Shown here: piece by piece, positions 1 through 64,000 of the stretch
How positions within the stretch are numbered: the first letter of the stretch is position 1
Layout: every line of letters begins with the position of its first letter
Notes under the pieces: model-generated
Told to the model about the DNA's origin: nothing
Databases searched by the model: none
Seen by the model: the letters and a program-made list of their open reading frames with translations, nothing else
Made by a program: the position numbers and the translations under genes
Virus record (IMG/VR): IMGVR_UViG_3300045125_000031
Location: 37,242 to 101,241 of that record
Source of the DNA: a virus
DNA: 64,000 bases
Strand: one strand, 5' to 3'

Positions 1-34
1 ACATCTGCCAATTCCTTAACACCTCTTTATTTAT

Positions 35-370
35 TTATTTTACTAGTACCAGATACAACTGAGCATCTGCATTCTGGATTAACCAGATGCTGCATCAATT
101 ATTTGATAAACTGTAGGAAGATCTAGAAGTATCCTCTAAGTTGATCTCTGTCTTCTGCCAATTCTGGCTTGTATTGTTTCATTGCAATTTGAACACAGTC
201 CATTAAAATATCCATTGACTTTTCGTTGTCTTCTGCTACTGAAGTTAACTCATCGAACTTTAGCATGAATGGTCTTAAAAGAGATAATCTTCAAGTGCTC
301 TTACTTGAATCTCTGTATTATCGATTAATGTAATTGATTTCTTATTTTCTTTATGGCTTGTCGTAGCCAT
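35..370 (-). CDS. Tail assembly chaperone-like protein (short paralog)
   Basis: Hand translation across indels: MATTSHKE...IAMKQYKPE...LDLPTVYQIIDAASG. It lies downstream of the major tail gene and has a GGAGG-like RBS. Function is inferred from position. Confidence 0.5.
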
Positions 371-414
371 TTTTCCTCCTTAAGGTATTGAATTAATTAT
401 ACCATAGTGAGCCT

Positions 415-1124
415 TTATTTTTGTGTAAGATCCTCGTAATCTAAGACCCATTCCAATTCCAAACCCTGCCTTTTGTGCATTTATATCCCTGTAATGCAGT
501 AACATCGTTAGGGTCATTTGTTGCTACCTCTACTAAATACTCTAGCCTTCATCTCTTCCCACTCTATCTGACCTTTTATTGTTATTTGCTTTATCTAAAT
601 CTACACCCTGCATTGCAGCCAAGAACTTCTTTCTGGGAATAGTCTAAGTTCTCTACTTGTTTCTAATGTTGCCATTAATTCTGGCATTGATAATGATGAT
701 TCTAATTCTTGATAATCTTTCCAAATACCCAGCAAAAATACTTCTGACTCTAGTTTTGCTAAGATCTAATTCATCCCACTGTAGATCCGCTTTCTGTGCT
801 TGATCTTTTACTGTTTCTTCTAGACTTTTTATTAATTTTAATTCCAGCAGCAATATCTAAAATTTTATATATTGTTGGCAAATCAATATTATCTTCTAAC
901 TCTTCTATAGTGTTGATATTTCTGGATAGTACTGCTTCATTGCTATATCTAGTACATTCTACAAAAGCATCTATAGCCTCATCATCGTTGGTTTGCAGTT
1001 TTAATATTTTGCAAATGCTTCCATAAATTCACGTAAGATACTTTATTTTAAGTGGATTAATATCAGTTCTGTTACCATCTAATAAGTTCTAATATGTTTC
1101 ACTTTTATATACAGTAGTTGCCAT
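415..1124 (-). CDS. Tail assembly chaperone-like protein (long form, frameshifted)
   Basis: MATTVYKS...IAMKQYYPE...IDLPTIYKILDIAAG...WDELDL...GFGIGMGLDYEDLTQK*. It directly follows the major tail gene. Confidence 0.5.
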
Positions 1125-1150
1125 AGCCTATTATATCTATTATACCATAA

Positions 1151-1180
1151 CAACAAAGCCCACCTCCGAAGAGATGGGCT
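1151..1180 (-). terminator. Intrinsic terminator after major tail gene
   Basis: AGCCCA-CCTC-cgaa-GAG-ATGGGCT hairpin with a T-rich run following on the minus strand. Confidence 0.65.
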
Positions 1181-1201
1181 AAGTCGTATAATTATATTAA
1201 A

Positions 1202-1857
1202 TTATGATGCTGGTGTGAATGTACGATCTACGATCTTACCGTATGAACCAGATGTGTCCTCTGGAAGCAGACGGAATGAAACTTCAAACATTGATGCCTC
1301 ATCACGCTTTGCAGATACTGTTACATTCTCAATTGAGAGTGCACGGTATGCTGTGTAAACACGTTCTACTGTATGCAGAATCATACACAGTCACCTGTTC
1401 CTGGACCAACTGCAACGATACCACGCTCAACTGGACATTCTCCAATGTCACCTGCTGAAAGGTTAAGTGCTGCGTTACCTGCAGACTGTTGTACCAGATA
1501 TCTTTGATCTTTGACTATGCCAAAGACAATAAGAAGATTTTCTAGTGTTGCTTCTGCAAATGCAGTAGCAAGGTTTACCTGCATGCCCTGCTTGTAAAGT
1601 TTAGCAACGTCAAGAACCTGGTCAACCTGCAACTTCACCGAAGTCTGGCTGGAACTGTAGTTCCAAGACCATTCATTGTGTAACCTACGTTACGGATAAC
1701 CTGCCTCATCGGAAAGAGTTGTCTTGTATGATACGACCTGCAGTTAGTATCCTAGAATGCTGTACACCTGCTTCTGGTAGAACACCATCTGTCGTATGTG
1801 AAGCAGTGCTGCTGCACCAACGATGATATTATTGCTAGTACCACGTGTATATGCCAT
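1202..1857 (-). CDS. Major tail (tube) protein, frameshifted
   Basis: Joined ORFs MAYTRGTSNNIIVGAAAL...VDQVLDVAKLYKQGMQVNLATAFAEATLENL...SAKRDEASMFEVSFRLLP. Position is between the neck genes and the chaperones, with a terminator behind it. Confidence 0.7.
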
Positions 1858-1934
1858 GTATTTCACCTCTTCCTTGTATAGTAAATATAAAAGTTTGGCG
1901 ATGTTTCCTCATTGATAATTATACAGCCTTTTTA

Positions 1935-2519
1935 TTAGTTTATATGAGTCTATTACGTCTTGCATTTGATGGTAATCGTAGTCTATGATGATCTTGTTCC
2001 CCGCATAAGTTCGGGCTGTTGCCGAAGTCGACTATAGTCTCTTGCCTCTTCTAACTGATAGACTTTAATAGTTATGGAAGTAGAACTTACACAACATGCC
2101 ACCAATACCACCTGCGTCACTCTTGATTTGGCCCATGCGTGTTAACTCTTGAGCTGTTTCATCTCCACGATCTAAGTATCTCAGTACTATTTCTTGTAGT
2201 TATGTATCATTGTTTGGTACTGGATTAGCTGCCTGTGCATAAATAATAATATAAAACCTGTTCACATTTAATGATGTGGAAATGGCCTGTCTACGCATTC
2301 TAAATCATTCTGTCCCATTAACAGCCATGACTCTTGAGTTTCTGGAAATGATGTATTAGAAGTGCCTCAAGACTAGAAGGGCCTGTTGGGAATAATGGAA
2401 ATATTAATAATGAGATTTCCTGTATTATCTGGATCTACAATCTGGCTTAAGTTTTTCTTGCAGGTATGTGTTAATCCATAGCACTGGTGTATTTAATACT
2501 GATGTATTGATTCTGTCAT
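1935..2519 (-). CDS. Putative tail terminator/neck protein (heavily frameshifted; end approximate)
   Basis: Start MTESTSVLNTPVLWINTYLQEK; assigned by synteny only. Confidence 0.4.
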
Positions 2520-3206
2520 TTAATTGCCCACCGCATTATGCTACCCATCTGATATCCAGCCTTAAGTCCTACAGATGCTACCGCCACGCTTTCCTGCATT
2601 CTGAAGTTTTTTGCTATAAACCTTTGGATTACTTAAAGTATTGTCCAAGGCCACTTGATCTCTAAGAATGATTGTCTAAAATATACTTCAAAGAAGTTCA
2701 GAAATAACATTTTGCAAAAGTGTCCCTCTGTCTGTCCTCCAGGATTCTTTACAGCTAACTTCTCTTGAAGTAAATACTTCTTCTCCGTTTATTTCAAACC
2801 TTAGTGCCTAGTGCTTTTGTTGGTTTAATTGTTACGGCAATACCTATTTCCATAACTTCTTGCTTTATTATAAAATGGAACATTAGATCCATTGTTTAAT
2901 TGATGTAGATTGTTTTAATGATGATCTAAATGTTAAACCAATATTACTAATTGTATAGTCAATATCAAATAATCTTGCTTCTGGACTTCCAGTTTTATGC
3001 CATTCATACACATGGTGCAATAACTCTGGAGATACTCTTGCGTTAGCATCTATAAACTGTCCTGCTAATTCTGATATCTGTGGTCCTAATGCTGTGTACA
3101 TAGCCCTCTTGCCACGATTAACTCCTTCTATAAAGCCAGTGGAGTAGTTCATTATATTATTCATTTCTTTTTCAAACTGTTTGCTATTAAATTTTACTCT
3201 TAACAT
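2520..3206 (-). CDS. Putative neck/tail-completion protein (frameshifted)
   Basis: ORF 2883-3206 (ELLHHVYEWHKTGSPEARLF) continues in another frame to about 2520; synteny. Confidence 0.45.
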
Positions 3207-3655
3207 TAAACATCTACCGCCTGATTTTCAGATCTACGAATAATCAATTTATAATATTCTACACTTCCAAACGGACCAGTGAATGGATCCTGTGCTGCTA
3301 TTTCAAATATTGTAGATTTTCCTGCACGAGGACCTGAAGTTTCTAGATATATTTCGTTGCAATTTTTATCACGAATGTTTGTAATGATAACGTTAGTAAT
3401 TGAATTACGAGCCTCTAAACTTGAAATTCTAATATCAGTTTTAGCACGTCCAAGCAATGTTTTATCTTGTGTTATATTTATATTTGGAATAACTTCTTCT
3501 TTAAATGCTGTACCTGCTGGAGCAAAAGAACATGCAATTGTTCTATCTAATATCCAAGTCTTTTTAACTTCTCCATAAATACCTTGCTCAACTATTGGAT
3601 GATAAACATCTGCTTGCATTGGGAATGCGAAGTCTGTAGTTTCGCATATTGTCAT
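3206..3655 (-). CDS. Putative head-closure protein
   Basis: Intact 149-aa ORF overlapping both neighbours; size and position fit a head-closure gene. Confidence 0.5.
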   Translation of the reverse strand: MTICETTDFAFPMQADVYHPIVEQGIYGEVKKTWILDRTIACSFAPAGTAFKEEVIPNINITQDKTLLGRAKTDIRISSLEARNSITNVIITNIRDKNCNEIYLETSGPRAGKSTIFEIAAQDPFTGPFGSVEYYKLIIRRSENQAVDV

Positions 3656-4537
3656 TATAGTACTCCGACAAAATTGATAGGCTTTTCATACTTAGAAAGT
3701 ATCTTGTCTACAATTAAATTACCAGTTCCACTAAATAATGCTTTATCAAATTGAATTCTAAACTGATCTGTATTATATGAACCAATATATCTTTTATAAT
3801 AATCTAATCTGCCACAATCAATATCGTGTATTAATAACTCTGTTGCTCTCTTAATATCTGATGGAACTTTATTATAACCAACTTCTAAAACTATTTGATA
3901 ATTCCAACCCATTGGAAATCCTCTTTGAGAAAAATTAAAATCTATATAGTCTGTTGGGGATCCAGGATATAGTATTGGTGCTGATTCATTCTTATTTATT
4001 AAACCTGCATATGTCATTGTCAATGCAGAACCGTCTCCAGTTATTTCAAATTTTACTAAAGAATTTTCTATATCATCAGCATCATACAACAAAACATTAT
4101 TTTCATAAACTTTTAAAATATTTTTTGCATTAACCTATAGTGGGATGTAATCTAATCCTAAACCTGTTGTTTCAATTACCTTTTTCTTATAATAAAATTC
4201 TTGATCTGGCAAATATGCATCAATAATTGCTCTTGCCAATTCTTCATTTTTCTTATATGACTCTATCTCTGTAGCAGTTGATCCATTATCATTTGGGTTT
4301 GAGTATGGTCTTACTACATCTACATATGTATCTTCTCCATCTACCGTGATTTTATATTGATTATCATATTTTGAAGATAGTGGAATAGTTATTTTGCCTG
4401 ATGCATTAGATGTAACTTCTCCTGTGAGTTTCTGAAGAGTCCGCCATATCAGTAATAGCGTATTCATACTCTGTAGTTGCTAAAGCAACATCAAGCATAA
4501 CGCTTAAATTATATGGCGGAACTCTTAGAATTTCCAT
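3655..4537 (-). CDS. Head-tail connector/adaptor (frameshifted)
   Basis: MEILRVPPY start; fragments ELARAIIDAY and GYNKVPSDIKRATELLIHD resemble gp6/gp15-type adaptors. Confidence 0.55.
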
Positions 4538-4998
4538 CTAGTTGCCAAACTCCTTGGCTACTTCTTCTGGTGTAGCAAGTCTAACGTGGCTACGTGTTAA
4601 CCACTTTTCAGCCTGATCTGGTGTAACGATGTTATATCCACGATATACCTTACCAACTGAACTCCAACTTACATTCTTTGTAGAATAGATTGCTACTGTC
4701 TTCTTTGGCTTCGCTGAAGAAGCTATTAACAACCTGCTTGACTGGACGTGGTGTTTCAGCAACACCAATAACGCCATTTTCTATTGATCCTACAGCCTGA
4801 ACTGTATCACTTGAAGATGCGCTAAGATCTGCTGTTGTAATAGCATCAGAAGACTCTGGTACTTCAGAAACTGATGCCTCAACATTATTTTTCTTGAGCA
4901 ACCGCTTCAACATTAGTTGATGGCTGATTGTTTTCTAACTTGTATTTTTCCCAAGCGTTTAATTCCTGGGGTTGTTCTGCATTATTGTTTTCTTCCAT
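4538..4998 (-). CDS. Hypothetical head-associated protein (frameshifted)
   Basis: MEENNNAEQ start with GGAGG RBS; C-terminus VRLATPEEVAKEFGN. Confidence 0.5.
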
Positions 4999-5041
4999 TA
5001 TTTACCTCCTTGTGACTATTATAACAGAATAATAAAAGTTA

Positions 5042-5074
5042 AGAGGGGGAGGAGAATTAACCCCTTCCCCCTCT
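5042..5074 (-). terminator. Intrinsic terminator after major capsid gene
   Basis: AGAGGGGGAGG...CCTTCCCCCTCT inverted repeat followed by a T-rich tract on the minus strand. Confidence 0.75.
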
Positions 5075-5094
5075 CAAAGGTTACTGCTTACAGA

Positions 5095-6233
5095 TTACTC
5101 TGCTGCAGAGTCTGCCCATGCGATTGCATCTTCTTCTTCCCATTGGATACCGAAGCGAACGAATACAGTATATTCAATTGTATCCTTCTTCGCAACGTAT
5201 TCACGGTTTACGATGATATCACGCTGGAAGCCCCAAACACGGTTCTGTGGGAATGTCAAGTCGACATAACCTGCAGGGTAGTAAGGAACTTCTTGGACAT
5301 CGATACCTAGAACACGAGTTGTACGTGCTCCACCGAATGTCTGACCAGCACCGTCTAAGTAAGACTGTGTGTTGGCGTATGTATTACCATTCTTGCCAAG
5401 TGCTTCAGCGATAGCATCTGAAAGAGTACCGTTATTCTTAACGATACCTGCGAATGCATCTGTACCTACATAGAACTTAAGATTATTCTTAAGTGCACGG
5501 TACTTGCGTGGCATAGCGAGAATGATGTCCTGCATTACTGCAGGTGTCCAAGCATTGTCAGCAACAGTGATTGCTGCTTCATGCGAGTCTCCATTATCCT
5601 TGTGCTTCTTGATGAAGCCAGGCATAATTGAAAGGAAGTGGCGCTGTTGCACCATCACCGTTGATAGCAAGATCTTCAATGTCATTTGCGAATGCATTTG
5701 TCATCAAGCGAACGAGATGATCTTCTAATGCACCACCTTCGACATTGTCTTCTAGTGCTTCAGCAGATACTTCCCAATCTAGACGAATCTTCTTGGTTGT
5801 AAGTTCTACCTTTGTAGAATGTCGCACCAGTGTTTGTATAGTTTCCAACTGCTTGAGCAGCAGCACGAATTACACGCTCACCAACGTTGATCTTCTCAAG
5901 TTCCATGGTGTTTGCTCTCATCGTCACACGACGACCATCTTGAGCGAGAACTGTAGCATCCCAAACGTAGTCAATAAAACGACGTGCCTGTTCAGGGCGT
6001 AGGATTCCGCTTGCAGCATCACCCGAAGGGTTTACGGCATTAGGACCAGTGGTAACACCAAGGTTAGCGTTAGGAATATTTCCTAGTGCGCCACCATCAG
6101 TATAATTGCCAGGGATGTTTGATCCTGCTTCAGAACCTGATGCGAATGCACCTTGTCCCTGATATAAACCTGGTGTTGTTCCACCGAGTTGGCCTGATTC
6201 TCCTGGCTGGTTTTTCTTAATTTCTTCCGACAT
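5095..6233 (-). CDS. Major capsid protein (HK97 fold), frameshifted
   Basis: MSEEIKKNQ...GILRPEQARRFIDYVWDAT...KIRLDWEVSAEALEDNVEG...FANDIEDLAINGDG...EYTVFVRFGIQWEE. It follows the protease gene and precedes a strong terminator. Confidence 0.85.
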
Positions 6234-6261
6234 ATTGTCACCTCCTAAGTGATTCTGCTTA

Positions 6262-7597
6262 TTAATTACTAAATAAGTCGGCTGTTTTGAGGAAACGTCC
6301 GCCCCATAGGGATTTTTCAACCATTTCTGGTCGATCCTGTACGATCTCGCCTAGATCTCCAGACTTTCGGAAAGCAGTATCTGCTTCTACTGCATCTACT
6401 CTCTTTCCAAACTTATCAACATGTTCAACTGTTGCAGCAATGTCTTTGGCGACTGCATCAAGTGAACTCTTTACTGCTGCTGTATCGACCTTTGTAGACT
6501 TAAGCATTTCTACTTCTGCCTGCAAAGACTTTACAGTTTCAACTAAATCGCTAAAGGCTGATGTAATTGTACTCTTGATTTCTGCAACTGCTTCAACAAT
6601 TGCTTCATCTGACTTAGATACTTCTGTTGCAACTTCTGCTGCTGGTGCTTCAACTGATTCTTCAGCCTTTGCAACTTCTTCTGCTGGAGTCTCTTCAGAC
6701 TTTTCAACAGTATCTTCTGCTACTTCAACCTCTTCAGATTTTTCAGTAACTTCTGCAACAGTAGTTTCAACTACGGCATCTGCCTCTGGAGCGATTTCTT
6801 CTGACTTAGTAACTTCGGTTTCTTCAACCTTTGTCTTTTTTGCCATAGGATTATCCTCCTTCTTAATCTTAGCATCAATGCCTTTAGCACTATCTACTAA
6901 GAATTTGACTATATCCATTTTTTCATTATCCGTTTTTTCAACGAACCCTATATTTTTCATTTCATTTCCGTTAACTGGACTTGTTACAGATTCCTCTTCT
7001 GACACCATAACCAAACCAGACTCTTCATCATAAAAAACATTTTCTAATGCAACATCTTGTCCCTTAACAACATCTACTCCATCCACCTTTTCAACTTGCA
7101 TAATGTTTGCAAACTGATTTGCTGGAGAATCAACTAATGACAACTCAACAAGATCATAATCTTTAATAATTCTAATTGTGGAATCTGACTTCTCATCGTA
7201 ACCGTCATCCCACTTATTCATACGACCACCAATAGAGAATCCTGTTAGTGTACCGTCCAAAACTTTTTCCCATGTATCTTGTGCACCCTTTGAAACATAT
7301 GCTGAAACAAAAACACCAGAATAAAACTTTTTAGATTCTGGATCAAAGTATCTATCTTCTTTAAAATTAACCATTTTACCAACAGCAAGTGGCTGGTGCA
7401 TTTCACGAATGTTTCCACGGAATTTTGAAAATGCTTTTAGTGATGCTTCTGCTGTAACTATATCGTCCTTGCTTATCAACATTATCAAGAGATGCAAAAC
7501 CAGAGACGATACGTCGCTCCTTATCAACCTTCGCAAATGGAAGGGAAAGTCTTACTGAGTCGCCAGTGGTATCCCAATGGGCTTTAGATATAGTCAT
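6262..7597 (-). CDS. Prohead protease fused to an acidic scaffold-like region
   Basis: HK97-type protease motifs IREMH, TGFSIGG and ELSLVDSPAN, followed by an E/A/K-rich coiled C-terminus. Confidence 0.85.
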
Positions 7598-7635
7598 ACT
7601 AGAATATATTATAGAGCCTTTTTTGCGATATCTCA

Positions 7636-9252
7636 ATTACTGAGATGATCGACCTTCACCCTTTGGATTTCTTCCAGTAATTGTGGCTGACCCATCGGAC
7701 TGATTATTTGTTCTTTCTGCATCCCGTGCTCTATCAGCATTATCGTTTGCTGCTTGCTCTGGCTTTAGGATTGAAATGGCTCATCTCCATCCTTCCCTTT
7801 GAGGAAGTCCTAGTGCAGTTCATTAGCTTCATTTGGAAGCATTACCTGAGTCTTTACATATCTTTCAAGAATCTGAGACTGAGCAATTTCATCTGTAAGA
7901 GTTAGTTCCTTAAACTTAAGTTCTAAAATATCAGTCTTTTCTTTAATTATCTTATTAATTATTTTCTCAATTTCTTTTGTGCTGGTCTTGCTACCTGCTC
8001 TTTAAATGTACGATCTTGAGCAAGTGCTGCTGCAATTGAACCTGCATCTGCACCACCTAGTCTTTGAAAGTAGGAACTTGATGAGCAATCAAAATATCAT
8101 CACGATTTTGCTTTACGATACTCTTTCAAATGAACCTTCTTGAATACCGTTTTCAATTGGCTCCATCTTAAATTCAACCTTGTTATTATCTGTATCTCCA
8201 GGAAGTGGGATATAAAGAGTTCTGTGTGATTGAGACTTTAAGACCTGTCTGTAAGAATCTAAACATTTTATCTTCTGCATCTAGCTGATAGTTGTAGCAC
8301 CCTTTAGGGTCATAATATATCTTGGGACAGCCTTATTTTCAAAATAATCAATGTTATATTGTGACGCTAAGCTGGTCTCCATGAGCAAGTTGGCATTGCC
8401 GACAATAATATCTGGAACACCATAAAATGTATTTAATGGAGAGTATTGTTTAAAGTGTATTATTTCATTTGGTCTTGGATCCGCTGTAACTGGATTCGGA
8501 TTTTTTGCACCAAAATTTCTAAAATAGACAACCTTATTTCCGATTATCTGAACGTAGCCATCTCGCAATCTACGAACACGCATTGTAGTTGCTGGTATAT
8601 GTCCTACATATCCAATCTCTCCACGAGTGGTTCGTCCAATTTCAAGATACCCGTTTCCAGTTGCTTGTACATCTGTGTAAACCTTCATCATTGTTGTTGT
8701 AAAAGAATCATCATCATTTAATGACTCTAGCCATTCATGCATTTCAATCTTTACACGTTCAATTCTATTTACGTGCTCTTGACACTTGATCCTGTATCAT
8801 TATTTGATTCTAGCCTAAGCATTGTGCTTGGTGCAACTTCAAAATCGATAACCTAAACCAACAATGTTTTCTACCTTTGCATCAATGGCAGCATGGTTAG
8901 CAAAAGATGTATCGTAATAATTTGCAAGTTCATAAACATTGTATGGCGGTGTAATTACATCAAACAGTCCATAGCCATTTCTGTATACTGTTCCAGGATT
9001 AATCTCTTTTGACTTTGCATCTCCAAGTCCGTGTTGCTCTGCTCTTGCGCTATCGATATAACCTTGTCCTGGATCGTTTGCTGACTTTTCCATAAAACGT
9101 GATGTTCTTCTTTTAAAGTTATTATCCAAACCAGAGTATGACTTTAATTCTGTCCATGTCTTATTAAAAGGATCTGATGTTTTAAAAGAGTCAGTTGGCT
9201 CTATAATATTATCAATACTTGCTCTAAGAATATAATCTTGATCTTCTGACAT
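7636..9252 (-). CDS. Portal protein (frameshifted)
   Basis: Fragments NHAAIDAKVENIVGLG, TGNGYLEIGR, NEIIHFKQYSPLNTFYGVP and YFENKAVP are typical portal motifs; gene lies upstream of the protease. Confidence 0.85.
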
Positions 9253-9653
9253 TATTCTTCGTCTCCATACTTTGCAATAGTATCTTTTGCTGCTTGTACT
9301 GCTCCAAGGTCATTTAAGTTAGGAATTAATCCAGCCTTCATTCTATCTACTTGTTCACTGTACTCTTCGTCAGTAACTCTTCCCATACCCGCAAAAATAT
9401 GGCTCCCCATCTGGCTCTCCATAATATGCTGCTGCTTGTTTTAATTCTGCAATTCTTGCAAGATCACCCTTCATTGATGGAATGTTTAATATGTTTCCAT
9501 TTCCATCAGTAAACCACTTACCGTTAGACTTTTCCAAACATAGATACCCCAGTCATACTGCTTGTCGATTAGTGTAACCTTGGTTTCGCCTATCTGGCCA
9601 GGCATTCTTGGCTTGCCTTTTTTGTCAAAAAGTGGCTGATCTTTGTGTTTCAT
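9252..9653 (-). CDS. Hypothetical protein (frameshifted)
   Basis: Hand translation MKHKDQPLFDKKGKPRMPGQIGETKV...IAKYGDEE*; extended -10 seven nt upstream. Confidence 0.5.
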
Positions 9654-9671
9654 AACCACCAGTATACCATA

Positions 9672-12600
9672 TCATACTGCAGATGAGGTAGACTGTTGCC
9701 ATAAAACGTCTTGGTAGATATTGTACTCACATTCACCAATACCAAAAACCTTATCTGTACCAGTTATTATTTTATTTGTTCCTACGTAACTCTTATATAC
9801 ATCTTCTGGGTCTACACCATAATAACTAATTGAAGACTGTACTAGAACACCGTTCCATAGGAAGAACTCTGGTACCCAATACTCCCAATCTAAGGTCAAA
9901 GGCCCAGATCTCTTTACCTGGAACCAAGGTCGCTTAGAAACCTTTTGAACTTCCTGTAAGTTGGTAGATTGATAATAAGATATATTGTTAAATAACAATG
10001 GTCCGTTTAATTTTATAGATCCAAATACTCCAGAAATATCAAGAAGGTTGAAGAAAAAGAAATACCAAGGAACGCCCACTGTTTAATGGTTAGGACTGGG
10101 TCCTTAACAATCTTGCCATTGAGATAAAATGCTATTCCATTTTCTATTCTTCCAGTTAATGCATTAACTCCGTAGATCTTTCCTCTTCGTCCAGTTTGAT
10201 CATTTGCAACTATATAAAATCTTAATGTATGAATTTTTGCTTCGTGATTTCAAATATTTGTTGAGGCGCATATGGGAAGTAGTCTTCATCAAATCTAACT
10301 GCAAGTTGCATAGCCATAATCTTATCGAAGTCTGAAGTTTGATTTTCATTTATTGGAATCAGCAAACCTCTATTGATTAAAGGATCTTGCTTACCTCTAA
10401 TTTGAATACCACTTGTTCTTGTCATATATAAATATGGCGATGTATTTTTATAAATACTGTAAGGATTTTTTCCTTTGTAGTTATAATAAATGCCAGATTT
10501 TTTATACGGATACATCTTTACATAAGGACTTGTTCCTATAGGGTTGCTATTATTATTAAAAGCCTGAGAACAATATTCTAGTTTCTTAAGTTTAACTTTT
10601 GTTTCTTAAAATATTTTTTACTTTAAATTCTAGGTGAGTAACCAAAGAAAAGTTCATTAAAGTCTACGTTAGAGGGAGGATAAATAATCATATTATCTAT
10701 AACTTCGTACTTACTACTTACCCAGTTGTTTCCTGGTTCTACAGTTCCTTCTTTTGCTGCTGGTTCAATATGTGTAAAGAAAGAACTGCTTTGAGTTGCT
10801 CCTGCCTTAGTGTATTGAAAACTTACAAAAGATCTTACAAGAGATTCACTAGTGTCATATTTATATGTTCTGGTTACATTATATTGTAAATCTTCATAAT
10901 CTCGATATCCAGTAAACAAAAAATTATCCAAAGAGTCGTATGTTCTTTTTTTAGGATAATTAAACTTATTATAAAGTTCTGCATAACTCCATTCTGTTGG
11001 GTCTGTTTCTATTTCAAAAAACTTAGATGGTGCTGGATAGTTTATGTTAAACTGCAAGAAGTCTAGGTCATATACCCTGTCTCCTTCTGCATCATCAACA
11101 AATTGTGCATAATATGTTAGTGGTTGATAATCTTCCCAATATCCAACTGTATCTATATCAAGTTGATATTCATCAAAATATCGTGAAGCAACTAATGTAT
11201 AACTAGCAGTATGATCTAATATTTTATCAAAAGCATTAATCCAGCAGTACCGCCATCCAAAATATAATCCCAGAGTTGTTGATTGTACAGCCCACCGTCC
11301 AAAGTAATAGAATGTATATAATCTTCAATTGTGTCATAATCTGATGGAAGTCCATCTGCACCAAATGCTGGTGCAATTAAAGAATGATTCCTGGCATTTG
11401 AAAGTCCAACCTTATAAATATTCCCATCAAACCATGAAGCAAAATTTTCATCATTTCCAATGTAAAGTTTGCACTGTGAAATATTTCCAAGGATCGCTGC
11501 TACCTCTCCTCCATACCATCTAATTAAATTTTCAATATGGAATCCAGCATAAAACTTTTCACCAGTTATTATTTCTATACTTTCATGCTCAATTTCTGTA
11601 GGTAGATTATCTCCAAACTTTTACAACATATGTAATCTTTTTTGCATCTTGATAAAGATATATGAAAATAATTTGATTAGGATCTATAACTTTAAATAAA
11701 GTCATAGGCTGCTCAACACCATTAATATACTTGCAGATCCAGTTTTCTTGAAATACACCGTAGATACTTTTAACTTCTTGTGCTAAGAAATTTAAATTAT
11801 TAAAATATAGTTGGGCACAGTAGTCAGAGTTTGGCCTTACCTTAAAATATTCATCTCCTAATTCTGAAGGTAACTGAGAGTTTATGGATAGCCAGTCGTT
11901 ATAATATAAACTACTATTTGCTCCTTGATAATTAATTAAAAACTCTGAAGGTTATAGTCTGGCGTAGAAAGCATATTATTTTCATAATTTAAATTATCAT
12001 TTATTCCTTGATTCCAATTTCCTATATCTGGATAAGAATAGTTATTTGAATAGTCAGCAAATGCATAATCAATAAGCAAAGACTGTCCACTATATGCTGT
12101 ATTTATATTATCTGGTGCTTGAACACCCTGTCCAAAAACTAGTCTTCTTTGGCTACAATATTAGAAACTTTATATGGGTATATCCCCACACAATCTATTT
12201 CTATTGGTGACACATCTTCGTATGACCAGAACCCAAGCCATTCTTTTGTAGAGTTAAACTCTAAATCAGCAGTTTTATATGATAAAGACAATACCTCTTC
12301 GCCATTTATATAAAGTTTTGAAGAGTTGTCTAAATATAAAATATGAACAAGCATTGGTCTTGTCCACTCCCAATGTAATGTGATGCTGACTTATTACCTA
12401 TCTTTAAAACTAAAAATGGACCATCTACATATAAACCGCTGTCATTTACTAAACTTCCAAATATCTTTTTAGGTTCTGTAGCATTACAATTTATTCTTAG
12501 CCACATTTCAACTGTATATGTTCTATACTTTCCATTATCATTTAAAAATCCTTCAGATGGAAGAATTAAAGATGGTTTGCCATCGTTTGGAGTTATAACT

Positions 12601-13369
12601 GTACAATTTTCTGTTCCATAAACCATTGGCGCTCCAACATTTTTAGCAACAAGAGAATTTTTCTTAATAAGATAGTACCCAGTGTTTTCTTCTAATCCAT
12701 AAGATCTTGCTGGATATCCGTACTCGGTTTCATCAAATATTCCAGTAGGTATTTGTACTGGAGTAATTCCTAAAGATGTTGACGCAAACTCTTCTGACCA
12801 TTGTCCAAGTGTTAAACCATTTACTAAAATTGTGTTTTCTTCAGAATCAGAATACCCGCCAAGAAAGTTTGCTTTAAATACTAATCTCATTTCACCACTA
12901 ATATTCGGTACAGTAAATGAATTAGAAAGGAACATCCACTTTTCCATTATTGTTGTATTAAATATTTTTGTCTTTTTACCCAGTCACCTAGTGGTACATC
13001 GTAATATTCATAACCAATTTCATAACTAGTTATATAAGCACTATTTGAATAGACATAAACACCTATACAAAAAGTTCCTAAATCTTTATTAATATCAGAG
13101 AAATCTAAAATGCTTGAACTAACGCATGAGAAAGAACCGCTATCAGATGATATTACATTACCAGATATTTTAGTTACACTAGAATTTGTAAAAGGTTCTC
13201 CAATTATCCCTAATGCTTCTTCAATTGAACATCCTTCTGTAGCAACTATAAATGTTTCTATCAGCGTCAGATATTAATGATAAATAGTCTGCGCTATCAT
13301 CTAAAGACCAAAGAGCGATTGATGAATTGCGAATGCTTTTTCTGCATATAGGTTAGATTGGATAGACAT
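9672..13369 (-). CDS. Large (~1200 aa) virion structural protein with LamG/concanavalin-like segment, frameshifted
   Basis: Continuous same-strand fragments from MSIQSNLYAEK; YTVEMWLRIN and SSKLYINGEEV are LamG-like motifs. Confidence 0.55.
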
Positions 13370-13389
13370 TATGAGTCTATTTTATCACA

Positions 13390-15439
13390 CTACGAGATTT
13401 TTATTTCGCAAGCATCTGTAGTACAGTACATTTCTCCCTGTGCCTCGAGATTTTCCGCTCCGTCATAAATAGCAGACCAGTCAATCTTTTTGATATTGCT
13501 CCAATATAACTGAGTCATATTCTTCTTTAGTAATTTGAGTGTATGGCTGTTGAGGATATGTATGATTTCCCATTGGCAAGAATGAAACAGCCTTTAGTTG
13601 TCCTTCGTACATATGAAGTGCTGGAGCAACATGCTTTGACTCAGTTTCTTTGTCAAATGAAAGCGTTACAGAAACACCATTATCAGACCAGTATTTTTGA
13701 GCAGTAGCAGCAAGCGCAATCTTCTCAAATAATGTTACATCCTTTTCAGATCTTGGATGTCCAGAATGAACTGGGAAATAAACTACAGATGTATTTGCAG
13801 ATACGAGGTCTGCTTCAATCTTATATCCCGCTGCTTTAAACAAATGCAATCATTGGATCTGTATTCCCAAAACGAATTGCACGCAAGAAATAATCTCCTC
13901 CTGGTGCCCAGTGAACTCCTGGGGTTGCACCAGAAAGAATTGATACTGATCCTGATGGCTTAACAGTTGTTACACGAATTGATTCACGAACACATAGCCA
14001 TTCAGAATATGAGTGATCATATTTACGAATAGTTTTATATCCTTCATCCATCCATTCACGAACTACTGGCAAGCCATATTTATCTGCAGAATGATGCAAT
14101 ACCTGTAAGAGATGTTCCAATACGACGATTACGTTGCATGATTCCATTTGTCTGTTGCCAATGTGTTGGAATTAATGTAACAGTCTTTCCATAAAGATAA
14201 GCAAACTTGAGTGTCTGCAGGAAGTCCTCCTTAGATTCATGACGATTCAAATGTACTTCGACTAGAGTACATAATTCGTATGACTTCTAATGGCTGCTCC
14301 GCACATGGATTGAAGCCCATAACACGATAATCTTTGCCATCTGCTGGATCTGCAAGACGACCATAATTACGAGCAACATCAAGCCAGATAAATCCTGGCT
14401 CTCCGTTATCTACAATTAGATCTACATAGTCTTCATACTTTGTGCCTACTGTTGCAGAAATAGAATTATTAGACATCCATGCCCAACCTGGATTTTCTGG
14501 ATCATATGAATTACGCTCTGGAAATACTTCTGCATTCTTTAAGATTAATAAAATCTTCATCTCCTGCAGCACCCAAGTGCAAGGGTGGCAGAACGACGAA
14601 CATTTCCTGAAACAACACAGGTACCAATAAGATTTACGATATCTACAATTGCTCGTGAATCAAGTGTTTCTCCTGCTCTACCGCCAATTACAGTCACGAA
14701 TGCGTGTATGTGAAGGTCAATAAGTGGCTGCTGGACCGCTTGCAACGCCTCCAAAGCCCTTAATAGGGGCTCCTAGAGGACGGATAAGGTCATAGTTAAA
14801 CTCTTGAATTGCTTGATTTGGCTTTAAGTATGAATTAATAACATTCTTACAGACTCTACCCAACCTTCACGAGTATCTGGAATTTCATAAATAGATGCTG
14901 GTTCTGTTGGAGCATAAATAGGCAAATTGCTTTTCTTGTCCAACAGTATCAAATCCAACTCCAATACCAAGCATTAATGCATCCATAACCCAAGCAAATA
15001 GTGCTCCTGGATCATTTTTGATCAATGATCTCTTGTAGATACCATTGCACAATTTTGAAGGGCAGCAGAATTTTTCTTCTCCATAGTCATAGGAGTACCA
15101 AATGCCCACAGGCCACGTCCTGGTGGAGTCCACTTTAAATTCAAACATTCTTTGAAATGCTTCTTGTGCAGATTTCTGAGCCTTATTGTCATTCCATGGT
15201 AGACGATTTTCTTTAGCATGATTCTTCTGTACTGAGTACATACCCTCGATTACACGACTGACAAACCTCATGCCAGCGTTCTTTAGTTCCATCTTCCTTC
15301 ACACGAGAGTAGGTACGAATAAATGTAATCTCTCCCAAGTGAATTGCCTCCAGCATCCGTAAATCCGAATGGTGGCTCTTTGTCTTTATACTTATTTACG
15401 AACTCTTCTAGACAAACGAAAACTAAAAAAATCAGACAC
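13390..15439 (-). CDS. nrdJ: Class II (adenosylcobalamin-dependent) ribonucleoside-triphosphate reductase, frameshifted
   Basis: Motifs KWTPPGRGLW, ALQNCA, VVSGNVRRSA, GFNPCAEQ and TTVKPSGSVS, plus the C-terminal CTTDAC redox pair. Confidence 0.9.
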
Positions 15440-15527
15440 TGTTATTCTCCTTAAGAAACTGTAATTATTAAAGTATACCAGAGTTTTTAATTTTGACAAA
15501 CTCTAATGCTATTATTTAGGTTGATAG

Positions 15528-16109
15528 TTATAGAGTTTGCCAATGTAGGTATTCTCTAAAATATCCATGCTGCATTACTGTTGGGTCTACCCACCAATCT
15601 TCATTGTAAGATCTTTGAACAAGGGCATATCCAAATGAATCAAGTATCTCTCTTTGTACATCTCTAATTTTACTATTTCTCCAATACATGTCCGAATCGT
15701 GTTCAAATGTAATTACGCTAAATCTGTATGTATTTAATGGCATTGCTATAAGACCTTGCAGCGTCAAATGACTATTCCCAACTGGCCTTCCTGCCATATC
15801 ATATCCAGCGTCTATGTCTAATTGCAAATAGTCTATTTGTTTTGGAAAGTTATTTTTTTCAAAATAATCCATATAGTTAAATGATAGGGCATCTCCCATG
15901 CATGGATTCTTTCTATTAGCATTAAACTCTTCTTTCATAGAGTCTATTATTTCAAAAGATACTCCAGTCCAATCATACTCATTTTCTAGCAAGTATGTAT
16001 TATTACCATTGCTGTAGTGTGCTGCCCCAAGTTCTACATAGTATCCATTCTTTTTACCATTTAAAATATTAATAATAAATTCTTCTTGCTTTGTAGTCAT
16101 GTGTGTCAT
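15528..16109 (-). CDS. FkbM-like SAM-dependent methyltransferase
   Basis: GYYVELGA, NNTYLLE..WTGVSFE, IDYLQLDID and FSVITFEHD motifs. Confidence 0.7.
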   Translation of the reverse strand: MTHMTTKQEEFIINILNGKKNGYYVELGAAHYSNGNNTYLLENEYDWTGVSFEIIDSMKEEFNANRKNPCMGDALSFNYMDYFEKNNFPKQIDYLQLDIDAGYDMAGRPVGNSHLTLQGLIAMPLNTYRFSVITFEHDSDMYWRNSKIRDVQREILDSFGYALVQRSYNEDWWVDPTVMQHGYFREYLHWQTL

Positions 16110-16670
16110 TGAAATAAATCTCCTTTTAGTCTTGTCGGTTTTTTTCTGTTCCATGGATAAAAACGGTAGAGAAGTATCTTATTGTATCATCTAAAACTGG
16201 AAGAGATCCGTGAACAATGTGCCCTCCATGTATATATAAAGAATTAGATTTTGGCTTAACCGTAATATTAATATCTGGATAGTCTAACTCTCCACCAGTA
16301 TATTCATCATTATAATATAAACAAAAGCCATATCCAATATAATAGTCTATATCTGTTCTCCATTGATCTGCATGATGCGTTATAAAATCTCCTTTTTTAT
16401 ATCTCTGTAAATGCAGTTTATCTGGATAATAAGAATATGACTCAAATAAATTTTTCATTTTTTCATTTATATCGTCAAAAATATTTTTGTCTTTAAAGCA
16501 TAAAGTTTTTCCAAACCAAAAATCTGGAATATTTTGTTCTTTTTTCATTTCTTCATCAAGCCATTTATCTTCTGAAGTATTTTTATAATTTTATTAACTT
16601 CAAACATTTCTTCATCAGTAAGAAAGTTATTAATTTCATACACATCATCATATAGTTTATTAATTTTCAT
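16106..16670 (-). CDS. 2OG-Fe(II) oxygenase, prolyl 4-hydroxylase-like
   Basis: HAD, LYYNDEYTGGELDYP and HG..PV....RY motifs. Confidence 0.8.
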
Positions 16671-16675
16671 TTTAG

Positions 16676-17345
16676 TTACATATACTTATTGTTAAATATA
16701 TGACTTACCTCCAAGTGATTTATATTCATATGTTTTGGCAATGAGGCCACCCACCTAATTGTTTCAGCCATGTCGTTAGCAGTAAGGGCATTATCTTTTT
16801 TCTATTTGTGTGTCAATTGTCCCTGGACATATTTCTGTTATCTTTATTCCATATTCAGGAAATTCCATACGCATTGTATCTATTAACGCCATTTGATCCT
16901 CGTTTGGCATTACTATAATTGCCTCCGCCTCTAAATGGAACTTTTCCACATAAAGATGTTATAAAGATAATTGTTGCAGACTCTGATTTTTTCATAGATG
17001 GAGCAAATAACTGAGACAAGTACATTGGCCCAGAAACATTAATATCATATGCTATTCTAAAATTTTCCATAGTTTCATTAATAATATGTGTTGGTCCAGA
17101 ACCTCCGCCAGCATTATTAACTAATAAGTCTAATGTTATGTTTTTATATTTTTCAAAAAAAGTATTTAATTTCATTCTCTTTTGTTATATCTAATTTATA
17201 AATTTCTACCATTATCAGATAATAATCCAGACATTTTATCAACATCTCTCGAAACAGCAATAACCTTATATCCGTTTTCAGATAAAAGTTTAACGGTTGC
17301 ATAACCTACACCTTTACTTGCACCAGTAACGATGGCTGTTTTCAC
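16676..17345 (-). CDS. Short-chain dehydrogenase/reductase (frameshifted)
   Basis: TAIVTGASKGVG, LLVNNAGG and YSNAK (YxxxK) motifs. Confidence 0.85.
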
Positions 17346-18076
17346 TACATGCCTTGCTGCTGGTTAAGTTGCATATTGTTATGTATCCAATGACCTGGGA
17401 CCATATACTTAACACCAGACTTTACTGTATGTGCCGTATGAAAATATGGCGCTTCTGCTGGGAAAATAATAACGCTATTTGCTTTTGGTTTTATTCCGAA
17501 ATCTATTGCATTGTTTGCAACAGCATCATCATAATCTAAATTAACTGGTGGAGCACCATGAACCCATCCATCTTTGCTATTCCATCCACCATCATAATTT
17601 TTTAATTGAAAGGATATCTCTCCACCATCGCAGTCATCATTTAAATACATGACTAGAGAGTATCTCAAAGTCTTATCGCCATCTAATTGATCGAAGTGTG
17701 CACCCATTGCCATTCCAGTATAATATTTCTTAATATTAAATGTTGGGAATAGCCTTGGCTCGTCAAAATCACCTAGTGACTCTGCATAATCCTTACATAC
17801 ATTATATAGGGTTGTCATGACTGAATCATAAATATATTTGCTTTTTTCTCCAACTATACCGCCAGACTTTGAGATGGCATCTATATCAAAAGTCTTTGTT
17901 TCTCCATAAATAAAATCTTTGTCATTAGAAGATGTCCACTTTTGCCAAAGATTAACCTTTGTATCATCATAAAACTCCATGGTATCTAACTCACTTAAAG
18001 TTTTTAAAAACACATCAAAGTTATCTATTGCGTCTGTATAATAATATACTTTTGGATCAAGAATTTCTCTATTCAT
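17345..18076 (-). CDS. 2OG-Fe(II) oxygenase, prolyl 4-hydroxylase-like
   Basis: HFD, MYLNDDCDGGEISF and HTAHTVKSGVKY motifs. Confidence 0.85.
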   Translation of the reverse strand: MNREILDPKVYYYTDAIDNFDVFLKTLSELDTMEFYDDTKVNLWQKWTSSNDKDFIYGETKTFDIDAISKSGGIVGEKSKYIYDSVMTTLYNVCKDYAESLGDFDEPRLFPTFNIKKYYTGMAMGAHFDQLDGDKTLRYSLVMYLNDDCDGGEISFQLKNYDGGWNSKDGWVHGAPPVNLDYDDAVANNAIDFGIKPKANSVIIFPAEAPYFHTAHTVKSGVKYMVPGHWIHNNMQLNQQQGM

Positions 18077-18077
18077 T

Positions 18078-18736
18078 TTAATACCTATTTCTTTCGTAAT
18101 GACCTATTTCTTTTATAAAGCCGACTATAACATATCTTATTGGCCCATCCCCTACATGCTTTACACCATGCTCTATACTCTTCATTTCCTGGAAAAAACA
18201 ATAAGTCTCCTGGTTTTGGCCTCAATGATATATCTTTATTTGGAAAGAATAATTCTCCATCTACGTAGTCATCATTAATGTATATTATTGTTGCATAGTG
18301 TATAGATGGATCTGTATGCTGATCAGTATGTGATTTCAGTTCTACTCCCTTTTGCATTCTTTGAATAGTGGCAAGCCCACTAAGTTCAAGTCCTGGGAAA
18401 GAAGGGTGAATTATATTTGCTAGTCTTCCGTAAAAACATTTTGTTCTGGGTGATGCTTAATATTTAAATTTTTATCTACCCAATTTTGAGTAATTTCAAA
18501 TTTCCCTTCAGCGACTAAGTTGTCAACATCTTCTCTGCCAAACTTTTCTAAACAAAATCTTTTTAGATTTCCCATATACTCTACTTCCCAATCTTCTTGA
18601 GACGCACCATTAATTATATTCCAAATAAAATCTAATTCTTCTTTTGTCAAAAAGTCTTTAATCCAAAGTAGTTCTGGAGTTACTTCTTCAAACTCTAAGT
18701 TATTATTTTTAAATTTTCTTTCAAAGAATCCATCAT
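18078..18736 (-). CDS. 2OG-Fe(II) oxygenase, prolyl 4-hydroxylase-like (frameshifted)
   Basis: HTD, IYINDDYVDGELFFP and PKPGDLLFFPG motifs. Confidence 0.8.
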
Positions 18737-18737
18737 A

Positions 18738-19490
18738 TTAAACAGCATCTCCTTTAAATAGATATTTATTGCCATCTTCATCTATTTTATATCCATCTTT
18801 TAGAAGTTCTTGCCATTCTGCTCTTTCAACTTCTTGCTTGGCTCTAGTCTCTTTCATTTCTTGCGCCCAAGCGTCTCTTAGTTCCTGTGGATATGCATCT
18901 TCTTCACGATCATCCCAGAATGAACCTATTGTATATCTAACTCCACTAGTTATAAGAGTTACCTCATGCATATTGTTGAATCCCCCGTCAAAAGCAGCAA
19001 GCATTCCAACTTTAGGCTTTATGCTTATTTGTTGATCTGGGAAATGCAAAAGTCCTCCATCAAAGTTATCATTCAAATATAAAAATGCAGCATATCTACT
19101 TCTAGTAAATGCTCCAGAGTTTCCGTGTTCATCTGTATTATCAGAATGCTTTCTAGCATAAGCCCCTGGTTCCCATTTCTGAGTATGATATCCAATTTGA
19201 GATATTATCTTTGAATCTAAATCATGAACGCTGGCAACTGCTTCTACAATACCCTTTTTAATTGTGTAAAAATATCAGAAGGTAAACCTTCGGCAATTAC
19301 ATGCTCGTCGTTATCTTGTGGCAAAACAGAAGAATAAGATTCATAAAACGATATAGGCATCCAACTAATGGTCCCTATTTCTGCATGTTTATCTAAAACT
19401 TTTATAAGTTTATCGGCAGTTTTCAGAATCAATAAAGTTTTCATAAACAACTATATCTTTTGTTAGTCTAACTTTATTTTCTAAGTTCAT
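18738..19490 (-). CDS. 2OG-Fe(II) oxygenase, prolyl 4-hydroxylase-like (frameshifted)
   Basis: HSD, YLNDNFDGGLLHFP and HEVTLITSGVRYT motifs. Confidence 0.85.
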
Positions 19491-20363
19491 CTAATTCTAA
19501 CTCCTTCGATTGAATCTTTATTTGCAGCATATTTGCCTATCATCTCTTTATGTAATTTAGACCAACTTTCAGTACCAAGTTCTTTTTCTTTATCAAACCA
19601 CTCCTGATCACCTATCTCCATATTTTTTCAAATAGTTTCTTATTAAGTATTTTTCTGTTTTAAAAGATGGGAAAACGCCATGTAAGTAAGGTTGATTATT
19701 TTTATTTAAAACATCTGGGTGTCCACTAGGGAAAACTACCCAATCACCTGCAACTGGTTTATACTTTATTAGATTACCATCTATATAAAAGTCAAGTTCT
19801 CCTCCATCATAATCATCATTAAAATAATAATTAGCAGTTATTGCAAACTTATAGCCTGGACTTTTTACTGGCTCTCTTACATAATCAGAATGATATCGCA
19901 TTGACATTACAGTATCTATATTTTTATTATATCTGCATATAGAAGGTCCTTCTTTTTTCCATAAAGGCAAATAATTTCCATCATGGTCTTTTGTTATTTC
20001 TTCTTCATTATAATTAAACATGTCTTTATATTTAGAAATATATGCGTCCATAGTTTTATTAAAACCATTACTTATTTCTAACAAAAGATATTTTTGATCT
20101 TCTTGTATTTTACTATTAGTTTTTAAGTCATTTATCAATTGAGAATTAAATTCAGCAGGCTTTCCTGTTTTTGGATTTAATTTAGAAAGTTCTGGAAAAG
20201 CAGTCTGAATATAACGACCAAAACCTTGCCAATCAGACCATTCTCCTAAAATTCTATCTGAATTATTGTTAGCAGATTCTTTAACTATCTCATATAATCT
20301 TTCTGGTTGATCATTAACATTTTTATATATCATTATGTTTTCATATAATTCTATCTCTTCCAT
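19487..20363 (-). CDS. 2OG-Fe(II) oxygenase, prolyl 4-hydroxylase-like
   Basis: HSD, YFNDDYDGGELDF and HGV motifs; C-terminal frameshift. Confidence 0.8.
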
Positions 20364-20365
20364 TA

Positions 20366-21123
20366 TTATCTCCTTATTCCTTTTTTTGGATCCCAAGACT
20401 TTACTTCTTCTTCTGTAGGAAAAATTCTATGGTACTTTGTATTTGGGTCTGGTTTTACATCTCCAGTATGCTCTAAAATTTCCCAGAAAAACGGACATGT
20501 ATATCTTAAAGATTTTGTGACTTCTGTTACTCCATGTACATAGTTCATGTCTCCTGGGAAAAAATATGCCGAACCACGTTTTGGTTTAAATTGAACTTTT
20601 TGATATGGAAAGTATAACTCTCCACCCTCATAATCATCATTGATGTAAAATAAACTTGAAATATCATAATATGGAAAATCGTTTGGTAATCCAGCATCTG
20701 ATCCAAAATGCAATTCTTTGTCTGCGTGAGGCATTTGGAACTGTCCTGGATTCCACTTAACAATTGTTTGTCCTGTAGACTGTACTTTGACCTTAAAAAA
20801 ATCTTCAATAATTGGTTGAAGTCTACTAAATAATCCTACTAAAACTGGAAGAATTTTTGGATCATTTGCATTTAAAGATGGCGCAGTTGCAACTCTATCT
20901 TTCCAATAACTTGAATCATAAATAACAGTTCCATTTTTCATTTATATGGCTTTGAGTAACATCCCAGATAGTTATGTTTCTTGCTGCTTTTTCTAAAAAA
21001 TCAACTTCTTCTTCAGTCATAAAATTTTTCTAACTCAACTATATTTTCAGCACCATAGCCAAAAAACCCAGATGGGGTGATTGATGGATGTCTTATTACT
21101 TTTACTGCATCTTCTGGTATCAT
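20366..21123 (-). CDS. 2OG-Fe(II) oxygenase, prolyl 4-hydroxylase-like (frameshifted)
   Basis: HAD, YINDDYEGGELYFP and HGVTEVTKSLRYT motifs. Confidence 0.85.
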
Positions 21124-21135
21124 ATTATTATTATA

Positions 21136-21842
21136 TCATCCTATAGTATTATCTTTTACGTATAATTTTAGGGTTTTTACTTCATGAGACCCTACAGATT
21201 CATTCTTTTCATTTACCGCATTTCTATACCAATCGGTCCAGTTGCCAGATGAATTAAGCACTTGTGCTGCTTCTCCGTAGGCAATGTTTGCATTTGTTCT
21301 AGAACGATCTACATCTTTATATTCTACAATCTCAATTGATGTATTATTTAAATTTGTTAAAGATATTGGAATAATTGTTGCAATAGGAGTTCCTGCTTTT
21401 ATAATAGTTTCTACGTTAGCCTTTTTGCCTTAAGAGCAAGAGGCAACGGGTTATCATAAAATGAAGTACTTATTACACTAGACATAGTTTCAAAGTCATC
21501 ATTAAAATAATTAACTGGATGTATTGTCCAAATACTAACATCTGGATCTGTTCTAAAAACCAAAGAAGTGTTTAAACTTATTGAAGATTGACCTCTTCCA
21601 GAGTATGAACCTGATGGACTTACAATCTTTATATGCTGGTCTGTCTGATCATTTATTCCATCCCACGTAAAAACTATATCTTCTGAACATGAAAGATACC
21701 AACCTATAACATTTGACTGAGTTACTGGAAAACATCTATATGCGTGGTTTTCAGACGTTAAGTCCATCCAATCTCTTTTAATTGACATTGGTTCGATGTT
21801 AAAAATACATCCCTGCATTTTTTCAACAGTAATATTAAACAT
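21136..21842 (-). CDS. Conserved hypothetical, DUF6065-like (frameshifted)
   Basis: KRDWMD....HAYRCFPVTQSNVIGW motif; this family is seen next to phage oxygenases. Confidence 0.55.
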
Positions 21843-22525
21843 TATTCATTTGCCCACTTTGGATCATACATATCTGGTGTATGATATTTTTACCTGTAAT
21901 CTAACATTGTTACAATTGAATATTTAGTTCCAGAGTGTACTGGCATTGCTTGATGTGGATACATAAAATTTGACGGGAAAACATATAGATCTCCAGCCTT
22001 TGGTTTTATATTTAGATTTTGCAGTCTAAAGTATAACTCTCCACCATCGTAGTCGTCATTAATATAGGCAACTAAGGAAACGGTACAGTTATAAGAGAAT
22101 CCATGGTCATGGTGTTCTTTGAAGTGTTGGCCTGGTCCATACTTGATAAAGTTAAGGCTTCCCAATATTTTAACGGCATAATGTTGTAATCTCTACGATA
22201 ATCATCTACTGCTGCTGCCTGTGCATCATATACATCTTGCCAAATTCCCTGAAGCAATAAAGAGTCCTTGCTTGGATCTGATTCAATATCAGTTTTCTTA
22301 AACTTAAAGTCATAGCAGTCACGATAGTCTGGCATTAATTGTTGATATCCTACATATGCTGGTAGCCAGTGATAAGGCTTACCCTCTGGAGATAATTCCG
22401 CCCCATGGTGCTGGAGAACCCAAAATATTTTCTAATCTTTCTATAATATTTAGTTCTGGCTTAATGACACCTCTATAGCAAGTAATTCCAAACCCTAATG
22501 TTTCTTTTTCTGTCCAAGTTGACAT
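21842..22525 (-). CDS. 2OG-Fe(II) oxygenase, prolyl 4-hydroxylase-like (frameshifted)
   Basis: HHD, YINDDYDGGELYF and FPSNFMYPHQAMPVHSGTKY motifs. Confidence 0.85.
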
Positions 22526-22536
22526 GATATCTCCTT

Positions 22537-23313
22537 TTACCTATACTCTCTTCTTGTCCAAACTTTATCTTTATATACCCCGCCATCTGGTTGACGATAA
22601 ATATTTGCGTTATCTACTATTTTAGCATATACCGTTGATGAATCAAGAATATCAAGTTCGTGTCTCCCAATTTTCTCTTTTAAATGGGAGTATCTGCAAG
22701 TATGGTGTTCCTGCTGGTATAGTTCCCTCCCAACCTTCAATAATAAAAATGGAAAACTACCTAATAATTCAACTTTATCTGAATCTACTACGCCAGTAGT
22801 ATTCATAAAAGGTAGATCAAACCTATTCATAGGTGTCATAAATAATGCACTATAGCCTTCTGGTAACTTCATGCCCCAGTCTGGCATCCAGGCAAAATGA
22901 TCTTTGTAATATCCTTGAGGATGTTCAAATTGTGCCATTGGTGGTCTAGATGTACAAAAATCTCGATACATTTGATTTCTATTTTAAAATCTAAAGATCC
23001 TTTATTATTTTTAGTAAATGTAATGTCAGTTGAGTTCTAAATACATATCCAGTTATAAAGGCATCCATGATTGCTGGACATGCTTTCTCATGTAGGAATC
23101 ATTCCATAATCATCTGTAGTTCCAGATTTTGGAAATGGACAAACCTCTTTGGGGCCTTATAGTATTCTCCATTAATTGGATTTTTAGCAAACCTATCAGC
23201 ATCCTTATACCATTGAGGTATTTCTTTTTGTGTAGGAGTTGGGGCAGATTTGCTTTCTTTGTTAGCCAAGGACGGTATGTCTTAAAAGAGACACTTTTTA
23301 TATCATCGGACAT
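22537..23313 (-). CDS. Conserved hypothetical phage protein (beta-rich, oxygenase-cluster associated), frameshifted
   Basis: KACPAIMDAFITGY and PEGYSALFMTPMNRFDLPF...GVVDSD fragments. Confidence 0.55.
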
Positions 23314-24026
23314 GCTGATGACCTAACTCATTAATATCAGTCATGATTACGACACAATACTTTGTACCGCTCTTCATAGGAAGAGACGCATGCTCATAAA
23401 TGTAGTTAGATGGGAATACAGCAATATCTCCAACCTTTGGTGTAAGAGTATAGCCGTCTAATCTTGGAAATTGTATTTCTCCGCCTTCGTAGTCATCATT
23501 GATATAGATAACAGCAGAGACAGTTGCATTATATGCTGGACCATGATCTGCGTGAATATTAAAGTGTTTTCCTTCGCCTTCATATTTTACAAAATTAAAT
23601 GCTTCATAATAAATAACATTAATTCCCCAATAACGTGCATAATCATCTATACAAAACTTTAATTTTTGATAAATTTCTTCATGTAGGTCATAAGTTCTCC
23701 ATTAAATCTCATCTCTGGGGCCAAGATTTTCTTGCTTGTATTTAAAATCTACAGCATCTCTTGCTCTTTTAATTGGTGTTGTAGAGTTTGTAACCTGTGC
23801 TTCTGACCATTTGTATCTTTTTGTTCCATCTAAATTTGATTCAAGTATTTTAATATATCTGTCAGCATCATCTTTACTAAAAACATTTCTATAGACGTTT
23901 AACCCAAGTCCAGGATTTTCTACAACTATACCATTTGGTAAAGTTTTTGTTGGATATCTTGTTTGATGCAGTTTCTGAACGATCTTTAGTAAACCAAGGA
24001 TTCTGGTTTTCATCATAAATTTCCAT
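23303..24026 (-). CDS. 2OG-Fe(II) oxygenase, prolyl 4-hydroxylase-like (frameshifted)
   Basis: Hand translation: HADHGPAYNATVSAVIYINDDYEGGEIQFP...FPSNYIYEHASLPMKSGTKY. Confidence 0.85.
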
Positions 24027-24051
24027 ACTGACTAACCTTTCAAAGTTAAAG

Positions 24052-24490
24052 TTATGCTACTGTGCTAAAAGAGGTTCCGTCCCTGTTGTATGTTTGTCCA
24101 ACATATACAGTTTGTCTTTCTGGAATCTTTGCTAAGATCATACCTGCAGCATTTGCAGCAGCAAACATCTCTGCCTTTGGACCTTCTGACGGTACTGCCA
24201 TTCTTGCAACAACAACATTGTTAGATAAGAATGCATACAAATTAAAAGAATCTAATTGCTCTTGTGTAGCATTTAATAGATTAGGGACCTGCAGTTCCTC
24301 CAGAAAATGATGAGCCATTGAAAGTTGCTCCATGAAGTGCTGTTTGCTTATATGCACTTGCATCAATTGCTGAAATAGTTGCTCCAGTTTCATAAACTGT
24401 ATCAAGATTATCCATTACCTCTGGCTTATTGCTTGAATATATTCCAATAACATCATAAGCATCATTGTTTTCTACTAATATTGCGTACAT
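24052..24490 (-). CDS. Hypothetical protein (frameshifted)
   Basis: Two overlapping ORFs join into one gene with an RBS and upstream TATAAT; both halves end in a similar (F/R)(N/D)G(S/T)SFS motif. Confidence 0.55.
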
Positions 24491-24566
24491 TAATAATCTC
24501 CTTTAGTACTTTTATTATAGCATATGTTATTTAGTAGGGGCATATCTTCATATACCCCCACTAATT

Positions 24567-25539
24567 TTAACAACCGCATGATCTTCCTGGACAGCATACG
24601 CTACATCTCCAACAATATCCACAGAAGCAACTTCCGCCTCCGCCACCAGATGGTGGTGGTGAGAAACTTGGTGGGAAGAATGGGAAGAACGGGAAGAATG
24701 GGAAGAACGGTGGGAAGAATGGGAAGTAAGGGAAGTAAGGGAAGAACGGTGGGAAGAATGGGAAGTAAGGGAAGAATGGGAAGAACGGTGGGAAGAACGG
24801 GAAGAATGGGAAGAATGGGAAGAATGGTGGGAAGAATGGGAAGAACGGAAAGAATGGAAGAATGGTGGGAAGAATGGGAAGAACGGGAAGAATGGGAAAA
24901 ACGGCGGGAAGAACGGGAAGAATGGTGGCGTGGTATTAACACTATTTGTAGTTACACCAGTTGACTCTCCACATGCATTTGTAAGATAAATTGTATAAGT
25001 TTGAGAACCTGGGATACTCCAGGGTCGTTAGCAGTATATGATGTGCAGAACCAGATATACCAGTATAACTTGATCCATCCGAACCAGTGATTCTGATTGA
25101 TGTTGATTGCAGTACCTCCAGTTGCTGATCCTGCTGGAAGAGTCCATGATATTGTGTTTGTGTTAGCAGATGTAGCAGATGCTGAAACACCTGTAGGATT
25201 GTTTGGTCTTGTTGTAACTGTTACGGAAGATGAAGCAGATGATGCTGCTGATGTTCCAGAAGCATTAGTTGCTGTTACTGTAAAAGTAGGTGTTGTTCCT
25301 GCAGCAATTCCAGTCACAGTAATTGGAGATGATGCTCCAGTTCCTGTTTGACCAGTGCTTGCTGTAACTGTATAAGATGTTGCTGGAGGAGAACCTGCGG
25401 TAATTCAAATGGCAACTGACACAGCACCATCGTTGTATGCTCTACCACTACATGTTTGTTGGAACAACACTTAATTGGTGGCTTTGGCTCCAAGAAGTCA
25501 TTTGCTGCTGTGACTTTCTACCTACTTTTTAGTTGCCAT
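24567..25539 (-). CDS. FN3-domain protein with (Pro-Phe-Phe)n tract and Cys-rich C-terminal tip
   Basis: Hand translation of a frame absent from the ORF track: FN3-like TFTVTATNASGTSAAS and TISWTLPA, then TTPPFFPFFPPFF...PPSFSPPPSGGGGGSCFCGYCWRCSVCCPGRSCGC*. Confidence 0.8.
24670..24928 (-). repeat. Coding 9/12-nt tandem repeat (CCN-TTC-TTC), about 26 units
   Basis: GGGAAGAA(T/C) repeats on the plus strand. Variation is almost all at the synonymous Pro third position (plus three TTC-to-TAC, Phe-to-Tyr changes) in the PFF frame. Confidence 0.9.
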
Positions 25540-25562
25540 TATTTATTCCCCTTTACTGTAAA

Positions 25563-27617
25563 TTACTTAAGATCTCCGTAAACAATCCAGGTATTTGCTG
25601 CTCTCTTCAATAGAGTTGCAGATGACCATTGTGTACGTAGAGTTAATCCTGGAGTAGCATTTACAGTTACTCCTGCGCCTGCTGCAATTGCAACTGCGCC
25701 TGTATTTGTCTGAAGAACATCTGATAGAAGTTCCTATTGGGAAATTCGAGGTCGACTGCAGGAATTGTAACGTTTACTGCTGAACCACCAGTGTGAGAAA
25801 CCTCAATAAGTGAATCTCTTTCGAGTAATGCTCGCAAGAGTACTACGCTGTTTTTCTGAATAATTGGTGTTCGTGAAGGTACACCTTCCTTTGTTTGTGT
25901 TCCGTCTCGTAAATGCAACACCGCTTGCTGCAACGGTTACTGTTCCAGTAAATGTTGGTTTTGCAAGTGGTGCTTTTGCTGCAAGAGAAGTTGTTGCAGT
26001 TGTAGCAAAGTTTGCATCGTCACCAAGTGCTGCTGCAAGTTCATCAAGAGTGTTGAGTGCTGCTGGAGCAGATGCGATTACTGCATTTATTGAGATGTTG
26101 CATCTGCAATTGCTTCTACTTTGCAGTTGCGATTGCTGTTGACTTGTGCTATTGATACTGGCTTATTTGGCATCTGATGTGTTGTCAACATTGCCAAGAC
26201 CTACCATTGACTTTGTAACACCAGATACTGTTCCAGTAAATGTTGGTGATTCAAGATCTGCCTTTGCAGCAAAGACTTGTTGAAAGTCCATCAATCTTGA
26301 CTGTGCAATTGCTGCTGAAGCATTAATATCAGCATTTACAATTGTGTCCGTTTTCAATCTTTGCAGATGTAACGGCTCCATCAACAATCTTTGATGTTGT
26401 TCACAGAGTCTCCGCAAGTTTGTCTGCGGTTACGTTGGAGTCAACAATCTTTGCAGTTGTAACTGTATTATCTGTTGGTGTTCTTGTATCTGATAAACGA
26501 GCATCGTCTGTAAGCACAAGATCTGCAGTATCTAAAATTCCATGTATGTTTGTTGTGTCTGCTCTGTATGATCTTCAATTTCTGAAGACAAGGCCAATGC
26601 TGATGTATCGTCAATTCCATGTACATTAGTTGTATATGATCCATGTGTTGAAATAGCATCAGTTACATAAGATTCTGTTGCAAGTTCACCTGTATCTAAA
26701 ATTCCGTGAACATTTTGTGTAAGTAAGTTATGAGTTCCTACTTCACCAACTGCTGCGGTTCCTGCTGCAGTATCTGCATAGTCCTTAGTTGCAAGATCAC
26801 CTATGTTAGAAATTCCGTGTATATTTTGTGTTAAATCATTGTGGCTGCTAACTAAATTATCTGCATATCCCTTTGTTGCTGCATGAAGAGGTTCTGTTGG
26901 TGTACCAGATAAGGTAAGAACACCTGTCATTGTATCCCCATCCTTTGCAACCTTTTCTCCAACAAGACCAGTTATAGTTACTGCAAAATCTTCATCATCA
27001 GCAATAGCAGCAGAAAGTTCACTTAATGTGTTTAATAATTCTGGTGCTCCTGCAATAAGTGATGAAATTCTTCCTTGTACAAATTCTTGTTGTAGCAATC
27101 TTTGTTGTATTATCAGTACCATTTTGAGTTGTTGCTACTGAGTTTGAGCCAAGATCTGCTGAGACTAATGTCTTATTCGTTAACTCTTGAGTACCTGTTA
27201 ATGTAACAACAGTATTATCAATATCAAACTGACTTGTGCCAGCGTTCCAATCAATGCCTTCACCAGCAAGTGTTGACTGATTTACTTCTGCGTTAGAAAT
27301 TGCATCTGCAAGATCATCTAAAGTTGCAAGGTTTGCTGTGTTTGCAATACCGTGAACATTTGTGGTAGCGCTTACGTGATTAGAGATACTGTGGGTCATC
27401 ACCAAGTGCTGCTGCAAGTTCTATTAAGTGTGTCCAATAACTCTGGAGCACCGCTTGCGTCTGTAAAATACTTAAGGGCAGACCATGCTGATGATCCATT
27501 ACCTATCTTAAATGCGCCTGTGTCGGTTTCAAAACCGATTTCACCTGCTGCTAAAATTGGGTTTGCGCTGGTCCACTGTGCTGCAGTACCTCTACGCTGT
27601 TGCATTCTTGTTGCCAT
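25563..27617 (-). CDS. Tail fibre-like protein with Mtd-type N-terminus, frameshifted
   Basis: MATRMQQRRGTAAQWTSANPILAAGEIGFETDTG, repeated (T/Q)NVHGI units, APELLNTL.EL.AAI motifs and C-terminus LRTQWSSATLLKRAANTWIVYGDLK. Confidence 0.75.
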
Positions 27618-27676
27618 TTATCTCTCCTTGTGGTATTTCTACCGTTTTATTTCTGTGCTTATTATAACATCAGTTT

Positions 27677-28132
27677 TTAGTTGAAATTATCTACTGCACT
27701 ACCGCCATCGTAAACCAAAGTCCACGAGTTGGTGTTATAGGATCCGCCATCTACTGGAGAACCTTGTGGATCATTAAAACTACCGCCAGTGACAAACTGA
27801 GATACTATGAAACCAGTTCCATCAATTGCGGTATCGTGAATATGCTGGGTAGATTTAATGTGTCATCAATTGATGCCATTGTCATCCATGAACCAGAATA
27901 ATAGAACATTAACTCTGATGTTAATGTATCAAACCATAAATCACCATTTTCTGGTGTAGAGGGAGCGGTAGATCCGACAACCATGCCACTAGCCAATGAA
28001 TCGACATATGCCTTAGTAGCAGCATGTGTATCTAATGTAGGTGTTCCTACTGATACCGTTCCTCCGGAACTCACCGCCACCAGTGACGATAAGTCCATTT
28101 TTAACCTTGAAGTCCTTGTTGACTGTTGCCAA
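27677..28132 (-). CDS. Minor tail/fibre-associated protein (frameshifted)
   Basis: TTG start ATVNKDFKVKNGL; HAATKAYVD and APSTPENGDLWFDT motifs. Confidence 0.6.
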
Positions 28133-28165
28133 GATTACCACTCCCTCTTTTGTTTAATTTTTTTA

Positions 28166-29791
28166 TTACTTTAAAAGTGTTCCAACAACAGCCACTGTTG
28201 AGGTTGTTGTTAAGAGTTGCTACACGAAGGCGTACATCTGAACCATTGACATCTGCTGAAACAGATCCAAGTGAACCATTTGTTCCTACCATCGCATATT
28301 CTGTGATTGCCACATTGTCAGAAGTATCAAGAGTCAAGATAAGCTTTTGAAACCTCAGTATGTGAACCTTGAGCAATCTTTACAAGGAATTCAGCAGACT
28401 TGTAATCTGCCTTAGCCCATGAGACTGCTGTGCTTGTGCTTGCAGTTGCAACTTAGAAGCCTCTGCTGCTACCTGCTTTGCAATGCTTGCAATTTCTACT
28501 GCAGGGAAGTCGGGTGACTGCCTCAAGAGCAGATACTGCACGAGCATTTGTAAGTGTAGGTTTGTTGAACCTTCTTCAAGATCATCAGTATCAGAATCTG
28601 CAACACCGTTTTCTGCGGTAATTGTAAGATTGTCTGATCCATCCTTTGTAATTATAATGTTAGTCTTTGTTGCATTAGCGAGAAGCGTTGCTGCTTCAGC
28701 CTTTGCACGAGCAGCAGTGTAATAAAGGTTTGAGCCTTCTGCAACATCGTCTGTATCAAGGTTATCAATACGAGTATTTGTTGCTGAGTCAAGACCATCT
28801 GCATAAGACTGTGCTGCTGTCTGTGCTGCTGAAGCAGATTTACCTGCTGCGTCATAGTTTACTGCAAGACCATCTGCATAATCTTCTGCTGCTGATTGAG
28901 CATTGTTTGTTGCGGTTGTAGCAAATGATTCTGCATTTGAGCTGTGCTGCATTTGCATAACCGTTGTGCTGCTGAATCTACATCAGAAATTTCTGAATCA
29001 ACATAAGTTGTGTCAGCCTTTGTTGCAACCAAGTTAGCAACATCAGTTGCATAGTTTGGATTATCAGCAATTGCTGCAGCCAACTCATTAAGTGTATCGA
29101 GAAGAGCAGGTGCAGAATCTACAAGATCTGATACCTTTTCATCTGTATATGAGTTAGCATCTGAAAGTGCTTGTGAAGCAGCACCAAGGGCATCATCATG
29201 TACTCAGCAAGATTTAGTGCTGTAATAGCATTATCTGTATAGGTGTTTGCATCTGTTTCTGCATCTGCAATTTGACCCTCAAGATCTGTTACTGCTGAAG
29301 AAAGAGCATTAGACGCTGTAAGTTCTGCTGCTGCTTGGGCTGCATTAGCCTTTGTAGTAGCATCTGCTGCTGCATCTGAAATTGCTTCTCCTTAGCGGTA
29401 GCAACTTCTGCATCTGTTGCAAAAGAACCATCTAGGGTTGTTGAAATTGTGTACATTTTGTGAACCATTGAATGATACAGAACTCTGTAACATCTCCAGT
29501 AAGTTCAATTGTACGAGAAGTTCAAGTGTAGTTGCTGTATCTGCATTACCAGTTACATCACCAGTAAGATCTGCTGTAATTATTCCTGCAGCAAAATTGC
29601 CTGAGCCATCACGCTTAACAACTGTATCTGCTGTCATTTGCTGATGTGGCTGTTCCACCAATTAAGATTGACGATATAATCTTGATCGTCTGTTTTCTTT
29701 GTAAGAATGTCATGGTTGTTGATGGTACCTGTTGTGCCTTCAACAATCAGACCATTCTTTAACTTTAAAGTCTTTTGTTGACTGTTGCCAT
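28166..29791 (-). CDS. Tail fibre-like protein with Ala-rich coiled segments (frameshifted)
   Basis: MATVNKDFKVKNGLIVEG, VKRDGSGNFAAG, TDDVAEGSNLYYT and APALLDTLNELAAAI motifs. Confidence 0.65.
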
Positions 29792-29806
29792 TTTTTATCT
29801 CCTTAT

Positions 29807-30259
29807 TTACGCCTTAAGTCCAATACGTGCATAATCGTACTGTGACTGGCGTTAATTCCAGGATACTGGAGTAACAGTTAAATTTACTGTGATCCCCACC
29901 TTAGAGACGCTAATGGTGCCAATATTCCCATCATTGTCTATCGTGCCATATTCAGCTGACATTTACATTTGTACCGTCAACCAAGATGGTCAATTCTGTT
30001 GCGTAGAATTTATTGTCTCCTGCTGATGTCTTTAGCAATTGAAACAATATATTTAACCATTCGCCATTCTGTTGCATCAAAATTATCAATTACTGTGGCA
30101 TTTTCAATACCAGTAATTGTATTTTCATTATTACCCATATGTACCTAAGTCTGTGGATTGGGCTGAGGTTGAATCAATTAAATCTTCATAGTCTTGCTGA
30201 GTAGGACGATCACCAGTTTGAAACTTGGTCTTTAGTGTTGGGATTGAGATTTTTGCCAT
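29807..30259 (-). CDS. Virion structural protein (frameshifted)
   Basis: Hand translation MAKISIPTLKTKFQTGDRPTQQDYEDLIDST...RIGLKA*; leaderless promoter. Confidence 0.6.
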
Positions 30260-30288
30260 GTGCTTATTATAACATCCTTTTATAATAT

Positions 30289-30510
30289 TTAAAGAATCCA
30301 GTTACTAAAACCAATAACCTGCAGTGGAATTGGCTGGGGATTAGATGGACCGTATCCTTCAATTTGTATAGATTTAAATCTTACCCTAAATGGTAAGTCA
30401 TGCTTAATTGTAACTGTTGGGTTAATTAATGTTATTTGTTTTACAGAGTAGTCAATTGGCTTTATATATTTGGTTTTATGTTGTATGTTTGATAGTGTTG
30501 CTCTTGCCAT
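30289..30510 (-). CDS. Hypothetical protein
   Basis: Intact 73-aa ORF coupled to the upstream gene. Confidence 0.55.
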   Translation of the reverse strand: MARATLSNIQHKTKYIKPIDYSVKQITLINPTVTIKHDLPFRVRFKSIQIEGYGPSNPQPIPLQVIGFSNWIL

Positions 30511-30916
30511 TAATCAGTTACATCTTCAAGAATCTTCATGCTACCCTGGCAAACTGTCCAAACTCTTGTAGGGTCAGATAACTGAATATCAAAGATGTCT
30601 CCTGTTTCTAAAATAAAAGATTCTGCAGAAGTTAGCCAAACAGTAAACTCTCCAACCAAATCATCTGCGTCTGCTTCTGGGTTTAACTCCATGACCAATG
30701 TTGCAGTTATCTGTAATTACACTCCAAGTCTGCTGAATTATTAGGTCTTTTAATTTTCATATTAATATCCCAATCTGGAATAATTAATGGATCGCCAGCA
30801 TCATCAACAACATAAACTTTAAAACCAGATGTGTCTCCACGAACTACAGTCCAAATAACTGTTGGTGGTTTTTCACCTATATCATATGAAGAAGCGGATC
30901 CACGAAAATTTGCCAT
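30510..30916 (-). CDS. Baseplate upper protein (BppU)-like Ig domain protein (frameshifted)
   Basis: WTVVRGDTSGF...FDIQLSD..VWTVCQG; paralogous to 41765-42163 and 40506-40877. Confidence 0.5.
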
Positions 30917-30933
30917 GTGTTGATTATATCATA

Positions 30934-31476
30934 TTAGGCTAATCCAGCCTTTAATGCTCCCCATGTGCCGTTGCCTTTTGCCTCAACAATAATTACACCA
31001 TTTGTGGCATGTGCATATCCAACAATACCTACTGCACCTGAACCTTCTGCTGGTCTTATCTTTGTCAAACCACCATCTGGTCTGCCTACGTATAGGACAT
31101 CTCCTGTAACAAAAGACGATGTATTTACATTTGCAAGAACTCCAGCAACAACAACCTTTCCAATTGCATTATTATTTAATGATGTTTTTAATAAACCTAG
31201 TACTGGCTTTACTGAACCAGATGACCATAAATCTTCTGTATAATGTTTTATTCCAGGTACGGTGTCTGAATAATTAAATATATAAACTGGAGTGCCTGCA
31301 GGTAATGTCAAACCACTAATATTTTTAACATCTATTTGTATAATTGAAACATCTATAGATTCTAGTGATTCTTTTACATCTCCCGCTAATTGTTCTAAGT
31401 CTCCGTGTACGTTTACTGGGTCTGTAGACCTTGGAAATGCTATCTGAAATTGACCTGATGTCTGATTAGTTGCCAT
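30934..31476 (-). CDS. Virion structural protein (capsid cement/fibre-like)
   Basis: Intact 180-aa ORF with GTPVY, GKVVVAGVL and GDVLYVG..GGLT motifs. Confidence 0.55.
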   Translation of the reverse strand: MATNQTSGQFQIAFPRSTDPVNVHGDLEQLAGDVKESLESIDVSIIQIDVKNISGLTLPAGTPVYIFNYSDTVPGIKHYTEDLWSSGSVKPVLGLLKTSLNNNAIGKVVVAGVLANVNTSSFVTGDVLYVGRPDGGLTKIRPAEGSGAVGIVGYAHATNGVIIVEAKGNGTWGALKAGLA

Positions 31477-31506
31477 AATATACTTATTATACCACTTTTA
31501 AGATAT

Positions 31507-31536
31507 TTGACATGGGTCTGAAATCCATGTTATACT
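31507..31536 (+). promoter_or_regulatory. Sigma-A type promoter of the lysozyme-like gene
   Basis: TTGACA-18 nt-TATACT with an extended TG, then a TGACACC/GGTGTCA hairpin and AGGAGG RBS. Confidence 0.7.
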
Positions 31537-31592
31537 AGGAAGTAACATGACACCCTTTAACAAGGTGTCATTCCGTTTCTAAGGAGGAAACT

Positions 31593-32159
31593 ATGATTAC
31601 TTTTATGAATAATAACAAGAACATCATTGGCACACTCAGCATATTGGCTATGTTTGGAGTTTATTCAAATGTGGCTAATGCTTCTGAAAACCGATTAGAC
31701 GATAGTAAAACTATCGTGCTTGAAGAGACTATTGAGGCCACGAAAGTGGCCAAAAGTGTTTCTAGGGCTAAAGAAGATCAGTTAGAAAAATACAAAAATG
31801 CTGTAAATCTATCTCGACAAAGATCTTAAAAAATCTACTTAGATTAGTAGGTTTTGAAGGTCAACAACTAAGGGAGGCTTGGGCTATTGCTAAGAAAGAA
31901 TCTGGCGGTAGACCGATGGCATTAAACCTTAGCAAAAGAACTGGAGATAGTTCTTATGGCTTATTTCAAATAAATATGATTGGCGACCTTGGTCCTGAGC
32001 GTAGAGATAAGTTTAATTTAACATTCAAACTATGAGTTATTTAATCCAGTATTAAATGCTCAAGTTGCGTTCCACATGTCTAACGGTGGAGAAAATTGGA
32101 TTGCCTGGAAGGGCATTACTCCAAGAACAAAACAATTAATGGGTGGATTCCCACAATAA
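31593..32159 (+). CDS. Signal-peptide lysozyme-like/lytic transglycosylase (frameshifted)
   Basis: N-terminal hydrophobic segment with ANA-S cleavage motif; AWAIAKKESGG, SYGLFQIN and NWIAW motifs. Confidence 0.8.
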
Positions 32160-33035
32160 AACACCAGATGGGTCCAGGGCTGCTACTTTATTCTTAAAGT
32201 GGTTATGCCTTGGATCCATTCCGTGTTTTGCAGGCATACCAATAACACTATTTATAGATAAGAGTCCAGCAGATTGACTAAATGCAGAATTTCCAACTAT
32301 TAAGACCTTTGGCAGTTAACATAAAAATAAATGAACTATATGTGTCCATATCATTTCTTATTATTATATTTGGATATGCCTTTTTGAGCAAATCAAAGTT
32401 AATGCTTGTATGCTCATATTCTCCAGACTCATTTTGATATAAGTGTGGCTGTCTCCACATACGCTCTTGGTCATGTCCCTTTGGAGTAAAAGTACTAGTG
32501 TCAGAATCAGTACAAATAATAACATCTGGGTTATCCATTTTACATTTATCTATAATTTCTGGTATTTGTAATAAAACCCTTTCATAAAATTCATCCTCGA
32601 CATACCTTGGATTTTCTGGTATAGCATTTCCTCTTCTAATGTGTATAACTATAGAATTGTGAGTTTGACCAGTAAATTTATTAAAATGTATTGCTTCTTT
32701 TAAAAATCAATATCGTCGTTTGTAGTTGCAAAACCTGGAGCGTCTGCACCTGCGCCAACATTTTTACATAAACTTTTATATGGTATATCATCAAAATTAA
32801 TATTTTGCCATGGGTTATACAAAACATTATTAAATTTATCCATTAAATCTTTATATTTTGGATCATCTTCTCCATCAATACCATCAGATTTATGAATTAA
32901 AAACCAATCGATTGGTGTATCTTTAAATATTTTTTTATGGTACTTGGCATATGACATAGCATATATTTTTTTCCATAGCATTGCACCTAATCCATCCATG
33001 GTTTTAAATTCTTTGACAATATCTGTCATAACCAT
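32136..33035 (-). CDS. Glycosyltransferase, GT11/fucosyltransferase-like (frameshifted)
   Basis: DGLGAML, IVIHIRRGN and LIVGNSAFS motifs. Confidence 0.6.
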
Positions 33036-33981
33036 CCCCTGGATGTTAATTCATTATAATACATATCCTTCCAATGGAGTTGTCTATGTATTCCAGGATG
33101 TGGTCTATTTGATCCTGGACCCCATGGCCCAGCAAACTTATGATAGTCATAAGCCATATCAAAAATATCCATATGGTTATCAAAATATTCTTTATGGCAT
33201 TCAATAGAATCCCAATTTATCATTTTATATTGTGGTAGTAACTTATCTGTTGTATCTCCATAAATGTCAAATTCAAAATTTGTAGGAAACTGTGCTCTAG
33301 TCGTATCTTGAAAATAATTTTTAAAATTATTTTTTAAAAATGCTTCATCAGAATCTGTTAATGCATTTGACCATGTACTCCAAATAAGTTTAATTCCTTG
33401 TGAGTTACAAAATGTTTCTAACATTTTTATATGATCTAAATTTTGATAATACACCCACTCATAAGGCAAAATTTCTTGATAGTTCCACGGTGCTGTAACC
33501 TTGGCTTTCTTTGGTGAATAATTAATATACCAATCTTGCATGTATTCTGCATTTGGAGAAACAAAGTAAAATCTTTCAAAGTTTGCAAAATTACAAACAA
33601 CAACTTCTGGAACATATTCGTATTTATTTATTAATCCAAAAAACTAGAAACTAATTTATTTACTGCTGCTCCACTATATGATATATTTCCTATTAGATGT
33701 TTACTATATCCTAATTCTTCTTGCAGTAAATTAGACCATCTTAGATTTTCTGGAAGTCCTTGACCTAAAGTTAAGGAACAACCTAAAGCAATTATGTTTG
33801 GCTTTTGTGCAAAGTCTATAGACCTTAGTCCATCCTCATTCCACTGATAACTATATTCTGGTCTAGGTATTTCTGCATGTGCTGCAATGATTGGATCATT
33901 AACTTTATATTTTCTGTTCTTAGTATTTTTATTATATCCAACATGTGGTATTGGACCAGGGATATATAGGTCATCAAACAT
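33026..33981 (-). CDS. SGNH-like conserved phage protein (frameshifted)
   Basis: NEDGLRS, ALGCSLTLGQG and C-terminal HPG motifs. Confidence 0.5.
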
Positions 33982-33986
33982 AAAAA

Positions 33987-34064
33987 CTAGTATATCAGAT
34001 TAGACTTTTTTATCTTTCTATACTTTTTCCACATTCTGTATCTTAGAATTAATCTTTTTATCAT
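33987..34064 (-). CDS. 25-aa basic peptide
   Basis: MIKRLILRYRMWKKYRKIKKSNLIY*; ATGA-coupled to the upstream gene and fills the gap to the next gene. Confidence 0.4.
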   Translation of the reverse strand: MIKRLILRYRMWKKYRKIKKSNLIY

Positions 34065-35095
34065 TTTAACTTAGACTCCTCCCATTCTCTCCACCACATC
34101 TTTCTACCGCCTTCTAATGGATATCCTACCCAAGAATAAGGAACTCCTGTTGCTTTTGGTGGGTTATCAAAAAAGTCCCACGTCTCTATACCTCTTTGAT
34201 TTCGTACTCTATGTATGTAGGCTGAATAAGTACTTCCAGAAGTACCAACAAAGTTTATAGAATCATGTAAAACTAGGTTACAAATTAAACCAAAAATAAC
34301 CTCATCTTGAAATGGCAACGACATAAATTCATCTCTAAAATTATTGACAACATACTCATCAAGCAATATAAATCTATGCTTGTTATCTTGTATCATTTTA
34401 TTTCCTGGTTCACAAGTAGATACAACTATTGGTAAATTATTATTTTCATATATGCTTAGCCAAGACTCAAACATATCTTGTGTTGTATTAAACATTTTAA
34501 TATGATCTGAAAGTCTTAAATGCATTCCCTGGAAAGAACCTAAAGAGTTAGATATTTTTTTTGCTAAGTCTACATATACATCTTTAAATCTTACGGACCT
34601 TAAAGCATTATCTAGTTCTTGACTTCTGTTGTAAAAAAATCTACTATACCAACCAAGTGTTTTTTTAAGATGAAGATTCTTATCTAATGGAATTCTTTGT
34701 CTTCCTTCAGCAAATAAGAATTCATTTTCAGATATTTCATTTTCCTTGCTATAATAATATCCATTAAGAGTATCATCAATTACAAACTCTTCTTGTTTAA
34801 AAAAATCAATCTTCGTATCTATAAAAGTTAAATTTTCATTAAAGTTCATTAAATCTAAAAGATGTGGAAACTGATCTGGATTTGTAAAGTCTTTTCGTTG
34901 TTCATTATGCCATCTACTTGGTGTAAATATTGGAACATTTCGAGAATTGTATAAATCATCTCCTGTATTACTTACATAGTGAACAATCAAATCTTTTTTT
35001 GTTTCGTGTGCAAGTCCTACAGCCAACTCTAAACTCATGACCTGATTTATCATTCCTGTAGGATTATATAGTTGAAAAAAAATTTTATTTGACAT
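34061..35095 (-). CDS. GDP-fucose protein O-fucosyltransferase-like glycosyltransferase
   Basis: GMINQ (GxxNQ), GMHLRLSD (HxRxxD) and FVGTSGSTYS motifs of the O-FucT/GT-B family. Confidence 0.7.
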   Translation of the reverse strand: MSNKIFFQLYNPTGMINQVMSLELAVGLAHETKKDLIVHYVSNTGDDLYNSRNVPIFTPSRWHNEQRKDFTNPDQFPHLLDLMNFNENLTFIDTKIDFFKQEEFVIDDTLNGYYYSKENEISENEFLFAEGRQRIPLDKNLHLKKTLGWYSRFFYNRSQELDNALRSVRFKDVYVDLAKKISNSLGSFQGMHLRLSDHIKMFNTTQDMFESWLSIYENNNLPIVVSTCEPGNKMIQDNKHRFILLDEYVVNNFRDEFMSLPFQDEVIFGLICNLVLHDSINFVGTSGSTYSAYIHRVRNQRGIETWDFFDNPPKATGVPYSWVGYPLEGGRKMWWREWEESKLK

Positions 35096-36051
35096 TATTA
35101 ATTTGACTGCTTATCCATTTGTATGTTTCATTCATTCCATACTCTAAATCTTCGCTTGGTCTATACCCTAAAACCTTTGTTATTAAATCATTGTGAGATG
35201 TTCTAGCATGTACGCCTAATGGTCCAGGAACATATTTTTTGTTAAGTTTTTTATTAGCAATAGTACAAACTATATCAACCAACTCATTGATAGAAACATT
35301 TCTTTCAGATCCTATGTTTATTGGCTCAAAGTAATTTTCTTCTCTATAAAAATCTATTGTAGCCTTAACCGCTTCATCTATATATAAGAATGAACGATGT
35401 TGTTCTCCGTTGCCCCATATCTCTATTTCATCTGTTGCCTTTGCTACCTTGCGACAAATTGCTGCTGGTGCCTTTTCTTTACCACCATCCCATGTGCCAT
35501 ATGGCCCATATACATTGTGATATCTTCCTATCTTATTTTTCATACCATAATTTCTATTATATGCAAGATATAAGCGCTCACTAAAAGTTTTTCCCAGCCG
35601 TACTCTGTGTCTGGTGCTGCTGGATAAACAGAATCTTCTTTTGTATTTATACTTTCTGGGTCCATCTGATTATACTCTGGATAGACACAAGCGGTAGATG
35701 AAAAAAATATAGATCTAACTCTTACTTTTTCTGCCTGTTTTAAAACATTAACATTTATTAATATTGAGTTACCCATAACTTCGGCATCATTATCGCCAGA
35801 GTTAATATATCCTGCTCCACCCATATCAGCAGCCAATTGATAGACTTCATCAAATCTTATTGGCATTACTTTTTCTACAACGTGTGGGTCTCTTAAATCT
35901 CCAATTACAAAATCATCAGCATATGTCTTCCAGTGTTCTGGATATTTGAGGTCTACACCACGAACCCAAAGCCCTCTTCTTTAAGTTTCTTAACAAGATG
36001 ACTTCCAATAAATCCTCCTGCGCCAAATACTATTGCTGTCTTTGATTCCAT
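35085..36051 (-). CDS. GDP-mannose 3,5-epimerase-like NAD-dependent epimerase (frameshifted)
   Basis: GAGGFIGSH, YQLAADMGGAGYI, SSTACVYPE, YGWEKL and GGKEKAPAAICRK motifs. Confidence 0.85.
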
Positions 36052-36595
36052 TGTTCCTCCGTTATAGTGTTACGAATTACATCTAAATACCCTGGACCTT
36101 TTTGTACCCACCAGTGATCTGGCTCAACAAAATGAAAAAATATCATTGCTACATTTCCAGAATCTGGGTTTGGAAATTTTTCTCTCCAGTGCAACTGTTC
36201 ATTTCCATAATAGGCAAGGGCTTGATTTGGATATAATGTATATGCTTTATCTTTTACAAATAAATCCCATGGCTCTGTTTGATAAACACAAAAATCTATA
36301 GTGTATGTACAAGCGTTATCATCTATATGCTTATATAGATTTGCTTGCTGTCCTTCGTAATGTGCAAAAAGAGAATATGATGGAATAAGTGTTTCACTAT
36401 CAAACTTCTTTCTAGCAATTGGTATTAATTTTTCTGCATAAGAATCTATTAGCGAATCATTGAAACAATATCTTCCAAAACCAGCAGAATAGTCTTCTGG
36501 ATTTTTTGGTTTATTTTTTAAATAACTGCTAAGTTCATTATATTCTTCTTCAGAAAAACCTTATCCATAATGACTGGATCTTTAACGTGTATCAT
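36030..36595 (-). CDS. 2OG-Fe(II) oxygenase (frameshifted)
   Basis: Hand translation: LYKHIDDNACTYT...YYGNEQLHWREKF...AMIFFHF. Confidence 0.7.
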
Positions 36596-37193
36596 CTTAA
36601 CCAACTTACTACTGCATATCTTGTTCCACTAGTTACTGGAAGTACAGAATGATTATACATATATGTTGATGGGAAAATAATTAATTCATTTTTTCTGGTT
36701 TATGACTTACATTAAACCTTGGAAACTCTATCTCTCCACCTTCATACTCATCATTCATATAAAATATTGTAGACATTCTTCTATGATGATTTGTGTGGTC
36801 ATCTATATGATTAGTGAATTTTTGACCAACACCATACTTTAAAATACCATAGTCATCGTGCCAAGTGGTTTCAAATGAAAACATTGATCTATAGTCTATT
36901 TCTCTAGGATTAAATGCTTCAAAAAATATATTAGACAAGTTTCCATAAAATGCATCACTAACAGTCATAAAATCATCAACTATATGGCCTTTATATGGTA
37001 CACCTATAATTGCTGTATCTCTAGCATTAGTATCTACTTCGATACCGTCTTTGTTTTGTACTAGAGATTTATTCCATTCTACATTTAACGATGCAGCGCC
37101 TTCTTCAATATCATTTATTAAAGTAGATATAATGTTATCGTCTAGCACATTTTTATAAGAAACAATACCTGGAGCAATTTCATTTTTAAGCAT
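36592..37193 (-). CDS. 2OG-Fe(II) oxygenase, prolyl 4-hydroxylase-like
   Basis: HID and YMNDEYEGGEIEFP; after a frameshift, FPSTYVYNHSVLPVTSGTRY. Confidence 0.85.
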
Positions 37194-37194
37194 A

Positions 37195-37434
37195 TTACCA
37201 CTTTTCTAGTGGACAGGTTGCATTTAATAATTTAGTTTTAGCAAACATAAAACATCCACACTTTTTACATTGCTTTGTCAGTTTAATTAGTTCTGGGCAA
37301 GATTGACAAATAGAATATCTTTCTTCCGCTACCTCTTTTGATGCCCATTCTGTTTCAGGGTTAACTAGATCCCATGGTCTAGTATCTCCAAGGCTTTCTT
37401 TATATTTTTGCCATACTGATTTTTCTTCTGACAT
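37195..37434 (-). CDS. Small Cys-rich protein (DUF6171-like)
   Basis: R..IC..C......QCKKCGCFM..KT.L..A.CP..KW pattern. Confidence 0.65.
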   Translation of the reverse strand: MSEEKSVWQKYKESLGDTRPWDLVNPETEWASKEVAEERYSICQSCPELIKLTKQCKKCGCFMFAKTKLLNATCPLEKW

Positions 37435-37472
37435 TTTTCCCTACTTTTGTATAGTTATTTATACATTATACA

Positions 37473-39353
37473 CTAACAAGCACAGGTTTGTCCAGGACAA
37501 CATACATTACATCTCCAGCAATATCCACAAGTACATCCTGAACCTCCGCCAGTTGGTAAAGCAACAGGTGCTGCTGGGCTAGGTGCTACAGGTGCTGCTG
37601 GGCTAGGTGCTACAGGTGCTGCTGGGCTAGGTGCTACAGGTGCTGCTGGGCTAGGTGCTACAGGTGCTGCTGGGCTAGGTGCTACAGGTGCTGCTGGGCT
37701 AGGTGCTACAGGTGCTGCTGGGCTAGGTGCAACAGGTGCGGGTGCTGGTGATGGTGCAGCAGGTGAAGGTGCTACTGGAGCAGGGGATGCCCATGGCTCT
37801 GAAGAACACTCGCCAAAGTTGGTGCTCCAATAATATCCACATGACTGACACTTAGACTGGTTATATGACCAAGCCAAGTTTACATCACATGATGCGACAG
37901 GTGCAGGTGTAGGCGCTACAGGTGCTGGTGCTGGGGCAGGTGAAGGTGCTACAGGACTTGGCGCTACAGGTGAAGGTGCTACAGGACTTGGTGCTACTGG
38001 TGCTGGAGCAGGTGATGGAGCAGAAGGTGAAGGTGCTACAGGACTTGGCGCTGCTGGGGCAGGTGATGTCCATGGGGTTGTAGAACATTCACCAAATGTA
38101 TCTGAGTAGTAGTATCCGCAAGCCTGGCACATAGACTTAGTGTATGACCAAGCATCTGCAGGATTACATGATGCTGCAACTGGTGCTGCTGGTGCAGGTG
38201 CAGGTGATGGTGCTGGAGATGGTGCTGGAGATGGTGCTACAGGAGCAGGTGCAGGTGCTGGACTTGCACCGCAACTTGGTGTTCCGCTTTGAGGAGTTGA
38301 TCCACATACCCAACCTATTGGTGGATAACCATTTGCATTTTCTTGAGCAGCGTATGCATCTGCACAAGTTGCTGATGTTGCAAAAGGACCGTTAGGACTA
38401 TTTGTTAAATCACAATATCCAAAGTAATTTGTTGCTGCTACTGGTGCTGGGGCAGGTGCTGGGGCAGGTGCAGGACTTGGAGCAACTGGTGCAACAGGTG
38501 CGGGTGCAACAGGACTTGGTGCAACAGGACTTGGAGCAACTGGTGCAACTGGTGAAGGCGCTACAGGACTTGGAGCAACTGGTGCAACTGGTGAAGGCGC
38601 TACAGGACTTGGAGCAACTGGGCTAGGTGATACAGGAGCAGGTGCAGCAGGTGCAGGTGCTACAGGAGCAGGTGCTACAGGAGCAGGTGATGGTGCAACT
38701 GGTGAAGGCGCTACAGGAGCGGGAGAAGGAGTTGATCCTTCATATACATCGCCAGTAACTAACCAAGTATTAGTATCTAGTTTTATAACAGTAACTCTGC
38801 CGTATTGAGAATCAATATATGCTGCACTAGGATTTTTGCTAAGAACTGTTGCAGATGAACTAATAACTACTGTACCAGTTCCTAATCTAACCACATCAAA
38901 CTTAAAACCATTTGCTATTGGTAACTCTGCATTTGTTGGCAGGGCAATTGTAGAAGCAGAAGAACTGTCTACAGTAATTACTTTCCCAGCATCATTTAAA
39001 TCAATACTATAAGAGCCTAACTTTGATACAACATTTGAATACCCTGATACATTCTTCCATCCATTATGATAATACTGCAATTGATTTATTACAGTGCCAC
39101 CAGTTGTAGACTGTCTTACAAAACAAACTGATCCATCTACTGGGTTTGGTATAGCAATGTCACGAGTTTCTGGAGACTGGAAATTATTAATGCCTGCTCT
39201 TGATATTAAAACTTCTTCAAAAGTAACGGGGGATGCGAAGGTTTGTGAGGCAGTCCAAGTATAGGAAGCATTAGTATTAATAGCACCACTGATGGCATAC
39301 CATGTGCCATCTTTATAAATGTATGCTACTTTACCGTCACTATTAATTGGCAT
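37473..39353 (-). CDS. Fibre-type N-terminal domain plus Pro/Ala/Ser/Val repeat stalk with Cys modules and Cys-rich tip
   Basis: Intact 626-aa ORF with (PVAPS/PAA)n tracts, two related AWSY....CQ.CGYY.S..FGECS..PW modules and the C-terminus GGGSGCTCGYCWRCNVCCPGQTCAC. Confidence 0.85.
   Translation of the reverse strand: MPINSDGKVAYIYKDGTWYAISGAINTNASYTWTASQTFASPVTFEEVLISRAGINNFQSPETRDIAIPNPVDGSVCFVRQSTTGGTVINQLQYYHNGWKNVSGYSNVVSKLGSYSIDLNDAGKVITVDSSSASTIALPTNAELPIANGFKFDVVRLGTGTVVISSSATVLSKNPSAAYIDSQYGRVTVIKLDTNTWLVTGDVYEGSTPSPAPVAPSPVAPSPAPVAPAPVAPAPAAPAPVSPSPVAPSPVAPSPVAPVAPSPVAPSPVAPVAPSPVAPSPVAPAPVAPVAPSPAPAPAPAPAPVAATNYFGYCDLTNSPNGPFATSATCADAYAAQENANGYPPIGWVCGSTPQSGTPSCGASPAPAPAPVAPSPAPSPAPSPAPAPAAPVAASCNPADAWSYTKSMCQACGYYYSDTFGECSTTPWTSPAPAAPSPVAPSPSAPSPAPAPVAPSPVAPSPVAPSPVAPSPAPAPAPVAPTPAPVASCDVNLAWSYNQSKCQSCGYYWSTNFGECSSEPWASPAPVAPSPAAPSPAPAPVAPSPAAPVAPSPAAPVAPSPAAPVAPSPAAPVAPSPAAPVAPSPAAPVAPSPAAPVALPTGGGSGCTCGYCWRCNVCCPGQTCAC
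37567..37734 (-). repeat. 24-nt coding tandem repeat x7 (VAPSPAAP)
   Basis: GGTGCTGCTGGGCTAGGTGCTACA repeated; the last copy has one substitution. Confidence 0.9.
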
Positions 39354-39458
39354 CTGATGTCAACCCCAATGAACGCAACTCTGCTTCTGTTAAGCCCAAA
39401 GCAACTAATTTTGCTATGGCTCTTTCTTTTAGTATTTGATTGGTTTGTTCGTTAGACA

Positions 39459-39893
39459 TTATTCACCAATCACCCGCCATTCAAGTCCAGACCATACATA
39501 TAATTTTAATGGAGAAGAGTCTGAATCTACCCATAAAGTTCCAGATGTTAAATTTTCTGTTGGAGCGGTTGTTGAGTATGTTGCTGTTCCATATGTTGGA
39601 GCATTTCCAGTAACAGAATCTCCATCTACCCAAATATACCCATTAACTAACAGAGATCCTGATGGTTCGTCATTAGACAATGCTGATCTGGCTGGATCTG
39701 ATTCTATAACATCTAATCTTGTATCTAATGCTTTTATGTGTCCTGCTGTAGAGTTTGCTATTAATTCTGACTCTGTTGCTGGTACTGTAGTTGTTCCATA
39801 ATGATATAAACGAAGGGCAGCCTGAATATCAGCAGCATCCTCATAACCTGGGATCTGCGTCTTATAAACATTACCAATATCTTCAGAAGCCAC
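39459..39893 (-). CDS. Minor tail/fibre-associated protein
   Basis: IPGYEDAADIQAALRLYHYG and APT....GTLWVDSD motifs. Confidence 0.6.
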   Translation of the reverse strand: MASEDIGNVYKTQIPGYEDAADIQAALRLYHYGTTTVPATESELIANSTAGHIKALDTRLDVIESDPARSALSNDEPSGSLLVNGYIWVDGDSVTGNAPTYGTATYSTTAPTENLTSGTLWVDSDSSPLKLYVWSGLEWRVIGE

Positions 39894-39912
39894 CTAACAT
39901 CACCACCTTAGA

Positions 39913-40509
39913 TTATACCACTCGTATATCGAAGTGTACGGTTCTTGTTCCAGTATCTCCATCTGAAGATCCCAACGGTATCCAAGAGTTATCCTTATAC
40001 TCCAACGCCTTTATTACTATTACTAAATTAATGAACTCTGTTTCTTCATCTACTACAACCGATATAGAGTCTATGGATGACGCTACTGGGTTTTGGTTTT
40101 CTACACTGTATGTTATATTAAAGTTTTCTGATTCTACTGTTGAAACTAATGACAATGGAAGAATGTCTGTTACGTTAATTACCTTTGTTGCAGTTCCCTC
40201 TATAAAACTTAATGCATAGTTTTTCTTTAATTCGTTTGGAAAAATTTTAAATACCTTTACCCAAGTACCTCCAATAACTGGAACAGATACATACTGGTAT
40301 ACATTTAGGTATTCGCTATCTAGTGGATTTAAATTAAAAAATAAATCATATGGTAATGGTGTTCCTTCAAAAACTTCTGAAGGTTTTCCCATATCTAAAA
40401 ATATCTGACTTCCACGTTGACCTTTTGCACCTAAGTCTAAATCAACAGTTATTTCTGTTGGTGGACCTATAACTAAAAGATCGTCTGTAGAAAGTAAAAC
40501 CTCACTCAT
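39913..40509 (-). CDS. Virion structural protein
   Basis: Intact 198-aa ORF within the tail-associated operon; short GAKGQRGS motif. Confidence 0.5.
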   Translation of the reverse strand: MSEVLLSTDDLLVIGPPTEITVDLDLGAKGQRGSQIFLDMGKPSEVFEGTPLPYDLFFNLNPLDSEYLNVYQYVSVPVIGGTWVKVFKIFPNELKKNYALSFIEGTATKVINVTDILPLSLVSTVESENFNITYSVENQNPVASSIDSISVVVDEETEFINLVIVIKALEYKDNSWIPLGSSDGDTGTRTVHFDIRVV

Positions 40510-40877
40510 GCTGGCCTACTCACCTGATCAGTAACAGAAACAGTTCCAGTAAGCAAAGTGTAAATATATGGATATGGAGTGGATGATTTCTTTACTTCAA
40601 CGTCATAATAATATGTTTTAGTTGGATCTAGTTGTTCTCCTGCTGCTGGTGTAATAGCACACTTTACATAGTTAGGAAAATCTTCGCCTCCAGTTAAAGT
40701 TGGAATTACCGAATAACATTCAATAAGGGTTGTTGTTCCTCTTGATTCACCAATTTTAAATTGAACCGTATAGTCAGTTAGGTCCATAGCAGAGCCTCCT
40801 GCTAGTTTAGGGTATATGTTAAACTCGTAGGTGTCACCCTTATAATAATTTATATTTAATTCTCCTGGAAATGCCAT
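40506..40877 (-). CDS. BppU-like Ig domain protein
   Basis: YYKGDTYEF..., YYYDVEV and TLLTGTVSV motifs. Confidence 0.55.
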   Translation of the reverse strand: MAFPGELNINYYKGDTYEFNIYPKLAGGSAMDLTDYTVQFKIGESRGTTTLIECYSVIPTLTGGEDFPNYVKCAITPAAGEQLDPTKTYYYDVEVKKSSTPYPYIYTLLTGTVSVTDQVSRPA

Positions 40878-40893
40878 GGTTCCTCCTCGTAAA

Positions 40894-41622
40894 TTATACC
40901 ACGCCGATGTATATAGAATTCAAAATTACAGAAGAGTCGTAGTCTGTTCTAATCTGGGGTATAGCACCAGAATTCCACATCTCCTCATTCTCTATAAAAA
41001 AGTGCTGAGTAACATACATATTATAGACATATTGATATTTTAGTGATGCTACAAACTGAGATATTTCGGTGGTAGATTTAGGGAAAAGAGTCCTAATCCA
41101 AACCTCAGTATTATTATATTCAGTAGTTAGTTCAAAGTTATAAGTTACAAAAACCTGTGACCCCACCTTTAAGCCATGGAAGTTAAGCATTCTCTGTTCT
41201 GCATTCCAAAGACTTGTACATCCTTCTGGTATATATTTTTCATTGGTATCTTTACCTTTTGAATCTACCCAAAGGCTTACCCACCCTTCGTCACCGTAAC
41301 TTACTCCTAAATTTATTGGTTTTTTATTTAAGTTAAAGTATGCTGCCCAACCAGCCTGTTGTCCAGATGAGGATAAAGAACTTTTTCCATCATTACCGTC
41401 TTTACCAGTTGCACCTTTTTCGCCTTTGGGACCCTGGCTACCGTCTTTTCCAGCAGGTCCTTGGGGTCCAACAGGCCCAGCCACTCCTGCAGGCCCCTGT
41501 GGCCCAGGAACGGGTATATAGTTGATTAATGTATCAGATCCTGTTGTTTGTGTTTGTACTACTTGATCTGCGTAAGTTGATTTTTTTGCACCAGGAAAAT
41601 CCATAGACTTAGATACAGGCAT
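40894..41622 (-). CDS. Collagen-like (Gly-X-Y) virion protein
   Basis: About 13 G-X-Y triplets: GPQGPAGVAGPVGPQGPAGKDG... Confidence 0.8.
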   Translation of the reverse strand: MPVSKSMDFPGAKKSTYADQVVQTQTTGSDTLINYIPVPGPQGPAGVAGPVGPQGPAGKDGSQGPKGEKGATGKDGNDGKSSLSSSGQQAGWAAYFNLNKKPINLGVSYGDEGWVSLWVDSKGKDTNEKYIPEGCTSLWNAEQRMLNFHGLKVGSQVFVTYNFELTTEYNNTEVWIRTLFPKSTTEISQFVASLKYQYVYNMYVTQHFFIENEEMWNSGAIPQIRTDYDSSVILNSIYIGVV

Positions 41623-41764
41623 GTAGACATTATCTCACAATATTATTGACAGATATATAAAAAAGACATATTAATTATTTACTATTTAACCTTGTAGGTT
41701 TTTCCATTTATTTTTATTACTGATGGAATATTATCTTTCTTATCGCTTACCTTAATAACTGGCA

Positions 41765-42163
41765 TTATAGACTGCCTCCAGGAGTTACATCTCCAAGTAC
41801 ATAAATTGTACCTATAACTGGAGTCCAGATAATATCATCCTGATCATCTGGAATCTTTACCTGTAAATCAAATGGCAGTTCTGCAACTGTTGACGAATAT
41901 TTAGTTCCCCAATTTTCTGTTACTGAAGGAAGAGCGGTAACTGTAACGTATCCGTCTGAGGCGTTGCAATCTAATGCATCTAATACATCTCCAGACTGAT
42001 CATATGCTGTTGCTTTATAAGTCCATCCTTCAGTACTGTAATATGTAGTTTCATCATTTTCAAAAAATTCTATTTTTAATGTTGCGCTATCTCCACGAAC
42101 AACTCTCCATTGAAGTGACACTGGGTCAGCACCAAAAATTTCGGGAGAGCATAAGTTAGCCAT
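41765..42163 (-). CDS. BppU-like Ig domain protein
   Basis: MANLCSPE..., WRVVRGDSATL and LPFDLQV motifs; paralog of 30510-30916. Confidence 0.5.
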   Translation of the reverse strand: MANLCSPEIFGADPVSLQWRVVRGDSATLKIEFFENDETTYYSTEGWTYKATAYDQSGDVLDALDCNASDGYVTVTALPSVTENWGTKYSSTVAELPFDLQVKIPDDQDDIIWTPVIGTIYVLGDVTPGGSL

Positions 42164-42439
42164 AATAGAAAGATTATACCATGAAATATGGACTTGCCCC
42201 AAGATCGGTGGGTATGAGAGACAGATCAGGGGGCAAGCAATTAAAAGTATATCATAAGAGACAAAACGGACATCTATGTTTGCATCAGAAAAAACTTTGT
42301 GGTATAGTATTTACAGGGTTTGTGGGGGACTTTGCACTAGAGATACACTCACTTCTCACCATTAGATGTAATAAAAAATCTATGGGGGGAGGGGGGACTT
42401 TCCCTCAGAGATACTTATTACTTATATATAATATATAGA

Positions 42440-42741
42440 GAATTACTTGCTATTCTTTGCTACAAAATCTAAAAAATTTCATACATATGATCAAGTTTTT
42501 TTTGCATATTATTTTGCTTAATTTCTTCTTTTAACATATGGTCTTTAAGATGTGATACATCTGACTCTAATCTAGTAACTGCATCTTTTAAACTCGATCC
42601 GCTATTTGGTTTAAACTCTGCTTTTATTTCGGCAAAATAATGTTTTACGAGCCACTTGATTGAAATGGCAATACCAGACAAAATGGTAAACACACCGATT
42701 ATAATTTCGAGTAGTAGGGCTGTGCCTTCGGAAGCGAACAT
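42440..42741 (-). CDS. Single-TM coiled-coil membrane protein (holin-like); end approximate
   Basis: N-terminal TM helix, EFKPNSGSSLKDAVTRLE motif and coiled C-terminus. Confidence 0.45.
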
Positions 42742-42887
42742 AACAGGAAAATTATAACACGGTGTTTTTAAAAAATAAAACTAAGTTCGGCGGGTGGCAC
42801 TACAGTTCGAAATTTTTAACATCGGCGACAGAGATAATACGCATTACCTATGCTGCTCACGCAGCAAATATATGCGAAGTTATCAGA

Positions 42888-43587
42888 TTAAGATGTTATA
42901 AGGTTTTTCTTTATTTCCTCTAATATCTGGTTTTGGCTATCTCTGCCTTCTGCTATTTCATAACGTTCTTCTAGAGTTAATCCTGGACCATCTCTTTTAA
43001 TGGATCTTAAAAATGATTGAGCCATTTCTCTAATTGTGTCAGTCATCATAAACTTTTGGAAAACTATTTTATTGTCTGTCAATGCTTGGAAATAAAATAA
43101 GTCATCTCCTTCATTAATTGTAAACTCAGTATTGTCGATAGGAACAAACCAATTTAATACAGCAGGGCGATACCATCTACCAATGTCAAACTCTCCGCTA
43201 ATTAACATAGCATTTTTTGACGGGGAAGATGGAGGGTAGTTAGGAGTCGACATCCTAATGGTTAATGGCTTATCGGCAAACATAACATAGTTAACATCAT
43301 ATATAAGATCTACATAACCATTTATGGCTGGTTTGCGAGATTGTCTGATAGTTACATTATTGCCGTAGTTGTCTAATTCTCCTACGCCTCTATGTGCAAT
43401 AGATTTTAAATACCCTTCGGGCCAAACACATTTATCGGATTTATTGGCTTTGAAGGTAAAAAGGTTTTTGAGATAAGCACCAGAGGCTGGACATCCGAAA
43501 AACCCCATATCGGCATCATCTTTGTTTTCTGGTATATTATTTACGAAATAATTCTTTACTGGCTCAGGGCTCTTTGAGAAACCATGT
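42888..43587 (-). CDS. Conserved hypothetical (oxygenase-associated family), frameshifted
   Basis: FFGCPA, SGEFDIGRWYRP and INEGDDLFY motifs. Confidence 0.5.
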
Positions 43588-43685
43588 ATCTGGGCTAGAT
43601 GGGTTTCTTAGGGATGATGACCAATAGATAGTTGTTATTTCCTTCATATATTGATTATAGCATTTGGCTGTGATAGAATATATAT

Positions 43686-43886
43686 ATGGGAGACGATGTT
43701 AAGTTTAGTGACTTGTTTGATCCTAATCAGCCAAGAAGTGATAGAGATTTAATTGAGTCCCGCCTTGAAATATGCAATACGTGCGAACACTTTAATCGTC
43801 GTATGGTAAAATGTAAGAAATGTGGTTGTTTTATGAAACTTAAGACAACTTTAAGATCGGCTAAATGCCCTATAGGAAAGTGGTGA
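43686..43886 (+). CDS. Small Cys-rich protein (DUF6171-like), paralog of 37195-37434
   Basis: RLEICNTC......KCKKCGCFMKLKT.L..AKCPIGKW. Confidence 0.7.
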   Translation: MGDDVKFSDLFDPNQPRSDRDLIESRLEICNTCEHFNRRMVKCKKCGCFMKLKTTLRSAKCPIGKW

Positions 43887-43889
43887 GAG

Positions 43890-44075
43890 ATGAATAAGGA
43901 AGAAGTTATTAAGTTAATGCTTGATAGCATGAATACTGACAATAGAGAGTTGTGCAAGCAGGCTGGAATTAGTGAGTCAGATGCAGAAACACAAATTTCA
44001 CAAAGTCAACCAACCCTAATCTTTATGTTTGGTAATATATACGACAAACTAAAGACTAATGGCGTTATTGCTTAA
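43890..44075 (+). CDS. Hypothetical protein
   Basis: Intact 61-aa ORF directly after the Cys-rich gene. Confidence 0.55.
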   Translation: MNKEEVIKLMLDSMNTDNRELCKQAGISESDAETQISQSQPTLIFMFGNIYDKLKTNGVIA

Positions 44076-44093
44076 TCTATTGTTTTAAAAAAT

Positions 44094-44137
44094 AAAAAAT
44101 ACTCCAATAGTTATATTCTACTGGAGTATTATTTTAT
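44094..44137. terminator. Bidirectional terminator between convergent genes
   Basis: AATACTCCAATAG...CTACTGGAGTATT inverted repeat with an A-tract on the left and a T-tract on the right. Confidence 0.65.
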
Positions 44138-44944
44138 TTATGCTAGTGAAATTGATTGTGAAGAAGATAACTGCTGCAATTCTGTATCAACGTTTGGGTT
44201 GATTGAAGCCTTTGCACCAGCAAGTAATTCTTCGATATGTTGGCAAACCACTGCAAACTCTTCTTCGAAAATCTTTTGAGATCTTCCAAGTCCCATTCCA
44301 GCAGTAGGTTGGTTTTCCTTTAGTGTTGCTTCGATATCATAGTTAAGAGTTGTGCACTGATAGTGTTTTGCAACATAACCATCCTTGTCAACTAAATACT
44401 TTTCAAAGTTACCGCCCATCCAGTCACCATTGTCAAAACCTAGGTTAAGCCAATGTGAGTAATAGTCTTGAGACTCTGTTGGTGTGTTTTCAGCAATATT
44501 TTTTGCCTTAAATTGTCTTTGATGATCTTGTATTGTTAGATATAGATCATGTGGAGGAAGGTTTTCTTTTCCTAATCCATTGATACCAGGAGTTTCGCTA
44601 ACCTTGTCATGTGGGACAGATCCTACCATTTCAGAAAAACCAAATGTTGTTCCATAAACATCTTTTCCATATGCCTGTGAGTCAGCACCACATGTAATAC
44701 CTTCTGACCACTTACCCTTTGTAATTCCAGGACCACAGTAATCATTTGTTGGGATAGCAATTACTTGGAATCCTTGATCACCATATTTGTCCTGAAGCAT
44801 TTGTAAAACTTCCATTTGATTTGCGTTACCGCAGCCAACTGTTGTGTTAGCGATTAGGGTTACTTTACCCTTATATTGATTTAGAAACCCAGGAGTACCT
44901 TCTGCTGAATTTAAGTCAATGTCGTATATAGATTTTAGTGTCAT
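44138..44944 (-). CDS. Glutathione peroxidase family (Cys-GPx) protein
   Basis: SIYDI, YKGKVTLIANTTVGCG, LQDKYGDQGFQVIAIPTNDY and NFEKYLVDKDG motifs. Confidence 0.85.
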   Translation of the reverse strand: MTLKSIYDIDLNSAEGTPGFLNQYKGKVTLIANTTVGCGNANQMEVLQMLQDKYGDQGFQVIAIPTNDYCGPGITKGKWSEGITCGADSQAYGKDVYGTTFGFSEMVGSVPHDKVSETPGINGLGKENLPPHDLYLTIQDHQRQFKAKNIAENTPTESQDYYSHWLNLGFDNGDWMGGNFEKYLVDKDGYVAKHYQCTTLNYDIEATLKENQPTAGMGLGRSQKIFEEEFAVVCQHIEELLAGAKASINPNVDTELQQLSSSQSISLA

Positions 44945-44965
44945 TTATGACCCCCCTCATTTTTA

Positions 44966-45085
44966 TTAAGATTCTTGTACATTTACTTCAGGCTGTGCTT
45001 CTGCCGAAGTATCTGGCTTTGATCTATGAGGATCTGTACATGTGCAGCCAGCGCAGCACTTCTGTTCTAATGATAATTCTGTCAT
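44966..45085 (-). CDS. 39-aa Cys-containing peptide
   Basis: MTELSLEQKCCAGCTCTDPHRSKP...; upstream TATAAT. Confidence 0.45.
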   Translation of the reverse strand: MTELSLEQKCCAGCTCTDPHRSKPDTSAEAQPEVNVQES

Positions 45086-45112
45086 GATCGTATTATATCT
45101 CCTTATTTTGAT

Positions 45113-45292
45113 TTAGGAGCATTCAGTACAACACTCCTCTTTGAATAGTTTGAGTGCCAAACCATCATTTTCGGGTCTGCCTAAGTCTTCCCAGAATTTC
45201 TCTCTGCTCATGGCATCAGTTTCTACTATCTTGCCTGATTCAAAGTTTGCCTCATTATCCCAGGCGTTTTCTAGATTATCTAAGATTCCCAT
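45113..45292 (-). CDS. 59-aa hypothetical protein
   Basis: MGILDNLENAWD...KEECCTECS*; leaderless extended -10. Confidence 0.5.
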   Translation of the reverse strand: MGILDNLENAWDNEANFESGKIVETDAMSREKFWEDLGRPENDGLALKLFKEECCTECS

Positions 45293-45448
45293 GCTATTTA
45301 TTATACACTAAATCTGAAAAATTTTTTAAATTCCGTTTTCAGGAAAATCTGAATATTTTGCTAAAGTGTATGATACGGAAAATAAAAAGAATAATAACAA
45401 AATAATAGTGAGCACATTTTTGCCCACGATCTTTTTGTTACATTGAGT

Positions 45449-46099
45449 TTATTCTAACTCATGCCTTGGCTTCTTGCCTACTATCCACCCATTGTGTATT
45501 CCTACAAGGGGTGCGTCAATACATACAGCAACCCCTCCGTCAATTGTGTTGGAAAGAAACCGATAAACTTATCTACCGCTTGCTTGCTATAAAACGGGAT
45601 AGTCTTGCTCTCACCCGTTACTGTTGTTAGTTTTACTTGTATCATTGTTATTTTCTCCTAATTCTATTCTATCATTTATTTTGCCGTAATGTGAGCGGTC
45701 ATAGTTAGCAATAGTGCCTCCACTCAATAGGTGAGCCTTTCTCCTTAGTTGCTCCTCGCTATACCCCGCCACTATAACACGCACTCGCAAGGTTCGATAG
45801 CGTAATCTTCGTTATCGCCATAAAAAATAATTCCTCTGCCTGAGCAGGTATCGCAGTCTATAATTTGTAGTGAGTTTATCATTTGATAACCTTCTTCTTT
45901 TTTTATCTAATAATTCTATTCTATACTATGGGACTGACAAAAAGAGGGTCTATTTGCCAATGTCTGATGTGACTTAGGTCACGCTCCAAAGATGAAGCAT
46001 AGGGTAATCGCTAAGCCTACGCCTATAAAGGCTCCAATAGGTCCCGCTACATCTGCGTATGTGTCTAACCAGTCGATGATTGCTGTAAATGGATTCATT
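45449..46099 (-). other. Leftward small early genes (3-4 ORFs)
   Basis: Hand-read ORFs MNPFTAIIDW..., MINSLQIIDCDTCSG... and MIQVKLTTVTG..., each with an RBS. Confidence 0.5.
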
Positions 46100-46342
46100 T
46101 TGTATCCCTTTCGTTTAGTAGTTATACTTTAACTATCTAATACTGGAAGTATAACAGATAGGACTGACAAAATCAACTCTCAGCACGGCGTGTCGTATGT
46201 GATTTAGCCCACATTGCCTAGGAAAAAGTTATCCACAGGTCAGACCATTCATGTGTGGATAACTTATGTGACCTTTATCACAAAAATAGTTTTCCGACAC
46301 GCCCGAAAAACAGGCAAAAATGTCAGACCCCTGTGTTAGACT
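45918..46342. promoter_or_regulatory. Divergent early promoter region with DnaA, CRP-like, GACAC and TGTCAG-N10-TANNNT elements
   Basis: Gene strand switches here. Two leftward and one rightward promoter, two perfect DnaA boxes and three TGTGA-N6-TCACA-like sites. Confidence 0.75.
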
Positions 46343-48542
46343 TACAGAGTAAGATAAACAAAAGAAAGGTGGTCTAAAATGACTACACTAACAAATAACA
46401 ATGTGCCGAGAGCACAACCCTATGAAATCTGCTATCTCAGAAATCGGAGATGAGCAATTTACTTTCTGTCAAGATTGTGAAAATAACATTGAGCGTTGGT
46501 ATGACGATACTGACCCTGAGCGTCTACCTATGTGGACAGATTGGAAAGTGTCTAAATGATAACACAATACATTGACCAAAACGAGTTTTATCTTATCAAA
46601 GATGAACAGCGTTTCTGTTGTGGCGAAAGCCAATTCCGCTATGTGTGTAAAGCGCATGGTGAGGCAATGGGTTGCTACTATTGCGAGTTTAACTATGATG
46701 AGAATTGCGAGGAACAACACTAATGATAACTCTTACACTTACCTCCTATAATGGCAATACTAAGAAAATGCCTTTCTATACAGAAAAGCAAGTGCGTAGT
46801 TTTATTTCTGCGCTACCCTCACACCTTAACAAAACAACTTCGCTAAAAGTAGAGTGTGACCTATTAGCAATTAGCGGAACAATTAGAGGAGAAAACTAAT
46901 GATAACTAACTATGAAATGACACAAGAGATAAAGTCTCTTGCTACTAAGCACTATGGTGACAATGACCTTGCATGGATGTGGGGATGTGCTCAAGCACTA
47001 CTTACCGCAACACAATTAGAGTTAATTCTTGGAATACTAAAAGATAAGGAGGTTCAGTAATGCAAAAGTTTATTTATTCTATTGCCGTTGAGGTAATTGC
47101 TGAGGATCAAGATGAAGCAACTTGGCGTATCTATAATACAAATCTAAGCGAACTAAAAACAGATTGCTTTGAGATTGAAATTGAGGAAATTGACTAATGA
47201 AAACACTTCAAGAAAAATTAGACGAAGTTGCAAAAGAATTAGAGCCAATACTTTGGGATCTACTTGATGAAATTGAAAAATAAAAATAAATAAAAAGTTT
47301 TTTGCAAAATAAAATTGCAAAAAATTCCTAGGCAATTTTCCTAGCGTGTCGTCCACAGGCTGTGGATAACTAATGTGTTTAAGGTCACACTTTTATTTCC
47401 CCGAAATACGGCGTGTCGATTTGACTTTTTGAGATTTTTGTGTTAAACTATCCATAGTTAAAAAATAAAGAAAGGATAACTAAAAATGGACTATTTAGAC
47501 TATTTAGACGAAATCTACGAGGAATTAGTAGATGAATTCGGTCATGAAATCGAATCAAATTGTATCCATGAGTGATACAAATCACACGCCCTGAGCGTCT
47601 CATTATTTGAGAATACTCGTGGGTAACTTGAAAAAATAACAAAAAAATGAAATAATAGAATTATTAGAAACTAAGAAAGGTGGCAACTATGTCAGCCAAT
47701 TTATACACTATCGAAAACCTACTCGTAGGAAAAATCTATCGCTCAAAAATCTTTGACGGGTGAAATCGTTTCAGCAGAGCCACACCCTGAAGCCGTATGG
47801 TATGACGGCGCAGAGGCTTATCGTGTAGAGGTAAGAAATGAAAATGGCGGTTATACCTATCGCTCAGTAGCAGTAAAGGTTGGTGACTAATGAAACTACA
47901 TGAATTTCAAGAATTAGTAAAGTCGCAACGCCAAGCGCAACAATTGACAAACTTAGAGAAAATCGCTAAAATTGTAGAAACAACAAAAGAAAAGGAAATT
48001 AACTAATGACTACATACACAGACTACCCATTCAATGCTCAAGGAATAAATTTTATTTCACGAGTACATACAGACTCACCATTCGCACGACAGATTGCTGA
48101 TTTGCCAGCAGGCGTATTTGAAACAATGAACATTCAAGCAGTTTCAGATTTAATGAATTTATCAACTTTCACACTTGATGAAATTAAATCAGAATTGGAC
48201 CGAGTAAATGAGGGCGGAACTCATGCGTTTATTTTGTTAGGAGAAAATAACTAATGATGACACGAAAAGACTATGTCCAAACTTCAAACATTCTAAAAGG
48301 ATTTAGCGAGGAAATTCATCCCGCAGTCTTTGAGGATTTAGTAGAGGAATTCTCTCAATACTTTCAAGCAGATAACGAGCGATTTGATAAAGCAAAATTC
48401 GAAAAAGGCTTGCGGTGTTGATGAGTTAGGATTGATAGACGCATGAACAGATTTTTAACTTCCCTTGTTCAATTATTTTTGTGGCTTCCAATTTTATTTA
48501 TAATTTATTCAGAAATAAAATCAAGAAAACAAAACTAAAAAA

Positions 48543-48568
48543 ATCCTGAGCATGATCTAAAACTGCTC
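48543..48568 (+). ncRNA. H-type pseudoknot motif copy 1
   Basis: ATC-CT-GAGCA-T-GAT-CTAAAAC-TGCTC. Confidence 0.65.
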
Positions 48569-48727
48569 AAATTTTTCCTAGGCCGTTTTCCACAAGGTCA
48601 GACTAAGTTATCCACAGGTCATTTAAGATGTGATCAAAAACACACCCAGATTTTACGGCGTGTCGTTTTGATTTTGTCAGTACAAAATGATAGACTTACG
48701 GAGTAAGAATAAAGAAAGGAAACTCAA

Positions 48728-49226
48728 ATGGGTTTAGACATGTATCTTAGTGCTAAGAAGCACTTTGCCAAGATTAATTGGCAAGCATTACAGGCTAATG
48801 ATGAACTATCTTATAATTCACCTGAAGCCGTTTTCCGTCAATTTAATGATTTAATGGAATTGACACAATTATCCTAATGTTGCAACAGACATCTATGGAG
48901 CAACAGTAGAAGTCACTTGTGCTTATTGGCGCAAGGCTAATCAAATTCATGCTTGGTTTGTAAGAGAAATACAAAAGGGTAATGATAACTGCGGTGAATA
49001 CTATGTATCACAAGACCAACTAAAGCAATTGCGTGACCTATGCCAAAAGGCATTGGATAATCGTGACCCTAATCTATTGCCACCACAAGAAGGATTTTTC
49101 TTTGGTGGAACAGACATTGACGAATGGTATTGGCAAGACCTAAAGAATACTATTGCCCAATTGGACAGGATTTTTGCCCTGCCTCAATTGTCCGATTTGT
49201 CCTTTTCCTACAGTTCTTCATGGTAG
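48728..49226 (+). CDS. Conserved phage protein (MGLDMYL/YWRKAN family), frameshifted
   Basis: MGLDMYL, YWRKANQIHAWFV, LLPPQEGFFFG and YSSSW motifs. Confidence 0.7.
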
Positions 49227-50567
49227 GGAGCGTGTCGGGTTGAAAATGTCAGCCCGACATGATAGGATTTATTTATAAAGAAAGGAAATAATATGAATAA
49301 GAAAAAAGCACTTGAAACTATTGCTAATTGTAAATTATGTAGTGGTATTGGCTATGAAGGTTGGGCGCATGGCGAGGATTTTGATATTGAGTGGTGTGAT
49401 TGTAACCCTGAACAACTAACACCAGAATTAGGATATACCTATCCTGAAAGAGATACTTGTATCGGTTGTAATGAAAATGGAGTATCGTGGGACGAACTCT
49501 ATTGCTACACTTGCTATCTTGCTAATAATGCTGAGATAGATTATACTCAGATTGACCAATTATTTATAACACAGGAGGCTAACTAATGGGAAGCAATATG
49601 GCAACAGAAATGGCAGATGGTACTCTAAGCGATTTAGGTATTAACTTAACTATTGAACAACAGATAGGGATACACCTATCGTCTAATCACTACCCGCCCG
49701 TACCCGCTATCATGATACCTGCTTGTATTGAGGCTATCGATGCCGTTAATGACGCAGGGCTGTGGGATTTAGATATTCAGATGCCTGAAGGCGTATCTTA
49801 TAAGGGTTTGACTACTGCCCCAGCATGGGCTATTATTGAACAACACCACCTAAATGCTTGGATTATCGAAAGAGAGGAATACTAAGATGGAATACTTATA
49901 CTCAGTAACTTGTACCTATGACGGAGAGGCTACACCTCGTTGGATTGGTAGATTTAGCGATTGTCTATCTGCCGTTGAAAGTTATCAAAAGTTTGTTGAT
50001 TGGGGAACTGCCGTAGAATACTCAACAATTAACTTATCAGAACCTAATGGCAAAATGCACACTAAGGTATTTAATAAAAATGGAAATGTAAGTATGCGTT
50101 AAATGTCTGATACAATGTTGAATATGGAAGACTTCACTGCTGTAGATATTCTCAATGCCGACCAGTTAGAAGTAGGAGATCTAATTGGTATCGGTGGAGA
50201 GATTGTAAAGGTGCTTGCAATTTCACCACTTCACTATGGATTTAATCTTGCTATAGAAAATAATTTTGGCGAAAAAGATTTTGTTGATGTAAGTGAAGAT
50301 GATAATTTTAAATTGTATATAGAAAACTTCTAAAAACCGGCCTAGGCAATTCGGACATATTCGGACATTTGCATTTTTGTTATTTTTATGATAAGATTAT
50401 TACATGATGAAAAAAACGGCTGAGGAATTACGCAGACTTATGGAATTACGCAGGTCTAATGCTGCAACTCCATTAAGGAACAAAAAAGCCTACTCCCGTA
50501 AAGTTAAACACAAAAAATTTGACTTATCAAAATAAAAATGTTATAATAAAAATAAAGAAAGGACCCC

Positions 50568-51287
50568 ATGAAACTAAAACGTAGCATGGATAGGAAGGTA
50601 ACTAATGCTGTCTCACCCAACGGAAAAACCCCAACAATTGCCAACACTTTTGGATTGCCTGCTGGTAAGGCTTTCTCGTGCCCTGGTGCCACTAACACTT
50701 GTGAGAGCGTTTGCTACGCAGGAAAACTTGAAAGAGTCTACAAAGGCGTAAAGGCTGTCTTACTTCATAACTGGGAATTACTAAAAGACGCTGACCATGA
50801 CACTATGGAAGCATTGCTCATGGACATGATTGCAGACTTTAGAAAAGATTGTGAAAAGAAAGACGCTCCTATGCTATTCCGTATCCACTGGGACGGTGAT
50901 TTCTTTAGTGATGACTATGCATTTGCATGGAAGACACGTTATTCTTAATAATCCTGATGTAAAGTTCTGGGTCTATACTCGTGTAGCCTCTGCTGCAGAC
51001 ATACTCAAGGGAATTGATAATCTTAGCTTATACTATTCTACGGATAAAGACAACAAAGAGATTGCTATTAGTCTAAATAAGGAAAAGGGTATTCGTTTGG
51101 CATACCTTGCAGATACCTTCGCAATTGGGCAGGCTGATCTAAAGGCAATGATAGGCAAGGTAGGGGCTAAGTGCCCTGAGAATAAAAAGGCTATTCCCTA
51201 ATTGACAAAGAGGGGTCTGCTTGTGTAAAATGTAATTTATGTGTTAGCAACAAGGCTGACATAGTGTTTAGCGCAAAGAAAAAGTGA
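50568..51287 (+). CDS. Gene product 88-like Fe-S protein (frameshifted)
   Basis: FGLPAG..CPGAT..C..VCYA, FRIHWDGDF, FWVYTR and terminal C..C..C motifs. Confidence 0.7.
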
Positions 51288-51468
51288 TAAATGAAAATCC
51301 TATTACTAATCTTGTGGGCTATCTTTATTGGGATAATTTTCTACCCACCCCTAAAGTGACCCAAATCACACGAGAGAAATCTCAAAATGTGAGAAAATGT
51401 CAAAAATAACTTGACACGGCAAGAAAAAATGTCATAATAGTAGTATAACCAACAACAAAGGAGAAAAA

Positions 51469-51636
51469 ATGTCAGTAGCAACCGCAACTTACAAGGTAGG
51501 CGACCTATACACTTCACAGAAGTCAAAGGTCACAGGCACAATTACAGAAATCAAGCCAAATCAAGACGGCTCATCTGTTCGTGTCAAACTTGATGTAAAT
51601 GGCACACCACGCTGGACAACTTGGACAGCAAAGTAA
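51469..51636 (+). CDS. 55-aa beta-barrel (SH3-like) protein
   Basis: MSVATATYKVGDLYTSQKSKVTGTI...; paralog of 52255-52422. Confidence 0.6.
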   Translation: MSVATATYKVGDLYTSQKSKVTGTITEIKPNQDGSSVRVKLDVNGTPRWTTWTAK

Positions 51637-51652
51637 TTCTCAATACGAGAAA

Positions 51653-51681
51653 AGTCCTGAGTATGACTACTAAAACTGCTC
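51653..51681 (+). ncRNA. H-type pseudoknot motif copy 2
   Basis: AGTC-CT-GAGTA-T-GACT-ACTAAAAC-TGCTC. Confidence 0.7.
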
Positions 51682-51746
51682 ACTTGACTTTCTAACTAAA
51701 AAATGTTAGACTTGACATAACCCAAACCCACTAAGAAAGGAAACAA

Positions 51747-52166
51747 ATGGCAAGAGGAAAAGCGATAAATGTAAAAATCGCTACAACTAAGGTTATCAAA
51801 GCCTTAGAAACTAAATTAGCAGAAATCAACAAAGATTTCGCAAATCAAGAAGCAAACGAGGCTAAGTATGATAAGGCTCGTAAAGCATGGGCTAAAGAAG
51901 TAGCAAAACTCGCAGTTGCTCAAATCGCAAAGGCTGAGAACTTCTCTGCTAATAAGCGATACAACAATGAAATCAACATTGACTTCAACATACCTGCTGG
52001 TCTTATTGACCTACCTGCTGAACCTGAGCGTGAGCATAAGACAATGAACGATTGGCAGTATCGTGAAATGGTTGAGGAAATTGAGAACGCAATTCGTATT
52101 CTCAAAATGACAGATGAGGAAGTAGTTTCTACTTCTACTTACAACGCTATCGCAAGATACCTATAA
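51747..52166 (+). CDS. Hypothetical coiled-coil protein
   Basis: Intact 139-aa ORF with strong RBS and its own promoter. Confidence 0.7.
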   Translation: MARGKAINVKIATTKVIKALETKLAEINKDFANQEANEAKYDKARKAWAKEVAKLAVAQIAKAENFSANKRYNNEINIDFNIPAGLIDLPAEPEREHKTMNDWQYREMVEEIENAIRILKMTDEEVVSTSTYNAIARYL

Positions 52167-52254
52167 TCAAGATGGCGGGTGCGTGGGCTATTGACAACAC
52201 CCGCCAAACTTGGTAAAATAAATACAAGACCCAATAAATAGAAAGGCAAAACAA

Positions 52255-52422
52255 ATGACATTAGGCGGATACACTTACCAAATCGGTGATTTATTCACAA
52301 CAAGCAAAACAGGAGTTACAGGTCGCATTGAAAAGTTTGTTCCACAAACTCGTAATGTAACTAAGGTTATGCTTCGTTTAGCAAATAACCAAACTCGTTT
52401 CGCAATGGTAAAGACTTACTAA
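52255..52422 (+). CDS. 55-aa beta-barrel (SH3-like) protein
   Basis: MTLGGYTYQIGDLFTTSKTGVTGRI...; upstream TTGACA-17-TAAAAT promoter. Confidence 0.6.
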   Translation: MTLGGYTYQIGDLFTTSKTGVTGRIEKFVPQTRNVTKVMLRLANNQTRFAMVKTY

Positions 52423-52434
52423 GAAAGGAATAAC

Positions 52435-52638
52435 ATGCTAAAAAAGTTATTATTGGAATACAGGCACTATTTGTTTTTTTGGTTAGTTGCTGGTGTTGCA
52501 GGTGCAAACTGCGAAGCAGAACAATATCAGGGTGCTTGTGAAGCAGGAACTGGAATTGGTTTGTTTTTAATAATGATGTTATGGGCAATTGTAGATATTA
52601 TTCTATTGCTTATTTGGTTCATTACTCGTAAGAAATAA
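52435..52638 (+). CDS. Small two-TM membrane protein
   Basis: Two hydrophobic helices flanking a Cys-pair loop. Confidence 0.55.
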   Translation: MLKKLLLEYRHYLFFWLVAGVAGANCEAEQYQGACEAGTGIGLFLIMMLWAIVDIILLLIWFITRKK

Positions 52639-52707
52639 CTTTCTTTCCTGATAAGCCCCGCTAAAAAATGAAGTGGCGAAAGTCCTTGCGGGTATTCCTG
52701 GAAAGAT

Positions 52708-52734
52708 CATCCTGAGCATGATGTAAAACTGCTC
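52708..52734 (+). ncRNA. H-type pseudoknot motif copy 3
   Basis: CATC-CT-GAGCA-T-GATG-TAAAAC-TGCTC. Confidence 0.7.
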
Positions 52735-53554
52735 CACAAAAATCGCCTAGGCGGTGTGATTTAAATCATAGTCCACTATGTGAGATGATTTACGTACTTG
52801 ATTTGATTTTCCCCCATAAAAATGCTATGATTATATTATCTTAAGAAAGGATAATTAAATGATTAGTACCGCAATAGCCCTACAGAATGTAACAAAAGAA
52901 GCAGTTCACGACGAAATAATAATGAATATGGCTCGTGCCATTTATCACACTAAAGACGGCATGTCTCCAGATGAGTTTGCCCAAGCCTTATATATGTATT
53001 CAGGAACGTTGGCTGCTTTAACAACTACATTAGTAACAAGTGTATTATTGACAGAAGCAGAAATAGATGATATGGTTAATACAATTAAAGAAATGGAAAC
53101 AATGGGAAAGGATGTTGAATAATGGAAACTCCATTTAATGCAACAATTAAAGAATATGTAGCAACAGAAGACTTTCTAAAGTCAGAAATTAAAAAGAAGG
53201 ATGAGCGAATCAAGCAACTTGAGGAGCATACTTCTGTAGTAACTCAGCGTTCATACACTGAATCTGCAGAGCGCAATCGCATGCGTAATGAAATGCAGGA
53301 ATGGACCCTGGAGCAATTGGATGAAGATTCAATCACTGAATCACAGGCAGAAGAAATTGCAAGCATTTGTGGTTTTGAATTAGCCAAGGAATTTGAGGCT
53401 GAGGTAACCGTCCAGTACTCAATTACAATTAATGCACGTAATGAAGAGCAGGCACAGAATGCAATCTATGATATTGATTTTGATTCAGTCTCATACAACG
53501 GCGATGCAATTACCTATTTGTCAGGCAGTGTCGACAGAATAGAAATTTAAAAAT

Positions 53555-53656
53555 TTGCAGGGTTCATGAAAGGCCCTGCAATGTATACGGATCCTATCTT
53601 TCATCCTTTCTTAAATAGGACCGTAAGGGACCTGAGCACGTCCATGTAAACTGCTT
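53555..53656 (+). ncRNA. Structured RNA: two kissing hairpins plus pseudoknot copy 4
   Basis: Stems TTGCAGGG/CCCTGCAA and TACGG-TCCTAT/ATAGGA-CCGTA with complementary loops ATGAAAG/CTTTCAT, then GGAC-CT-GAGCA-C-GTCC-ATGTAAAC-TGCTT. Confidence 0.65.
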
Positions 53657-53816
53657 TATAAATTTCCTAGGCACCTAGCCCGCAAAAATTCAAAATGTCA
53701 AGTATTTAAGATGTGTTTTACGTCACGTCCAATTTATCCCCTTTTACTAAGCCTATTTGACTTTTGTCGGTTGTTTATGCTAAGATTGTTAAAACACTTA
53801 CAGAAAGGACAAAATA

Positions 53817-54833
53817 ATGGCGCATGAATTAGAAACGCAAAATGGCGTTGCTTCTTTCGCATCATTCCGTGAGCCTGCTTGGCATGGTCTTGGCACAGTA
53901 TTCACGGAAGAAAAAACAACAGCAGAAATGTTATCTGCTGCTAACCTAAACAATTGGAATGTTCGTCTTGAGGACGTAAATGTTCCATCTCACTTATCAT
54001 CAGATAAGAATTATCAATACGTTATCCGTACTAACCCTACAGATAATACACAGACCGACATTCTTGGTGTTGTCGGTGAGCGTTACCATGTTTTACAGAA
54101 TGAAGATTTATTCTCATTCGGTGATAACATTCTTGACGGCGGAGGTCGTTGGGAAACGGCTGGCTCTATTCGTGGAGGTCGTGTCGTATTCGGTTCTCTT
54201 GCTCTTGAGCGTGAGACAATTCTTGACCCTAATGGTGTTGCCGATAAGGTAAAAACTTATTTGCTTATCAACACATCACATGATGGTTCTATCGCTATTC
54301 AAGCAAGCATAACACCTGTTCGTGTTGTGTGCGCTAATACTCTTAACCTTGCTTTAGGTTCTAAGCGTGGAAAAAATGCTATCAAGCAGACATTCAAGAT
54401 ACGCCACACGCAGACCGCAAGTGGTAAGGTACAAGTTGCTCGTGAGACTCTTGGTCTTGCTAATAAGTACATGGACGCTTTTGATGTTATGGCTAAGGCT
54501 ATGATTGAGAAAGAAATCACAGCGCAACAGTTCAATGACATTGTGCTTGCTGCTTATCCAAAGCCTGATGAAGAAAAAAAGGGCGCACTTACTCGTTGGA
54601 CTAATAAGGTTGATGTTATCAATGACATCTACACAGGTGAGTTCAATGGAATGATTGCGGGTAACGCATGGGGTGCTTTCAATGCACTAACTGAACGCCT
54701 TGACTGGCATCGTTCTGCTCGTGGTGGAAATACTGAGGCAATGCTTGCTGCTGCTTCTGGTTTTGACCCATCAATTACAGCAGAAAAAAATCGTTTGCTA
54801 AGTATTGTAAAAAATACTTTAGCGATTGCATAA
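53817..54833 (+). CDS. DUF932/DUF945 phage-plasmid protein (TIGR03299-like)
   Basis: PAWHGLG, YHVLQN, WETAGSIRGG, NTSHDGS, PVRVVCANT and IRHT motifs. Confidence 0.85.
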   Translation: MAHELETQNGVASFASFREPAWHGLGTVFTEEKTTAEMLSAANLNNWNVRLEDVNVPSHLSSDKNYQYVIRTNPTDNTQTDILGVVGERYHVLQNEDLFSFGDNILDGGGRWETAGSIRGGRVVFGSLALERETILDPNGVADKVKTYLLINTSHDGSIAIQASITPVRVVCANTLNLALGSKRGKNAIKQTFKIRHTQTASGKVQVARETLGLANKYMDAFDVMAKAMIEKEITAQQFNDIVLAAYPKPDEEKKGALTRWTNKVDVINDIYTGEFNGMIAGNAWGAFNALTERLDWHRSARGGNTEAMLAAASGFDPSITAEKNRLLSIVKNTLAIA

Positions 54834-54842
54834 GTAATCGCA

Positions 54843-54869
54843 ACTCCTGAACATGAGTATAAACTGTTC
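54843..54869 (+). ncRNA. H-type pseudoknot motif copy 5
   Basis: ACTC-CT-GAACA-T-GAGT-ATAAAC-TGTTC followed by a T tract. Confidence 0.7.
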
Positions 54870-55459
54870 ACTTTTTTATTTTGCAATTGCAGATCATAAA
54901 ATAAAAATAAAAAATTTGCTAGATAAACCAAAATCCACACAAAACGGACATTGTATTTTTGATTTTATTTTATTACGTAGCACTTGATTTTTTTGCTGGA
55001 TTGTGGGACAATTAATACATGACCCTAAAAGTAGAAATATATGAAATGGAATATTCCGTATCCCCTGGTGGTGTAGATTGCTGGGAGGTTAATATACAAG
55101 GCTATGGATCAAGTAGATGTATATCTGACTTTGATACTGCTGGTCAGGCTCTTAATTGGGTAGTTGACCAATACCCTGACAAGATGATAGAATTGACAGT
55201 AACATCATTACCTGCCTATGAAAAGGAATATGCATGAGACAAACCTTTAAACCCTACACAATTGATGAATTAGTTACAACTATCTATGAGGACAATTTAG
55301 ATCATTTTGAGTTCATGGAGAACATGAATGGTGGAGATTGTGACTGTGCTTTACACAATACTATGAATACTATCATTAGGTATTGGGGAGAGTAGGACTT
55401 GACATACCGTTGCATTTTTGCTAAAATTTAATTACGAACCCACAAGAAAGGACCCCTGA

Positions 55460-56194
55460 ATGCCAAATTGGTGTTACAACTCATTATCTATCGAAGGTAG
55501 CAAGGAAGAAATCTCTGCTATCAAAACACAACTTAACAAACCATTTACCATAATGCATGACCAATGGAACATGGAAACAGGTAAAATGGAGTTAACAGAG
55601 ACAGCCTATTCTAATCCTGTCTTTGCATTTCATAATATATATAATCATACACAGGCTGGTATTAGTGATGAGGAATATATTCAGCAACCTGACCATTCCC
55701 TACCAATTGAGGAAGCCATGAAGTTTAAGGGCAACCATTGGTACGATTTCAATGTTCGTGAGTGGGGTACCAAATGGGATGTAGCCGTTAGAGACGGAGA
55801 AGACTATCCTGAGACTGAACTAATGGAGGAGAGTGATACTTCTCTTGCATACCGTTTCAATACTGCGTGGTCTCCACCTCTACCTGCGATTGAGGCTTTG
55901 TCTGGACAGTACCCTGATGTAGAGTTTAATCTATCTTACGAAGAAGAAACTGGCTGGGGTGGAGAAAATCTATTTATCGACGGTAGCGGAACTGAGATAG
56001 AGGTTTATAACAATAAGTGTAGAGACTGCGATTCATTAGATAGTCTTGAGTATTGTGACAATGGCTGTGGTGAGGTTTGTAATGAATGTCACTACATGGG
56101 CGAGGCAGACCTTGAAGAAGTTGCGGAATGTGAGGACCACAAGATATACTTAGATAACGTACCCGATTATAGAAAGGACCAACTTAATGTCTAA
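55460..56194 (+). CDS. DUF1281/YubB ferredoxin-like domain protein
   Basis: MPNWC.N, WYD....WGTKWD and FNTAWSPP motifs. Confidence 0.8.
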   Translation: MPNWCYNSLSIEGSKEEISAIKTQLNKPFTIMHDQWNMETGKMELTETAYSNPVFAFHNIYNHTQAGISDEEYIQQPDHSLPIEEAMKFKGNHWYDFNVREWGTKWDVAVRDGEDYPETELMEESDTSLAYRFNTAWSPPLPAIEALSGQYPDVEFNLSYEEETGWGGENLFIDGSGTEIEVYNNKCRDCDSLDSLEYCDNGCGEVCNECHYMGEADLEEVAECEDHKIYLDNVPDYRKDQLNV

Positions 56195-56657
56195 TTATCT
56201 TATTGAATACATGAAGATACATTTAATTAGTTTAGAACAAGACTTAGAGAACATTGCACAGGAAATGGAATCTCTTGACCCTGAATCTAAGGCTTGTAAA
56301 GAATTAGACTTTGAATATAATTACCTATCAGGACAATCTATTGCTACCCGCCACTTTATACAGATTGGAGAAGAACATGCAAGCAATTAATGAGTTAGAC
56401 CCAAGGTTGCAGTTAGCAGTCGATATGCGTATATCTGGTTTGGATATTATGCATGGGGAATTAAAAGTATTATTACTTGAAGCAGAGCGGGAACTGGAAG
56501 AAGCCCAACAGATTGAACAAGATAATGATTACTCAGACGCTATGCAATCCATGGAGCGTAAGTACTGGGAGGGACAGGTAGACGCTCTTGCATATTTATA
56601 CGGGTTGACATATCAACTTTCATTTGCTATTATGGATAAAAACAACAAGGAGACAGA

Positions 56658-56999
56658 ATGATTAAAGTAGACAACTTACAACTAATTGGTGAATTCTCAG
56701 TAGATAGCGGACAGGCTATTGTTGGGGACCCGTGCTATTTAGAGGATTGGAAGCCTTGGGACTCAGAGGCTGTAAAGTTTGATGAGCATAAGAATAAGGC
56801 TGGAGAATACGGCTATCTTGGGGCCTGCGAGGCTACCATTAGCAAGGGCTTTGGTCAGTTGGGTGGAGCGAGTGCTGTTGCCTTTAGTACTGGCTATGGT
56901 GACGGTTTGTACCCTGTATATGCCCATATGAATGAGGATGGCAGAGTCGGACTTGTTGTCATTGATTTTACGGGAGAATATAACGTTAGCGATGACTAA
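56658..56999 (+). CDS. DUF4241-like protein
   Basis: VDSGQ..VGDPCY and FSTGYGDGLYPVY motifs. Confidence 0.7.
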   Translation: MIKVDNLQLIGEFSVDSGQAIVGDPCYLEDWKPWDSEAVKFDEHKNKAGEYGYLGACEATISKGFGQLGGASAVAFSTGYGDGLYPVYAHMNEDGRVGLVVIDFTGEYNVSDD

Positions 57000-57699
57000 T
57001 CGATCCCTGGTTTTGTGACGACGGTCACTACGTAAAGCGGAGGTTGGGTCCCTTCGCTGCAGATAAAAGGGGGCAGGCCTGACTGTCTACGGGCTTGCCT
57101 CCCACATCTTTTTTGATACAATCTAATAGGAGGAACTATGGCTTACAGCGTTAGGCGAGCACCACAAAATACAAAAGAAATACAGGTAGCAAGCAGAATA
57201 GCCAAGATTATTAATGAAGACATGGGGCTAAATCTGGAAGCAGTTGGCTATCATCTGGTTCGCAATCACCCACCAATCGTGTGGCACCGCCTTGAGGTTC
57301 TCGCCTTGACAGCGGGGGAAGAACATGATAAACTTATGAGTGACTATTTAGGAGAAGAGCATGTCAATAGACTTTACAGATAAGTGTGGTATTTTAGGTC
57401 AGTTCTGGTTTGAATACAGAGATGACGAAAAACTTGGAGAGTTCATCTCCTACAACGACATTGGCTTGCCTTTGTCATGGTTTATTTCTACAGGGGTAGT
57501 AACACCAAACCCTATTGCTGAAGACTATGTAAATGAAACCTTTGCGTTATTCTTGGCAGCATTATCGCTAACCGAAGATGATGTTGATGGTTTGGATAAT
57601 CTCAATGATGTCCTTGAGGTTGTTGAATCTAATTTAGAGGACGAAGAGTAAAAATCTCAGTCCCCCTGCGGGGGCTGCCTAGATCATCATTTAGCATAT

Positions 57700-58660
57700 A
57701 ACAAACCATCAAACCAAATTTGCAAATAGATTACGAACCATTGTAAATTTTTCCCAGAAAGATTACGATCCAAACCATATTTTCCCCAAACCTTATATCA
57801 TAATATTTTTGGTTTGTCAAACCATAGTATCCTAGTGTATAGTTGTATATAGTACTAGGGGTATTACGAAGAGTCTTTTCTATTCCCCGCCGTTTTTAGG
57901 CGGGTATCAAACCAGTGTTATAATGGTTATATGAGTCCCCGTCACTTTTCTAAGATGTATCAAAACAAAAACCAACACAGACATGATCAGCAATCTGATT
58001 GGGACTCCTTTACGAAAGACATGACGGTTTTGACGGGTATGTTATATACAATTGCTAAGTGGCCTATCAAACCATTCATCCCTGCATTCTATAAAACAGC
58101 CAAGGAGTATCAAAAGGATTACGAACCTATCTATAATGCTCCACAGGATTGTCCTTGTGGATGCCCGCCCAATAATTGCACCTGCTGCTGCTCAAAGGCA
58201 GAGGGCTGCGGGCACCGCAAATAACGGCGGGTATAAAAAGATTACGATCATACCCTAATTCCCCCTATATATACATATCAAACCATTTTTCCTGGTTTTA
58301 AAACATTTTTAAAAGTATTACGAACTTTCTGGAATTTTTCCCAGAAATTTGGCAATTTTCCTGCATAAAAGATTACGAAGATACTTGACAAACCATGGTT
58401 TTGCAGATATAATGCCCAAACCTTTATATAATGGTTTGACAGATATGATGGTTTGTGGTATAAGATGGCATGATGGTTTGATGGATATATGGTTTTGTGG
58501 TTTGGGATTACGAACGCCATCGTTAAAAGCGTTCCATACACCACTATCCTCCACTTTACTCCACTTTAACCCTATCCAATAATATAATCAGTAAGATTTA
58601 TCTGTGGATAACTTGTGGATAACTATACCAAACCATCTATCAACCTGTGGATAACTTCGA
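57700..58660. repeat. Iteron-like repeat region with DnaA boxes (candidate replication origin)
   Basis: Eight (G/T)ATTACGA copies, many AAACCA/TGGTTT copies and three TGTGGATAA boxes at 58603, 58614 and 58646. Confidence 0.55.
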
Positions 58661-58699
58661 CGGTATATAAACCAATTGACCATATGCTACAATGAATAT

Positions 58700-58930
58700 A
58701 TGTGGTGGTCATGGGTATTAGCAGTTATAGGCGTAGCAGGTATTTACTTTGTTGGTCGTAAGGACAAATGGGGATGGTTTGTCTTATTGTTCAACGAATG
58801 CCTGTGGATAACTTATGCTCTTATAACAAACCAGTATGGTTTTATATTCTCAGCCTTAGCCTATGCAGCCGTATATATCAGATCATATATCCATTGGTCT
58901 AAAGAACCAGTTAATGAGATACCTCTATAG
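58700..58930 (+). CDS. PnuC-like small membrane protein
   Basis: MWWSWVLAVIGVAGIYFVGRKDKWGW...QYGF; three TM helices. Confidence 0.6.
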   Translation: MWWSWVLAVIGVAGIYFVGRKDKWGWFVLLFNECLWITYALITNQYGFIFSALAYAAVYIRSYIHWSKEPVNEIPL

Positions 58931-58958
58931 GTTATATAGGGGATAGTGGGTATATTCT

Positions 58959-59330
58959 CTATACCGTCAGATTTTTGGCTGTGCATGGTTCATCCACTTT
59001 ATGAGCCACATAAGCCCCACAAGGACAAGATGATGTACTACAATGGCAATCCCAAGTTCTTGGTTGTTTATCTACTTTATCAATGCTGCATGGCTCATTC
59101 TTTGGATGGGTAATAAACTCCCCACATGGACAAAAACCAGATGAATCATTGCAAACACTTTCATCCCTATCCCCATAACTATAAAGATGGGTAGGAAATG
59201 GGATCTTGTCTGAGTTATCCTCAGTAACCTGAGTAAAGGTATTATTAGCACATGTATGACATATCAAACCATCATCTGTTTCTGAAGGAATATTGTTACC
59301 ACATTTACCACATCTATAAAGGTTTGTCAT
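58959..59330 (-). CDS. Cys/His-rich zinc-finger-like protein
   Basis: CGKC...CHTC plus two CPCG....H....PC repeats; leaderless promoter. Confidence 0.55.
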   Translation of the reverse strand: MTNLYRCGKCGNNIPSETDDGLICHTCANNTFTQVTEDNSDKIPFPTHLYSYGDRDESVCNDSSGFCPCGEFITHPKNEPCSIDKVDKQPRTWDCHCSTSSCPCGAYVAHKVDEPCTAKNLTV

Positions 59331-59477
59331 TATTGATAGTATAGCAGACAGGCGATATTTGTTATATTAATCCATAGTGCTCGTTTAGAGCATAGGGGGA
59401 TTTGTATTTCTATTTTCCGCCGAACTTTAACTCCCGTCAAAAAAATCGATTTAAGAACTATATGATATAATCTTTAT

Positions 59478-60266
59478 ATGCCTAACTACGATTTATTAGA
59501 AGCAAGAGATCCCGACAAACTAAACTCACTAAAAGAGATTTGGGAACCAAAAAAGGAATACATTGAGAAGGATCTATGGGTCATTCGCAACTTCCTATCA
59601 CCAGAAGAAATAGAATGGTTTAATAAGGAAGCCAACGATCCTGAAGGTTGGTATCCAACAATGCGTTCCCCATACGGTGGTAACATTAGAAATAAGTTTC
59701 TTGGCTATGTTCCTGAGTATGGTGATGATGGAGTTTTAATTCCACCGCATCCAAAAAATAATCCAAAGTTTATACCTGTACCTCATTTAGGAAATATTGA
59801 ACAGAGATTAGAGGCAGTCCTACCTAAATATTTTGCAGGTGCTGGAGCATTACAGTCTTTCTTTGAGGTTCCAGAAGATGAGCCTCTTTCTTGGAGTCCA
59901 GACCTTAAGGTAAAAGATATTGATTGGGCCATGGACTTTCATTACGAAAGAGACCACGAGGATTCAGAAGAATATCAGCACACAATAGTTTCAGGTTCAG
60001 ATACTAAAGATGCTGTAATGTCAGAGACTGTTATTACTGCATCATTTAATGTATATTTAAACGATAACTTTGATGGTGGTATCTTAGAGTTTAAAAATAA
60101 AGATTATGTTATCAAACCAGAAGTGGGAATGCTTATAAATATTCCTCTATATAGAGAGTTTGAGCATAGAGTTACCAAGGTTACAAATGGTAATAGACAT
60201 ACTATCTATGGAAGATGCTGGGAAGATATCGATAAGTCTTTCTTATCATCAAGAGAAGATTGTTAG
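59478..60266 (+). CDS. 2OG-Fe(II) oxygenase, prolyl 4-hydroxylase-like
   Basis: HYE, YLNDNFDGGILEF and HRVTKVTNGNRHT motifs. Confidence 0.8.
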   Translation: MPNYDLLEARDPDKLNSLKEIWEPKKEYIEKDLWVIRNFLSPEEIEWFNKEANDPEGWYPTMRSPYGGNIRNKFLGYVPEYGDDGVLIPPHPKNNPKFIPVPHLGNIEQRLEAVLPKYFAGAGALQSFFEVPEDEPLSWSPDLKVKDIDWAMDFHYERDHEDSEEYQHTIVSGSDTKDAVMSETVITASFNVYLNDNFDGGILEFKNKDYVIKPEVGMLINIPLYREFEHRVTKVTNGNRHTIYGRCWEDIDKSFLSSREDC

Positions 60267-61632
60267 TGAATAAACGCAAATTAAAAGATGGCACAGAAGT
60301 AGATTCTTTTGACCATCCAATAGATCTTATTATTCATACTAAGGCTCCTGGTAAATGGCTTGTCATAGACTTAGAGACTGGTCAAGAATACATAGGATCT
60401 GAGATAACTCACCCATCATTTGGAGAAACCTTGAGGCAAAAGGTTATGGAATGTAAGATAGGTTCTTGGGTTAAAACAAAAGATAAAAATGGCAAAAATG
60501 TCATATAATTGAATTGGTGTATAATGAATAGTATGTTACAAGTTAAAAAGATCTGTTCTCATTGTGGTACTTCCTTTGAGGTAGATATAGATATTGAAGA
60601 TAAGGACTCTCTATGTCCCGCCACAAATTGCTATGGCAAAAAGACTAAATGCATTAAATGTGATGATTTTGCTAAATTTACTCAGCCAGATAAAGATACT
60701 GGTCATATTGTTGATGTGTGCGACAGGCATTTTATTTTTAAATATATGGGGTAGCATATTTAATGAAACAATCTAATGAAAATAGATCAGAGACTCAACG
60801 CAAAAGGTCTGAGAAAAATAAAGATAGGCTTGCTGACAAACCACATCTATCTAAGCATGAAAGATGGGAAATAAAAGAAAGACTTCGTATTATATCTGAA
60901 GCATTTTCTGAAGATAACTTTACAAAATAGTCCGTTTGCTGTATACTGTAATATATGACTGGTAAGGTTGTGATTTGTCCCGTGTGCAAAAAAGAAACTG
61001 AAGTGCGTTGGGGTATATTTGCACATGATACACTAAATAGACATATGAAGGAGCATAAATGAAAACTATAGTTTTCCAGATCCAGATAAAGAAGGGTATG
61101 AGATTGTCATACCTACTGAAGTAGTTAAAGATATTATTCTGCAGTATATGAAAAATACCTTTTATTGGTCTGTAGGATTATTTAGTTTTATCATAGGTAT
61201 CTTAGTAGGAGTGTTGATATGAGCAGGAAGCAAGTAGAGTTTCCAAGAAATTCAAGAAGAGGTACTTGTAACTTTAAGAACAAAGTGTCCAGAAAAATAT
61301 CTCCTCGTTGATAGAGAAAATGGTAATGTATTCGTTGCTAAAGAGACGGGTGAGTGGGAGTTAATTCGTGGTAGATAAGATTGTTAATTTTATTTTTAAA
61401 TGGGAAAGACTTAGAGTTGCAATCTTTTTGATGAGGTTAATTTTTATAATTCATTTACTCGCATTCTAAATGATCCAGAGTCTATGAAGACAGCATCTGC
61501 TTTTTGGGATGATGTAGATGGTTGGCGTGGATGGACAATTAAAGATGATGGTAATTACTACTTTCATGATTTGCCAGAAAAATCTTTAGGTGATATACTT
61601 GAGATGATATCAGAGAAAACAGAGGAGAAATA

Positions 61633-61827
61633 ATGAGTATGTGTGGATGTGGTTTTTCAACTGAGTATCCAGTTTGTAATGGTACCCATAAGGTTGTAAA
61701 AGAAATTAAAGATAAAATTATTGCTGAAATAGAAAAAATACCTCTTGAAAGTAATGGTGCACAATTAAATGCTTTAGGTATGAGAATGCTTGTGGTAGAC
61801 GTAATTAAAAAGGCCAAGGGTGTCTAA
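61633..61827 (+). CDS. CDGSH iron-sulfur domain protein
   Basis: CGCGFSTEYPVCNGTH matches C-x-C-x2-S-x3-P-x-C-D/N-G-S/T-H. Confidence 0.8.
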   Translation: MSMCGCGFSTEYPVCNGTHKVVKEIKDKIIAEIEKIPLESNGAQLNALGMRMLVVDVIKKAKGV

Positions 61828-62111
61828 CTGGGTTTGCCCCTGTAATGGCTGTAAAGGGCACAGAAGGTCGTTATAGACCAGATCATTGAAGAGTATAAGT
61901 CTTGTCCTAATATAGTTGAGGCTGATGGAAAACTATTTTGCTATACATGGTGGAGACATGACGATTGTGTAAGATTGAGGCAATTGCTAAATAAGATTAC
62001 GAACAATGATTTGTATACCCTGCCAGAAATAAAAGCCATCAGTTAAAGATGCTATATCAACAATGATGAACGATCCTAATACTGCCGAAATTTTAAGAAG
62101 GATGGAAGATA

Positions 62112-62550
62112 ATGGAATATAATTTTCAATCAGATTCTAAAAAAGCGGAGATGAATTCGAAGATTTTGTTTTAAAAGATTTACAAACTCGTGGTTTTAAT
62201 AAGATAGATAAAAATATTTACATGCCTGGAACTGGATGTGAGGTAGATTTTATTGCTTATGGAGAAAGAGATGAATATGTTGAGTCTAAAGGTGGACGAG
62301 ACGATGCTAAAAAAAGACCAGGGGCACAAAGAACAGATAACGTAAAAGGCTATAGCAAATGGTGCCTTGATTAAGGTTAAATACCCAGATATATATTATG
62401 TTGTTTACTTTTCTGCCAAGCCTATTACAGGTAGTTATTACATGAAATGATTGAGGTAGCGTTGTGTAATAAAATAATTAATGAAGTAAGGTATCTAAAG
62501 TATGAAAATCGAAGAACTTGACATTCAACCTATGCTGTTCTATAATTAAT
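62112..62550 (+). CDS. PD-(D/E)xK nuclease-like protein (frameshifted; end approximate)
   Basis: GDEFEDFV, GCEVDFIA, YVESKGG and RPGAQRTDNVK motifs. Confidence 0.6.
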
Positions 62551-63588
62551 ATTGTAAGCACATAAACCTAACAGAAAGATATAGAATGAAAAATATAAGG
62601 ACTGGAGCAAAACAAGCAAGGCTGTTTTTAATGCCCCGCTAATGTTCGGCATTGGCTGGGTAAATGCAGATTTTTTTAATGAAATATTTAACTGGAACTT
62701 AAATCATCTTGCTCTTGCTACAACATTTGGAATTATATTTGGATTGATGGAACTTGCTAAACCAGCAGGTGCTGGATTTTTTGTAAATGAGCCTAAATCT
62801 AAGCAGGAAAAAACACAAGCAAAAGAAAAAGAAAAGAAGTATCAAACTTATATAAAGAACAAAATGGTGTTGGAATATTTCAATCATTAATCTTTCCATT
62901 GATTGTTTGGGTAGGATCTTTTATATATCTTTTATCGTCTAATGTTAGTTTATTTTGGAGTTTTTGTTTATCAGCAATTGGCGCAACATTTTTAATGAAT
63001 TCTGCTCAAAAGGAAGGTCAAAAGAATTGTCAAAGAGAGCAAATTTAAAAATTTTACAGGAAGGAATAAAGTAATGACAGACAATCAACAACCGAAGGTT
63101 TCTGATGTTTTACTTGGCATCTTTGCCATACTTTAGTATTAGCAATACCATTTGGAATATATAAGGCAGTTGATTCTATTTTTTTAAATAAAAATGATAG
63201 CCCTTGTGCAAGTGGAGAATTTTTAGCAATGGTGGAGATTGCATCTCTTGGGATGATCATAATAAAAATACTGAAAAACTATTACAGTCATTAAGAAAAG
63301 AAGTTTCTTTAATGCAAGTGGTAGCGTTAGAGGAACTAAATCAGAATATTTTAGTGAAGGTAATTGGAAAGTGTCTTGGCAAACATATGGAAATTGCTAT
63401 TATGCTGGGATGCTGGAAGGAAATGATATAAGTTATTCAGATGGAAAAGTAATTAGTGCAGATGCGGTTACTTCAGGAACATCATATTTATACAACTTAA
63501 AAGAAGGATATATATATGGATGTAATAATCCACCTAGCACCGTCTTGTGGTTGGGATATTCAGTTTACTCCAATTAAATAAGGTTTAA

Positions 63589-63662
63589 GGAGCAGTAGCC
63601 AAGTTGGTCAAGGCCCCGAACTCATAATTCGGCTATCGTAGGTTCAAGTCCTACCTGCTCTA
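63589..63662 (+). tRNA. tRNA with CAT anticodon (elongator Met or Ile2)
   Basis: Cloverleaf: acceptor GGAGCAG/CTGCTCT, anticodon arm CCGAA-CTCATAA-TTCGG and T arm GTAGG-TTCAAGT-CCTAC. It lacks the three G-C pairs of an initiator and has no encoded CCA. Confidence 0.9.
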
Positions 63663-63852
63663 CTAGGCTTATTCAGATTCTACTCAGGATAAGTACGACT
63701 GTTCCGAAACTAACGCCAGGTGGCAGTGTGGCATAACACTTGTAGAGGTGCAAACCATTAACTTGCATCTAGGAATAGAGTTAGCAGTCAAGGCGCAGAA
63801 AGAATGCGAATGGCGTGGTCAACATTTAAAATTGCGTAGAGCAGTCCAGAAG

Positions 63853-64000
63853 GAAGGGCGCACGAAAAACGAGCGTTTCACGATAAATGCGAAAACGGTT
63901 AAACACTCGCCGACAATGAAAAAGTGCAGGCAGAAAGCGTTTCACGATAAATGCGAAAACGGTTAAACACCTGAATTTTCCGATAAATGAACGAAGTACA
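63853..64000 (-). other. Oxford Nanopore rapid adapter / MuA end sequence (technical artefact)
   Basis: Reverse complement contains GTTTTCGCATTTATCGTGAAACGCT (twice), GTGTTTAACC and TGTACTTCGTTCA, all recognised from ONT rapid-kit adapter sequences. Confidence 0.9.

Follow-up and report, generated by a model that had tools for sequence, protein, structure and literature searches.

Two Pro-rich stalk proteins with a shared 8-Cys tip beside oxygenase clusters in the tail-fibre module of an uncultured freshwater phage

Hydroxylation of proline followed by addition of a sugar is known from the Skp1 pathway of Dictyostelium and Toxoplasma, where the prolyl 4-hydroxylase PhyA acts in the cytoplasm and the GT60 enzyme Gnt1 follows. 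Eriksson and colleagues reportedly described in 1999 a prolyl 4-hydroxylase of chlorovirus PBCV-1 with activity shown on peptides, in a virus that also has ORFs of Pro-rich, PAPK-like repeats. Mycobacteriophage glycosyltransferases are said, after work by Freeman and colleagues in 2023, to decorate the phages' own capsid and tail-tube subunits, with neither hydroxylases nor Pro-repeat stalks involved. In lambda and P2 (Tfa) and in T4 (gp38), the tail-fibre tip comes with cognate chaperone or adhesin cassettes downstream. Lastly, Synechococcus phage Syn9 carries ten dioxygenases in tandem, accompanied by a protein of dUTPase fold in which a Cys is conserved, and small-molecule products have been proposed for such dioxygenase arrays (Iyer, Abhiman, de Souza, Aravind 2010, PMC2938197).

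We analyzed a stretch of 64,000 nucleotides (the window) from an IMG/VR record of 101 kb, whose related contigs reach 117-120 kb. The phage lineage is abundant, uncultured and freshwater, and the locus is a tail-fibre module. Our best overall explanation, to which we give about an even chance on the sequence evidence, is that the phage modifies its own Pro-rich stalks and that the tip is a swappable module with its own helpers. New here are the coupling of repeat and enzymes regardless of the C-terminal module, and the coupling of two small genes, u145 and Zn79, to Cys-rich tails only.

Two stalks of one design

The stalk proteins and their fibre neighbour are encoded as follows.

24567..24629, minus strand: 8-Cys tip 1 and stop codon, GGGGGS-CFCGYCWRCSVCCPGRSCGC-stop, the end of the PFF stalk protein
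24567..25539, minus strand: PFF stalk protein, with a short basic N-terminus, two FN3-like domains, (PPFFPFFPFFPFF)n, Gly linker and 8-Cys tip
25566..27617, minus strand: long tail-fibre gene, fragmented in the window, with a C-terminal ~100-aa domain ending ..ANTWIVYGDLK
37473..37535, minus strand: 8-Cys tip 2 and stop codon, GGGSG-CTCGYCWRCNVCCPGQTCAC-stop, the end of the long stalk protein
37473..39353, minus strand: long stalk protein, 626 aa, intact

Both stalks are built alike. From a folded part on the virion side, a long Pro-rich spacer leads through a Gly linker to the 20-aa 8-Cys module at the end. The folded part consists of two FN3-like domains in the first stalk and a fibre-type beta domain in the second. 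In the translated window (both minus strand) the tips were identical at 15/20 residues with all 8 Cys kept, which confirmed the sequence-only reading of two proteins with a common 8-Cys tip behind a Gly linker. The DNA of the tips agreed at 57/78 bases, with synonymous differences among the mismatches; thus, the tips are not a recent copy. Each tip measures 20 residues, 40% of them Cys.

A pattern search for tip relatives had been suggested earlier, and we ran one on viral stretches (IMG/VR) with a DNA pattern encoding CGYCWRCxxCC. It revealed 33 further stretches, each with the tip after a Pro-rich repeat; taking viral search and window together, the motif formed the extreme C-terminus in all 35 stretches. 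A scan of 185,579 prokaryote genomes gave only two true matches, both on contigs of one lake MAG, and there the tip was likewise C-terminal after a Pro-rich repeat. In the tip alignment 12 positions, Y, W and R among them, were invariant. Neither tip nor repeat was modelled confidently by AlphaFold (pLDDT 33-57).

In the window record the PFF stalk gene is broken by at least five frame changes, and clean relatives have an intact ORF of 314-340 aa with the order FN3-FN3-(PFF)n-tip. Over the 12.6 kb compared with locus L021, the window differed by 86 indels whose length was not a multiple of three; many indels were of 1 nt, and deletions in the window record often fell within A/T runs. The PFF frame is indeed absent from the ORF track, as had been noticed, but the supposed hidden frame is an artefact: the protein is missing because the record is full of 1-nt indels. 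The fn3 profile matched the window fragment at E 1e-4, below cutoff, and AlphaFold modelled this part as two beta-sandwich domains (pLDDT 84-93); by predicted fold the two domains are FN3-like.

The long stalk protein begins with a fibre-type part and the ~100-aa domain that it shares with the end of the fibre; (PAAPVAPS)n spacers come next, then 4-Cys mini-domains, the Gly linker and the 8-Cys tip. The mini-domains carry a CxxCGYYY knuckle and interrupt the (PAAPVAPS)n spacer. Its ~100-aa domain and that of the fibre were 26% identical over 99 aa (E 2e-6); the fibre domain said to tie both clusters together is thus real but weak.

Enzyme clusters behind the stalks

Cluster 1 lies behind the PFF stalk gene.

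24491..24566, minus strand: hairpin, TGCTATAAT element and ribosome-binding site; the 15-bp hairpin is conserved (dG -26 kcal/mol, z -5) and TGCTATAAT is invariant
24055..24490, minus strand: u145, a 145-aa orphan directly behind tip 1, with two (W/F)(D/N)GxxF motifs
23306..24026, minus strand: P4H-like oxygenase 1, 240 aa, PF13640
22540..23313, minus strand: phrog_7084 protein, 259 aa, a paralogue of the DUF6065 protein
21845..22525, minus strand: P4H-like oxygenase 2, 227 aa, PF13640
21139..21842, minus strand: DUF6065 protein with an invariant Cys
20369-21123, minus strand: P4H-like oxygenase, PF13640
19611-20426, minus strand: P4H-like oxygenase, PF13640
18741-19490, minus strand: P4H-like oxygenase, PF13640
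18081-18713, minus strand: P4H-like oxygenase, PF13640
17348-18076, minus strand: P4H-like oxygenase, PF13640
16682-17345, minus strand: SDR
16129-16590, minus strand: P4H-like oxygenase, PF13640
15531..16178, minus strand: conserved protein of ~195 aa

The eight oxygenases previously read in cluster 1 are eight separate PF13640 domains, and the SDR was confirmed. The FkbM-like methyltransferase proposed for 15531-16178 found no support in Pfam or NCBIfam. The two DUF6065/phrog_7084 proteins and the 145-aa gene directly behind the tip were absent from that reading; a weak model suggests a dUTPase-like fold for the DUF6065 protein. The hairpin with its promoter-like TGCTATAAT element probably marks a boundary between transcription units. 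Because this boundary would part cluster 1 from the PFF gene, it is doubtful that the PFF protein stands at the head of an operon.

Nine ORFs matched PF13640 (eight in cluster 1, one in cluster 2; E 3e-16 to 7e-6), most of them covering profile positions 2-98. HxD, the distal H and the 2OG-carboxylate-binding (K/R)Y were kept in 9/9 aligned paralogues. Among solved structures the closest were B. anthracis P4H (E 1e-7), human LH3 and L230, the collagen lysyl hydroxylase of mimivirus, and the nearest PDB entries were 3itq and 5hv0. Together these results support the prediction that the enzymes are protein hydroxylases of a P4H/lysyl-hydroxylase-like kind and that their active sites are complete, and the assignment of peptidyl-proline as putative substrate rests on gene context. 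No glycosyltransferase was found in cluster 1, Pfam scans of the cluster ORFs and clean orthologs gave no match to PF11397, and the whole 101-kb record contained no match to the radical SAM maturase profile PF04055.

Cluster 2 lies behind the long stalk gene.

37195..37434, minus strand: Zn79, 79 aa, 7 Cys, zinc-ribbon-like; DUF6171 / phrog_13558
36595..37193, minus strand: Ox200, P4H-like 2OG-Fe(II) oxygenase, PF13640, with one frameshift in the window record
36030..36557, minus strand: 191-aa HxD..H protein, phrog_2954
35085..36051, minus strand: GDP-mannose 3,5-epimerase, with two frameshifts in the window; ortholog L020:3923-4888 intact
34061..35095, minus strand: 344-aa fucosyltransferase-like protein (O-FucT/NodZ/FUT8-like), HLRLSDH motif
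33026..33981, minus strand: 318-aa protein, GCSLTLG motif, SGNH-hydrolase likeness by eye only
32139..33035, minus strand: 299-aa GT11-like fucosyltransferase-like protein, HIRRGN motif, with frameshifts in the window

The Cys-rich protein behind the second stalk turned out to be the DUF6171-like Zn79, which scored 25.5 bits against a gathering cutoff of 27 (fused relatives, 29-30 bits) and matched phrog_13558 at E 2.5e-16. Two oxygenases had been assigned to this cluster; one carries PF13640, and the other is a divergent HxD..H protein, probably a divergent oxygenase. Its family, phrog_2954, is the phrog of cyanophage 2OG oxygenases mislabelled 'ferrochelatase'. The epimerase-like enzyme is, judged by homology and motifs, a bona fide GDP-mannose 3,5-epimerase: the intact ortholog on which the comparison was run (91% identical to the window) matched Arabidopsis GME (2c59) over its full length, residues 7-320, at E 2.6e-84, and the conserved catalytic motifs are present: SSAC.YPE with its C, YGxEK with its Y and K, and GGxEKAPAA with its K. 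The call of two fucosyltransferase-like enzymes also held. Their Pfam matches reached E 0.04-0.12 only (0.0026 in the L017 homologue), their Atlas feature scores were 0.96-0.97, and PF10250 is recorded on homologues 70-73% identical to them. GDP-binding motif I (HxRRGD-like) is present as HIRRGN (299-aa protein) and HLRLSDH (344-aa protein), and the L011/L015 homologues have HLRRGD.

What travels with the repeat and with the tip

We surveyed more than 120 PFF-repeat loci, collapsed to 42 distinct tail types (19 Cys-rich, 23 others) that are not phylogenetically independent. An oxygenase lay within three genes downstream of the repeat in 33/42 tail types. The array followed Cys-free, Hint-type or bare ends in 18/23 tail types vs 15/19 for Cys-rich ends, and this equal frequency indicates that the array is coupled to the repeat and not to the tip. 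That is, the tip is one of many interchangeable C-terminal modules. Wherever the flank was long enough, the gene order stalk, helper, enzymes was kept. All surveyed loci belong to one broad phage group and have fibre, lysozyme and RNR neighbours in common; thus, the adjacency may be inherited synteny.

Inherited order is also the premise of the strongest alternative, which we consider possible but clearly less probable than modified stalks: oxygenase arrays, dUTPase-fold proteins and SDR would form a self-contained tailoring island, with a small molecule or short peptide as its target, or else host proteins or nucleic acids. Syn9 has the same combination, for which secondary-metabolite chemistry was suggested (Iyer et al. 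2010, PMC2938197). Among cultured phages, the nearest homologues are oxygenases scattered in cyanomyophage genomes, the hairpin and TGCTATAAT element parts the PFF gene from the array, and the array of cluster 1 continues into the RNR gene. However, the array's recurrence behind the PFF-repeat gene in 33/42 tail types argues against such an island, as do the closest solved enzymes, which are peptidyl-Pro/Lys hydroxylases, and the relatives in which a domain of the hydroxyproline-GlcNAc-transferase family is added at this position.

That domain came with Zn79. In L067 and P0248, Zn79 forms one fused protein with a domain of the Skp1 Hyp-GlcNAc-transferase family (PF11397 at E 4.6e-40 and 8e-50), and the domain occupies the position of the window's sugar-enzyme cluster. 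Proteins P0245-P0250 are u145-Zn79 fusions (u145-HMM E 1e-10 to 9e-15 in four proteins, 2.6e-5 in P0250). Either u145 or Zn79 was found within two genes downstream in 17/19 Cys-rich tail types vs 0/23 others (Fisher 7e-10, with tail types not phylogenetically independent).

The restriction of both helpers to Cys-rich tails could mean that the 8-Cys tip is a docking tag read by Zn79 (DUF6171) adaptors that bring modifying enzymes to the stalk, a version of the enzyme-recruiting tag in the sequence-only reading. The glycosyltransferase fusions fit this proposal, and so does L098, the only fetched and compared locus with an rSAM/SPASM gene, which adjoins Zn79. We nevertheless judge it unlikely. 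Oxygenase arrays occur in most lineages without a Cys tail or Zn79, and their equal frequency behind Cys-free, Hint-type or bare ends speaks against the tip as a recruiting handle. Behind the window's PFF stalk stands u145, without Zn79 or a glycosyltransferase, neighbouring genes can fuse without any docking, and Zn79 homologues are present in many phages in unrelated contexts.

Modified stalks and their known counterparts

Least probable, and in our view improbable, is that the hydroxylases target other structural proteins or a collagen-like fibre protein ~2 kb upstream, with the Pro-rich repeats as unmodified flexible linkers: the latter protein has ~14 G-X-Y triplets, including the Lys-hydroxylase-type sites GPK-G and GEK-G, and LH3 and L230 are among the solved relatives, but its gene adjoins neither enzyme cluster, one short tract faces nine to ten diverged oxygenases, and the recurrent feature is repeat-to-array adjacency.

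40897..41622, minus strand: collagen-like structural protein, ~14 G-X-Y triplets, some with Lys at Y

Under the preferred explanation, that the phage modifies its own stalks, the repeats are the likely substrate of hydroxylation and glycosylation, as suggested by gene content and order. Inside the infected cell, the oxygenases would place hydroxyl groups on residues within the Pro-rich spacers. The second stalk would also receive sugar: the epimerase would turn host GDP-mannose into GDP-L-galactose (or GDP-L-gulose), and the fucosyltransferase-like enzymes would attach this fucose-like sugar to the hydroxylated spacer, or to its Ser/Thr. An appendage modified in this way would be stiff, hydrophilic and resistant to proteases. 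We read the tip as one allele of a hypervariable C-terminal set: Cys-rich modules of diverse kinds, Hint-type ends, or no module at all. It would form a small distal knob, stabilised by metal or disulfides, which its helpers (u145 behind the PFF stalk, the DUF6171 zinc ribbon Zn79 behind the long stalk) may fold, load or cap. The earlier notion of substrate-plus-tailoring operons survives in part: its fibre-module proteins with Pro-rich spacers, its hydroxylase-like enzymes and the sugar enzymes of cluster 2 are supported, but the array goes with the repeat, not with the tip, and cluster 1 lacks a glycosyltransferase.

Among known systems, Cys-rich peptides matured by rSAM/SPASM enzymes in RiPP-like fashion differ from the tip in that the window's 101-kb record is without a radical SAM maturase. 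As with Tfa and gp38, a C-terminal fibre module co-varies with a small gene behind it; however, the tip has only 20 residues, 40% Cys, and no homology of u145 or Zn79 to Tfa or gp38 was detected. The mycobacteriophage case resembles our proposal in that phage glycosyltransferases act on the phage's own structural proteins, but its reported targets are subunits of capsid and tail tube, and it is not known to involve hydroxylases or Pro-repeat stalks. The Skp1 pathway shares the proposed order of prolyl hydroxylation then sugar, and relatives of the window have the Gnt1-family PF11397 fused to Zn79; the window's cluster ORFs include GME and FucT-like proteins instead of PF11397, and the target would be a repeat polymer and not a single Pro. 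PBCV-1 likewise combines a P4H-type enzyme with Pro-rich repeat proteins (PAPK-like there, PAAPVAPS and PFF here), but it has a single such enzyme and is a giant virus of eukaryotes, whereas the window represents a tailed phage in which nine to ten predicted paralogues adjoin the putative substrate genes. Syn9 and the window phage both carry about ten diverged classical 2OG-Fe(II) dioxygenases and a conserved-Cys protein of (predicted) dUTPase fold. Syn9 differs in having a JmjC member and Trp halogenases, neither of which was seen in the window phage, and its substrate is unnamed, whereas the window's array follows a Pro-repeat fibre protein that is a candidate substrate.

The two stalk proteins and their common tip

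The 101-kb IMG/VR record, estimated to be 92% complete, carried both stalk genes and both enzyme clusters on the minus strand. Single-nucleotide indels were pervasive across the window (e.g., 24567–27617), and most genes were divided between two or three frames; neither the fibre gene nor the PFF gene could be read without repeated frame changes. Over 12.6 kb compared with the clean relative L021, the window had 86 indels whose length is not a multiple of three, and its deletions often fell within A or T runs. We read these indels as uncorrected long-read error. ORF-based readings of IMGVR_UViG_3300045125_000031 are unreliable, and the ORF track missed the PFF gene because the record carries so many single-base indels. 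Stop-codon recoding was rejected as the cause of the broken frames, because all three stop codons (TAA, TAG and TGA) occurred in frame and the genes could be read only through true frame changes. L020, L021 and L033 were clean relatives; gene for gene, protein identity between the window and its clean relatives was 85–99%. By coordinate arithmetic, a read-through fusion of the fibre and PFF proteins was unlikely, since the two genes had a common frame in L021 but not in two other relatives, L008 and L028.

The C-termini of the two stalk proteins were as follows:

39353–37473, minus strand: long stalk protein, an intact ORF of 626 aa that ends GGGSG-CTCGYCWRCNVCCPGQTCAC-stop
24629–24567, minus strand: tip 1, of the PFF stalk, GGGGGS-CFCGYCWRCSVCCPGRSCGC-stop

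The sequence-only reading had proposed that both stalks end in one 8-Cys tip, and this was borne out: 15 of 20 residues were identical and all eight cysteines were common to the two. At the DNA level 57 of 78 bases agreed, and the presence of synonymous differences indicated conservation rather than a recent copy. In relatives, the PFF protein was an ordinary protein of 314–340 aa: a short basic N-terminus is followed by two FN3-like domains, then by (PPFFPFFPFFPFF)n, and the protein closes with a Gly linker and the tip. AlphaFold2 predicted two beta-sandwiches (pLDDT 84–93) and left the repeat and tip unmodelled. The long stalk (window 37800–38700, minus strand) also held repeated ~30-aa mini-domains with four cysteines (C..AWSY..S.CQxCGYYYS..FGEC); these have a rubredoxin-like CxxCGY knuckle, and no family was found for them.

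The motif search suggested by the sequence-only reading was carried out with a degenerate DNA pattern for CGYCWRCxxCC, which matched 33 further viral stretches. In all 33 the motif lay at the extreme C-terminus and was preceded by a Pro-rich repeat of the PFF, PAAPVAPS or PT type, and several contigs carried both tip-bearing stalk proteins together. Residues G, Y, W and R are among the twelve positions of the tip alignment that never vary. Among prokaryotes (185,579 species, one genome per species) there were two true matches; both came from one Lake Mendota MAG, on contigs with phage-like neighbours, and the remaining eight were off-frame noise. When 1.84 billion representative proteins were searched with the tip profile, one true match, an ortholog, came back together with two spurious repeat proteins, and the tip occurred in no other architecture. 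Among PDB sequences, the profile matched nothing beyond a rubredoxin knuckle (WRCxVC), a resemblance without significance (E 1.1). The recurrence of the tip is more than chance.

Genes that accompany the repeat and the tail

Gene order was identical across every related locus with enough flank, and fibre, lysozyme and RNR neighbours were common to all loci. The PFF repeat occurred in more than 120 viral stretches among the matches listed. The C-termini of these proteins were hypervariable, comprising at least 19 Cys-rich tails, Hint-type ends (..HNK), short charged ends and bare repeats; among the matches listed we sorted them into 42 distinct tail types, 19 Cys-rich and 23 other. Five stretches (L072, L084, L117, L089, L109) had PFF or Pro-repeat stalks with no Cys tail that end in a Hint/intein-like ..(V/T/I)HNK, which suggests self-cleaving ends.

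Among the matches listed, 15 of the 19 Cys-rich types and 18 of the 23 others had an oxygenase as at least one of the next three genes downstream. These similar frequencies show that the array follows the repeat, not the tip. We therefore do not read the tip as the common handle of the enzymes; the oxygenase array accompanies the repeat whether the tail is Cys-rich or not. In contrast, among the matches listed, 17 of 19 Cys-rich types had a u145-family gene or Zn79 as one of the next two downstream genes, versus 0 of 23 others (Fisher 7e-10, a value that overstates the case because tail types are not phylogenetically independent). The pattern of covariation between helper and tail is clean. 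In the window, the PFF tip was followed by u145, the 145-aa orphan protein, and the long-stalk tip by the second helper:

Zn79, cluster 2: 79 aa with 7 Cys, zinc-ribbon-like; DUF6171-like, phrog_13558

We concluded that the tip is an exchangeable end module served by helpers of its own.

Between the PFF gene and u145 there was a 15-bp hairpin, found at:

Window 24491–24566, minus strand
L021:5196–5271, L028:9186–9270 and L022:1955–2040, in three relatives

Its dG was −24 to −26 kcal/mol (z about −5), and compensatory changes preserved it in four lineages. On its 3′ side came an invariant element, written TGCTATAAT or ACATATGCTATAATAAAAGTA, and then an RBS. The hairpin and element are probably a 3′-end or terminator plus promoter, and their position with the RBS before u145 means that cluster 1 may be a separate transcription unit, which counts against a simple operon. 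Scans for sigma-70 and terminator consensus sequences gave no enrichment. All genes of the module were on the minus strand except one (window 31593–32156, plus strand), whose lysozyme-like product (SLT_3, E 2.6e-15 in the ortholog) has a hydrophobic segment at its N-terminus. Elsewhere the window encoded a prohead protease S78 domain (6265–7551, minus strand) and a DUF932 protein (53793–54830, plus strand). No close relative turned up when cultured phages were searched.

Enzymes of the two clusters and their candidate substrates

Cluster 1 contained eight separate PF13640 domains and an SDR, in agreement with the initial count, together with two paralogous phrog_7084/DUF6065 proteins and a conserved protein of ~195 aa. 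The 'FkbM-like' label earlier given to the latter had no support: Pfam, PHROGs and NCBIfam gave no match to it, to u145 or to a 318-aa protein, and a profile search of the PDB with u145 also found none. The motif HxD..H..(K/R)Y was kept in 9/9 P4H-like paralogues (eight in cluster 1, one in cluster 2), whose nearest solved relatives were Bacillus anthracis prolyl 4-hydroxylase, human LH3 and mimivirus collagen lysyl hydroxylase. A further PF13640-like oxygenase, which would be the tenth of the record, lay among early-type genes (window 59466–60263, plus strand, E 3.6e-5).

The order of cluster 2 was Zn79, the P4H-like oxygenase, a 191-aa HxD..H protein belonging to a phrog that contains cyanophage oxygenases, a GDP-mannose 3,5-epimerase and the two fucosyltransferase-like proteins of the initial reading. 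The epimerase assignment held (E 2.6e-84 against the Arabidopsis enzyme, catalytic motifs kept). Because its product, GDP-L-galactose, is the 6-hydroxy analogue of GDP-L-fucose, the fucosyltransferase-like enzymes are sensible partners, and we infer that they work with the epimerase. No glycosyltransferase was present among the genes of cluster 1. The proposal of a hydroxyproline-glycoprotein system fits cluster 2, with its epimerase and fucosyltransferase-like enzymes, better than cluster 1; the original observation was confirmed and its interpretation partly supported.

The arrays lay directly behind genes made almost wholly of proline-rich repeats, and these repeats are a well-motivated candidate substrate of the oxygenases. 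A collagen-like protein (40897–41622) is another possible substrate. Just upstream of the fibre module, a 268-aa protein (window 44141–44944, minus strand) had an N-terminal glutathione-peroxidase/thioredoxin-fold match (PF00255, E 1.2e-10) and could be relevant to the thiol chemistry of the Cys-rich proteins.

Helper fusions and comparison with known systems

Natural fusions of u145 with Zn79 were found (P0245–P0250). Zn79 was also fused to a domain of PF11397, to which the Skp1 hydroxyproline GlcNAc-transferase belongs, in the viral stretch L067 (930–2129, plus strand) and in P0248 (E 4.6e-40 and 8e-50). In another stretch a radical SAM/SPASM gene (L098:9174–10172, minus strand) lay between Zn79 and the oxygenase array, downstream of a PFF protein whose Cys-rich tail differed from the tip; this was the only such case among the loci compared, and the window's own 101-kb record had no such gene. 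Separately, P0252 joined Zn79 to a ~280-aa domain whose HIAKTGGTY motif is sulfotransferase-like by eye only, and a second, divergent Zn79/DUF6171 gene (window 43659–43883, plus strand, 37% identity) lay outside the enzyme clusters.

A speculative and rather improbable scheme is that Cys-rich tails serve as address labels, read by DUF6171 adaptors and u145-type partners that recruit modifying enzymes, alongside multi-site Pro/Phe-repeat hydroxylation by specialised P4H paralogues. The recruited enzymes would be the Hyp-GlcNAc transferase, radical SAM/SPASM proteins and possibly sulfotransferase-like domains, and their targets structural proteins. Zn79 neighbourhoods in two cultured cyanophages showed no link to oxygenases. 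Such labels, acting on virion proteins, would parallel RiPP leader-peptide recognition, but at the C-terminus.

If the oxygenases do hydroxylate the repeats, hydroxyproline (glyco)proteins would be made by tailed phages as well as by algal giant viruses and eukaryotes, and the appendages with which phages recognise hosts would bear enzymatic decoration that escapes host-range prediction from genomes. The coupling of tip and helper genes offers a way into DUF6171 and u145, both orphan families. Open-access text yielded no papers on PFF-repeat proteins, the 8-Cys tip, or u145 or DUF6171 function. New from this window are the 8-Cys tip common to two different stalks and the covariation of tip and helper.

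Few unexplained genes of aquatic phages are as common as those for 2OG-Fe(II) oxygenases, of which a cyanomyophage genome can carry up to about two dozen. The question of their substrates dates from at least 2010 (PMC2938197). The nearest described system is the tandem dioxygenase array of Syn9; it too contains a protein of dUTPase fold, in which a Cys is conserved, and small-molecule products were proposed for it and no protein substrate was named (PMC2938197). Here, a weak AlphaFold2 model of the DUF6065 protein (pLDDT 58) matched dUTPases in Foldseek (TM 0.33/0.55), and the DUF6065 alignment had one invariant Cys; the predicted likeness to the dUTPase fold, in agreement with Iyer 2010, is only a lead. 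For the chemistry, the closest precedents are PBCV-1, a virus with both a P4H and Pro-rich ORFs, and the PhyA/Gnt1 pathway of Skp1.

Follow-up and report, generated by a model that had tools for sequence, protein, structure and literature searches.

The window, the whole 64,000-nt stretch of DNA analysed here, contains the point at which a minus-strand block of structural genes and a plus-strand block of small genes diverge. At this divergence and just to its right lies a cluster of promoters of the form TGTCRG-N10-TANNNT, oriented in both directions from the divergent region (Table 1), and each followed within 25–45 nt by a GGA-type ribosome-binding site and a start codon. The early genes are mostly small and without recognisable family: the open reading frame at 46401–46559, the one scanned of the run behind promoter 3, has no Pfam match, and no family was found for the two proteins scanned from the promoter 5 operon. 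Hundreds of relatives conserve the DUF932 protein behind promoter 6, as do phages of Mycobacterium, Streptomyces, Microbacterium, Arthrobacter and Gordonia. The leader of promoter 4 (TTACGGAGTAAGA) is similar to that of promoter 3 (repeat D6). The first reading frame behind promoter 3 is broken, probably by an assembly indel. An alternative genetic code (TAG as Q, table 4), tried on the fragmented reading frames, brought no gain, so the fragmentation is ascribed to assembly indels.

Table 1. Box promoters of the window and the genes behind them
Feature	Coordinates	Strand	Description
Promoter 1	45918..45939	−	TGTCAG (45939-45934), 10 nt, TAGAAT (45923-45918); no −35 at 17 nt, no TG extension
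Promoter 1, alternative reading		−	second TAGAAT 5 nt further, making TTGTCA-16-TAGAAT possible
CxxC...CxC mini-protein gene, 36 aa	45772..45882	−	first gene after promoter 1; ribosome-binding site GAAGAAGG
Promoter 2	46148..46176	−	TTGATT (−35), 1 nt, TGTCAG, 10 nt including TGT, TATACT
Hydrophobic peptide gene, 39 aa	45979..46098	−	downstream of promoter 2
Promoter 3	46321..46342	+	TGTCAG, 10 nt including TGT, TAGACT; no −35; opens the plus-strand small-gene block
About five small genes, 45–58 aa	46379..47197	+	behind promoter 3
Promoter 4	48668..48696	+	TTGATT, 1 nt, TGTCAG, 10 nt including TGA, TAGACT
49-aa gene	48728..48877	+	behind promoter 4; none matched in family scan
Promoter 5	49240..49268	+	TTGAAA, 1 nt, TGTCAG, 10 nt including TGA, TAGGAT
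Operon of four small genes (97, 99, 71 and 40 aa as called)	49293..50333	+	behind promoter 5
Promoter 6	53757..53786	+	TTGACT, 2 nt, TGTCGG, 10 nt including TGC, TAAGAT; 18-nt spacer; sole TGTCGG copy
DUF932 protein gene, 338 aa	53817..54833	+	behind promoter 6

Six box promoters in a compact cluster

A motif scan of both strands of the window returned exactly six matches to TGTCRG-N10-TANNNT, all at the positions and on the strands reported by a first-pass annotation, whose further claim of an exact 10-nt spacing between box and TANNNT is true of all six. In 100 dinucleotide shuffles the expected number was 1.15 and the maximum 4, and six was never reached. The whole 101,241-bp genome holds the same six sites and no others, compared with one for the reversed control, and all are packed into 7.9 kb. 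The box is TGTCAG in five copies and TGTCGG in one (53765), and an extended −10 (TGn) accompanies five of the six. The −35 elements TTGATT (46176-46171, minus strand), TTGATT (48668, plus strand) and TTGAAA (49240, plus strand) stand at a 17-nt spacer, as the annotation had said of several sites, and TTGACT (53757) stands at 18 nt. A −35-like TTG is present in four of the six sites, with those at 45939 (minus strand) and 46321 (plus strand) lacking a −35 at that spacing. A consensus scan (at least 9/12) lists three of the six, namely 49240 and 53757 at the −10 given in Table 1 and 45940 at an alternative −10; by canonical sigma-A score, 46176 reaches 9/12 (by eye) and 48668 reaches 8/12, and 46321 falls below the qualifying level. 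Canonical TTGACA-17-TATAAT promoters are interleaved with the box promoters in the same block. Since such promoters share the region, the idea that the box drives the earliest transcription of the phage is unsupported.

A conserved promoter class in related phages

The annotation had proposed following the motif into related phages, and in a survey of 80 related phage loci the class proved to be conserved, with 527 pattern matches versus 17 for the reversed control. Among 915 copies of TGTCAG, 509 stand exactly N10 before TANNNT, with 15 at N9 and 11 at N11. No other hexamer comes near TGTCAG in enrichment at the N10 slot (21-fold). A ribosome-binding site and start codon follow at 353 of 415 unique family sites (median 32 nt). 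Before extended −10s, TGTCAG occurs 337 times (157-fold), and single changes at positions 1–4 occur at background level; TGTCGG (11 vs. 0.5 expected) and TGTCAC (6 vs. 0.9 expected) are tolerated, so that only positions 5 (A>G) and 6 vary, giving TGTCRG. Position 5 is A in 97% of family boxes. Orthologues of the DUF932 promoter carry TGTCAG in 61 of 80 relatives, and all 13 of their box variants differ at positions 5–6 only; in the six cases where the box is missing, TTGACA or TTGACT stands instead in three.

Promoters of the class consist of an optional weak −35 (TTGnnT), 1–2 nt, the box TGTC[A>G]G (−28 to −23), a gap of exactly 10 nt and a −10 (TAGACT, TAAGAT or TATACT) of actinobacterial type; downstream come a short, AT-rich leader, then a ribosome-binding site and a small gene. 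The 10-nt gap usually holds the TGn of an extended −10, which is present in two thirds of family promoters. The box itself is a single, non-palindromic 6-bp element, and the logo shows no partner half-site. Up to about 17 such promoters occur per early region in this lake phage family. With a −35-like TTG kept in four of the six promoters here and, at 17–18 nt, in 46% of the family, they are hybrids of the box and −35 types.

The box seems to act positively, to judge from the 54% of family promoters whose −35 score is 3/6 or less and from the appearance of TTGACA or TTGACT upon box loss in half of the DUF932 cases. A distinctly improbable alternative is that TGTCAG serves as an operator within the spacer of ordinary sigma-A promoters, at which a phage or host repressor shuts off or times the units. 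Repressors often bind within the spacer, the promoters here are grouped at a divergent region that looks like a switch, and nearly half of them combine an extended −10 with a usable −35 at the optimal spacing of 17 nt and should fire unaided. Against an operator, a lone non-palindromic 6-bp box has no partner half-site, its distance to the −10 stays rigid even where there is no −35, the 54% of promoters without a −35 make the box look like a replacement for that element, and three of the six promoters that lost the box have a consensus −35.

The phage and its host phylum

The phage is an actinophage, uncultured, abundant and from lakes, an assignment that follows from the WhiB protein in its relatives (encoded in five of five complete ones) and from its nearest cultured kin, which are Streptomyces and Rhodococcus phages. 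The capsid protease, the DUF932 protein and WhiB are closest to proteins of Streptomyces, Rhodococcus and Mycobacterium phages, and a GP88 mycobacteriophage family domain is present. The family, a large one of uncultured lake actinophages, is distantly related to the Stanwilliamsviridae of Streptomyces and Rhodococcus. A nucleotide search of a cultured-phage collection gave no match to the phage.

A Firmicute host was suggested by the GC content of the phage genome (36%), by strong TTGACA/TATAAT promoters and by GGAGG ribosome-binding sites; it was rejected because of WhiB in the relatives and the actinophage-only kinship. GC content was dropped as a guide to the host because phage Jay2Jay, at 49% GC, infects a Streptomyces host of much higher GC (about 72%). 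A search of bacterial genomes with the phage WhiB hit nothing but phage contigs wrongly binned into six unrelated MAGs, and these have no bearing on the host. In six phage genomes, no WYL domain, PafB/C-type HTH (HTH_11, HTH_PafC) or sigma region 2 was found, nor was MotA or AsiA (PF09114, PF09010), the last search having had no positive control.

The box in bacterial genomes

Of 301 Actinomycetota sampled, 255 carry WYL genes, but the share falls to 6 of 27 among genomes of 1.6 Mb or less; a streamlined acI-type host, if that is the host, may lack PafBC. The literature on acI yielded nothing on PafBC or the proteasome. In two genomes with a pafBC tandem (G224 and G270), TGTCAG-N7-TGNTANNNT occurs six times versus none in the control, and the GG variant of the box one and zero times. 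The sites precede an SNF2 helicase gene, an adnA-like gene and, in each of the two genomes, ruvC; recA in this set has a TGTCAGTG-N8-CATACT site upstream. A third genome (G027; 1.5 Mb, about 38% GC) encodes a PafB/PafC tandem (HTH_PafC+WYL+WCX) and has TGTCAG-N10-TAAAAT 12 nt upstream of an adnA-like gene. In one genome, a TGTCAG promoter precedes the druA gene of a Druantia system. Genomes without WYL genes have 0–2 strict matches, not above the reversed control, and before recA the small low-GC genomes among them have only LexA-type boxes. A looser scan of small genomes (TGTC-N12-TANNNT) was too noisy for use.

These distributions bear on a further, quite remote alternative, in which the box is touched by the host polymerase itself or by a host factor other than PafBC, as a lineage-typical spacer element of strong actinobacterial promoters. 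In three of nine Jay2Jay early promoters, positions −28 to −23 hold (T/A)GTCC, following a TTG −35 and with the same TGnTAGACT −10, which would suit such an element. We know of no spacer element of this kind for sigma-A, however, and the bacterial box sits before genes of PafBC-regulon type (adnA, ruvC, recA) rather than generally, with genomes devoid of WYL genes no richer in strict matches than the reversed control.

A proposed host factor on the box

The degeneracy of the mycobacterial RecA-NDp promoters is TGTCRG. The published consensus for PafBC promoters, tGTCgg(N10)tA(N3)T, places the box at −28 to −23, with GTC contacted base-specifically, and these promoters are described as having no −35 (Mueller et al., 2021; PMC8635444). 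They are read by “sigma adaptation” in Mycobacterium and other Actinobacteria (Mueller et al., 2021, PMC8635444; Schilling et al., 2025, PMC11804915). The first-pass annotation had called the phage motif PafBC-type, and both motif and spacing do match this consensus (PMC8635444).

The reading that we somewhat favour, from sequence comparison, is that the phage family carries conserved box promoters at which host sigma-A acts on the −10 and a host PafBC-type factor on the box, with a boost from single-stranded DNA. The host sigma-A RNA polymerase would recognise the −10, and the PafBC-type HTH-WYL heterodimer would read the box and bridge to sigma region 4, that is, by sigma adaptation. As PafBC is switched on by single-stranded DNA, such DNA, whether arising from host damage or from infection itself, would boost the box-driven units; those that also have a −35 would keep a basal level.

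The tie to the host PafBC response that the annotation proposed can be upheld in part. The motif, the 10-nt spacing, the actinophage assignment and the failure to find a WYL regulator of the phage's own speak for it. On the bacterial side, TGTCAG before adnA-like, ruvC and recA genes in pafBC-tandem genomes is favourable, and the scarcity of WYL genes in genomes of 1.6 Mb or less (6 of 27) is not. In promoter build, the roughly half of promoters without a −35 conform, whereas the four of six here and the 46% of the family that keep a −35-like TTG do not.

It is conceivable, if rather unlikely, that a phage-encoded or virion-delivered activator of unrecognised fold reads TGTCAG and redirects the host sigma-A polymerase in the manner of T4 MotA/AsiA, the box promoters then forming a delayed-early class that depends neither on host PafBC nor on DNA damage. 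Put at its fullest, and with the same low probability, the host lacks PafBC, and a small, unrecognisable protein of the family's own reads TGTCRG at −26 and re-aims sigma-A polymerase; such a protein would be a MotA/AsiA counterpart, either converged on PafB specificity or derived from it. Two interleaved promoter classes are the pattern expected if an early class expresses the activator of a second, nearly all early genes are small and without family, and most of the small actinobacterial genomes sampled have no WYL genes. Moreover, every motif-rich contig found in IMG/VR (at least three sites) shares at least two genes with the family, bar one 1-in-3 case; a family-specific factor is compatible with this, and the contig survey is hence uninformative as to whether the factor belongs to host or phage. 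A phage activator would nonetheless have to match by coincidence both the sequence of the PafBC box, with A or G at position 5, and its exact 10-nt spacing (PMC8635444). The same box stands before repair genes in bacteria, and the six phage genomes showed no WYL, HTH_11, HTH_PafC, sigma, MotA or AsiA match, the MotA/AsiA search being the one that had no positive control. Were such a box-reader real, the promoters would be a timed middle class and not a damage sensor.

So far, PafBC-type promoters are on record only from the chromosomes of actinobacteria, where they form the main DNA-damage regulon; a literature search brought up no report of them in a phage. Should the host PafBC reading hold, this would be the first virus to plug its own genes into sigma adaptation, and a host alarm for single-stranded DNA, which may also control defence genes (as in the druA case), would cue viral expression. 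The phage promoters also offer several hundred natural box variants, and so a ready mutational map of the substitutions allowed in the −26 element.

Comparison with known systems

Like PafBC promoters, those of the phage have a non-palindromic box, TGTC(A/G)G, with an invariant GTC, positioned at −28 to −23 and exactly 10 nt before TANNNT, and in roughly half of the copies a −35 is absent. Unlike them, they are carried in multiple copies by a phage of lytic type and drive tiny family-less genes, not repair genes. The mycobacterial consensus has g at position 5, where A strongly dominates in the phage box, and about half of the phage sites keep a −35-like TTG and two thirds an extended −10, unlike classical PafBC promoters. 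A 2025 study linked PafBC to phage infection, at least as it is described where PMC12848934 cites it; the genes concerned there are host defence genes, in contrast to the phage-borne promoters considered here.

The T4 MotA box has a different sequence from the phage box and lies 11–13 nt from the −10. T4 middle promoters (MotA box plus AsiA, “sigma appropriation”) resemble the present class in that a box near −30 replaces the −35 and the host primary sigma reads the −10; they differ in box sequence and in that the T4 factor is phage-encoded, while the best candidate here is a host protein. The parallel between PafBC and T4 MotA/AsiA has itself been drawn (PMC8635444).

Jay2Jay, a Streptomyces phage of the Stanwilliamsviridae, has a related capsid protease, DUF932 protein and WhiB, and it and its kin likewise have many small early genes, each with its own promoter and with the same TGnTAGACT −10. 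Unlike the box family, Jay2Jay is without the TGTCRG class, with one chance-level site in its first 50 kb. Its Streptomyces host should have PafBC, so this scarcity of boxes counts against the PafBC reading.

A Conserved Promoter Class

A pattern search of the window returns exactly six TGTCRG-N10-TANNNT sites, at the coordinates and on the strands assigned to them in the first-pass annotation, against a mean of 1.15 and never more than 4 in shuffled sequence. The whole 101,241-bp record, of which the window spans bases 37242–101241, adds none, and the reversed control motif occurs once. All six lie within 7.9 kb, around the junction of the minus-strand structural block and the plus-strand small-gene block, and downstream of each, within 25–45 nt, stand a start codon and its GGA-type ribosome-binding site. 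The box itself, the hexamer in the −28 to −23 slot, reads TGTCAG in five sites and TGTCGG in one, with an extended −10 (TGn) in five of the six. The TTGA −35 at 17-nt spacing that had been described holds for three sites (TTGATT on the minus strand at promoter 2, TTGATT and TTGAAA on the plus strand at promoters 4 and 5), and TTGACT stands at 18 nt at promoter 6, on the plus strand; four sites thus carry a −35-like hexamer, and two have none at that spacing.

A query with the DUF932 gene behind promoter 6 brought up 438 related stretches in IMG/VR; the analysis kept 80 of these loci, 1.35 Mb in all. Across these uncultured lake phages, where the first-pass annotation had proposed looking, the motif recurs 527 times and the reversed control 17 times. 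The slot favors TGTCAG far above any other hexamer (21-fold enrichment), and 509 of the 915 TGTCAG copies stand exactly at N10 from TANNNT, compared to 15 at N9 and 11 at N11. A logo built on 427 distinct sites gives W-W-TGTCAG-T-S-S ... T-G-n-TA-(G/T)-(A/G)-(A/C)-T, then an AT-rich leader, with A at box position 5 in 97%; the TG extension is present in 67% of family sites, and a ribosome-binding site and start codon follow 85% (median distance 32 nt). In a complete 120-kb relative, five convincing sites, two leftward and three rightward, occur at the divergence point only. The box sites are very probably real promoters of one conserved class; chance, absence of function or something else entirely is very improbable.

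Where an extended −10 follows, boxes with one base altered at positions 1–4 occur at background level, and the tolerated variants are TGTCGG (22-fold enriched) and TGTCAC (about 6-fold). The orthologous DUF932 promoter retains TGTCAG in 61 of 80 relatives and has variants in 13, changed at positions 5–6 alone. This confinement, together with the enrichment profile, defines the functional box as TGTC[A>G]G. Six relatives have lost it, three of which possess a consensus TTGACA or TTGACT −35. A repressor operator is improbable: the box seems to strengthen the promoter, not to block it.

Neighboring Features

Perfect DnaA boxes (TTATCCACA) number eight in the window versus 0.97 expected; the cluster at 58.6–58.8 kb is possibly a replication origin or a DnaA titration site. 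CRP/GlxR-like palindromes (GTGA-N6-TCAC) number five versus 0.92 expected, two of them at box promoters 1 and 3, ~65–75 nt before the inferred start points. Several promoters share a second motif, (A)CGGCGTGTCG or its reverse complement, 10–40 nt upstream, which at 49233–49259 gives TGTCGGG...CCCGACA around the −35. Reading frames are fragmented (e.g., at 46379–46559 and in the minus-strand structural genes), and just 25 ORFs in the 64 kb reach 150 aa. TAG or TGA recoding fails to mend them, so the assembly probably contains many small indels.

Features of the promoter region and its surroundings
Feature	Position	Strand	Remark
Box promoters 1, 2	45918-45939, 46148-46169	-	
Box promoters 3, 4, 5, 6	46321, 48675, 49247, 53765	+	
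DUF932 gene	53817-54833	+	
Canonical promoters	47944, 50519, 51202, 51411, 52191, 55399, 56605, 58385, 62518		TTGACA/T-16 to 18-TATAAT-like, 11-12 of 12; small-gene block
DnaA boxes, four	46229, 46254, 47361, 48608		Beside box promoters; 46229/46254 inverted pair
DnaA boxes, four	58603-58811		Cluster within 210 bp
CRP/GlxR-like palindromes	45969-45982, 46268-46281, 47572-47585, 51356-51369, 57015-57028		
Second motif	46186-46196, 46296-46306, 47410-47418, 48657-48665, 49231-49239		
268-aa protein	44138-44944	-	N-terminal glutathione-peroxidase-like domain (Pfam GSHPx, E 1e-10); just left of promoter cluster
tRNA-Met (CAT) gene	63589-63663	+	Near record end

Host Phylum and the Box in Actinobacteria

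A GC content of 36% and promoters resembling those of E. coli first pointed to a Firmicute host, which was dropped given the actinophage kinship and the WhiB of relatives. GC is a poor guide to host in this lineage, since the cultured relative Jay2Jay has 49% GC and its Streptomyces host near 72%. Among cultured phages, the DUF932 protein, capsid maturation protease and WhiB match actinophages only; the nearest are 125–135-kb Streptomyces phages of Stanwilliamsviridae and Rhodococcus phages, and a mycobacteriophage GP88 domain is also found. WhiB, an accepted actinophage marker (PMC10202952, PMC6802176), is encoded in all five complete relatives ~21 kb beyond the DUF932 gene, that is, past the end of the 92%-complete record, in which it was not found. 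The host is settled as actinobacterial, at the level of phylum rather than of lineage within it. Family contigs also occur in MAGs labelled Beijerinckiaceae, Acidimicrobiaceae, Polynucleobacter, Saccharibacteria, Bifidobacterium and Arenimonas, probably through binning errors in public genomes.

In box, spacing and tolerance profile the phage element agrees with promoters activated by PafBC, an HTH-WYL heterodimer, though the −35-like TTG of many sites departs from them. The older RecA-NDp consensus is TTGTCRGTG-N8-TANNNT. In vivo, the PafBC consensus is tGTCgg(N10)tA(N3)T, the GTC triplet at −28 to −23 being read by the PafB HTH while PafBC sits between DNA and sigma region 4 (PMC8635444); ssDNA activates PafBC (PMC11804915).

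WYL genes occur in 255 of 301 sampled Actinomycetota genomes. Over all 301, strict TGTCAG-N7-TGNTANNNT outnumbers its reversed control by ~2.5 to 1 and is concentrated in a few genomes. (Phylum tallies include genomes flagged unpublished, namely G008, G025, G055, G089, G095, G127, G154, G180, G230, G242 and G267; specific claims rest on none of them.) Two 1.8-Mb genomes, G224 and G270 (about 68% GC at recA), each hold six strict TGTCAG sites versus none in the control, and only one and zero of the GG form. The sites precede ruvC in both, as well as an adnA-like helicase-nuclease and an SNF2 helicase; upstream of recA lies TGTCAGTG-N8-CATACT beside a LexA box, and both genomes carry a tandem WYL gene pair. 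The 1.5-Mb G027 (about 38% GC) encodes a PafB-like protein followed by one with HTH_PafC+WYL+WCX, and bears, 12 nt ahead of an adnA-like gene, TGTCAG-N10-TAAAAT, as well as TGTCGC-N10-TATTAT upstream of recA. These sites make TGTCAG a natural PafBC-type box, a low-GC actinobacterium included. In the pair G224 and G270, such promoters also precede a Druantia druA gene (G224:C1:1185615-1188315) and CWB2 surface-protein genes, hinting that the PafBC-type regulon there reaches anti-phage defense and the cell envelope.

What Reads the Box

Judged from sequence, a host PafBC-type factor would, on balance, read the box, because an unrelated factor must match its six base pairs, A/G wobble and 10-nt spacing by chance. 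The coincidence is sharper still in that the actinophage's phylum is the one where this box is a damage promoter, in our view the strongest argument, which also speaks indirectly for PafBC in the host. A phage-encoded activator, facing the same coincidence, is unlikely. WYL, HTH_11, HTH_PafC and sigma region 2 were not found in the record and five complete relatives, nor were MotA and AsiA in searches run without a positive control, and the early genes scanned contain no DNA-binding family, which leaves room for a novel protein; a 55–69-aa ORF in the relatives' minus-strand block gives a weak, sub-threshold HTH match. Every motif-rich IMG/VR contig shares genes with the family, so that survey does not separate host from phage factor.

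Several observations count against PafBC. Of the 27 sampled genomes no larger than 1.6 Mb, just 6 carry WYL genes, and in small low-GC genomes without them recA promoters are LexA-type or other, devoid of the box; a host of the streamlined acI type may have no PafBC. Jay2Jay, too, lacks the TGTCRG class. Another host factor as reader of the box, or an intrinsic promoter element, is a slim prospect. The proposal that these promoters drive the earliest transcription is unsupported, because canonical TTGACA-17-TATAAT promoters are interleaved with them.

Comparison with Known Promoters

The literature searched holds no report of PafBC-type promoters on a phage; one study, as cited in PMC12848934, links PafBC to mycobacteriophage resistance. 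PafBC promoters lack a −35 (PMC8635444), unlike the phage sites, which often keep a −35-like TTG (four of six in the window, 46% in the family). In Jay2Jay, three of nine early promoters (1–10500, minus strand) have (T/A)GTCC at −28 to −23, directly after a TTG −35, and its early promoters have the TGnTAGACT extended −10 in common with the box promoters.

Follow-up and report, generated by a model that had tools for sequence, protein, structure and literature searches.

Coremin elements (xrRNA_C), described by Dilweg, Olsthoorn et al. (PMC6546385, PMC10520033, PMC10321173), occur in eukaryotic RNA viruses, among them BNYVV, the cucumoviruses and many more, where they stall Xrn1 and scanning ribosomes and promote frameshifting. 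The 20-nt BNYVV motif reads GUCCGAAGACGUUAAACUAC (PMC10520033). The loop of its first hairpin (lp1 of hp1) follows the rule YGAD (4 nt) or YGNNAD (6 nt), with G at position 2; shifting this G abolishes Xrn1 resistance, and an 8-nt loop ending in C (GRV) is resistant (PMC10520033). Coremin halts a 5'-3' exoribonuclease where hp1 has its base. The spacer after hp1 is (G)UUAAACUAC, in which C17 and U18 are essential, and a second hairpin, hp2, is reported to be absolutely required for Xrn1 resistance. In the Watson-Crick coremin (xrRNA_WCC), which exists in engineered and natural forms, the loop pairs with the spacer through a stem 2 of 3 bp (PMC10321173). Phages are not mentioned in the coremin papers.

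Our results place five short elements of a phage genome in a family of compact H-type RNA pseudoknots, large and as yet uncatalogued, whose members lie between the genes on phage transcripts. The window, that is, the whole stretch of 64,000 nucleotides analysed here, carries all five on the + strand, each ~27-30 nt long, at the coordinates noted in the initial annotation (Table 1). The stem 1 pairing proposed there for every copy is borne out, and so are the stem 2 exchange of GAGCA/UGCUC for GAACA/UGUUC, which is that of copy 5, and the G-U wobbles, which lie in copies 2 and 4. The core pattern CTGARYAYG-N3-9-TAAA has six matches in the window against 0.22 expected, a number that none of 100 shuffles reached; the sixth match, at 16843 on the - strand, comes without the remaining motif. 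Over the whole 101-kb record, the full pattern and a covariance model retrieve precisely these five copies (33.7-44.5 bits), and the next best match of the model scores 13.4 bits.

Table 1. The five pseudoknots of the window with their parts and immediate surroundings (S, stem; L, loop).
Feature	Position	Strand	Covariance model (bits)	S1	L1	S2	L2	L3	Upstream ORF (distance past its stop codon)	3' side
Pseudoknot copy 1	48543..48569	+	44.3	AUC/GAU (48543-45 with 48554-56), 3 pairs only	C48546	UGAGCA/UGCUCA (48547-52 with 48564-69)		CUAAAAC	unlisted 31-codon ORF, 48443-48538 (4 nt)	UUUUU beginning 2 nt 3' of the element
Pseudoknot copy 2	51653..51682	+	43.9	AGUC/GACU		UGAGUA/UGCUCA, with U-G wobble		ACUAAAAC	51469-51636 (16 nt)	3' end adjoins -35 of TTGACT-17-TAGACT (51684-51712)
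Pseudoknot copy 3	52708..52734	+	44.5	CAUC/GAUG		GAGCA/UGCUC		UAAAAC	52435-52638 (69 nt)	promoter-like site 52803-52831
Pseudoknot copy 4	53628..53656	+	33.7	GGAC/GUCC		GAGCA/UGCUU, with G-U wobble	C	AUGUAAAC	53122-53550 (77 nt)	promoter-like site 53757-53786, then DUF932 gene 53817-54833
Pseudoknot copy 5	54843..54870	+	41.5	ACUC/GAGU		UGAACA/UGUUCA (compensatory A-U pair)		AUAAAC	DUF932 gene 53817-54833 (9 nt)	CUUUUUUAUUUU directly 3', resembling a terminator tail

The copies of the window are spaced 0.9-3.1 kb apart, with genes in between. As claimed initially, every one of them follows a stop codon; a consensus-like promoter between the element and the next gene, however, is present for only three of the five. 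The arrangement of copy 2 and its promoter is kept in three relatives (L087, L072 and L107), and in the slot of relatives that is equivalent to copy 5 a tRNA-Asp gene lies 5-9 nt downstream of the element. In the window phage and in its relatives, early regions hold 5-7 copies per ~10 kb.

The element consists of a stem 1 of 4-5 bp, free in sequence and closed by an invariant C-G pair, a loop 1 consisting of C, a stem 2 of the form UGAGCA/UGCUCA, a loop 2 of 1 nt and a loop 3 of the form NNAAAC. The family consensus is cguC-CUGAGCAU-Gacg-UUAAAC-UGCUCA, and that of the covariance model is cguCCUGAGCAUGacgUUAAACUGCUCA. Covariation was assessed on 138 distinct copies among the matches listed. In these, stem 1 is paired at 95.6%, with three pairs each showing all four Watson-Crick types; the C8-G17 pair is invariant (138/138), the pair next to it is U-A or A-U in 118 copies, and the third pair is most commonly G-C, which gives the consensus GUC/GAC. 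Stem 2, of 5-6 bp, is paired at 94.7%; at its pair 13-34, GC (117 copies) alternates with AU (17 copies), and copies lying outside the search pattern show compensatory changes at three further pairs. The covariation score is 0.464 as compared to 0.160 after shuffling, none of 500 shuffles reaches it, and sliding the partners brings the score to 0.077 or less. In addition, the U-G and G-U wobbles of stem 2 would be A-C mismatches if read on the other strand. Because both stems covary over 138 copies from unrelated phages, it is strongly supported that the element folds as an H-type pseudoknot in the sense-strand RNA and is not a DNA operator, as the initial annotation had it.

The constraints on sequence extend beyond the pairs. 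The AAAC of loop 3 and the U that follows are at least 90% conserved, and the junction residues (the C8-G17 pair, C9 of loop 1 and C31) are invariant. The hairpin loop spans 8 nt (C-U-G-A-R-Y-A-Y), its last base being C in ~20% of the copies. The linkers are less rigid than first described: loop 3 ranges from 6 to 8 nt, rather than being a fixed TAAAC preceded by 0-3 nt, and across the family its AAAC alone is constant, with any base accepted in loop 2. The helices contribute little energy by themselves (+1.6 to -5.2 kcal/mol for stem 1, -2.0 to -5.4 kcal/mol for stem 2). Weak helices together with strict sequence constraints fit a fold that would depend on tertiary contacts. On the 3' side, the first 9 nt are G-poor (4-9% G), and the folding of the first 26 nt is weaker than that of random sequence.

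Scanning IMG/VR with the exact pattern gave matches on at least 118 contigs, and the covariance model confirmed copies in cultured phages whose hosts are Staphylococcus, Lactobacillus, Mycobacterium, Arthrobacter, Synechococcus, Roseobacter and Vibrio, as well as in a crAss-like phage and in one 5-kb member of the Microviridae. The carriers confirmed by the model infect Firmicutes, Actinobacteria, Cyanobacteria, Alpha- and Gammaproteobacteria and Bacteroidota; altogether, the phages with the element represent at least six phyla. The covariance model and viral database search suggested in the initial annotation have in this way brought out a large family in which both stems covary strongly. In line with its statement that no named family fits, Rfam 15 holds no family that matches the element, whether the cut-off is the gathering threshold or E<=10, with 7.5 kb and 56 nt as queries, and our literature search found no paper describing this phage pseudoknot family. 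A range of carriers that includes one of the Microviridae, with a genome of 5 kb, makes a dedicated phage protein partner unlikely and, spanning at least six phyla, argues for a partner-independent or universal mechanism.

Throughout the family, the copies are intergenic, point in the same direction as the flanking genes and usually begin just past a stop codon. A median of 22 nt separates them from the upstream stop, with spacings of 4-77 nt in the window and of 3 to >100 nt elsewhere, and the next start most often follows after 19-30 nt. The downstream gene most often encodes a head scaffolding protein (~14 loci, 4 PHROG families), others being DUF932, PhoH, primase and helicase genes, and nine copies have a tRNA gene 4-15 nt to their 3' side. 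Upstream, Hsp20, DUF932, SSB, RNR or minor head protein genes are frequent. The boundaries marked by the element are those adjoining genes for abundantly needed products. A Shine-Dalgarno sequence is located 5-20 nt downstream of many copies, and some copies lie within 5' leaders of scaffold and capsid genes. The location at early gene 3' ends proposed at the outset holds for the window, but elsewhere the element also occupies scaffold and capsid leaders and positions just ahead of tRNAs.

On these grounds we propose, as the best though still tentative reading, that the element works unaided as a mechanical roadblock or end-cap and so keeps RNA decay in check where one cistron borders on another. 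The fold would act alone, without any phage-encoded partner, and would stop enzymes that travel along the RNA between cistrons, namely exoribonucleases, 5'-end-dependent scanning nucleases and perhaps ribosomes; the message would in this way be divided into pieces of independent stability, one for each flanked gene cassette. In the window phage, given the location of the copies at early-cassette ends ahead of the next promoter, the five elements would cap the 3' ends of early-cassette messages or insulate read-through transcripts. We infer both the resistance to nucleases or ribosomes and the direction, 5' or 3', in which protection would run: the window copies, upstream of promoters, suggest a 3' role, and copies before scaffold genes look like 5' leaders, so that the contexts are ambiguous in this respect. 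To our knowledge, bacteria have no Xrn1; of 10 genomes with the motif, only 6 have an RNase J that scores above the cut-off of its family, and one carrier is a Vibrio phage. Therefore, no single 5'-3' exonuclease explains the element. Among the functions offered by the initial annotation, an exonuclease block or an unusual terminator constitutes the best-supported class.

Termination itself deserves attention in this regard. A U-tract (at least six U in eight positions) starts within 3 nt of the element in 18% of the copies as compared to 2.5% of random positions, a 7-fold enrichment suggesting that some of the copies take part in termination; for copy 5, which is followed by CUUUUUUAUUUU, and possibly for copy 1, the downstream U-run may also help to end transcription. 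The pseudoknot could even replace the GC-rich hairpin altogether and halt RNA polymerase at the cassette end, either by itself or assisted by a U-tract or by a universal factor (NusA, for example). The window copies do lie past genes and ahead of promoter-like sites, on a + strand that is almost devoid of canonical terminators between 46 and 57 kb, and some copies, as in locus L064, close units before opposite-strand genes. We nevertheless regard this as less likely than the roadblock: the stems are weak, 82% of the copies have no U-tract, and many are placed where efficient termination would do harm, be it 19-30 nt ahead of a co-directional gene that has its own RBS, within a late operon (portal, minor head, PK, scaffold, capsid) or 4-15 nt from the tRNA that follows. 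Moreover, locus L058 has a canonical hairpin and U-run immediately upstream of the element. Intergenic and tRNA-adjacent slots are also where phage ribozymes occur, and the copy of locus L155 lies between two Pistol ribozymes. With ~15 highly conserved positions beside a helix of free sequence, as is typical of small ribozymes, and a very wide host range, the element could be a very small self-cleaving ribozyme, or a universal endonuclease site, that cuts polycistronic phage RNA into units. However, no Rfam ribozyme family matches it by the same method that detects Pistol in L155, 144 kb from 13 other loci gave zero ribozymes, and the two stems plus an A-rich minor-groove loop account for nearly all conserved bases, which makes processing quite improbable. 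Moreover, we know of no natural self-cleaving class near 27-30 nt, all of them being far larger.

The architecture itself recalls a ligand-binding RNA. In the preQ1-I riboswitch (RF00522), among the smallest natural H-type pseudoknots, an A-rich loop 3 ending AAAC-U leads into stem 2 as it does here; the invariant C8-G17, C9 and C31 could form a pocket, and the many copies shortly upstream of a Shine-Dalgarno sequence would suit an aptamer, riboswitch-like or bound by a universal protein (e.g., a ribosomal protein), through which the adjacent gene is regulated at the level of translation or stability. Yet the flanking genes (scaffold, Hsp20, DUF932, SSB, RNR, primase, tRNAs) share no common pathway, and many copies, including those of the window, are far from start codons or upstream of promoters. 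The preQ1-I riboswitch adjoins queuosine/7-deazaguanine genes, an association not seen here, and keeps its Shine-Dalgarno sequence in stem 2, whereas that sequence is never within the phage fold, in which the 3' strand of stem 2 is UGCUC. With a loop 2 of 1 nt, the element has no obvious pocket, and neither RF00522 nor any other Rfam riboswitch matched (gathering threshold or E<=10; 7.5 kb and 56 nt). A regulatory aptamer is thus very improbable. Size and pseudoknot class, in turn, are similar to those of ToxI-type antitoxins, and early regions, both in the window phage and in its relatives, contain several copies, as might be expected of a decoy or antidote RNA against host defence that mimics type III antitoxin pseudoknots or another nuclease substrate. 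This suggestion, which the initial annotation had also raised, is hardly credible: ToxI-like antitoxins are tandem repeats beside a toxin gene, whereas the phage copies are single and dispersed between genes, with no tandem arrays in relatives. Defence systems are, besides, sporadic and specific, and the same core recurs in late structural operons and in phages of at least six host phyla, one 5-kb member of the Microviridae included. We are aware of no sequence likeness between ToxI and the element.

As for other known systems, the roadblock reading finds a parallel of role only in T7-type RNase III sites and REP or terminator hairpins, repeated structured elements between phage or bacterial cistrons that set message ends and stability; these lack conserved sequence, being either long duplexes or plain GC-rich hairpins, in contrast to a sequence-constrained pseudoknot. 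The -1 frameshift pseudoknots of the luteovirus type (e.g., BWYV, 28 nt) share with the element a compact H-type fold of less than 30 nt, a loop 1 C, a junction of only one nucleotide and an A-rich loop 3 that could form a minor-groove triplex with stem 1; the phage stem 2, however, is longer and conserved in sequence. Neither a slippery heptamer nor an overlapping -1 frame was found at the element, which comes after stop codons by a variable distance, and the gene that follows has its own RBS and start, at odds with a frameshift stimulator.

It is coremin that, judged by sequence and fold, the phage element closely resembles, and from this likeness we infer nuclease resistance. Coremin is carried by eukaryotic RNA viruses and the phage element by DNA phages of bacteria. 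The lp1 rule is broken by the phage loop CUGAGCAY, with its 8 nt, its G at position 3 and, in ~20% of the copies, its final C, although it agrees with the rule in the C at its start and the A next to its end; the loop interaction is non-canonical or of 3 bp in coremin and a canonical stem 2 of 5-6 bp in the phage element. A coremin-like hp2 starting within 3 nt downstream is not enriched (22% of copies vs 25% of random positions). In other respects the two agree. Apart from the longer loop, which results in a 6-bp Watson-Crick stem 2, the phage consensus matches the 20-nt BNYVV motif: the GUC/GAC hairpin consensus, the C-G closing pair and the C that opens the loop are common to both, as is the spacer UUAAACU (UUAAAC-U in the phage consensus), and the spacer ends differ, AC in coremin and GCUC in the phage element, because the phage bases pair with the longer loop. 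The antiparallel Watson-Crick stem 2 and 1-nt loop 1 of xrRNA_WCC recur here, with stem 2 extended. Like coremin, the element has a short C-G-closed hairpin whose lower pairs covary, the same size, H-type topology and 1-nt loop 1, a purine-rich loop that pairs 3' of an A-rich spacer, and strict sequence needs despite weak helices; both reside in UTRs or intergenic regions, at times in several copies.

The five pseudoknots of about 27 nt proposed in the initial annotation were all recovered at the positions it had listed, on the plus strand, on reading 48400-55000 of the window. In the window the core pattern CTGARYAYG-N3-9-TAAA has six matches where 0.22 would be expected, a count reached by none of 100 shuffles; the sixth match, at 16843 on the minus strand, is without the 3' half of the motif. 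Across the 101-kb record, a scan with the full pattern matches these five copies only, all forward, and a covariance model scores them at 33.7-44.5 bits, with the next best genome site at 13.4 bits. An alignment of the window copies that includes 40-130 nt of flank shows no conservation beyond the core of about 27 nt. The consensus-like promoters lying between the element and the next gene (copies 2, 3 and 4) read TTGACT-17-TAGACT and similar, and a sequence scan of the plus strand around the copies found almost no canonical terminators. Four relatives of the window phage (L041, L050, L085 and L087) carry 5-7 copies per ~10 kb.

Positions and gene order of the pseudoknot (PK) in the window and in named phages, and of conserved stretches in Saccharimonadia genomes
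Feature	Coordinates	Strand	Context
Window copy 1	48543-48569	+	upstream stop 4 nt away
Window copy 2	51653-51682	+	upstream stop 16 nt away; consensus-like promoter before next gene
Window copy 3	52708-52734	+	upstream stop 69 nt away; consensus-like promoter before next gene
Window copy 4	53628-53656	+	upstream stop 77 nt away; consensus-like promoter before next gene
Window copy 5	54843-54870	+	upstream stop 9 nt away; CUUUUUUAUUUU directly 3'
Staphylococcus phages Henu2, SA13, B122			minor head / head morphogenesis, PK, scaffold, capsid
Lactobacillus phage AQ113			PK, scaffold, capsid
Mycobacterium phage Labelle			3' of gp85, 5' of tRNA-Gln
Arthrobacter phage Molivia			SSB, PK, tRNA-Gly; <=3 nt from each
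Cyanophage S-RIM4			3' of gp084
Roseobacter phage SIO1			3' of RNR gene
crAss-like phage cr7_1			5' of primase gene
Vibrio phage D456			flanking small ORFs annotated on opposite strand
A Microviridae (5 kb)			VP5, PK, small ORF, major capsid
Saccharimonadia conserved stretch	L140:4915-5100		contains uaagaggcuuccucccucugucu ... gacagagaggcag
Saccharimonadia conserved stretch	L233:495-680		contains uaagaggcuuccucccucugucu ... gacagagaggcag
Saccharimonadia conserved stretch	L240:5856-6040		contains uaagaggcuuccucccucugucu ... gacagagaggcag

Several other features accompany the copies in the early region. An unlisted 31-codon ORF (48443-48538) ends 4 nt 5' of copy 1 and encodes the hydrophobic peptide MNRFLTSLVQLFLWLPILFIIYSEIKSRKQN. 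Each of the genes at 48728-49226 and 50568-51201 apparently falls into two frames that overlap or adjoin (49 aa + 65 aa and 126 aa + 123 aa, respectively), for which frameshift, sequencing error or recoding could be the cause; the second of them matches, at the DNA level, a hypothetical protein of cluster-A mycobacteriophages. The seven CCTAGG sites of the 64-kb window, a total not above chance (8 expected), are clustered within 9.3 kb (44439-53671). Three of them lie 7-11 nt 3' of a pseudoknot in the common context AAAWUUYCCUAGGC, and at the position of such sites relatives carry AAAUUUUCGACC. Two hairpins directly 5' of copy 4 (53555-53625) correspond to the kissing-loop candidate of the initial annotation.

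The element belongs to a widespread phage RNA family. An exact-pattern scan of IMG/VR matched at least 118 contigs; the pattern sets no condition on the bases around it, and at least three extra complementary pairs flank the invariant C...G in ~125 of the 147 matches listed (chance, ~5%). All 138 distinct matches among those listed were aligned without selection for pairing, and pairs were counted on the pseudoknot ....((((.[[[[[[.))))...........]]]]]].... In this alignment, stem 1 pairs in 95.6% and stem 2 in 94.7% of cases. Each of the three variable pairs of stem 1 shows all four Watson-Crick types (for example CG 39, AU 37, UA 17, GC 9), and pair 13-34 of stem 2 is GC in 117 copies, AU in 17, GU in three and mismatched in one. 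The covariation score, 0.464, compares with 0.160 for shuffled alignments (0/500 as high) and with at most 0.077 for slid partners. A covariance model, into which stem 1 was entered as pairs and stem 2 as sequence, added ~36 copies from the fetched loci that the exact pattern misses, and these carry further compensatory changes: G11-C36 to A-U in six of them, A12-U35 to G-C and C14-G33 to U-A. With these copies included, loop 2 may be any base and loop 3 reads NNAAAC. U-G and G-U wobbles are frequent and would become A-C mismatches if the opposite strand were read, so the fold belongs to the sense RNA. The wobbles and the variable spacer speak against a DNA operator. Thus the earlier view of an RNA fold rather than such an operator is borne out by covariation of both stems, and the proposed model building and viral search extended it to new copies.

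In viral contigs ~92% of the pattern matches are genuine, and carriers range from Microviridae to crAss-like and jumbo phages; in bacterial genomes the matches are mostly chance, with stem 1 pairing in ~31%, which are spread over many phyla. Copies in named phages were found by BLAST with two stem-1 variants and then confirmed by the model. The Staphylococcus records matched by BLAST number 85, including phiNM4, phiETA, phiMR11, 55 and 88; phage 80alpha has no copy, and that of E. coli phage ST32, which has a stem-1 mismatch, is doubtful. Some carrier loci hold other RNA features. In L155, a contig binned with a Coxiellaceae MAG, one pseudoknot (3226-3260) lies between two Pistol ribozymes (2821-2883 and 5460-5530; 68 and 61 bits) and a second lies elsewhere. 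A 98-kb viral contig with three copies (L034) encodes a permuted tmRNA at 11778-12019 (RF04321, 66.8 bits). In three Saccharimonadia genomes, a stretch of ~180 nt 3' of the pseudoknot appears structured and is strongly conserved from species to species, and it matches no Rfam family.

Copies are intergenic and co-directional with neighbouring genes. The distance from the upstream stop has a median of 22 nt (mode, 8-13 nt to the CC), and that to the next start is most commonly 19-30 nt; where spacers are long, the element usually hugs the upstream stop and, in a minority, the downstream RBS. A same-strand tRNA gene (Asp, Gly, Gln, Trp, Arg) lies 4-15 nt downstream of nine copies, and other copies lie directly 3' of tRNA-like sequence. 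PHROG tallies of 125 downstream ORFs show head scaffolding proteins (four families, ~14 loci) and phrog_1221/DUF932 (7); among 120 upstream ORFs, Hsp20 (12) and DUF932 (10) occur together with minor head and head-morphogenesis proteins, Gp2.5-type SSB and RNR. The 9 nt 3' of the knot are G-poor (4-9% G), and family-wide the 26 nt downstream fold more weakly, and the 26 nt upstream more strongly, than random sequence. In Staphylococcus phage B122 (NC_054979; L263:706-742), a BPROM-predicted promoter is annotated over the pseudoknot in the gap between minor head and scaffold genes; a 'promoter' feature also underlies the match in B166, and in Vibrio phage D456 and E. coli phage ST32 the element falls inside tiny 'hypothetical protein' ORFs. 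Current annotations therefore mislabel the element.

The family is apparently undescribed so far. A search of the window, a 7.5-kb and a 56-nt stretch against Rfam 15, at the gathering threshold and at E<=10, returned only a tRNA and noise, in agreement with the initial failure to match a named family. Full-text literature searches for the motif sequence returned primers only, topic searches found no description of the element, the Patience paper does not mention it, and nothing recognisable as it is named in a phage catalogue of 10,006 csRNAs (PMC10690425). Candidate identities, the DNA operator included, were rejected by inspection against consensus motifs. Against a hammerhead core, the CUGA-containing strand is helical and covaries; a sigma-54 promoter leaves the stem-1 covariation unexplained; and against a NusB/E boxA (UGCUCUUUA), the UGCUC of the element forms pairs and can change to UGUUC or UGCUU. 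The sequence likewise spoke against a K-turn and the 11-nt tetraloop receptor, and the likenesses to a tRNA D-stem and to 16S rRNA around GGAGCAUGUGGUUUAAUUC are short matches at chance level.

Each stem alone is weak (stem 1, +1.6 to -5.2; stem 2, -2.0 to -5.4 kcal/mol), and ~15 positions are nearly fixed, even in the 5-kb Microviridae. The hosts of the carriers are not known to have a specialised RNA-binding factor in common. Weak stems and near-fixed positions across such hosts would be expected of a fold held by tertiary contacts, in which the A-rich loop 3 would lie in the minor groove of the sequence-free stem 1 and, with the loop 1 C, hold the structure; such a fold could act by itself. 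We tentatively propose that the element is a mechanical roadblock or end-cap at cistron boundaries, where it would limit the processive decay of RNA and possibly the movement of ribosomes. This reading is the best supported because of the weak stems and fixed positions, the likeness to coremin, an Xrn1-resistant motif of BNYVV and other RNA viruses, and the boundary positions. Copies upstream of the window promoters and after SSB, Hsp20 and RNR genes look like 3' caps, as do those immediately 5' of tRNAs, where cleavage by RNase P would put the knot at a 3' terminus; copies before scaffold and capsid genes look like 5' protectors that may shield an abundant downstream message. A dependence on RNase J finds no clear support: of 10 bacterial genomes with the motif, 6 score above the threshold of TIGR00649 (RNase J), model matches per class are few and do not differ significantly (Gammaproteobacteria 0/150, Bacilli 1/150, Clostridia 3/150), and a good copy occurs in a Vibrio phage. 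In Proteobacteria, the scanning activity of RNase E could play the corresponding part.

The U-tract found 3' of the knot in 18% of copies against 2.5% of random positions favours a pseudoknot-based terminator, but copies inside operons contradict it, and we consider it unlikely. Still less probable is a processing signal or ribozyme; apart from the two Pistol ribozymes of L155, a search of 13 other loci (144 kb) found none. An aptamer seems improbable: the preQ1-I aptamer has the same architecture, but the phage element shows neither the riboswitch gene association nor a match to the Rfam model. A defence decoy we regard as very improbable.

These knots might constitute a class of RNA resistant to exoribonucleases or ribosomes, the first in bacteriophages, a broader proposal that we consider rather doubtful: a coremin-type knot common, by descent or convergence, to DNA phages of many bacterial phyla and to plant and fungal RNA viruses, acting as a universal, partner-free roadblock that splits polycistronic messages into units of different stability. 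How genes on one long phage transcript come to differ in expression, as in portal versus scaffold and capsid, or abundant early proteins versus their neighbours, is largely unexplained beyond a few model phages, and a portable 30-nt RNA module placed exactly at such boundaries could be a general answer. Nuclease resistance like that of coremin would extend xrRNA biology beyond eukaryotic RNA viruses to bacteria and would give synthetic operons a very small part for insulation or stabilisation. Cultured carriers include the Staphylococcus aureus phietaviruses phiNM4, phiETA and B122, Lactobacillus phage AQ113, and Arthrobacter and Mycobacterium phages. RNA family catalogues should take up the element, because annotation pipelines now label it a promoter or part of small ORFs.

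With regard to known systems, BWYV-type frameshift knots have the architecture of the phage element but require a recoding geometry that it lacks, the spacing from stop to knot being too variable for readthrough or frameshifting. In the BNYVV coremin (GUCCGAAGACGUUAAACUAC), a short hairpin with a loop of the form YGAD/YGNNAD is followed by a conserved spacer and by a second hairpin that is obligatory; the motif halts both Xrn1 and scanning ribosomes and promotes -1 frameshifting, and in 'Watson-Crick coremin' variants the loop is paired with the spacer (PMC10520033, PMC10321173). Phages are not mentioned in these two papers. The phage-family consensus derived from the model, cguCCUGAGCAUGacgUUAAACUGCUCA, differs from coremin in its 8-nt loop, which forms a canonical stem 2 of 5-6 bp, in the G at loop position 3 and in having no second hairpin, which is not enriched after the element. 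Because two of the tests that define coremin came out negative, we do not file the element as a member. Both have in common the GUC/GAC hairpin consensus, the C-G closing pair, the first C of the loop and the UUAAACU spacer, and judging from these sequences the phage element appears to resemble a Watson-Crick coremin in its looks and may do so in its working.

Follow-up and report, generated by a model that had tools for sequence, protein, structure and literature searches.

A conserved folded RNA in a phage 3'-UTR whose loop is complementary to early-type ribosome-binding sites

A 266-nt gap separating two plus-strand genes of an uncultured freshwater phage holds two hairpins followed by a pseudoknot, and one of the hairpin loops resembles the anti-Shine-Dalgarno (anti-SD) tail of 16S rRNA. 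Does this segment specify a folded RNA and, if so, does its loop act on the ribosome-binding sites (RBSs) of the phage? The phage is represented by an IMG/VR record of ~101 kb (36% G+C, about 92% complete); the window, i.e. the whole 64,000-nt stretch analysed here, comprises bases 37242-101241 of this 101-kb record. In the window, the coding strand switches from minus to plus at about 45 kb. The closest cultured relatives of the DUF932 protein encoded downstream of the element are large Streptomyces phages, while those of the capsid protease are large Streptomyces phages as well as Rhodococcus phages. Judged from these protein relationships, the phage is likely to be related to the large Streptomyces phages and, on the same grounds, to infect an actinobacterial host. 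A host search via genome contigs yielded only three metagenome-assembled contigs with inconsistent taxa (Beijerinckiaceae, Nitrososphaera, Actinomycetes), which are probably binning artefacts and provide no usable host. A near-identical contig belongs to a bin from Lake Mendota. The features of the locus are as follows.

52859..53122, plus strand: gene 1 of the unit (87 aa, without family assignment)
53122..53550, plus strand: gene 2 of the unit (142 aa, without a confident family), terminated by a stop codon 4 nt ahead of hairpin 1
53555..53581, plus strand: hairpin 1, a 10-bp stem (8 Watson-Crick and 2 U-G pairs) with loop CAUGAAA; AUGAAAGG invariant
53586..53625, plus strand: hairpin 2, with 4 bp, a 1-nt bulge (A53591), 6 bp and a 17-nt loop (from fold and covariation)
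53628..53656, plus strand: H-type pseudoknot copy 4, a copy of a dispersed motif (core from 53631)
53757..53786, plus strand: promoter-like sequence of the following unit (TTGACT and TAAGAT, 18 nt apart; contains TGTCGG)
53817..54833, plus strand: DUF932 / phrog_1221 gene (338 aa), downstream of the element

A scan of the stretch from the stop codon (53550) to the element revealed no promoter-like site, nor does a terminator separate the genes of the unit from the element; we infer that the element is co-transcribed with the 52859-53550 unit. A site similar to the promoter-like site at 53757..53786 is also present in relatives.

A covarying plus-strand RNA and its pseudoknot

Hairpin 1 (53555-53581) and hairpin 2 (53586-53625), as proposed in the first-pass annotation, were both borne out by direct reading of the sequence. 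The stem of hairpin 1 pairs 53555-53564 with 53572-53581, the two U-G pairs closing the loop CAUGAAA, while the loop of hairpin 2 (53598-53614) reads CUUUCAUCCUUUCUUAA. In the minimum-free-energy fold of 53548-53690, both hairpins form and their loops are open (z = -2.6).

For comparison, 80 loci were fetched by virtue of an encoded DUF932 relative and 74 loci by a pattern consisting of the CCTTTCTT loop plus the pseudoknot. The alignment comprises 22 distinct sequences with the same three-module layout (hairpin 1, hairpin 2, pseudoknot), the form studied here, which is designated variant A. Across these relatives, 98.4% of the cells are paired and 16/29 pairs have changed on both sides (7/10 in hairpin 1 and 8/10 in hairpin 2). 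Covariation in homologous intergenic regions, which the first-pass annotation had proposed as a check, is thus evident in both stems, and none of 500 shuffles matched the observed pairing and compensatory change; when the partner columns were slid, pairing fell to 31-45%. The stems have been rewritten repeatedly (for example, UUGCAGGG/CCCUGCAA, UUCCUGGCC/GGCCAGGAA and UUGCGUGG/CCACGCAA) and differ at most positions among the 22 sequences, in which loop 1 AUGAAAGG and 15 nt of loop 2 (including CUUUCAUCCUUUCUU) are invariant. The excess of G-U over A-C cells (48 vs 2; 8 vs 2 without the invariant wobbles) identifies the plus strand as the folded strand. These data confirm a conserved, folded plus-strand RNA of ~105 nt, which is single-copy in the 101-kb genome and located 3' of the two genes of an early-type unit.

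Database searches returned no known family for this RNA. At the gathering threshold of Rfam 15, tRNA was the sole match in the whole window, and a search of the region 52500-53900 at E up to 10 gave no match overlapping 53552-53660. Against cultured phage genomes, megablast gave 0 matches and sensitive blastn chance matches only (E >= 0.5). On the strength of the alignments, the element is a new covariation-supported structured phage RNA, absent from Rfam.

The pseudoknot at 53628-53656 is composed of S1 GGAC/GUCC, L1 CU, S2 GAGCA/UGCUU, L2 C and L3 AUGUAAAC. It had previously been described as capping the 3' end of the element; it does directly follow the hairpins, but the motif is dispersed and not specific to the element. 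A relaxed pattern gave five good copies in the window, i.e. copy 4 listed above and the following four.

48542..48568, plus strand: pseudoknot copy 1 (relaxed pattern, core from 48545)
51653..51681, plus strand: pseudoknot copy 2 (relaxed pattern, core from 51656)
52708..52734, plus strand: pseudoknot copy 3 (core from 52711), preceded by a different structured module (52640-52706)
54843..54869, plus strand: pseudoknot copy 5 (core from 54846), with S2 GAACA/UGUUC, then a U run

With a stricter pattern, 302 copies were recovered in 81 sources (80 related loci and the early block of the window), all of them on the gene strand. S1 has 4 bp in 124/158 unique copies with 25 different core triplets (tested against shuffled partners), whereas S2 is nearly fixed as GAGCA/UGCUC with the compensatory variants AAGCA/UGCUU (12), GAGUA/UACUC (4), GAACA/UGUUC (2) and GGGCA/UGCCC (1). 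Both pseudoknot stems are therefore supported by covariation, while the linkers CU and UAAAC are constant. The copies come after stop codons and are followed by a promoter-like site, a U run (49/158 unique copies), the next RBS without a promoter, or a tRNA gene. Since some of the relatives' pseudoknots sit between a stop codon and the next RBS without a promoter, they are not efficient terminators. The pseudoknot is a dispersed punctuation mark at the ends of at least five units, most likely a 3'-end, processing or stability module instead of an efficient terminator, and hairpins 1 and 2 are the site-specific cargo that precedes copy 4.

The hairpin-2 loop and the ribosome-binding sites of the early-type block

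The features that bear on pairing of the two loops are given below.

52841..52852, plus strand: RBS region of the first gene (TTAAGAAAGGAT), a 12-nt complement of the hairpin-2 loop (duplex -14.1 kcal/mol, rank 2/206)
53106..53114, plus strand: RBS of the second gene (GAAAGGATG; GAAAGGAUG), complement of the loop segment CAUCCUUUC (duplex -15.7 kcal/mol, rank 1/206)
53566..53572, plus strand: AUGAAAG, candidate kissing partner, also SD-like (GAAAGG) (-6.8 kcal/mol; chance 0.5-1%)
53598..53604, plus strand: CUUUCAU, 5' half of the hairpin-2 loop and complement of AUGAAAG, invariant in the variant-A alignment
53604..53612, plus strand: UCCUUUCUU, anti-SD-like core of the hairpin-2 loop
53802..53809, plus strand: DUF932 gene SD (AGAAAGGA), with a loop complement of only 8 nt (-10.2 kcal/mol)

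Read against the (A/U)AGAAAGGA(U) ribosome-binding motif, the loop sequence UCCUUUCUU is complementary without a mismatch. The earlier proposal that the loop core complements the RBSs of many early genes holds: UCCUUUCU faces AGAAAGGA at ~10 gene starts between 48.7 and 56.2 kb, with complements of 8-13 nt at RBS positions. Conservation of the loop complementarity, on which that proposal depended, extends to 22/22 distinct relatives of variant A. In the genome, AGAAAGG occurs in 15 plus-strand and 5 minus-strand copies; ten plus-strand copies lie 5-9 nt before start codons (genes at 48713-56171), and 13 of the 14 plus-strand copies within the window fall between 46.3 and 56.2 kb. None of the 129 minus-strand genes, which show hardly any SD signal, has the motif upstream. 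AGAAAGG thus constitutes a private RBS dialect of the early-type block, the same block that carries the pseudoknots, and is used almost only there. The hairpin-2 loop is the sole intergenic plus-strand CCUUUCU in this block.

Furthermore, UCCUUUCU is identical to the eight terminal nucleotides of the 16S tail GAUCACCUCCUUUCU. In actinobacteria, the 16S tail also ends in CCUCCUUUCU. Being the end of the 16S tail as well as the complement of the block's RBSs, UCCUUUCU makes the loop both a tail copy and an RBS complement. The tail GAUCACCUCCUUUCU, ending in CCUCCUUUCU, is documented for several bacteria (PMC6288834), and by extension the loop would presumably match the tail of the phage's own host as well.

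How specific is the match to the genes of the unit itself? Read in reverse complement, the segment ATCCTTTCTTAA (53603-53614) is identical to TTAAGAAAGGAT (52841-52852), located 7 nt before the ATG of 52859-53122. This 12-nt match to the RBS region of the first gene, reported earlier, is exact here, but it comprises 9-11 nt in relatives (<9 in one) and consists mostly of the generic motif; its flanks display no clear covariation with the loop flank in relatives. Since the plus strand has 8 occurrences of the 9-nt core AAGAAAGGA, an extension to 12 nt at one of them is not significant alone. In the RBS of the second gene, GGAAAGGAU is kept in relatives. When duplexes of the loop with 206 start regions were predicted, those of the unit's own gene 2 and gene 1 took ranks 1 and 2, and the own-unit start regions of relatives rank 1-6 wherever the start is called correctly; the own-unit complement is longer than that of other block genes by 1-3 bp only. 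Complementarity to a shared RBS consensus cannot tell one target from another.

Duplexes of <= -9 kcal/mol were predicted for 7/16 block genes vs 13/190 genes elsewhere. Shuffled loops gave a mean of 13.5 and a maximum of 26 start regions at <= -9 kcal/mol vs the 20 observed; therefore, genome-wide enrichment is absent and only the enrichment in the block stands out. Canonical sites pair weakly with the loop (-3.1 and -5.6 kcal/mol for GGAGG or AAGGAGGU, vs -12 to -16 for phage sites), making shut-off of the host by such pairing unlikely under the energy model.

Two further pairings were considered and set aside. Cis occlusion of the DUF932 RBS is disfavoured, as the complement spans only 8 nt and a promoter-like site lies in between; in variant-A relatives, this RBS is never among the matches of >=9 nt, falls well below the own-unit sites in most and is the best site only in a single relative (L139). 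Pairing of UCCUUU with an AAGGGA before the pseudoknot was rejected as a general feature, since variant C (described below) and a further relative (L084) are without AAGGGA.

The first-pass annotation had also proposed a kissing contact between the two hairpin loops. AUGAAAG and CUUUCAU form 7 contiguous Watson-Crick pairs, beyond the >=6 taken to characterise a kissing complex, and of loop pairs that are shuffled or random, 0.5-1% reach a match of >=7 nt. The exact 7-nt complement is kept in 22/22 variant-A sequences, and the stems of the two hairpins keep equal lengths, which fits side-by-side packing. Two relatives speak against the contact, however: L073 keeps CUUUCAU but lacks hairpin 1, and L002 has neither complementary loop. 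As both loops are invariant, the kissing pair offers no covariation; a scan anchored on loop 1 ATGAAAGG plus the pseudoknot found no altered partner, all 38 true matches having the same hairpin-2 loop (4 others were unrelated). G53572 is shared with the stem of hairpin 1 and, if held there, leaves a loop duplex of only -3.0 kcal/mol. Variant B keeps 5 bp of the complement, and GAAAGG of loop 1 could equally pair with the anti-SD half CCUUUC. Given the sequences of the two loops, a kissing contact is plausible.

Since the loop is complementary to the unusual RBSs of the early block, it probably tunes their translation. The best explanation, which we hold tentatively and at slightly less than an even chance, is that the 3'-UTR RNA pairs with AGAAAGGA ribosome-binding sites, those of its own operon first, in cis or in trans. 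Plus-strand transcription would yield the ~105-nt RNA with hairpin 1, hairpin 2 and the H-type pseudoknot, in which the hairpin-2 loop would mimic the 3' tail of 16S rRNA. By base-pairing with the RBSs of the block, the loop would compete with the ribosome and lower translation, possibly also exposing the mRNA to decay. In cis, the 3'-UTR may fold back so as to reach both start regions on its own mRNA, as in icaR; in trans, the element may act after the 3' end has been trimmed off. The SD-like loop of hairpin 1, through its 7 bp with the 5' half of the hairpin-2 loop, might set or gate the presentation of the anti-SD, and the pseudoknot would serve as the 3'-end or processing/stability module. 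A bolder version, which we regard as unlikely, holds that this RNA mimic of the 16S tail titrates the private early RBS class (AGAAAGGA) and so acts as an RNA-only timer that stops early translation while late genes escape, with hairpin 1 as an SD look-alike providing a built-in gate.

Variants among relatives and rival explanations

Directly before the pseudoknot, hairpins with a CCUUUCUU loop recur behind different upstream genes, and their stems represent four or more backgrounds that have hardly any sequence in common or none. Besides variant A, variant B has the same bulged hairpin 2, together with a hairpin-1-like stem (AAUGAAAUG loop) that extends into the end of the upstream gene, itself a different one. 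Variant C has only one hairpin, with the stop codon within the stem, variant D combines a GGGG-loop hairpin with a hairpin 2 of the same bulged architecture, and variant E follows an Hsp20-like gene in a phage type that uses GGAG sites; L002 and L073 represent further forms. The recurrence of the CCUUUCUU loop on several stems and behind several genes argues, at the level of sequence comparison, that the pyrimidine loop is the functional core. Variants C and E caution against one simple model: the start region of the gene upstream of variant C is not complementary to the loop, and around variant E no AGAAAGG site is found in 12-13 kb, though the loop is kept.

At the DUF932 loci, 61/80 relatives carry a short GGGG-loop hairpin at this position, overlapping the stop codon, and only 11/80 the two-hairpin form; the function of the element must hence be dispensable or replaceable. 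A covariance model of hairpins 1 and 2, run on 655 kb of related loci, gave three weak extra matches (L073, L083, L145).

These variants lend weight to an alternative which we consider somewhat unlikely, namely that of a structural or protein-binding module at the 3' end. In this reading, the frozen loops would be recognition sites for a host or phage protein (e.g. S1, an RNase or some factor whose normal partner is the 16S tail) or parts of a tertiary fold, hairpins and pseudoknot would control the processing or stability of the upstream mRNA, and the RBS complementarity would be incidental or the RNA a decoy. Retention of the loop by variant E away from any nearby AGAAAGG site is in keeping with such a module, as is the GGGG-loop hairpin that most relatives have at the same place. 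Moreover, the invariance covers both loops and thus goes beyond a seed, the equal, conserved stem lengths and the conserved bulge fit a defined three-dimensional fold, and the hairpins always abut the pseudoknot, whose invariant loops (CU, UAAAC) and S2 suggest specific recognition. Nevertheless, the module has no candidate protein, the proteins neighbouring the element including no RNA-binding family, and it leaves unexplained both the exact complementarity of the loop to a motif of the same block and the top ranks of its own operon.

The original proposal in its strict form, a stable small RNA of ~100 nt that is processed out of the 3'-UTR and works exclusively in trans for global shut-off of early or host genes by SD occlusion, appears distinctly unlikely. 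The ~10 early genes do share a complement of 9-13 nt, late (minus-strand) genes are devoid of the motif and would escape, the compact 3' pseudoknot could stabilise a processed fragment, and anti-SD loop small RNAs of Gram-positives set a precedent (PMC6486639). However, the titration of many abundant mRNAs would fall to a single 3'-UTR copy, canonical host SDs are poor partners (-3.1, -5.6 kcal/mol), the best complements are the sites of the own operon, and the element has no internal promoter.

A role as transcription terminator or attenuator is very unlikely. In such a scheme, the polymerase would be halted or paused at the end of the unit by the GC-rich hairpin 1, or else by the entire array of hairpins and pseudoknot, as the stem-loop half of a terminator-promoter cassette. 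The position of the element between a stop codon and the next promoter-like site, the U runs after some pseudoknot copies (49/158 unique) and a likeness to the PeSL cassettes of T4-type phages (PMC2839356, PMC4122927) would suit this scheme. On the plus strand, however, no U tract follows hairpin 1 (its tail reads AAUGUAUACGG) or hairpin 2, and a terminator scan of 53550-53700 found no plus-strand terminator; hairpin 1 was accordingly rejected as a plus-strand intrinsic terminator. Further, the 15 invariant loop bases are not needed for termination, and the pseudoknots that relatives carry before the next RBS without a promoter cannot be efficient terminators. The minus-strand tail of hairpin 1, for its part, is U-rich, and no convincing minus-strand gene nearby reads into it.

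Finally, that the segment specifies no RNA element at all but represents a micro-ORF plus RBS, a palindrome arisen by chance or a site acting at the level of DNA is extremely unlikely: ORFs of 27 aa are found on both strands (the plus-strand one beginning at the loop-1 AUG, the minus-strand one with AAGAAAGG upstream of its ATG), but stops and frame changes break the former in relatives, the latter (raised in the first-pass annotation as a competing reading of the segment) varies from 7-57 aa with an SD that abuts the ATG without a spacer, and the compensatory stem changes and G-U bias mark a plus-strand RNA fold.

Comparison with known systems

The closest parallel to the preferred reading, i.e. 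pairing of the 3'-UTR loop with the RBSs of its own operon, is provided by the icaR mRNA of Staphylococcus aureus, whose 3'-UTR carries the anti-SD motif UCCCCUG complementary to its own SD, with blocked initiation and decay as the proposed effect (PMC3868564). The two systems share a pyrimidine-rich 3'-UTR anti-SD complementary to the SD of the (here, presumably) same mRNA as well as a Gram-positive type of host (here, the likely one), and the SDs of the unit are the preferred complements of the loop (ranks 1 and 2 of 206; 1-6 in relatives), as icaR-type pairing requires. The motifs differ (UCCCCUG vs UCCUUUCUU), and the one described here is presented in a covarying hairpin loop beside a second hairpin and a pseudoknot. 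Unlike icaR, it belongs to a phage context in which two own start regions and many other genes match.

RsaE and RoxS are small RNAs of Gram-positives with C-rich loops. The 6C/B11 small RNAs of actinobacteria likewise have C-rich, anti-SD-like loops (PMC6486639). Both groups resemble the element in that hairpin loops with pyrimidine-rich, anti-SD-like motifs pair (here, putatively) with purine-rich RBSs without a chaperone, and 6C also has two hairpins; correspondingly, the loop UCCUUUCUU is unpaired in the minimum-free-energy fold and SD-complementary. In contrast to 6C, RsaE and RoxS, the element has no Rfam model match, its loops are U/C-mixed instead of C runs, and it is phage-encoded, located in a 3'-UTR and devoid of its own promoter.

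Among phage RNAs, the c4 antisense RNA of phages P1 and P7 (attributed to Citron and Schuster, 1990) is said to be co-transcribed with its target operon and to block an RBS region through its loops. Its position is upstream of the target, its release depends on RNase P, and its loops match unique operon sequences. Thus, both are phage RNAs transcribed with a target operon whose loops pair (here, putatively) with an RBS region; the present element differs in lying downstream, in addressing a shared SD motif and in lacking homology to c4. In phage T4, RegB cuts GGAG and RegA binds start regions, such that early genes are shut off via early ribosome-binding sites. RegA and RegB are proteins, whereas in the present case an RNA that mimics the 16S tail would exert the shut-off, and the analogy is functional only; if true, the timer described above would be the RNA counterpart of RegA/RegB. 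If the loop truly pairs with early RBSs, it would be the first phage temporal control exerted by an RNA that copies the ribosome's anti-SD tail, and would show phages to be capable of keeping a private SD dialect for a single class of genes.

The purine riboswitches fold through an intramolecular loop-loop (kissing) contact between L2 and L3. Neighbouring helices of equal length with complementary loops are common to these riboswitches and the element, which is without their closing helix and junction, ligand context and covariation.

At the level of genome organisation, the PeSL cassettes of T4-type phages combine a repeated stem-loop, a simple terminator, with an early promoter (PMC2839356, PMC4122927). 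In both cases, repeated units flank small accessory genes in a variable region and modules are swapped among relatives. Unlike in PeSL, the repeat here is an H-type pseudoknot with invariant loops, accompanied by two frozen-loop hairpins and without sequence relation to PeSL; a promoter-like site follows some of the five pseudoknot copies, while others stand directly before an RBS or a tRNA gene. Whatever the function of the element, the intergenic regions of this large group of uncultured freshwater phages, related to actinophages, emerge as assemblies of swappable RNA modules, viz. the G-rich-loop hairpin, the anti-SD-loop hairpin and the pseudoknot.

A dispersed pseudoknot and its flanks

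An H-type pseudoknot (consensus NNNC-CU-GAGCA-Y-GNNN-(N)UAAAC-UGCUC) is dispersed 3' of the stop codons of early-type genes, with 302 copies in 81 sources (the window and 80 related loci encoding a DUF932 relative, L002-L081), on the gene strand in all of them. The invariance of its loops suggests that the element is specifically recognised, whether by a binding protein, by a nuclease or in catalysis. In L066-L080, a tRNA gene lies 8-10 nt downstream of a pseudoknot copy (about position 4026-4075), and this adjacency suggests a possible connection with RNA processing. Many copies are furthermore followed, about 10-15 nt downstream, by an A run and then a short GC-rich palindrome, which varies among the relatives (CCTAGG, TTCGAA, CCCGGG, GGGCCC, GCCCCCGGGGGC). 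Since the minus strand reads this arrangement as a hairpin with a U run, these stretches may act as terminators of antisense transcripts or as sites for protein binding.

Pseudoknots and associated elements
48542-54869 of the window, gene strand: five pseudoknot copies
52745-52760 and 53668-53690 of the window, also in relatives: A run and palindrome after a pseudoknot
52640-52706 of the window: second structured module, 5' of pseudoknot copy 3
L005:2715-2745 (example; L005-L071 and others): GGGG(G)-loop hairpin, 5' of the pseudoknot preceding the DUF932 gene
53757-53786 of the window, with counterparts in the related loci L083, L113 and L128: promoter-like site before the DUF932 gene
L083, about 4310-4345, minus-strand orientation: tandem DnaA boxes

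Structures 5' of the pseudoknot

Ahead of the DUF932 gene, 61 of the 80 relatives carry a short GGGG(G)-loop hairpin about 30-60 nt 5' of the pseudoknot, in the form GAUAG-GGGG-CUAUC or UAGUAG-GGGG-CUACUA, with stems that covary around a fixed loop and with the stop codon of the upstream gene forming part of the stem. The loop is SD-like and sits exactly at the site of ribosome termination. In the module preceding copy 3, CUUUCUUUCC is paired with GGAAAGA, and the helix encloses an inner hairpin built on a GCGAAAGUCC core. L002 and L007 keep this module, whereas L003, L008, L012 and L013 have a variant of it.

The interval before the DUF932 gene

The promoter-like site retains TTGAC(A/T) and TGTCGG-N10-TAnnnT in distant relatives. 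Between the pseudoknot and this promoter, L083 holds two tandem perfect DnaA-box sequences (TGTGGATAA), and other relatives have TGTAAC...GTTACG inverted repeats in their place; the stretch may be an origin or operator region.

Contig assignment and translation initiation

Contigs of the studied phage group also occur inside metagenome-assembled genomes (L160, JBIPLL010000643.1; L161; L162), with a 99% identical DUF932 protein in one of them; the bins are labelled Beijerinckiaceae, Nitrososphaera and Actinomycetes, and the viral contigs are probably mis-binned. The phage itself seems to use two regimes of translation initiation: within the genome, AGAAAGG(A) as a ribosome-binding motif is restricted to the early-type block on the plus strand (46363-56177 of the window), and an SD signal is almost absent from the structural or late genes on the minus strand, where 13 of 129 have GGAG upstream.
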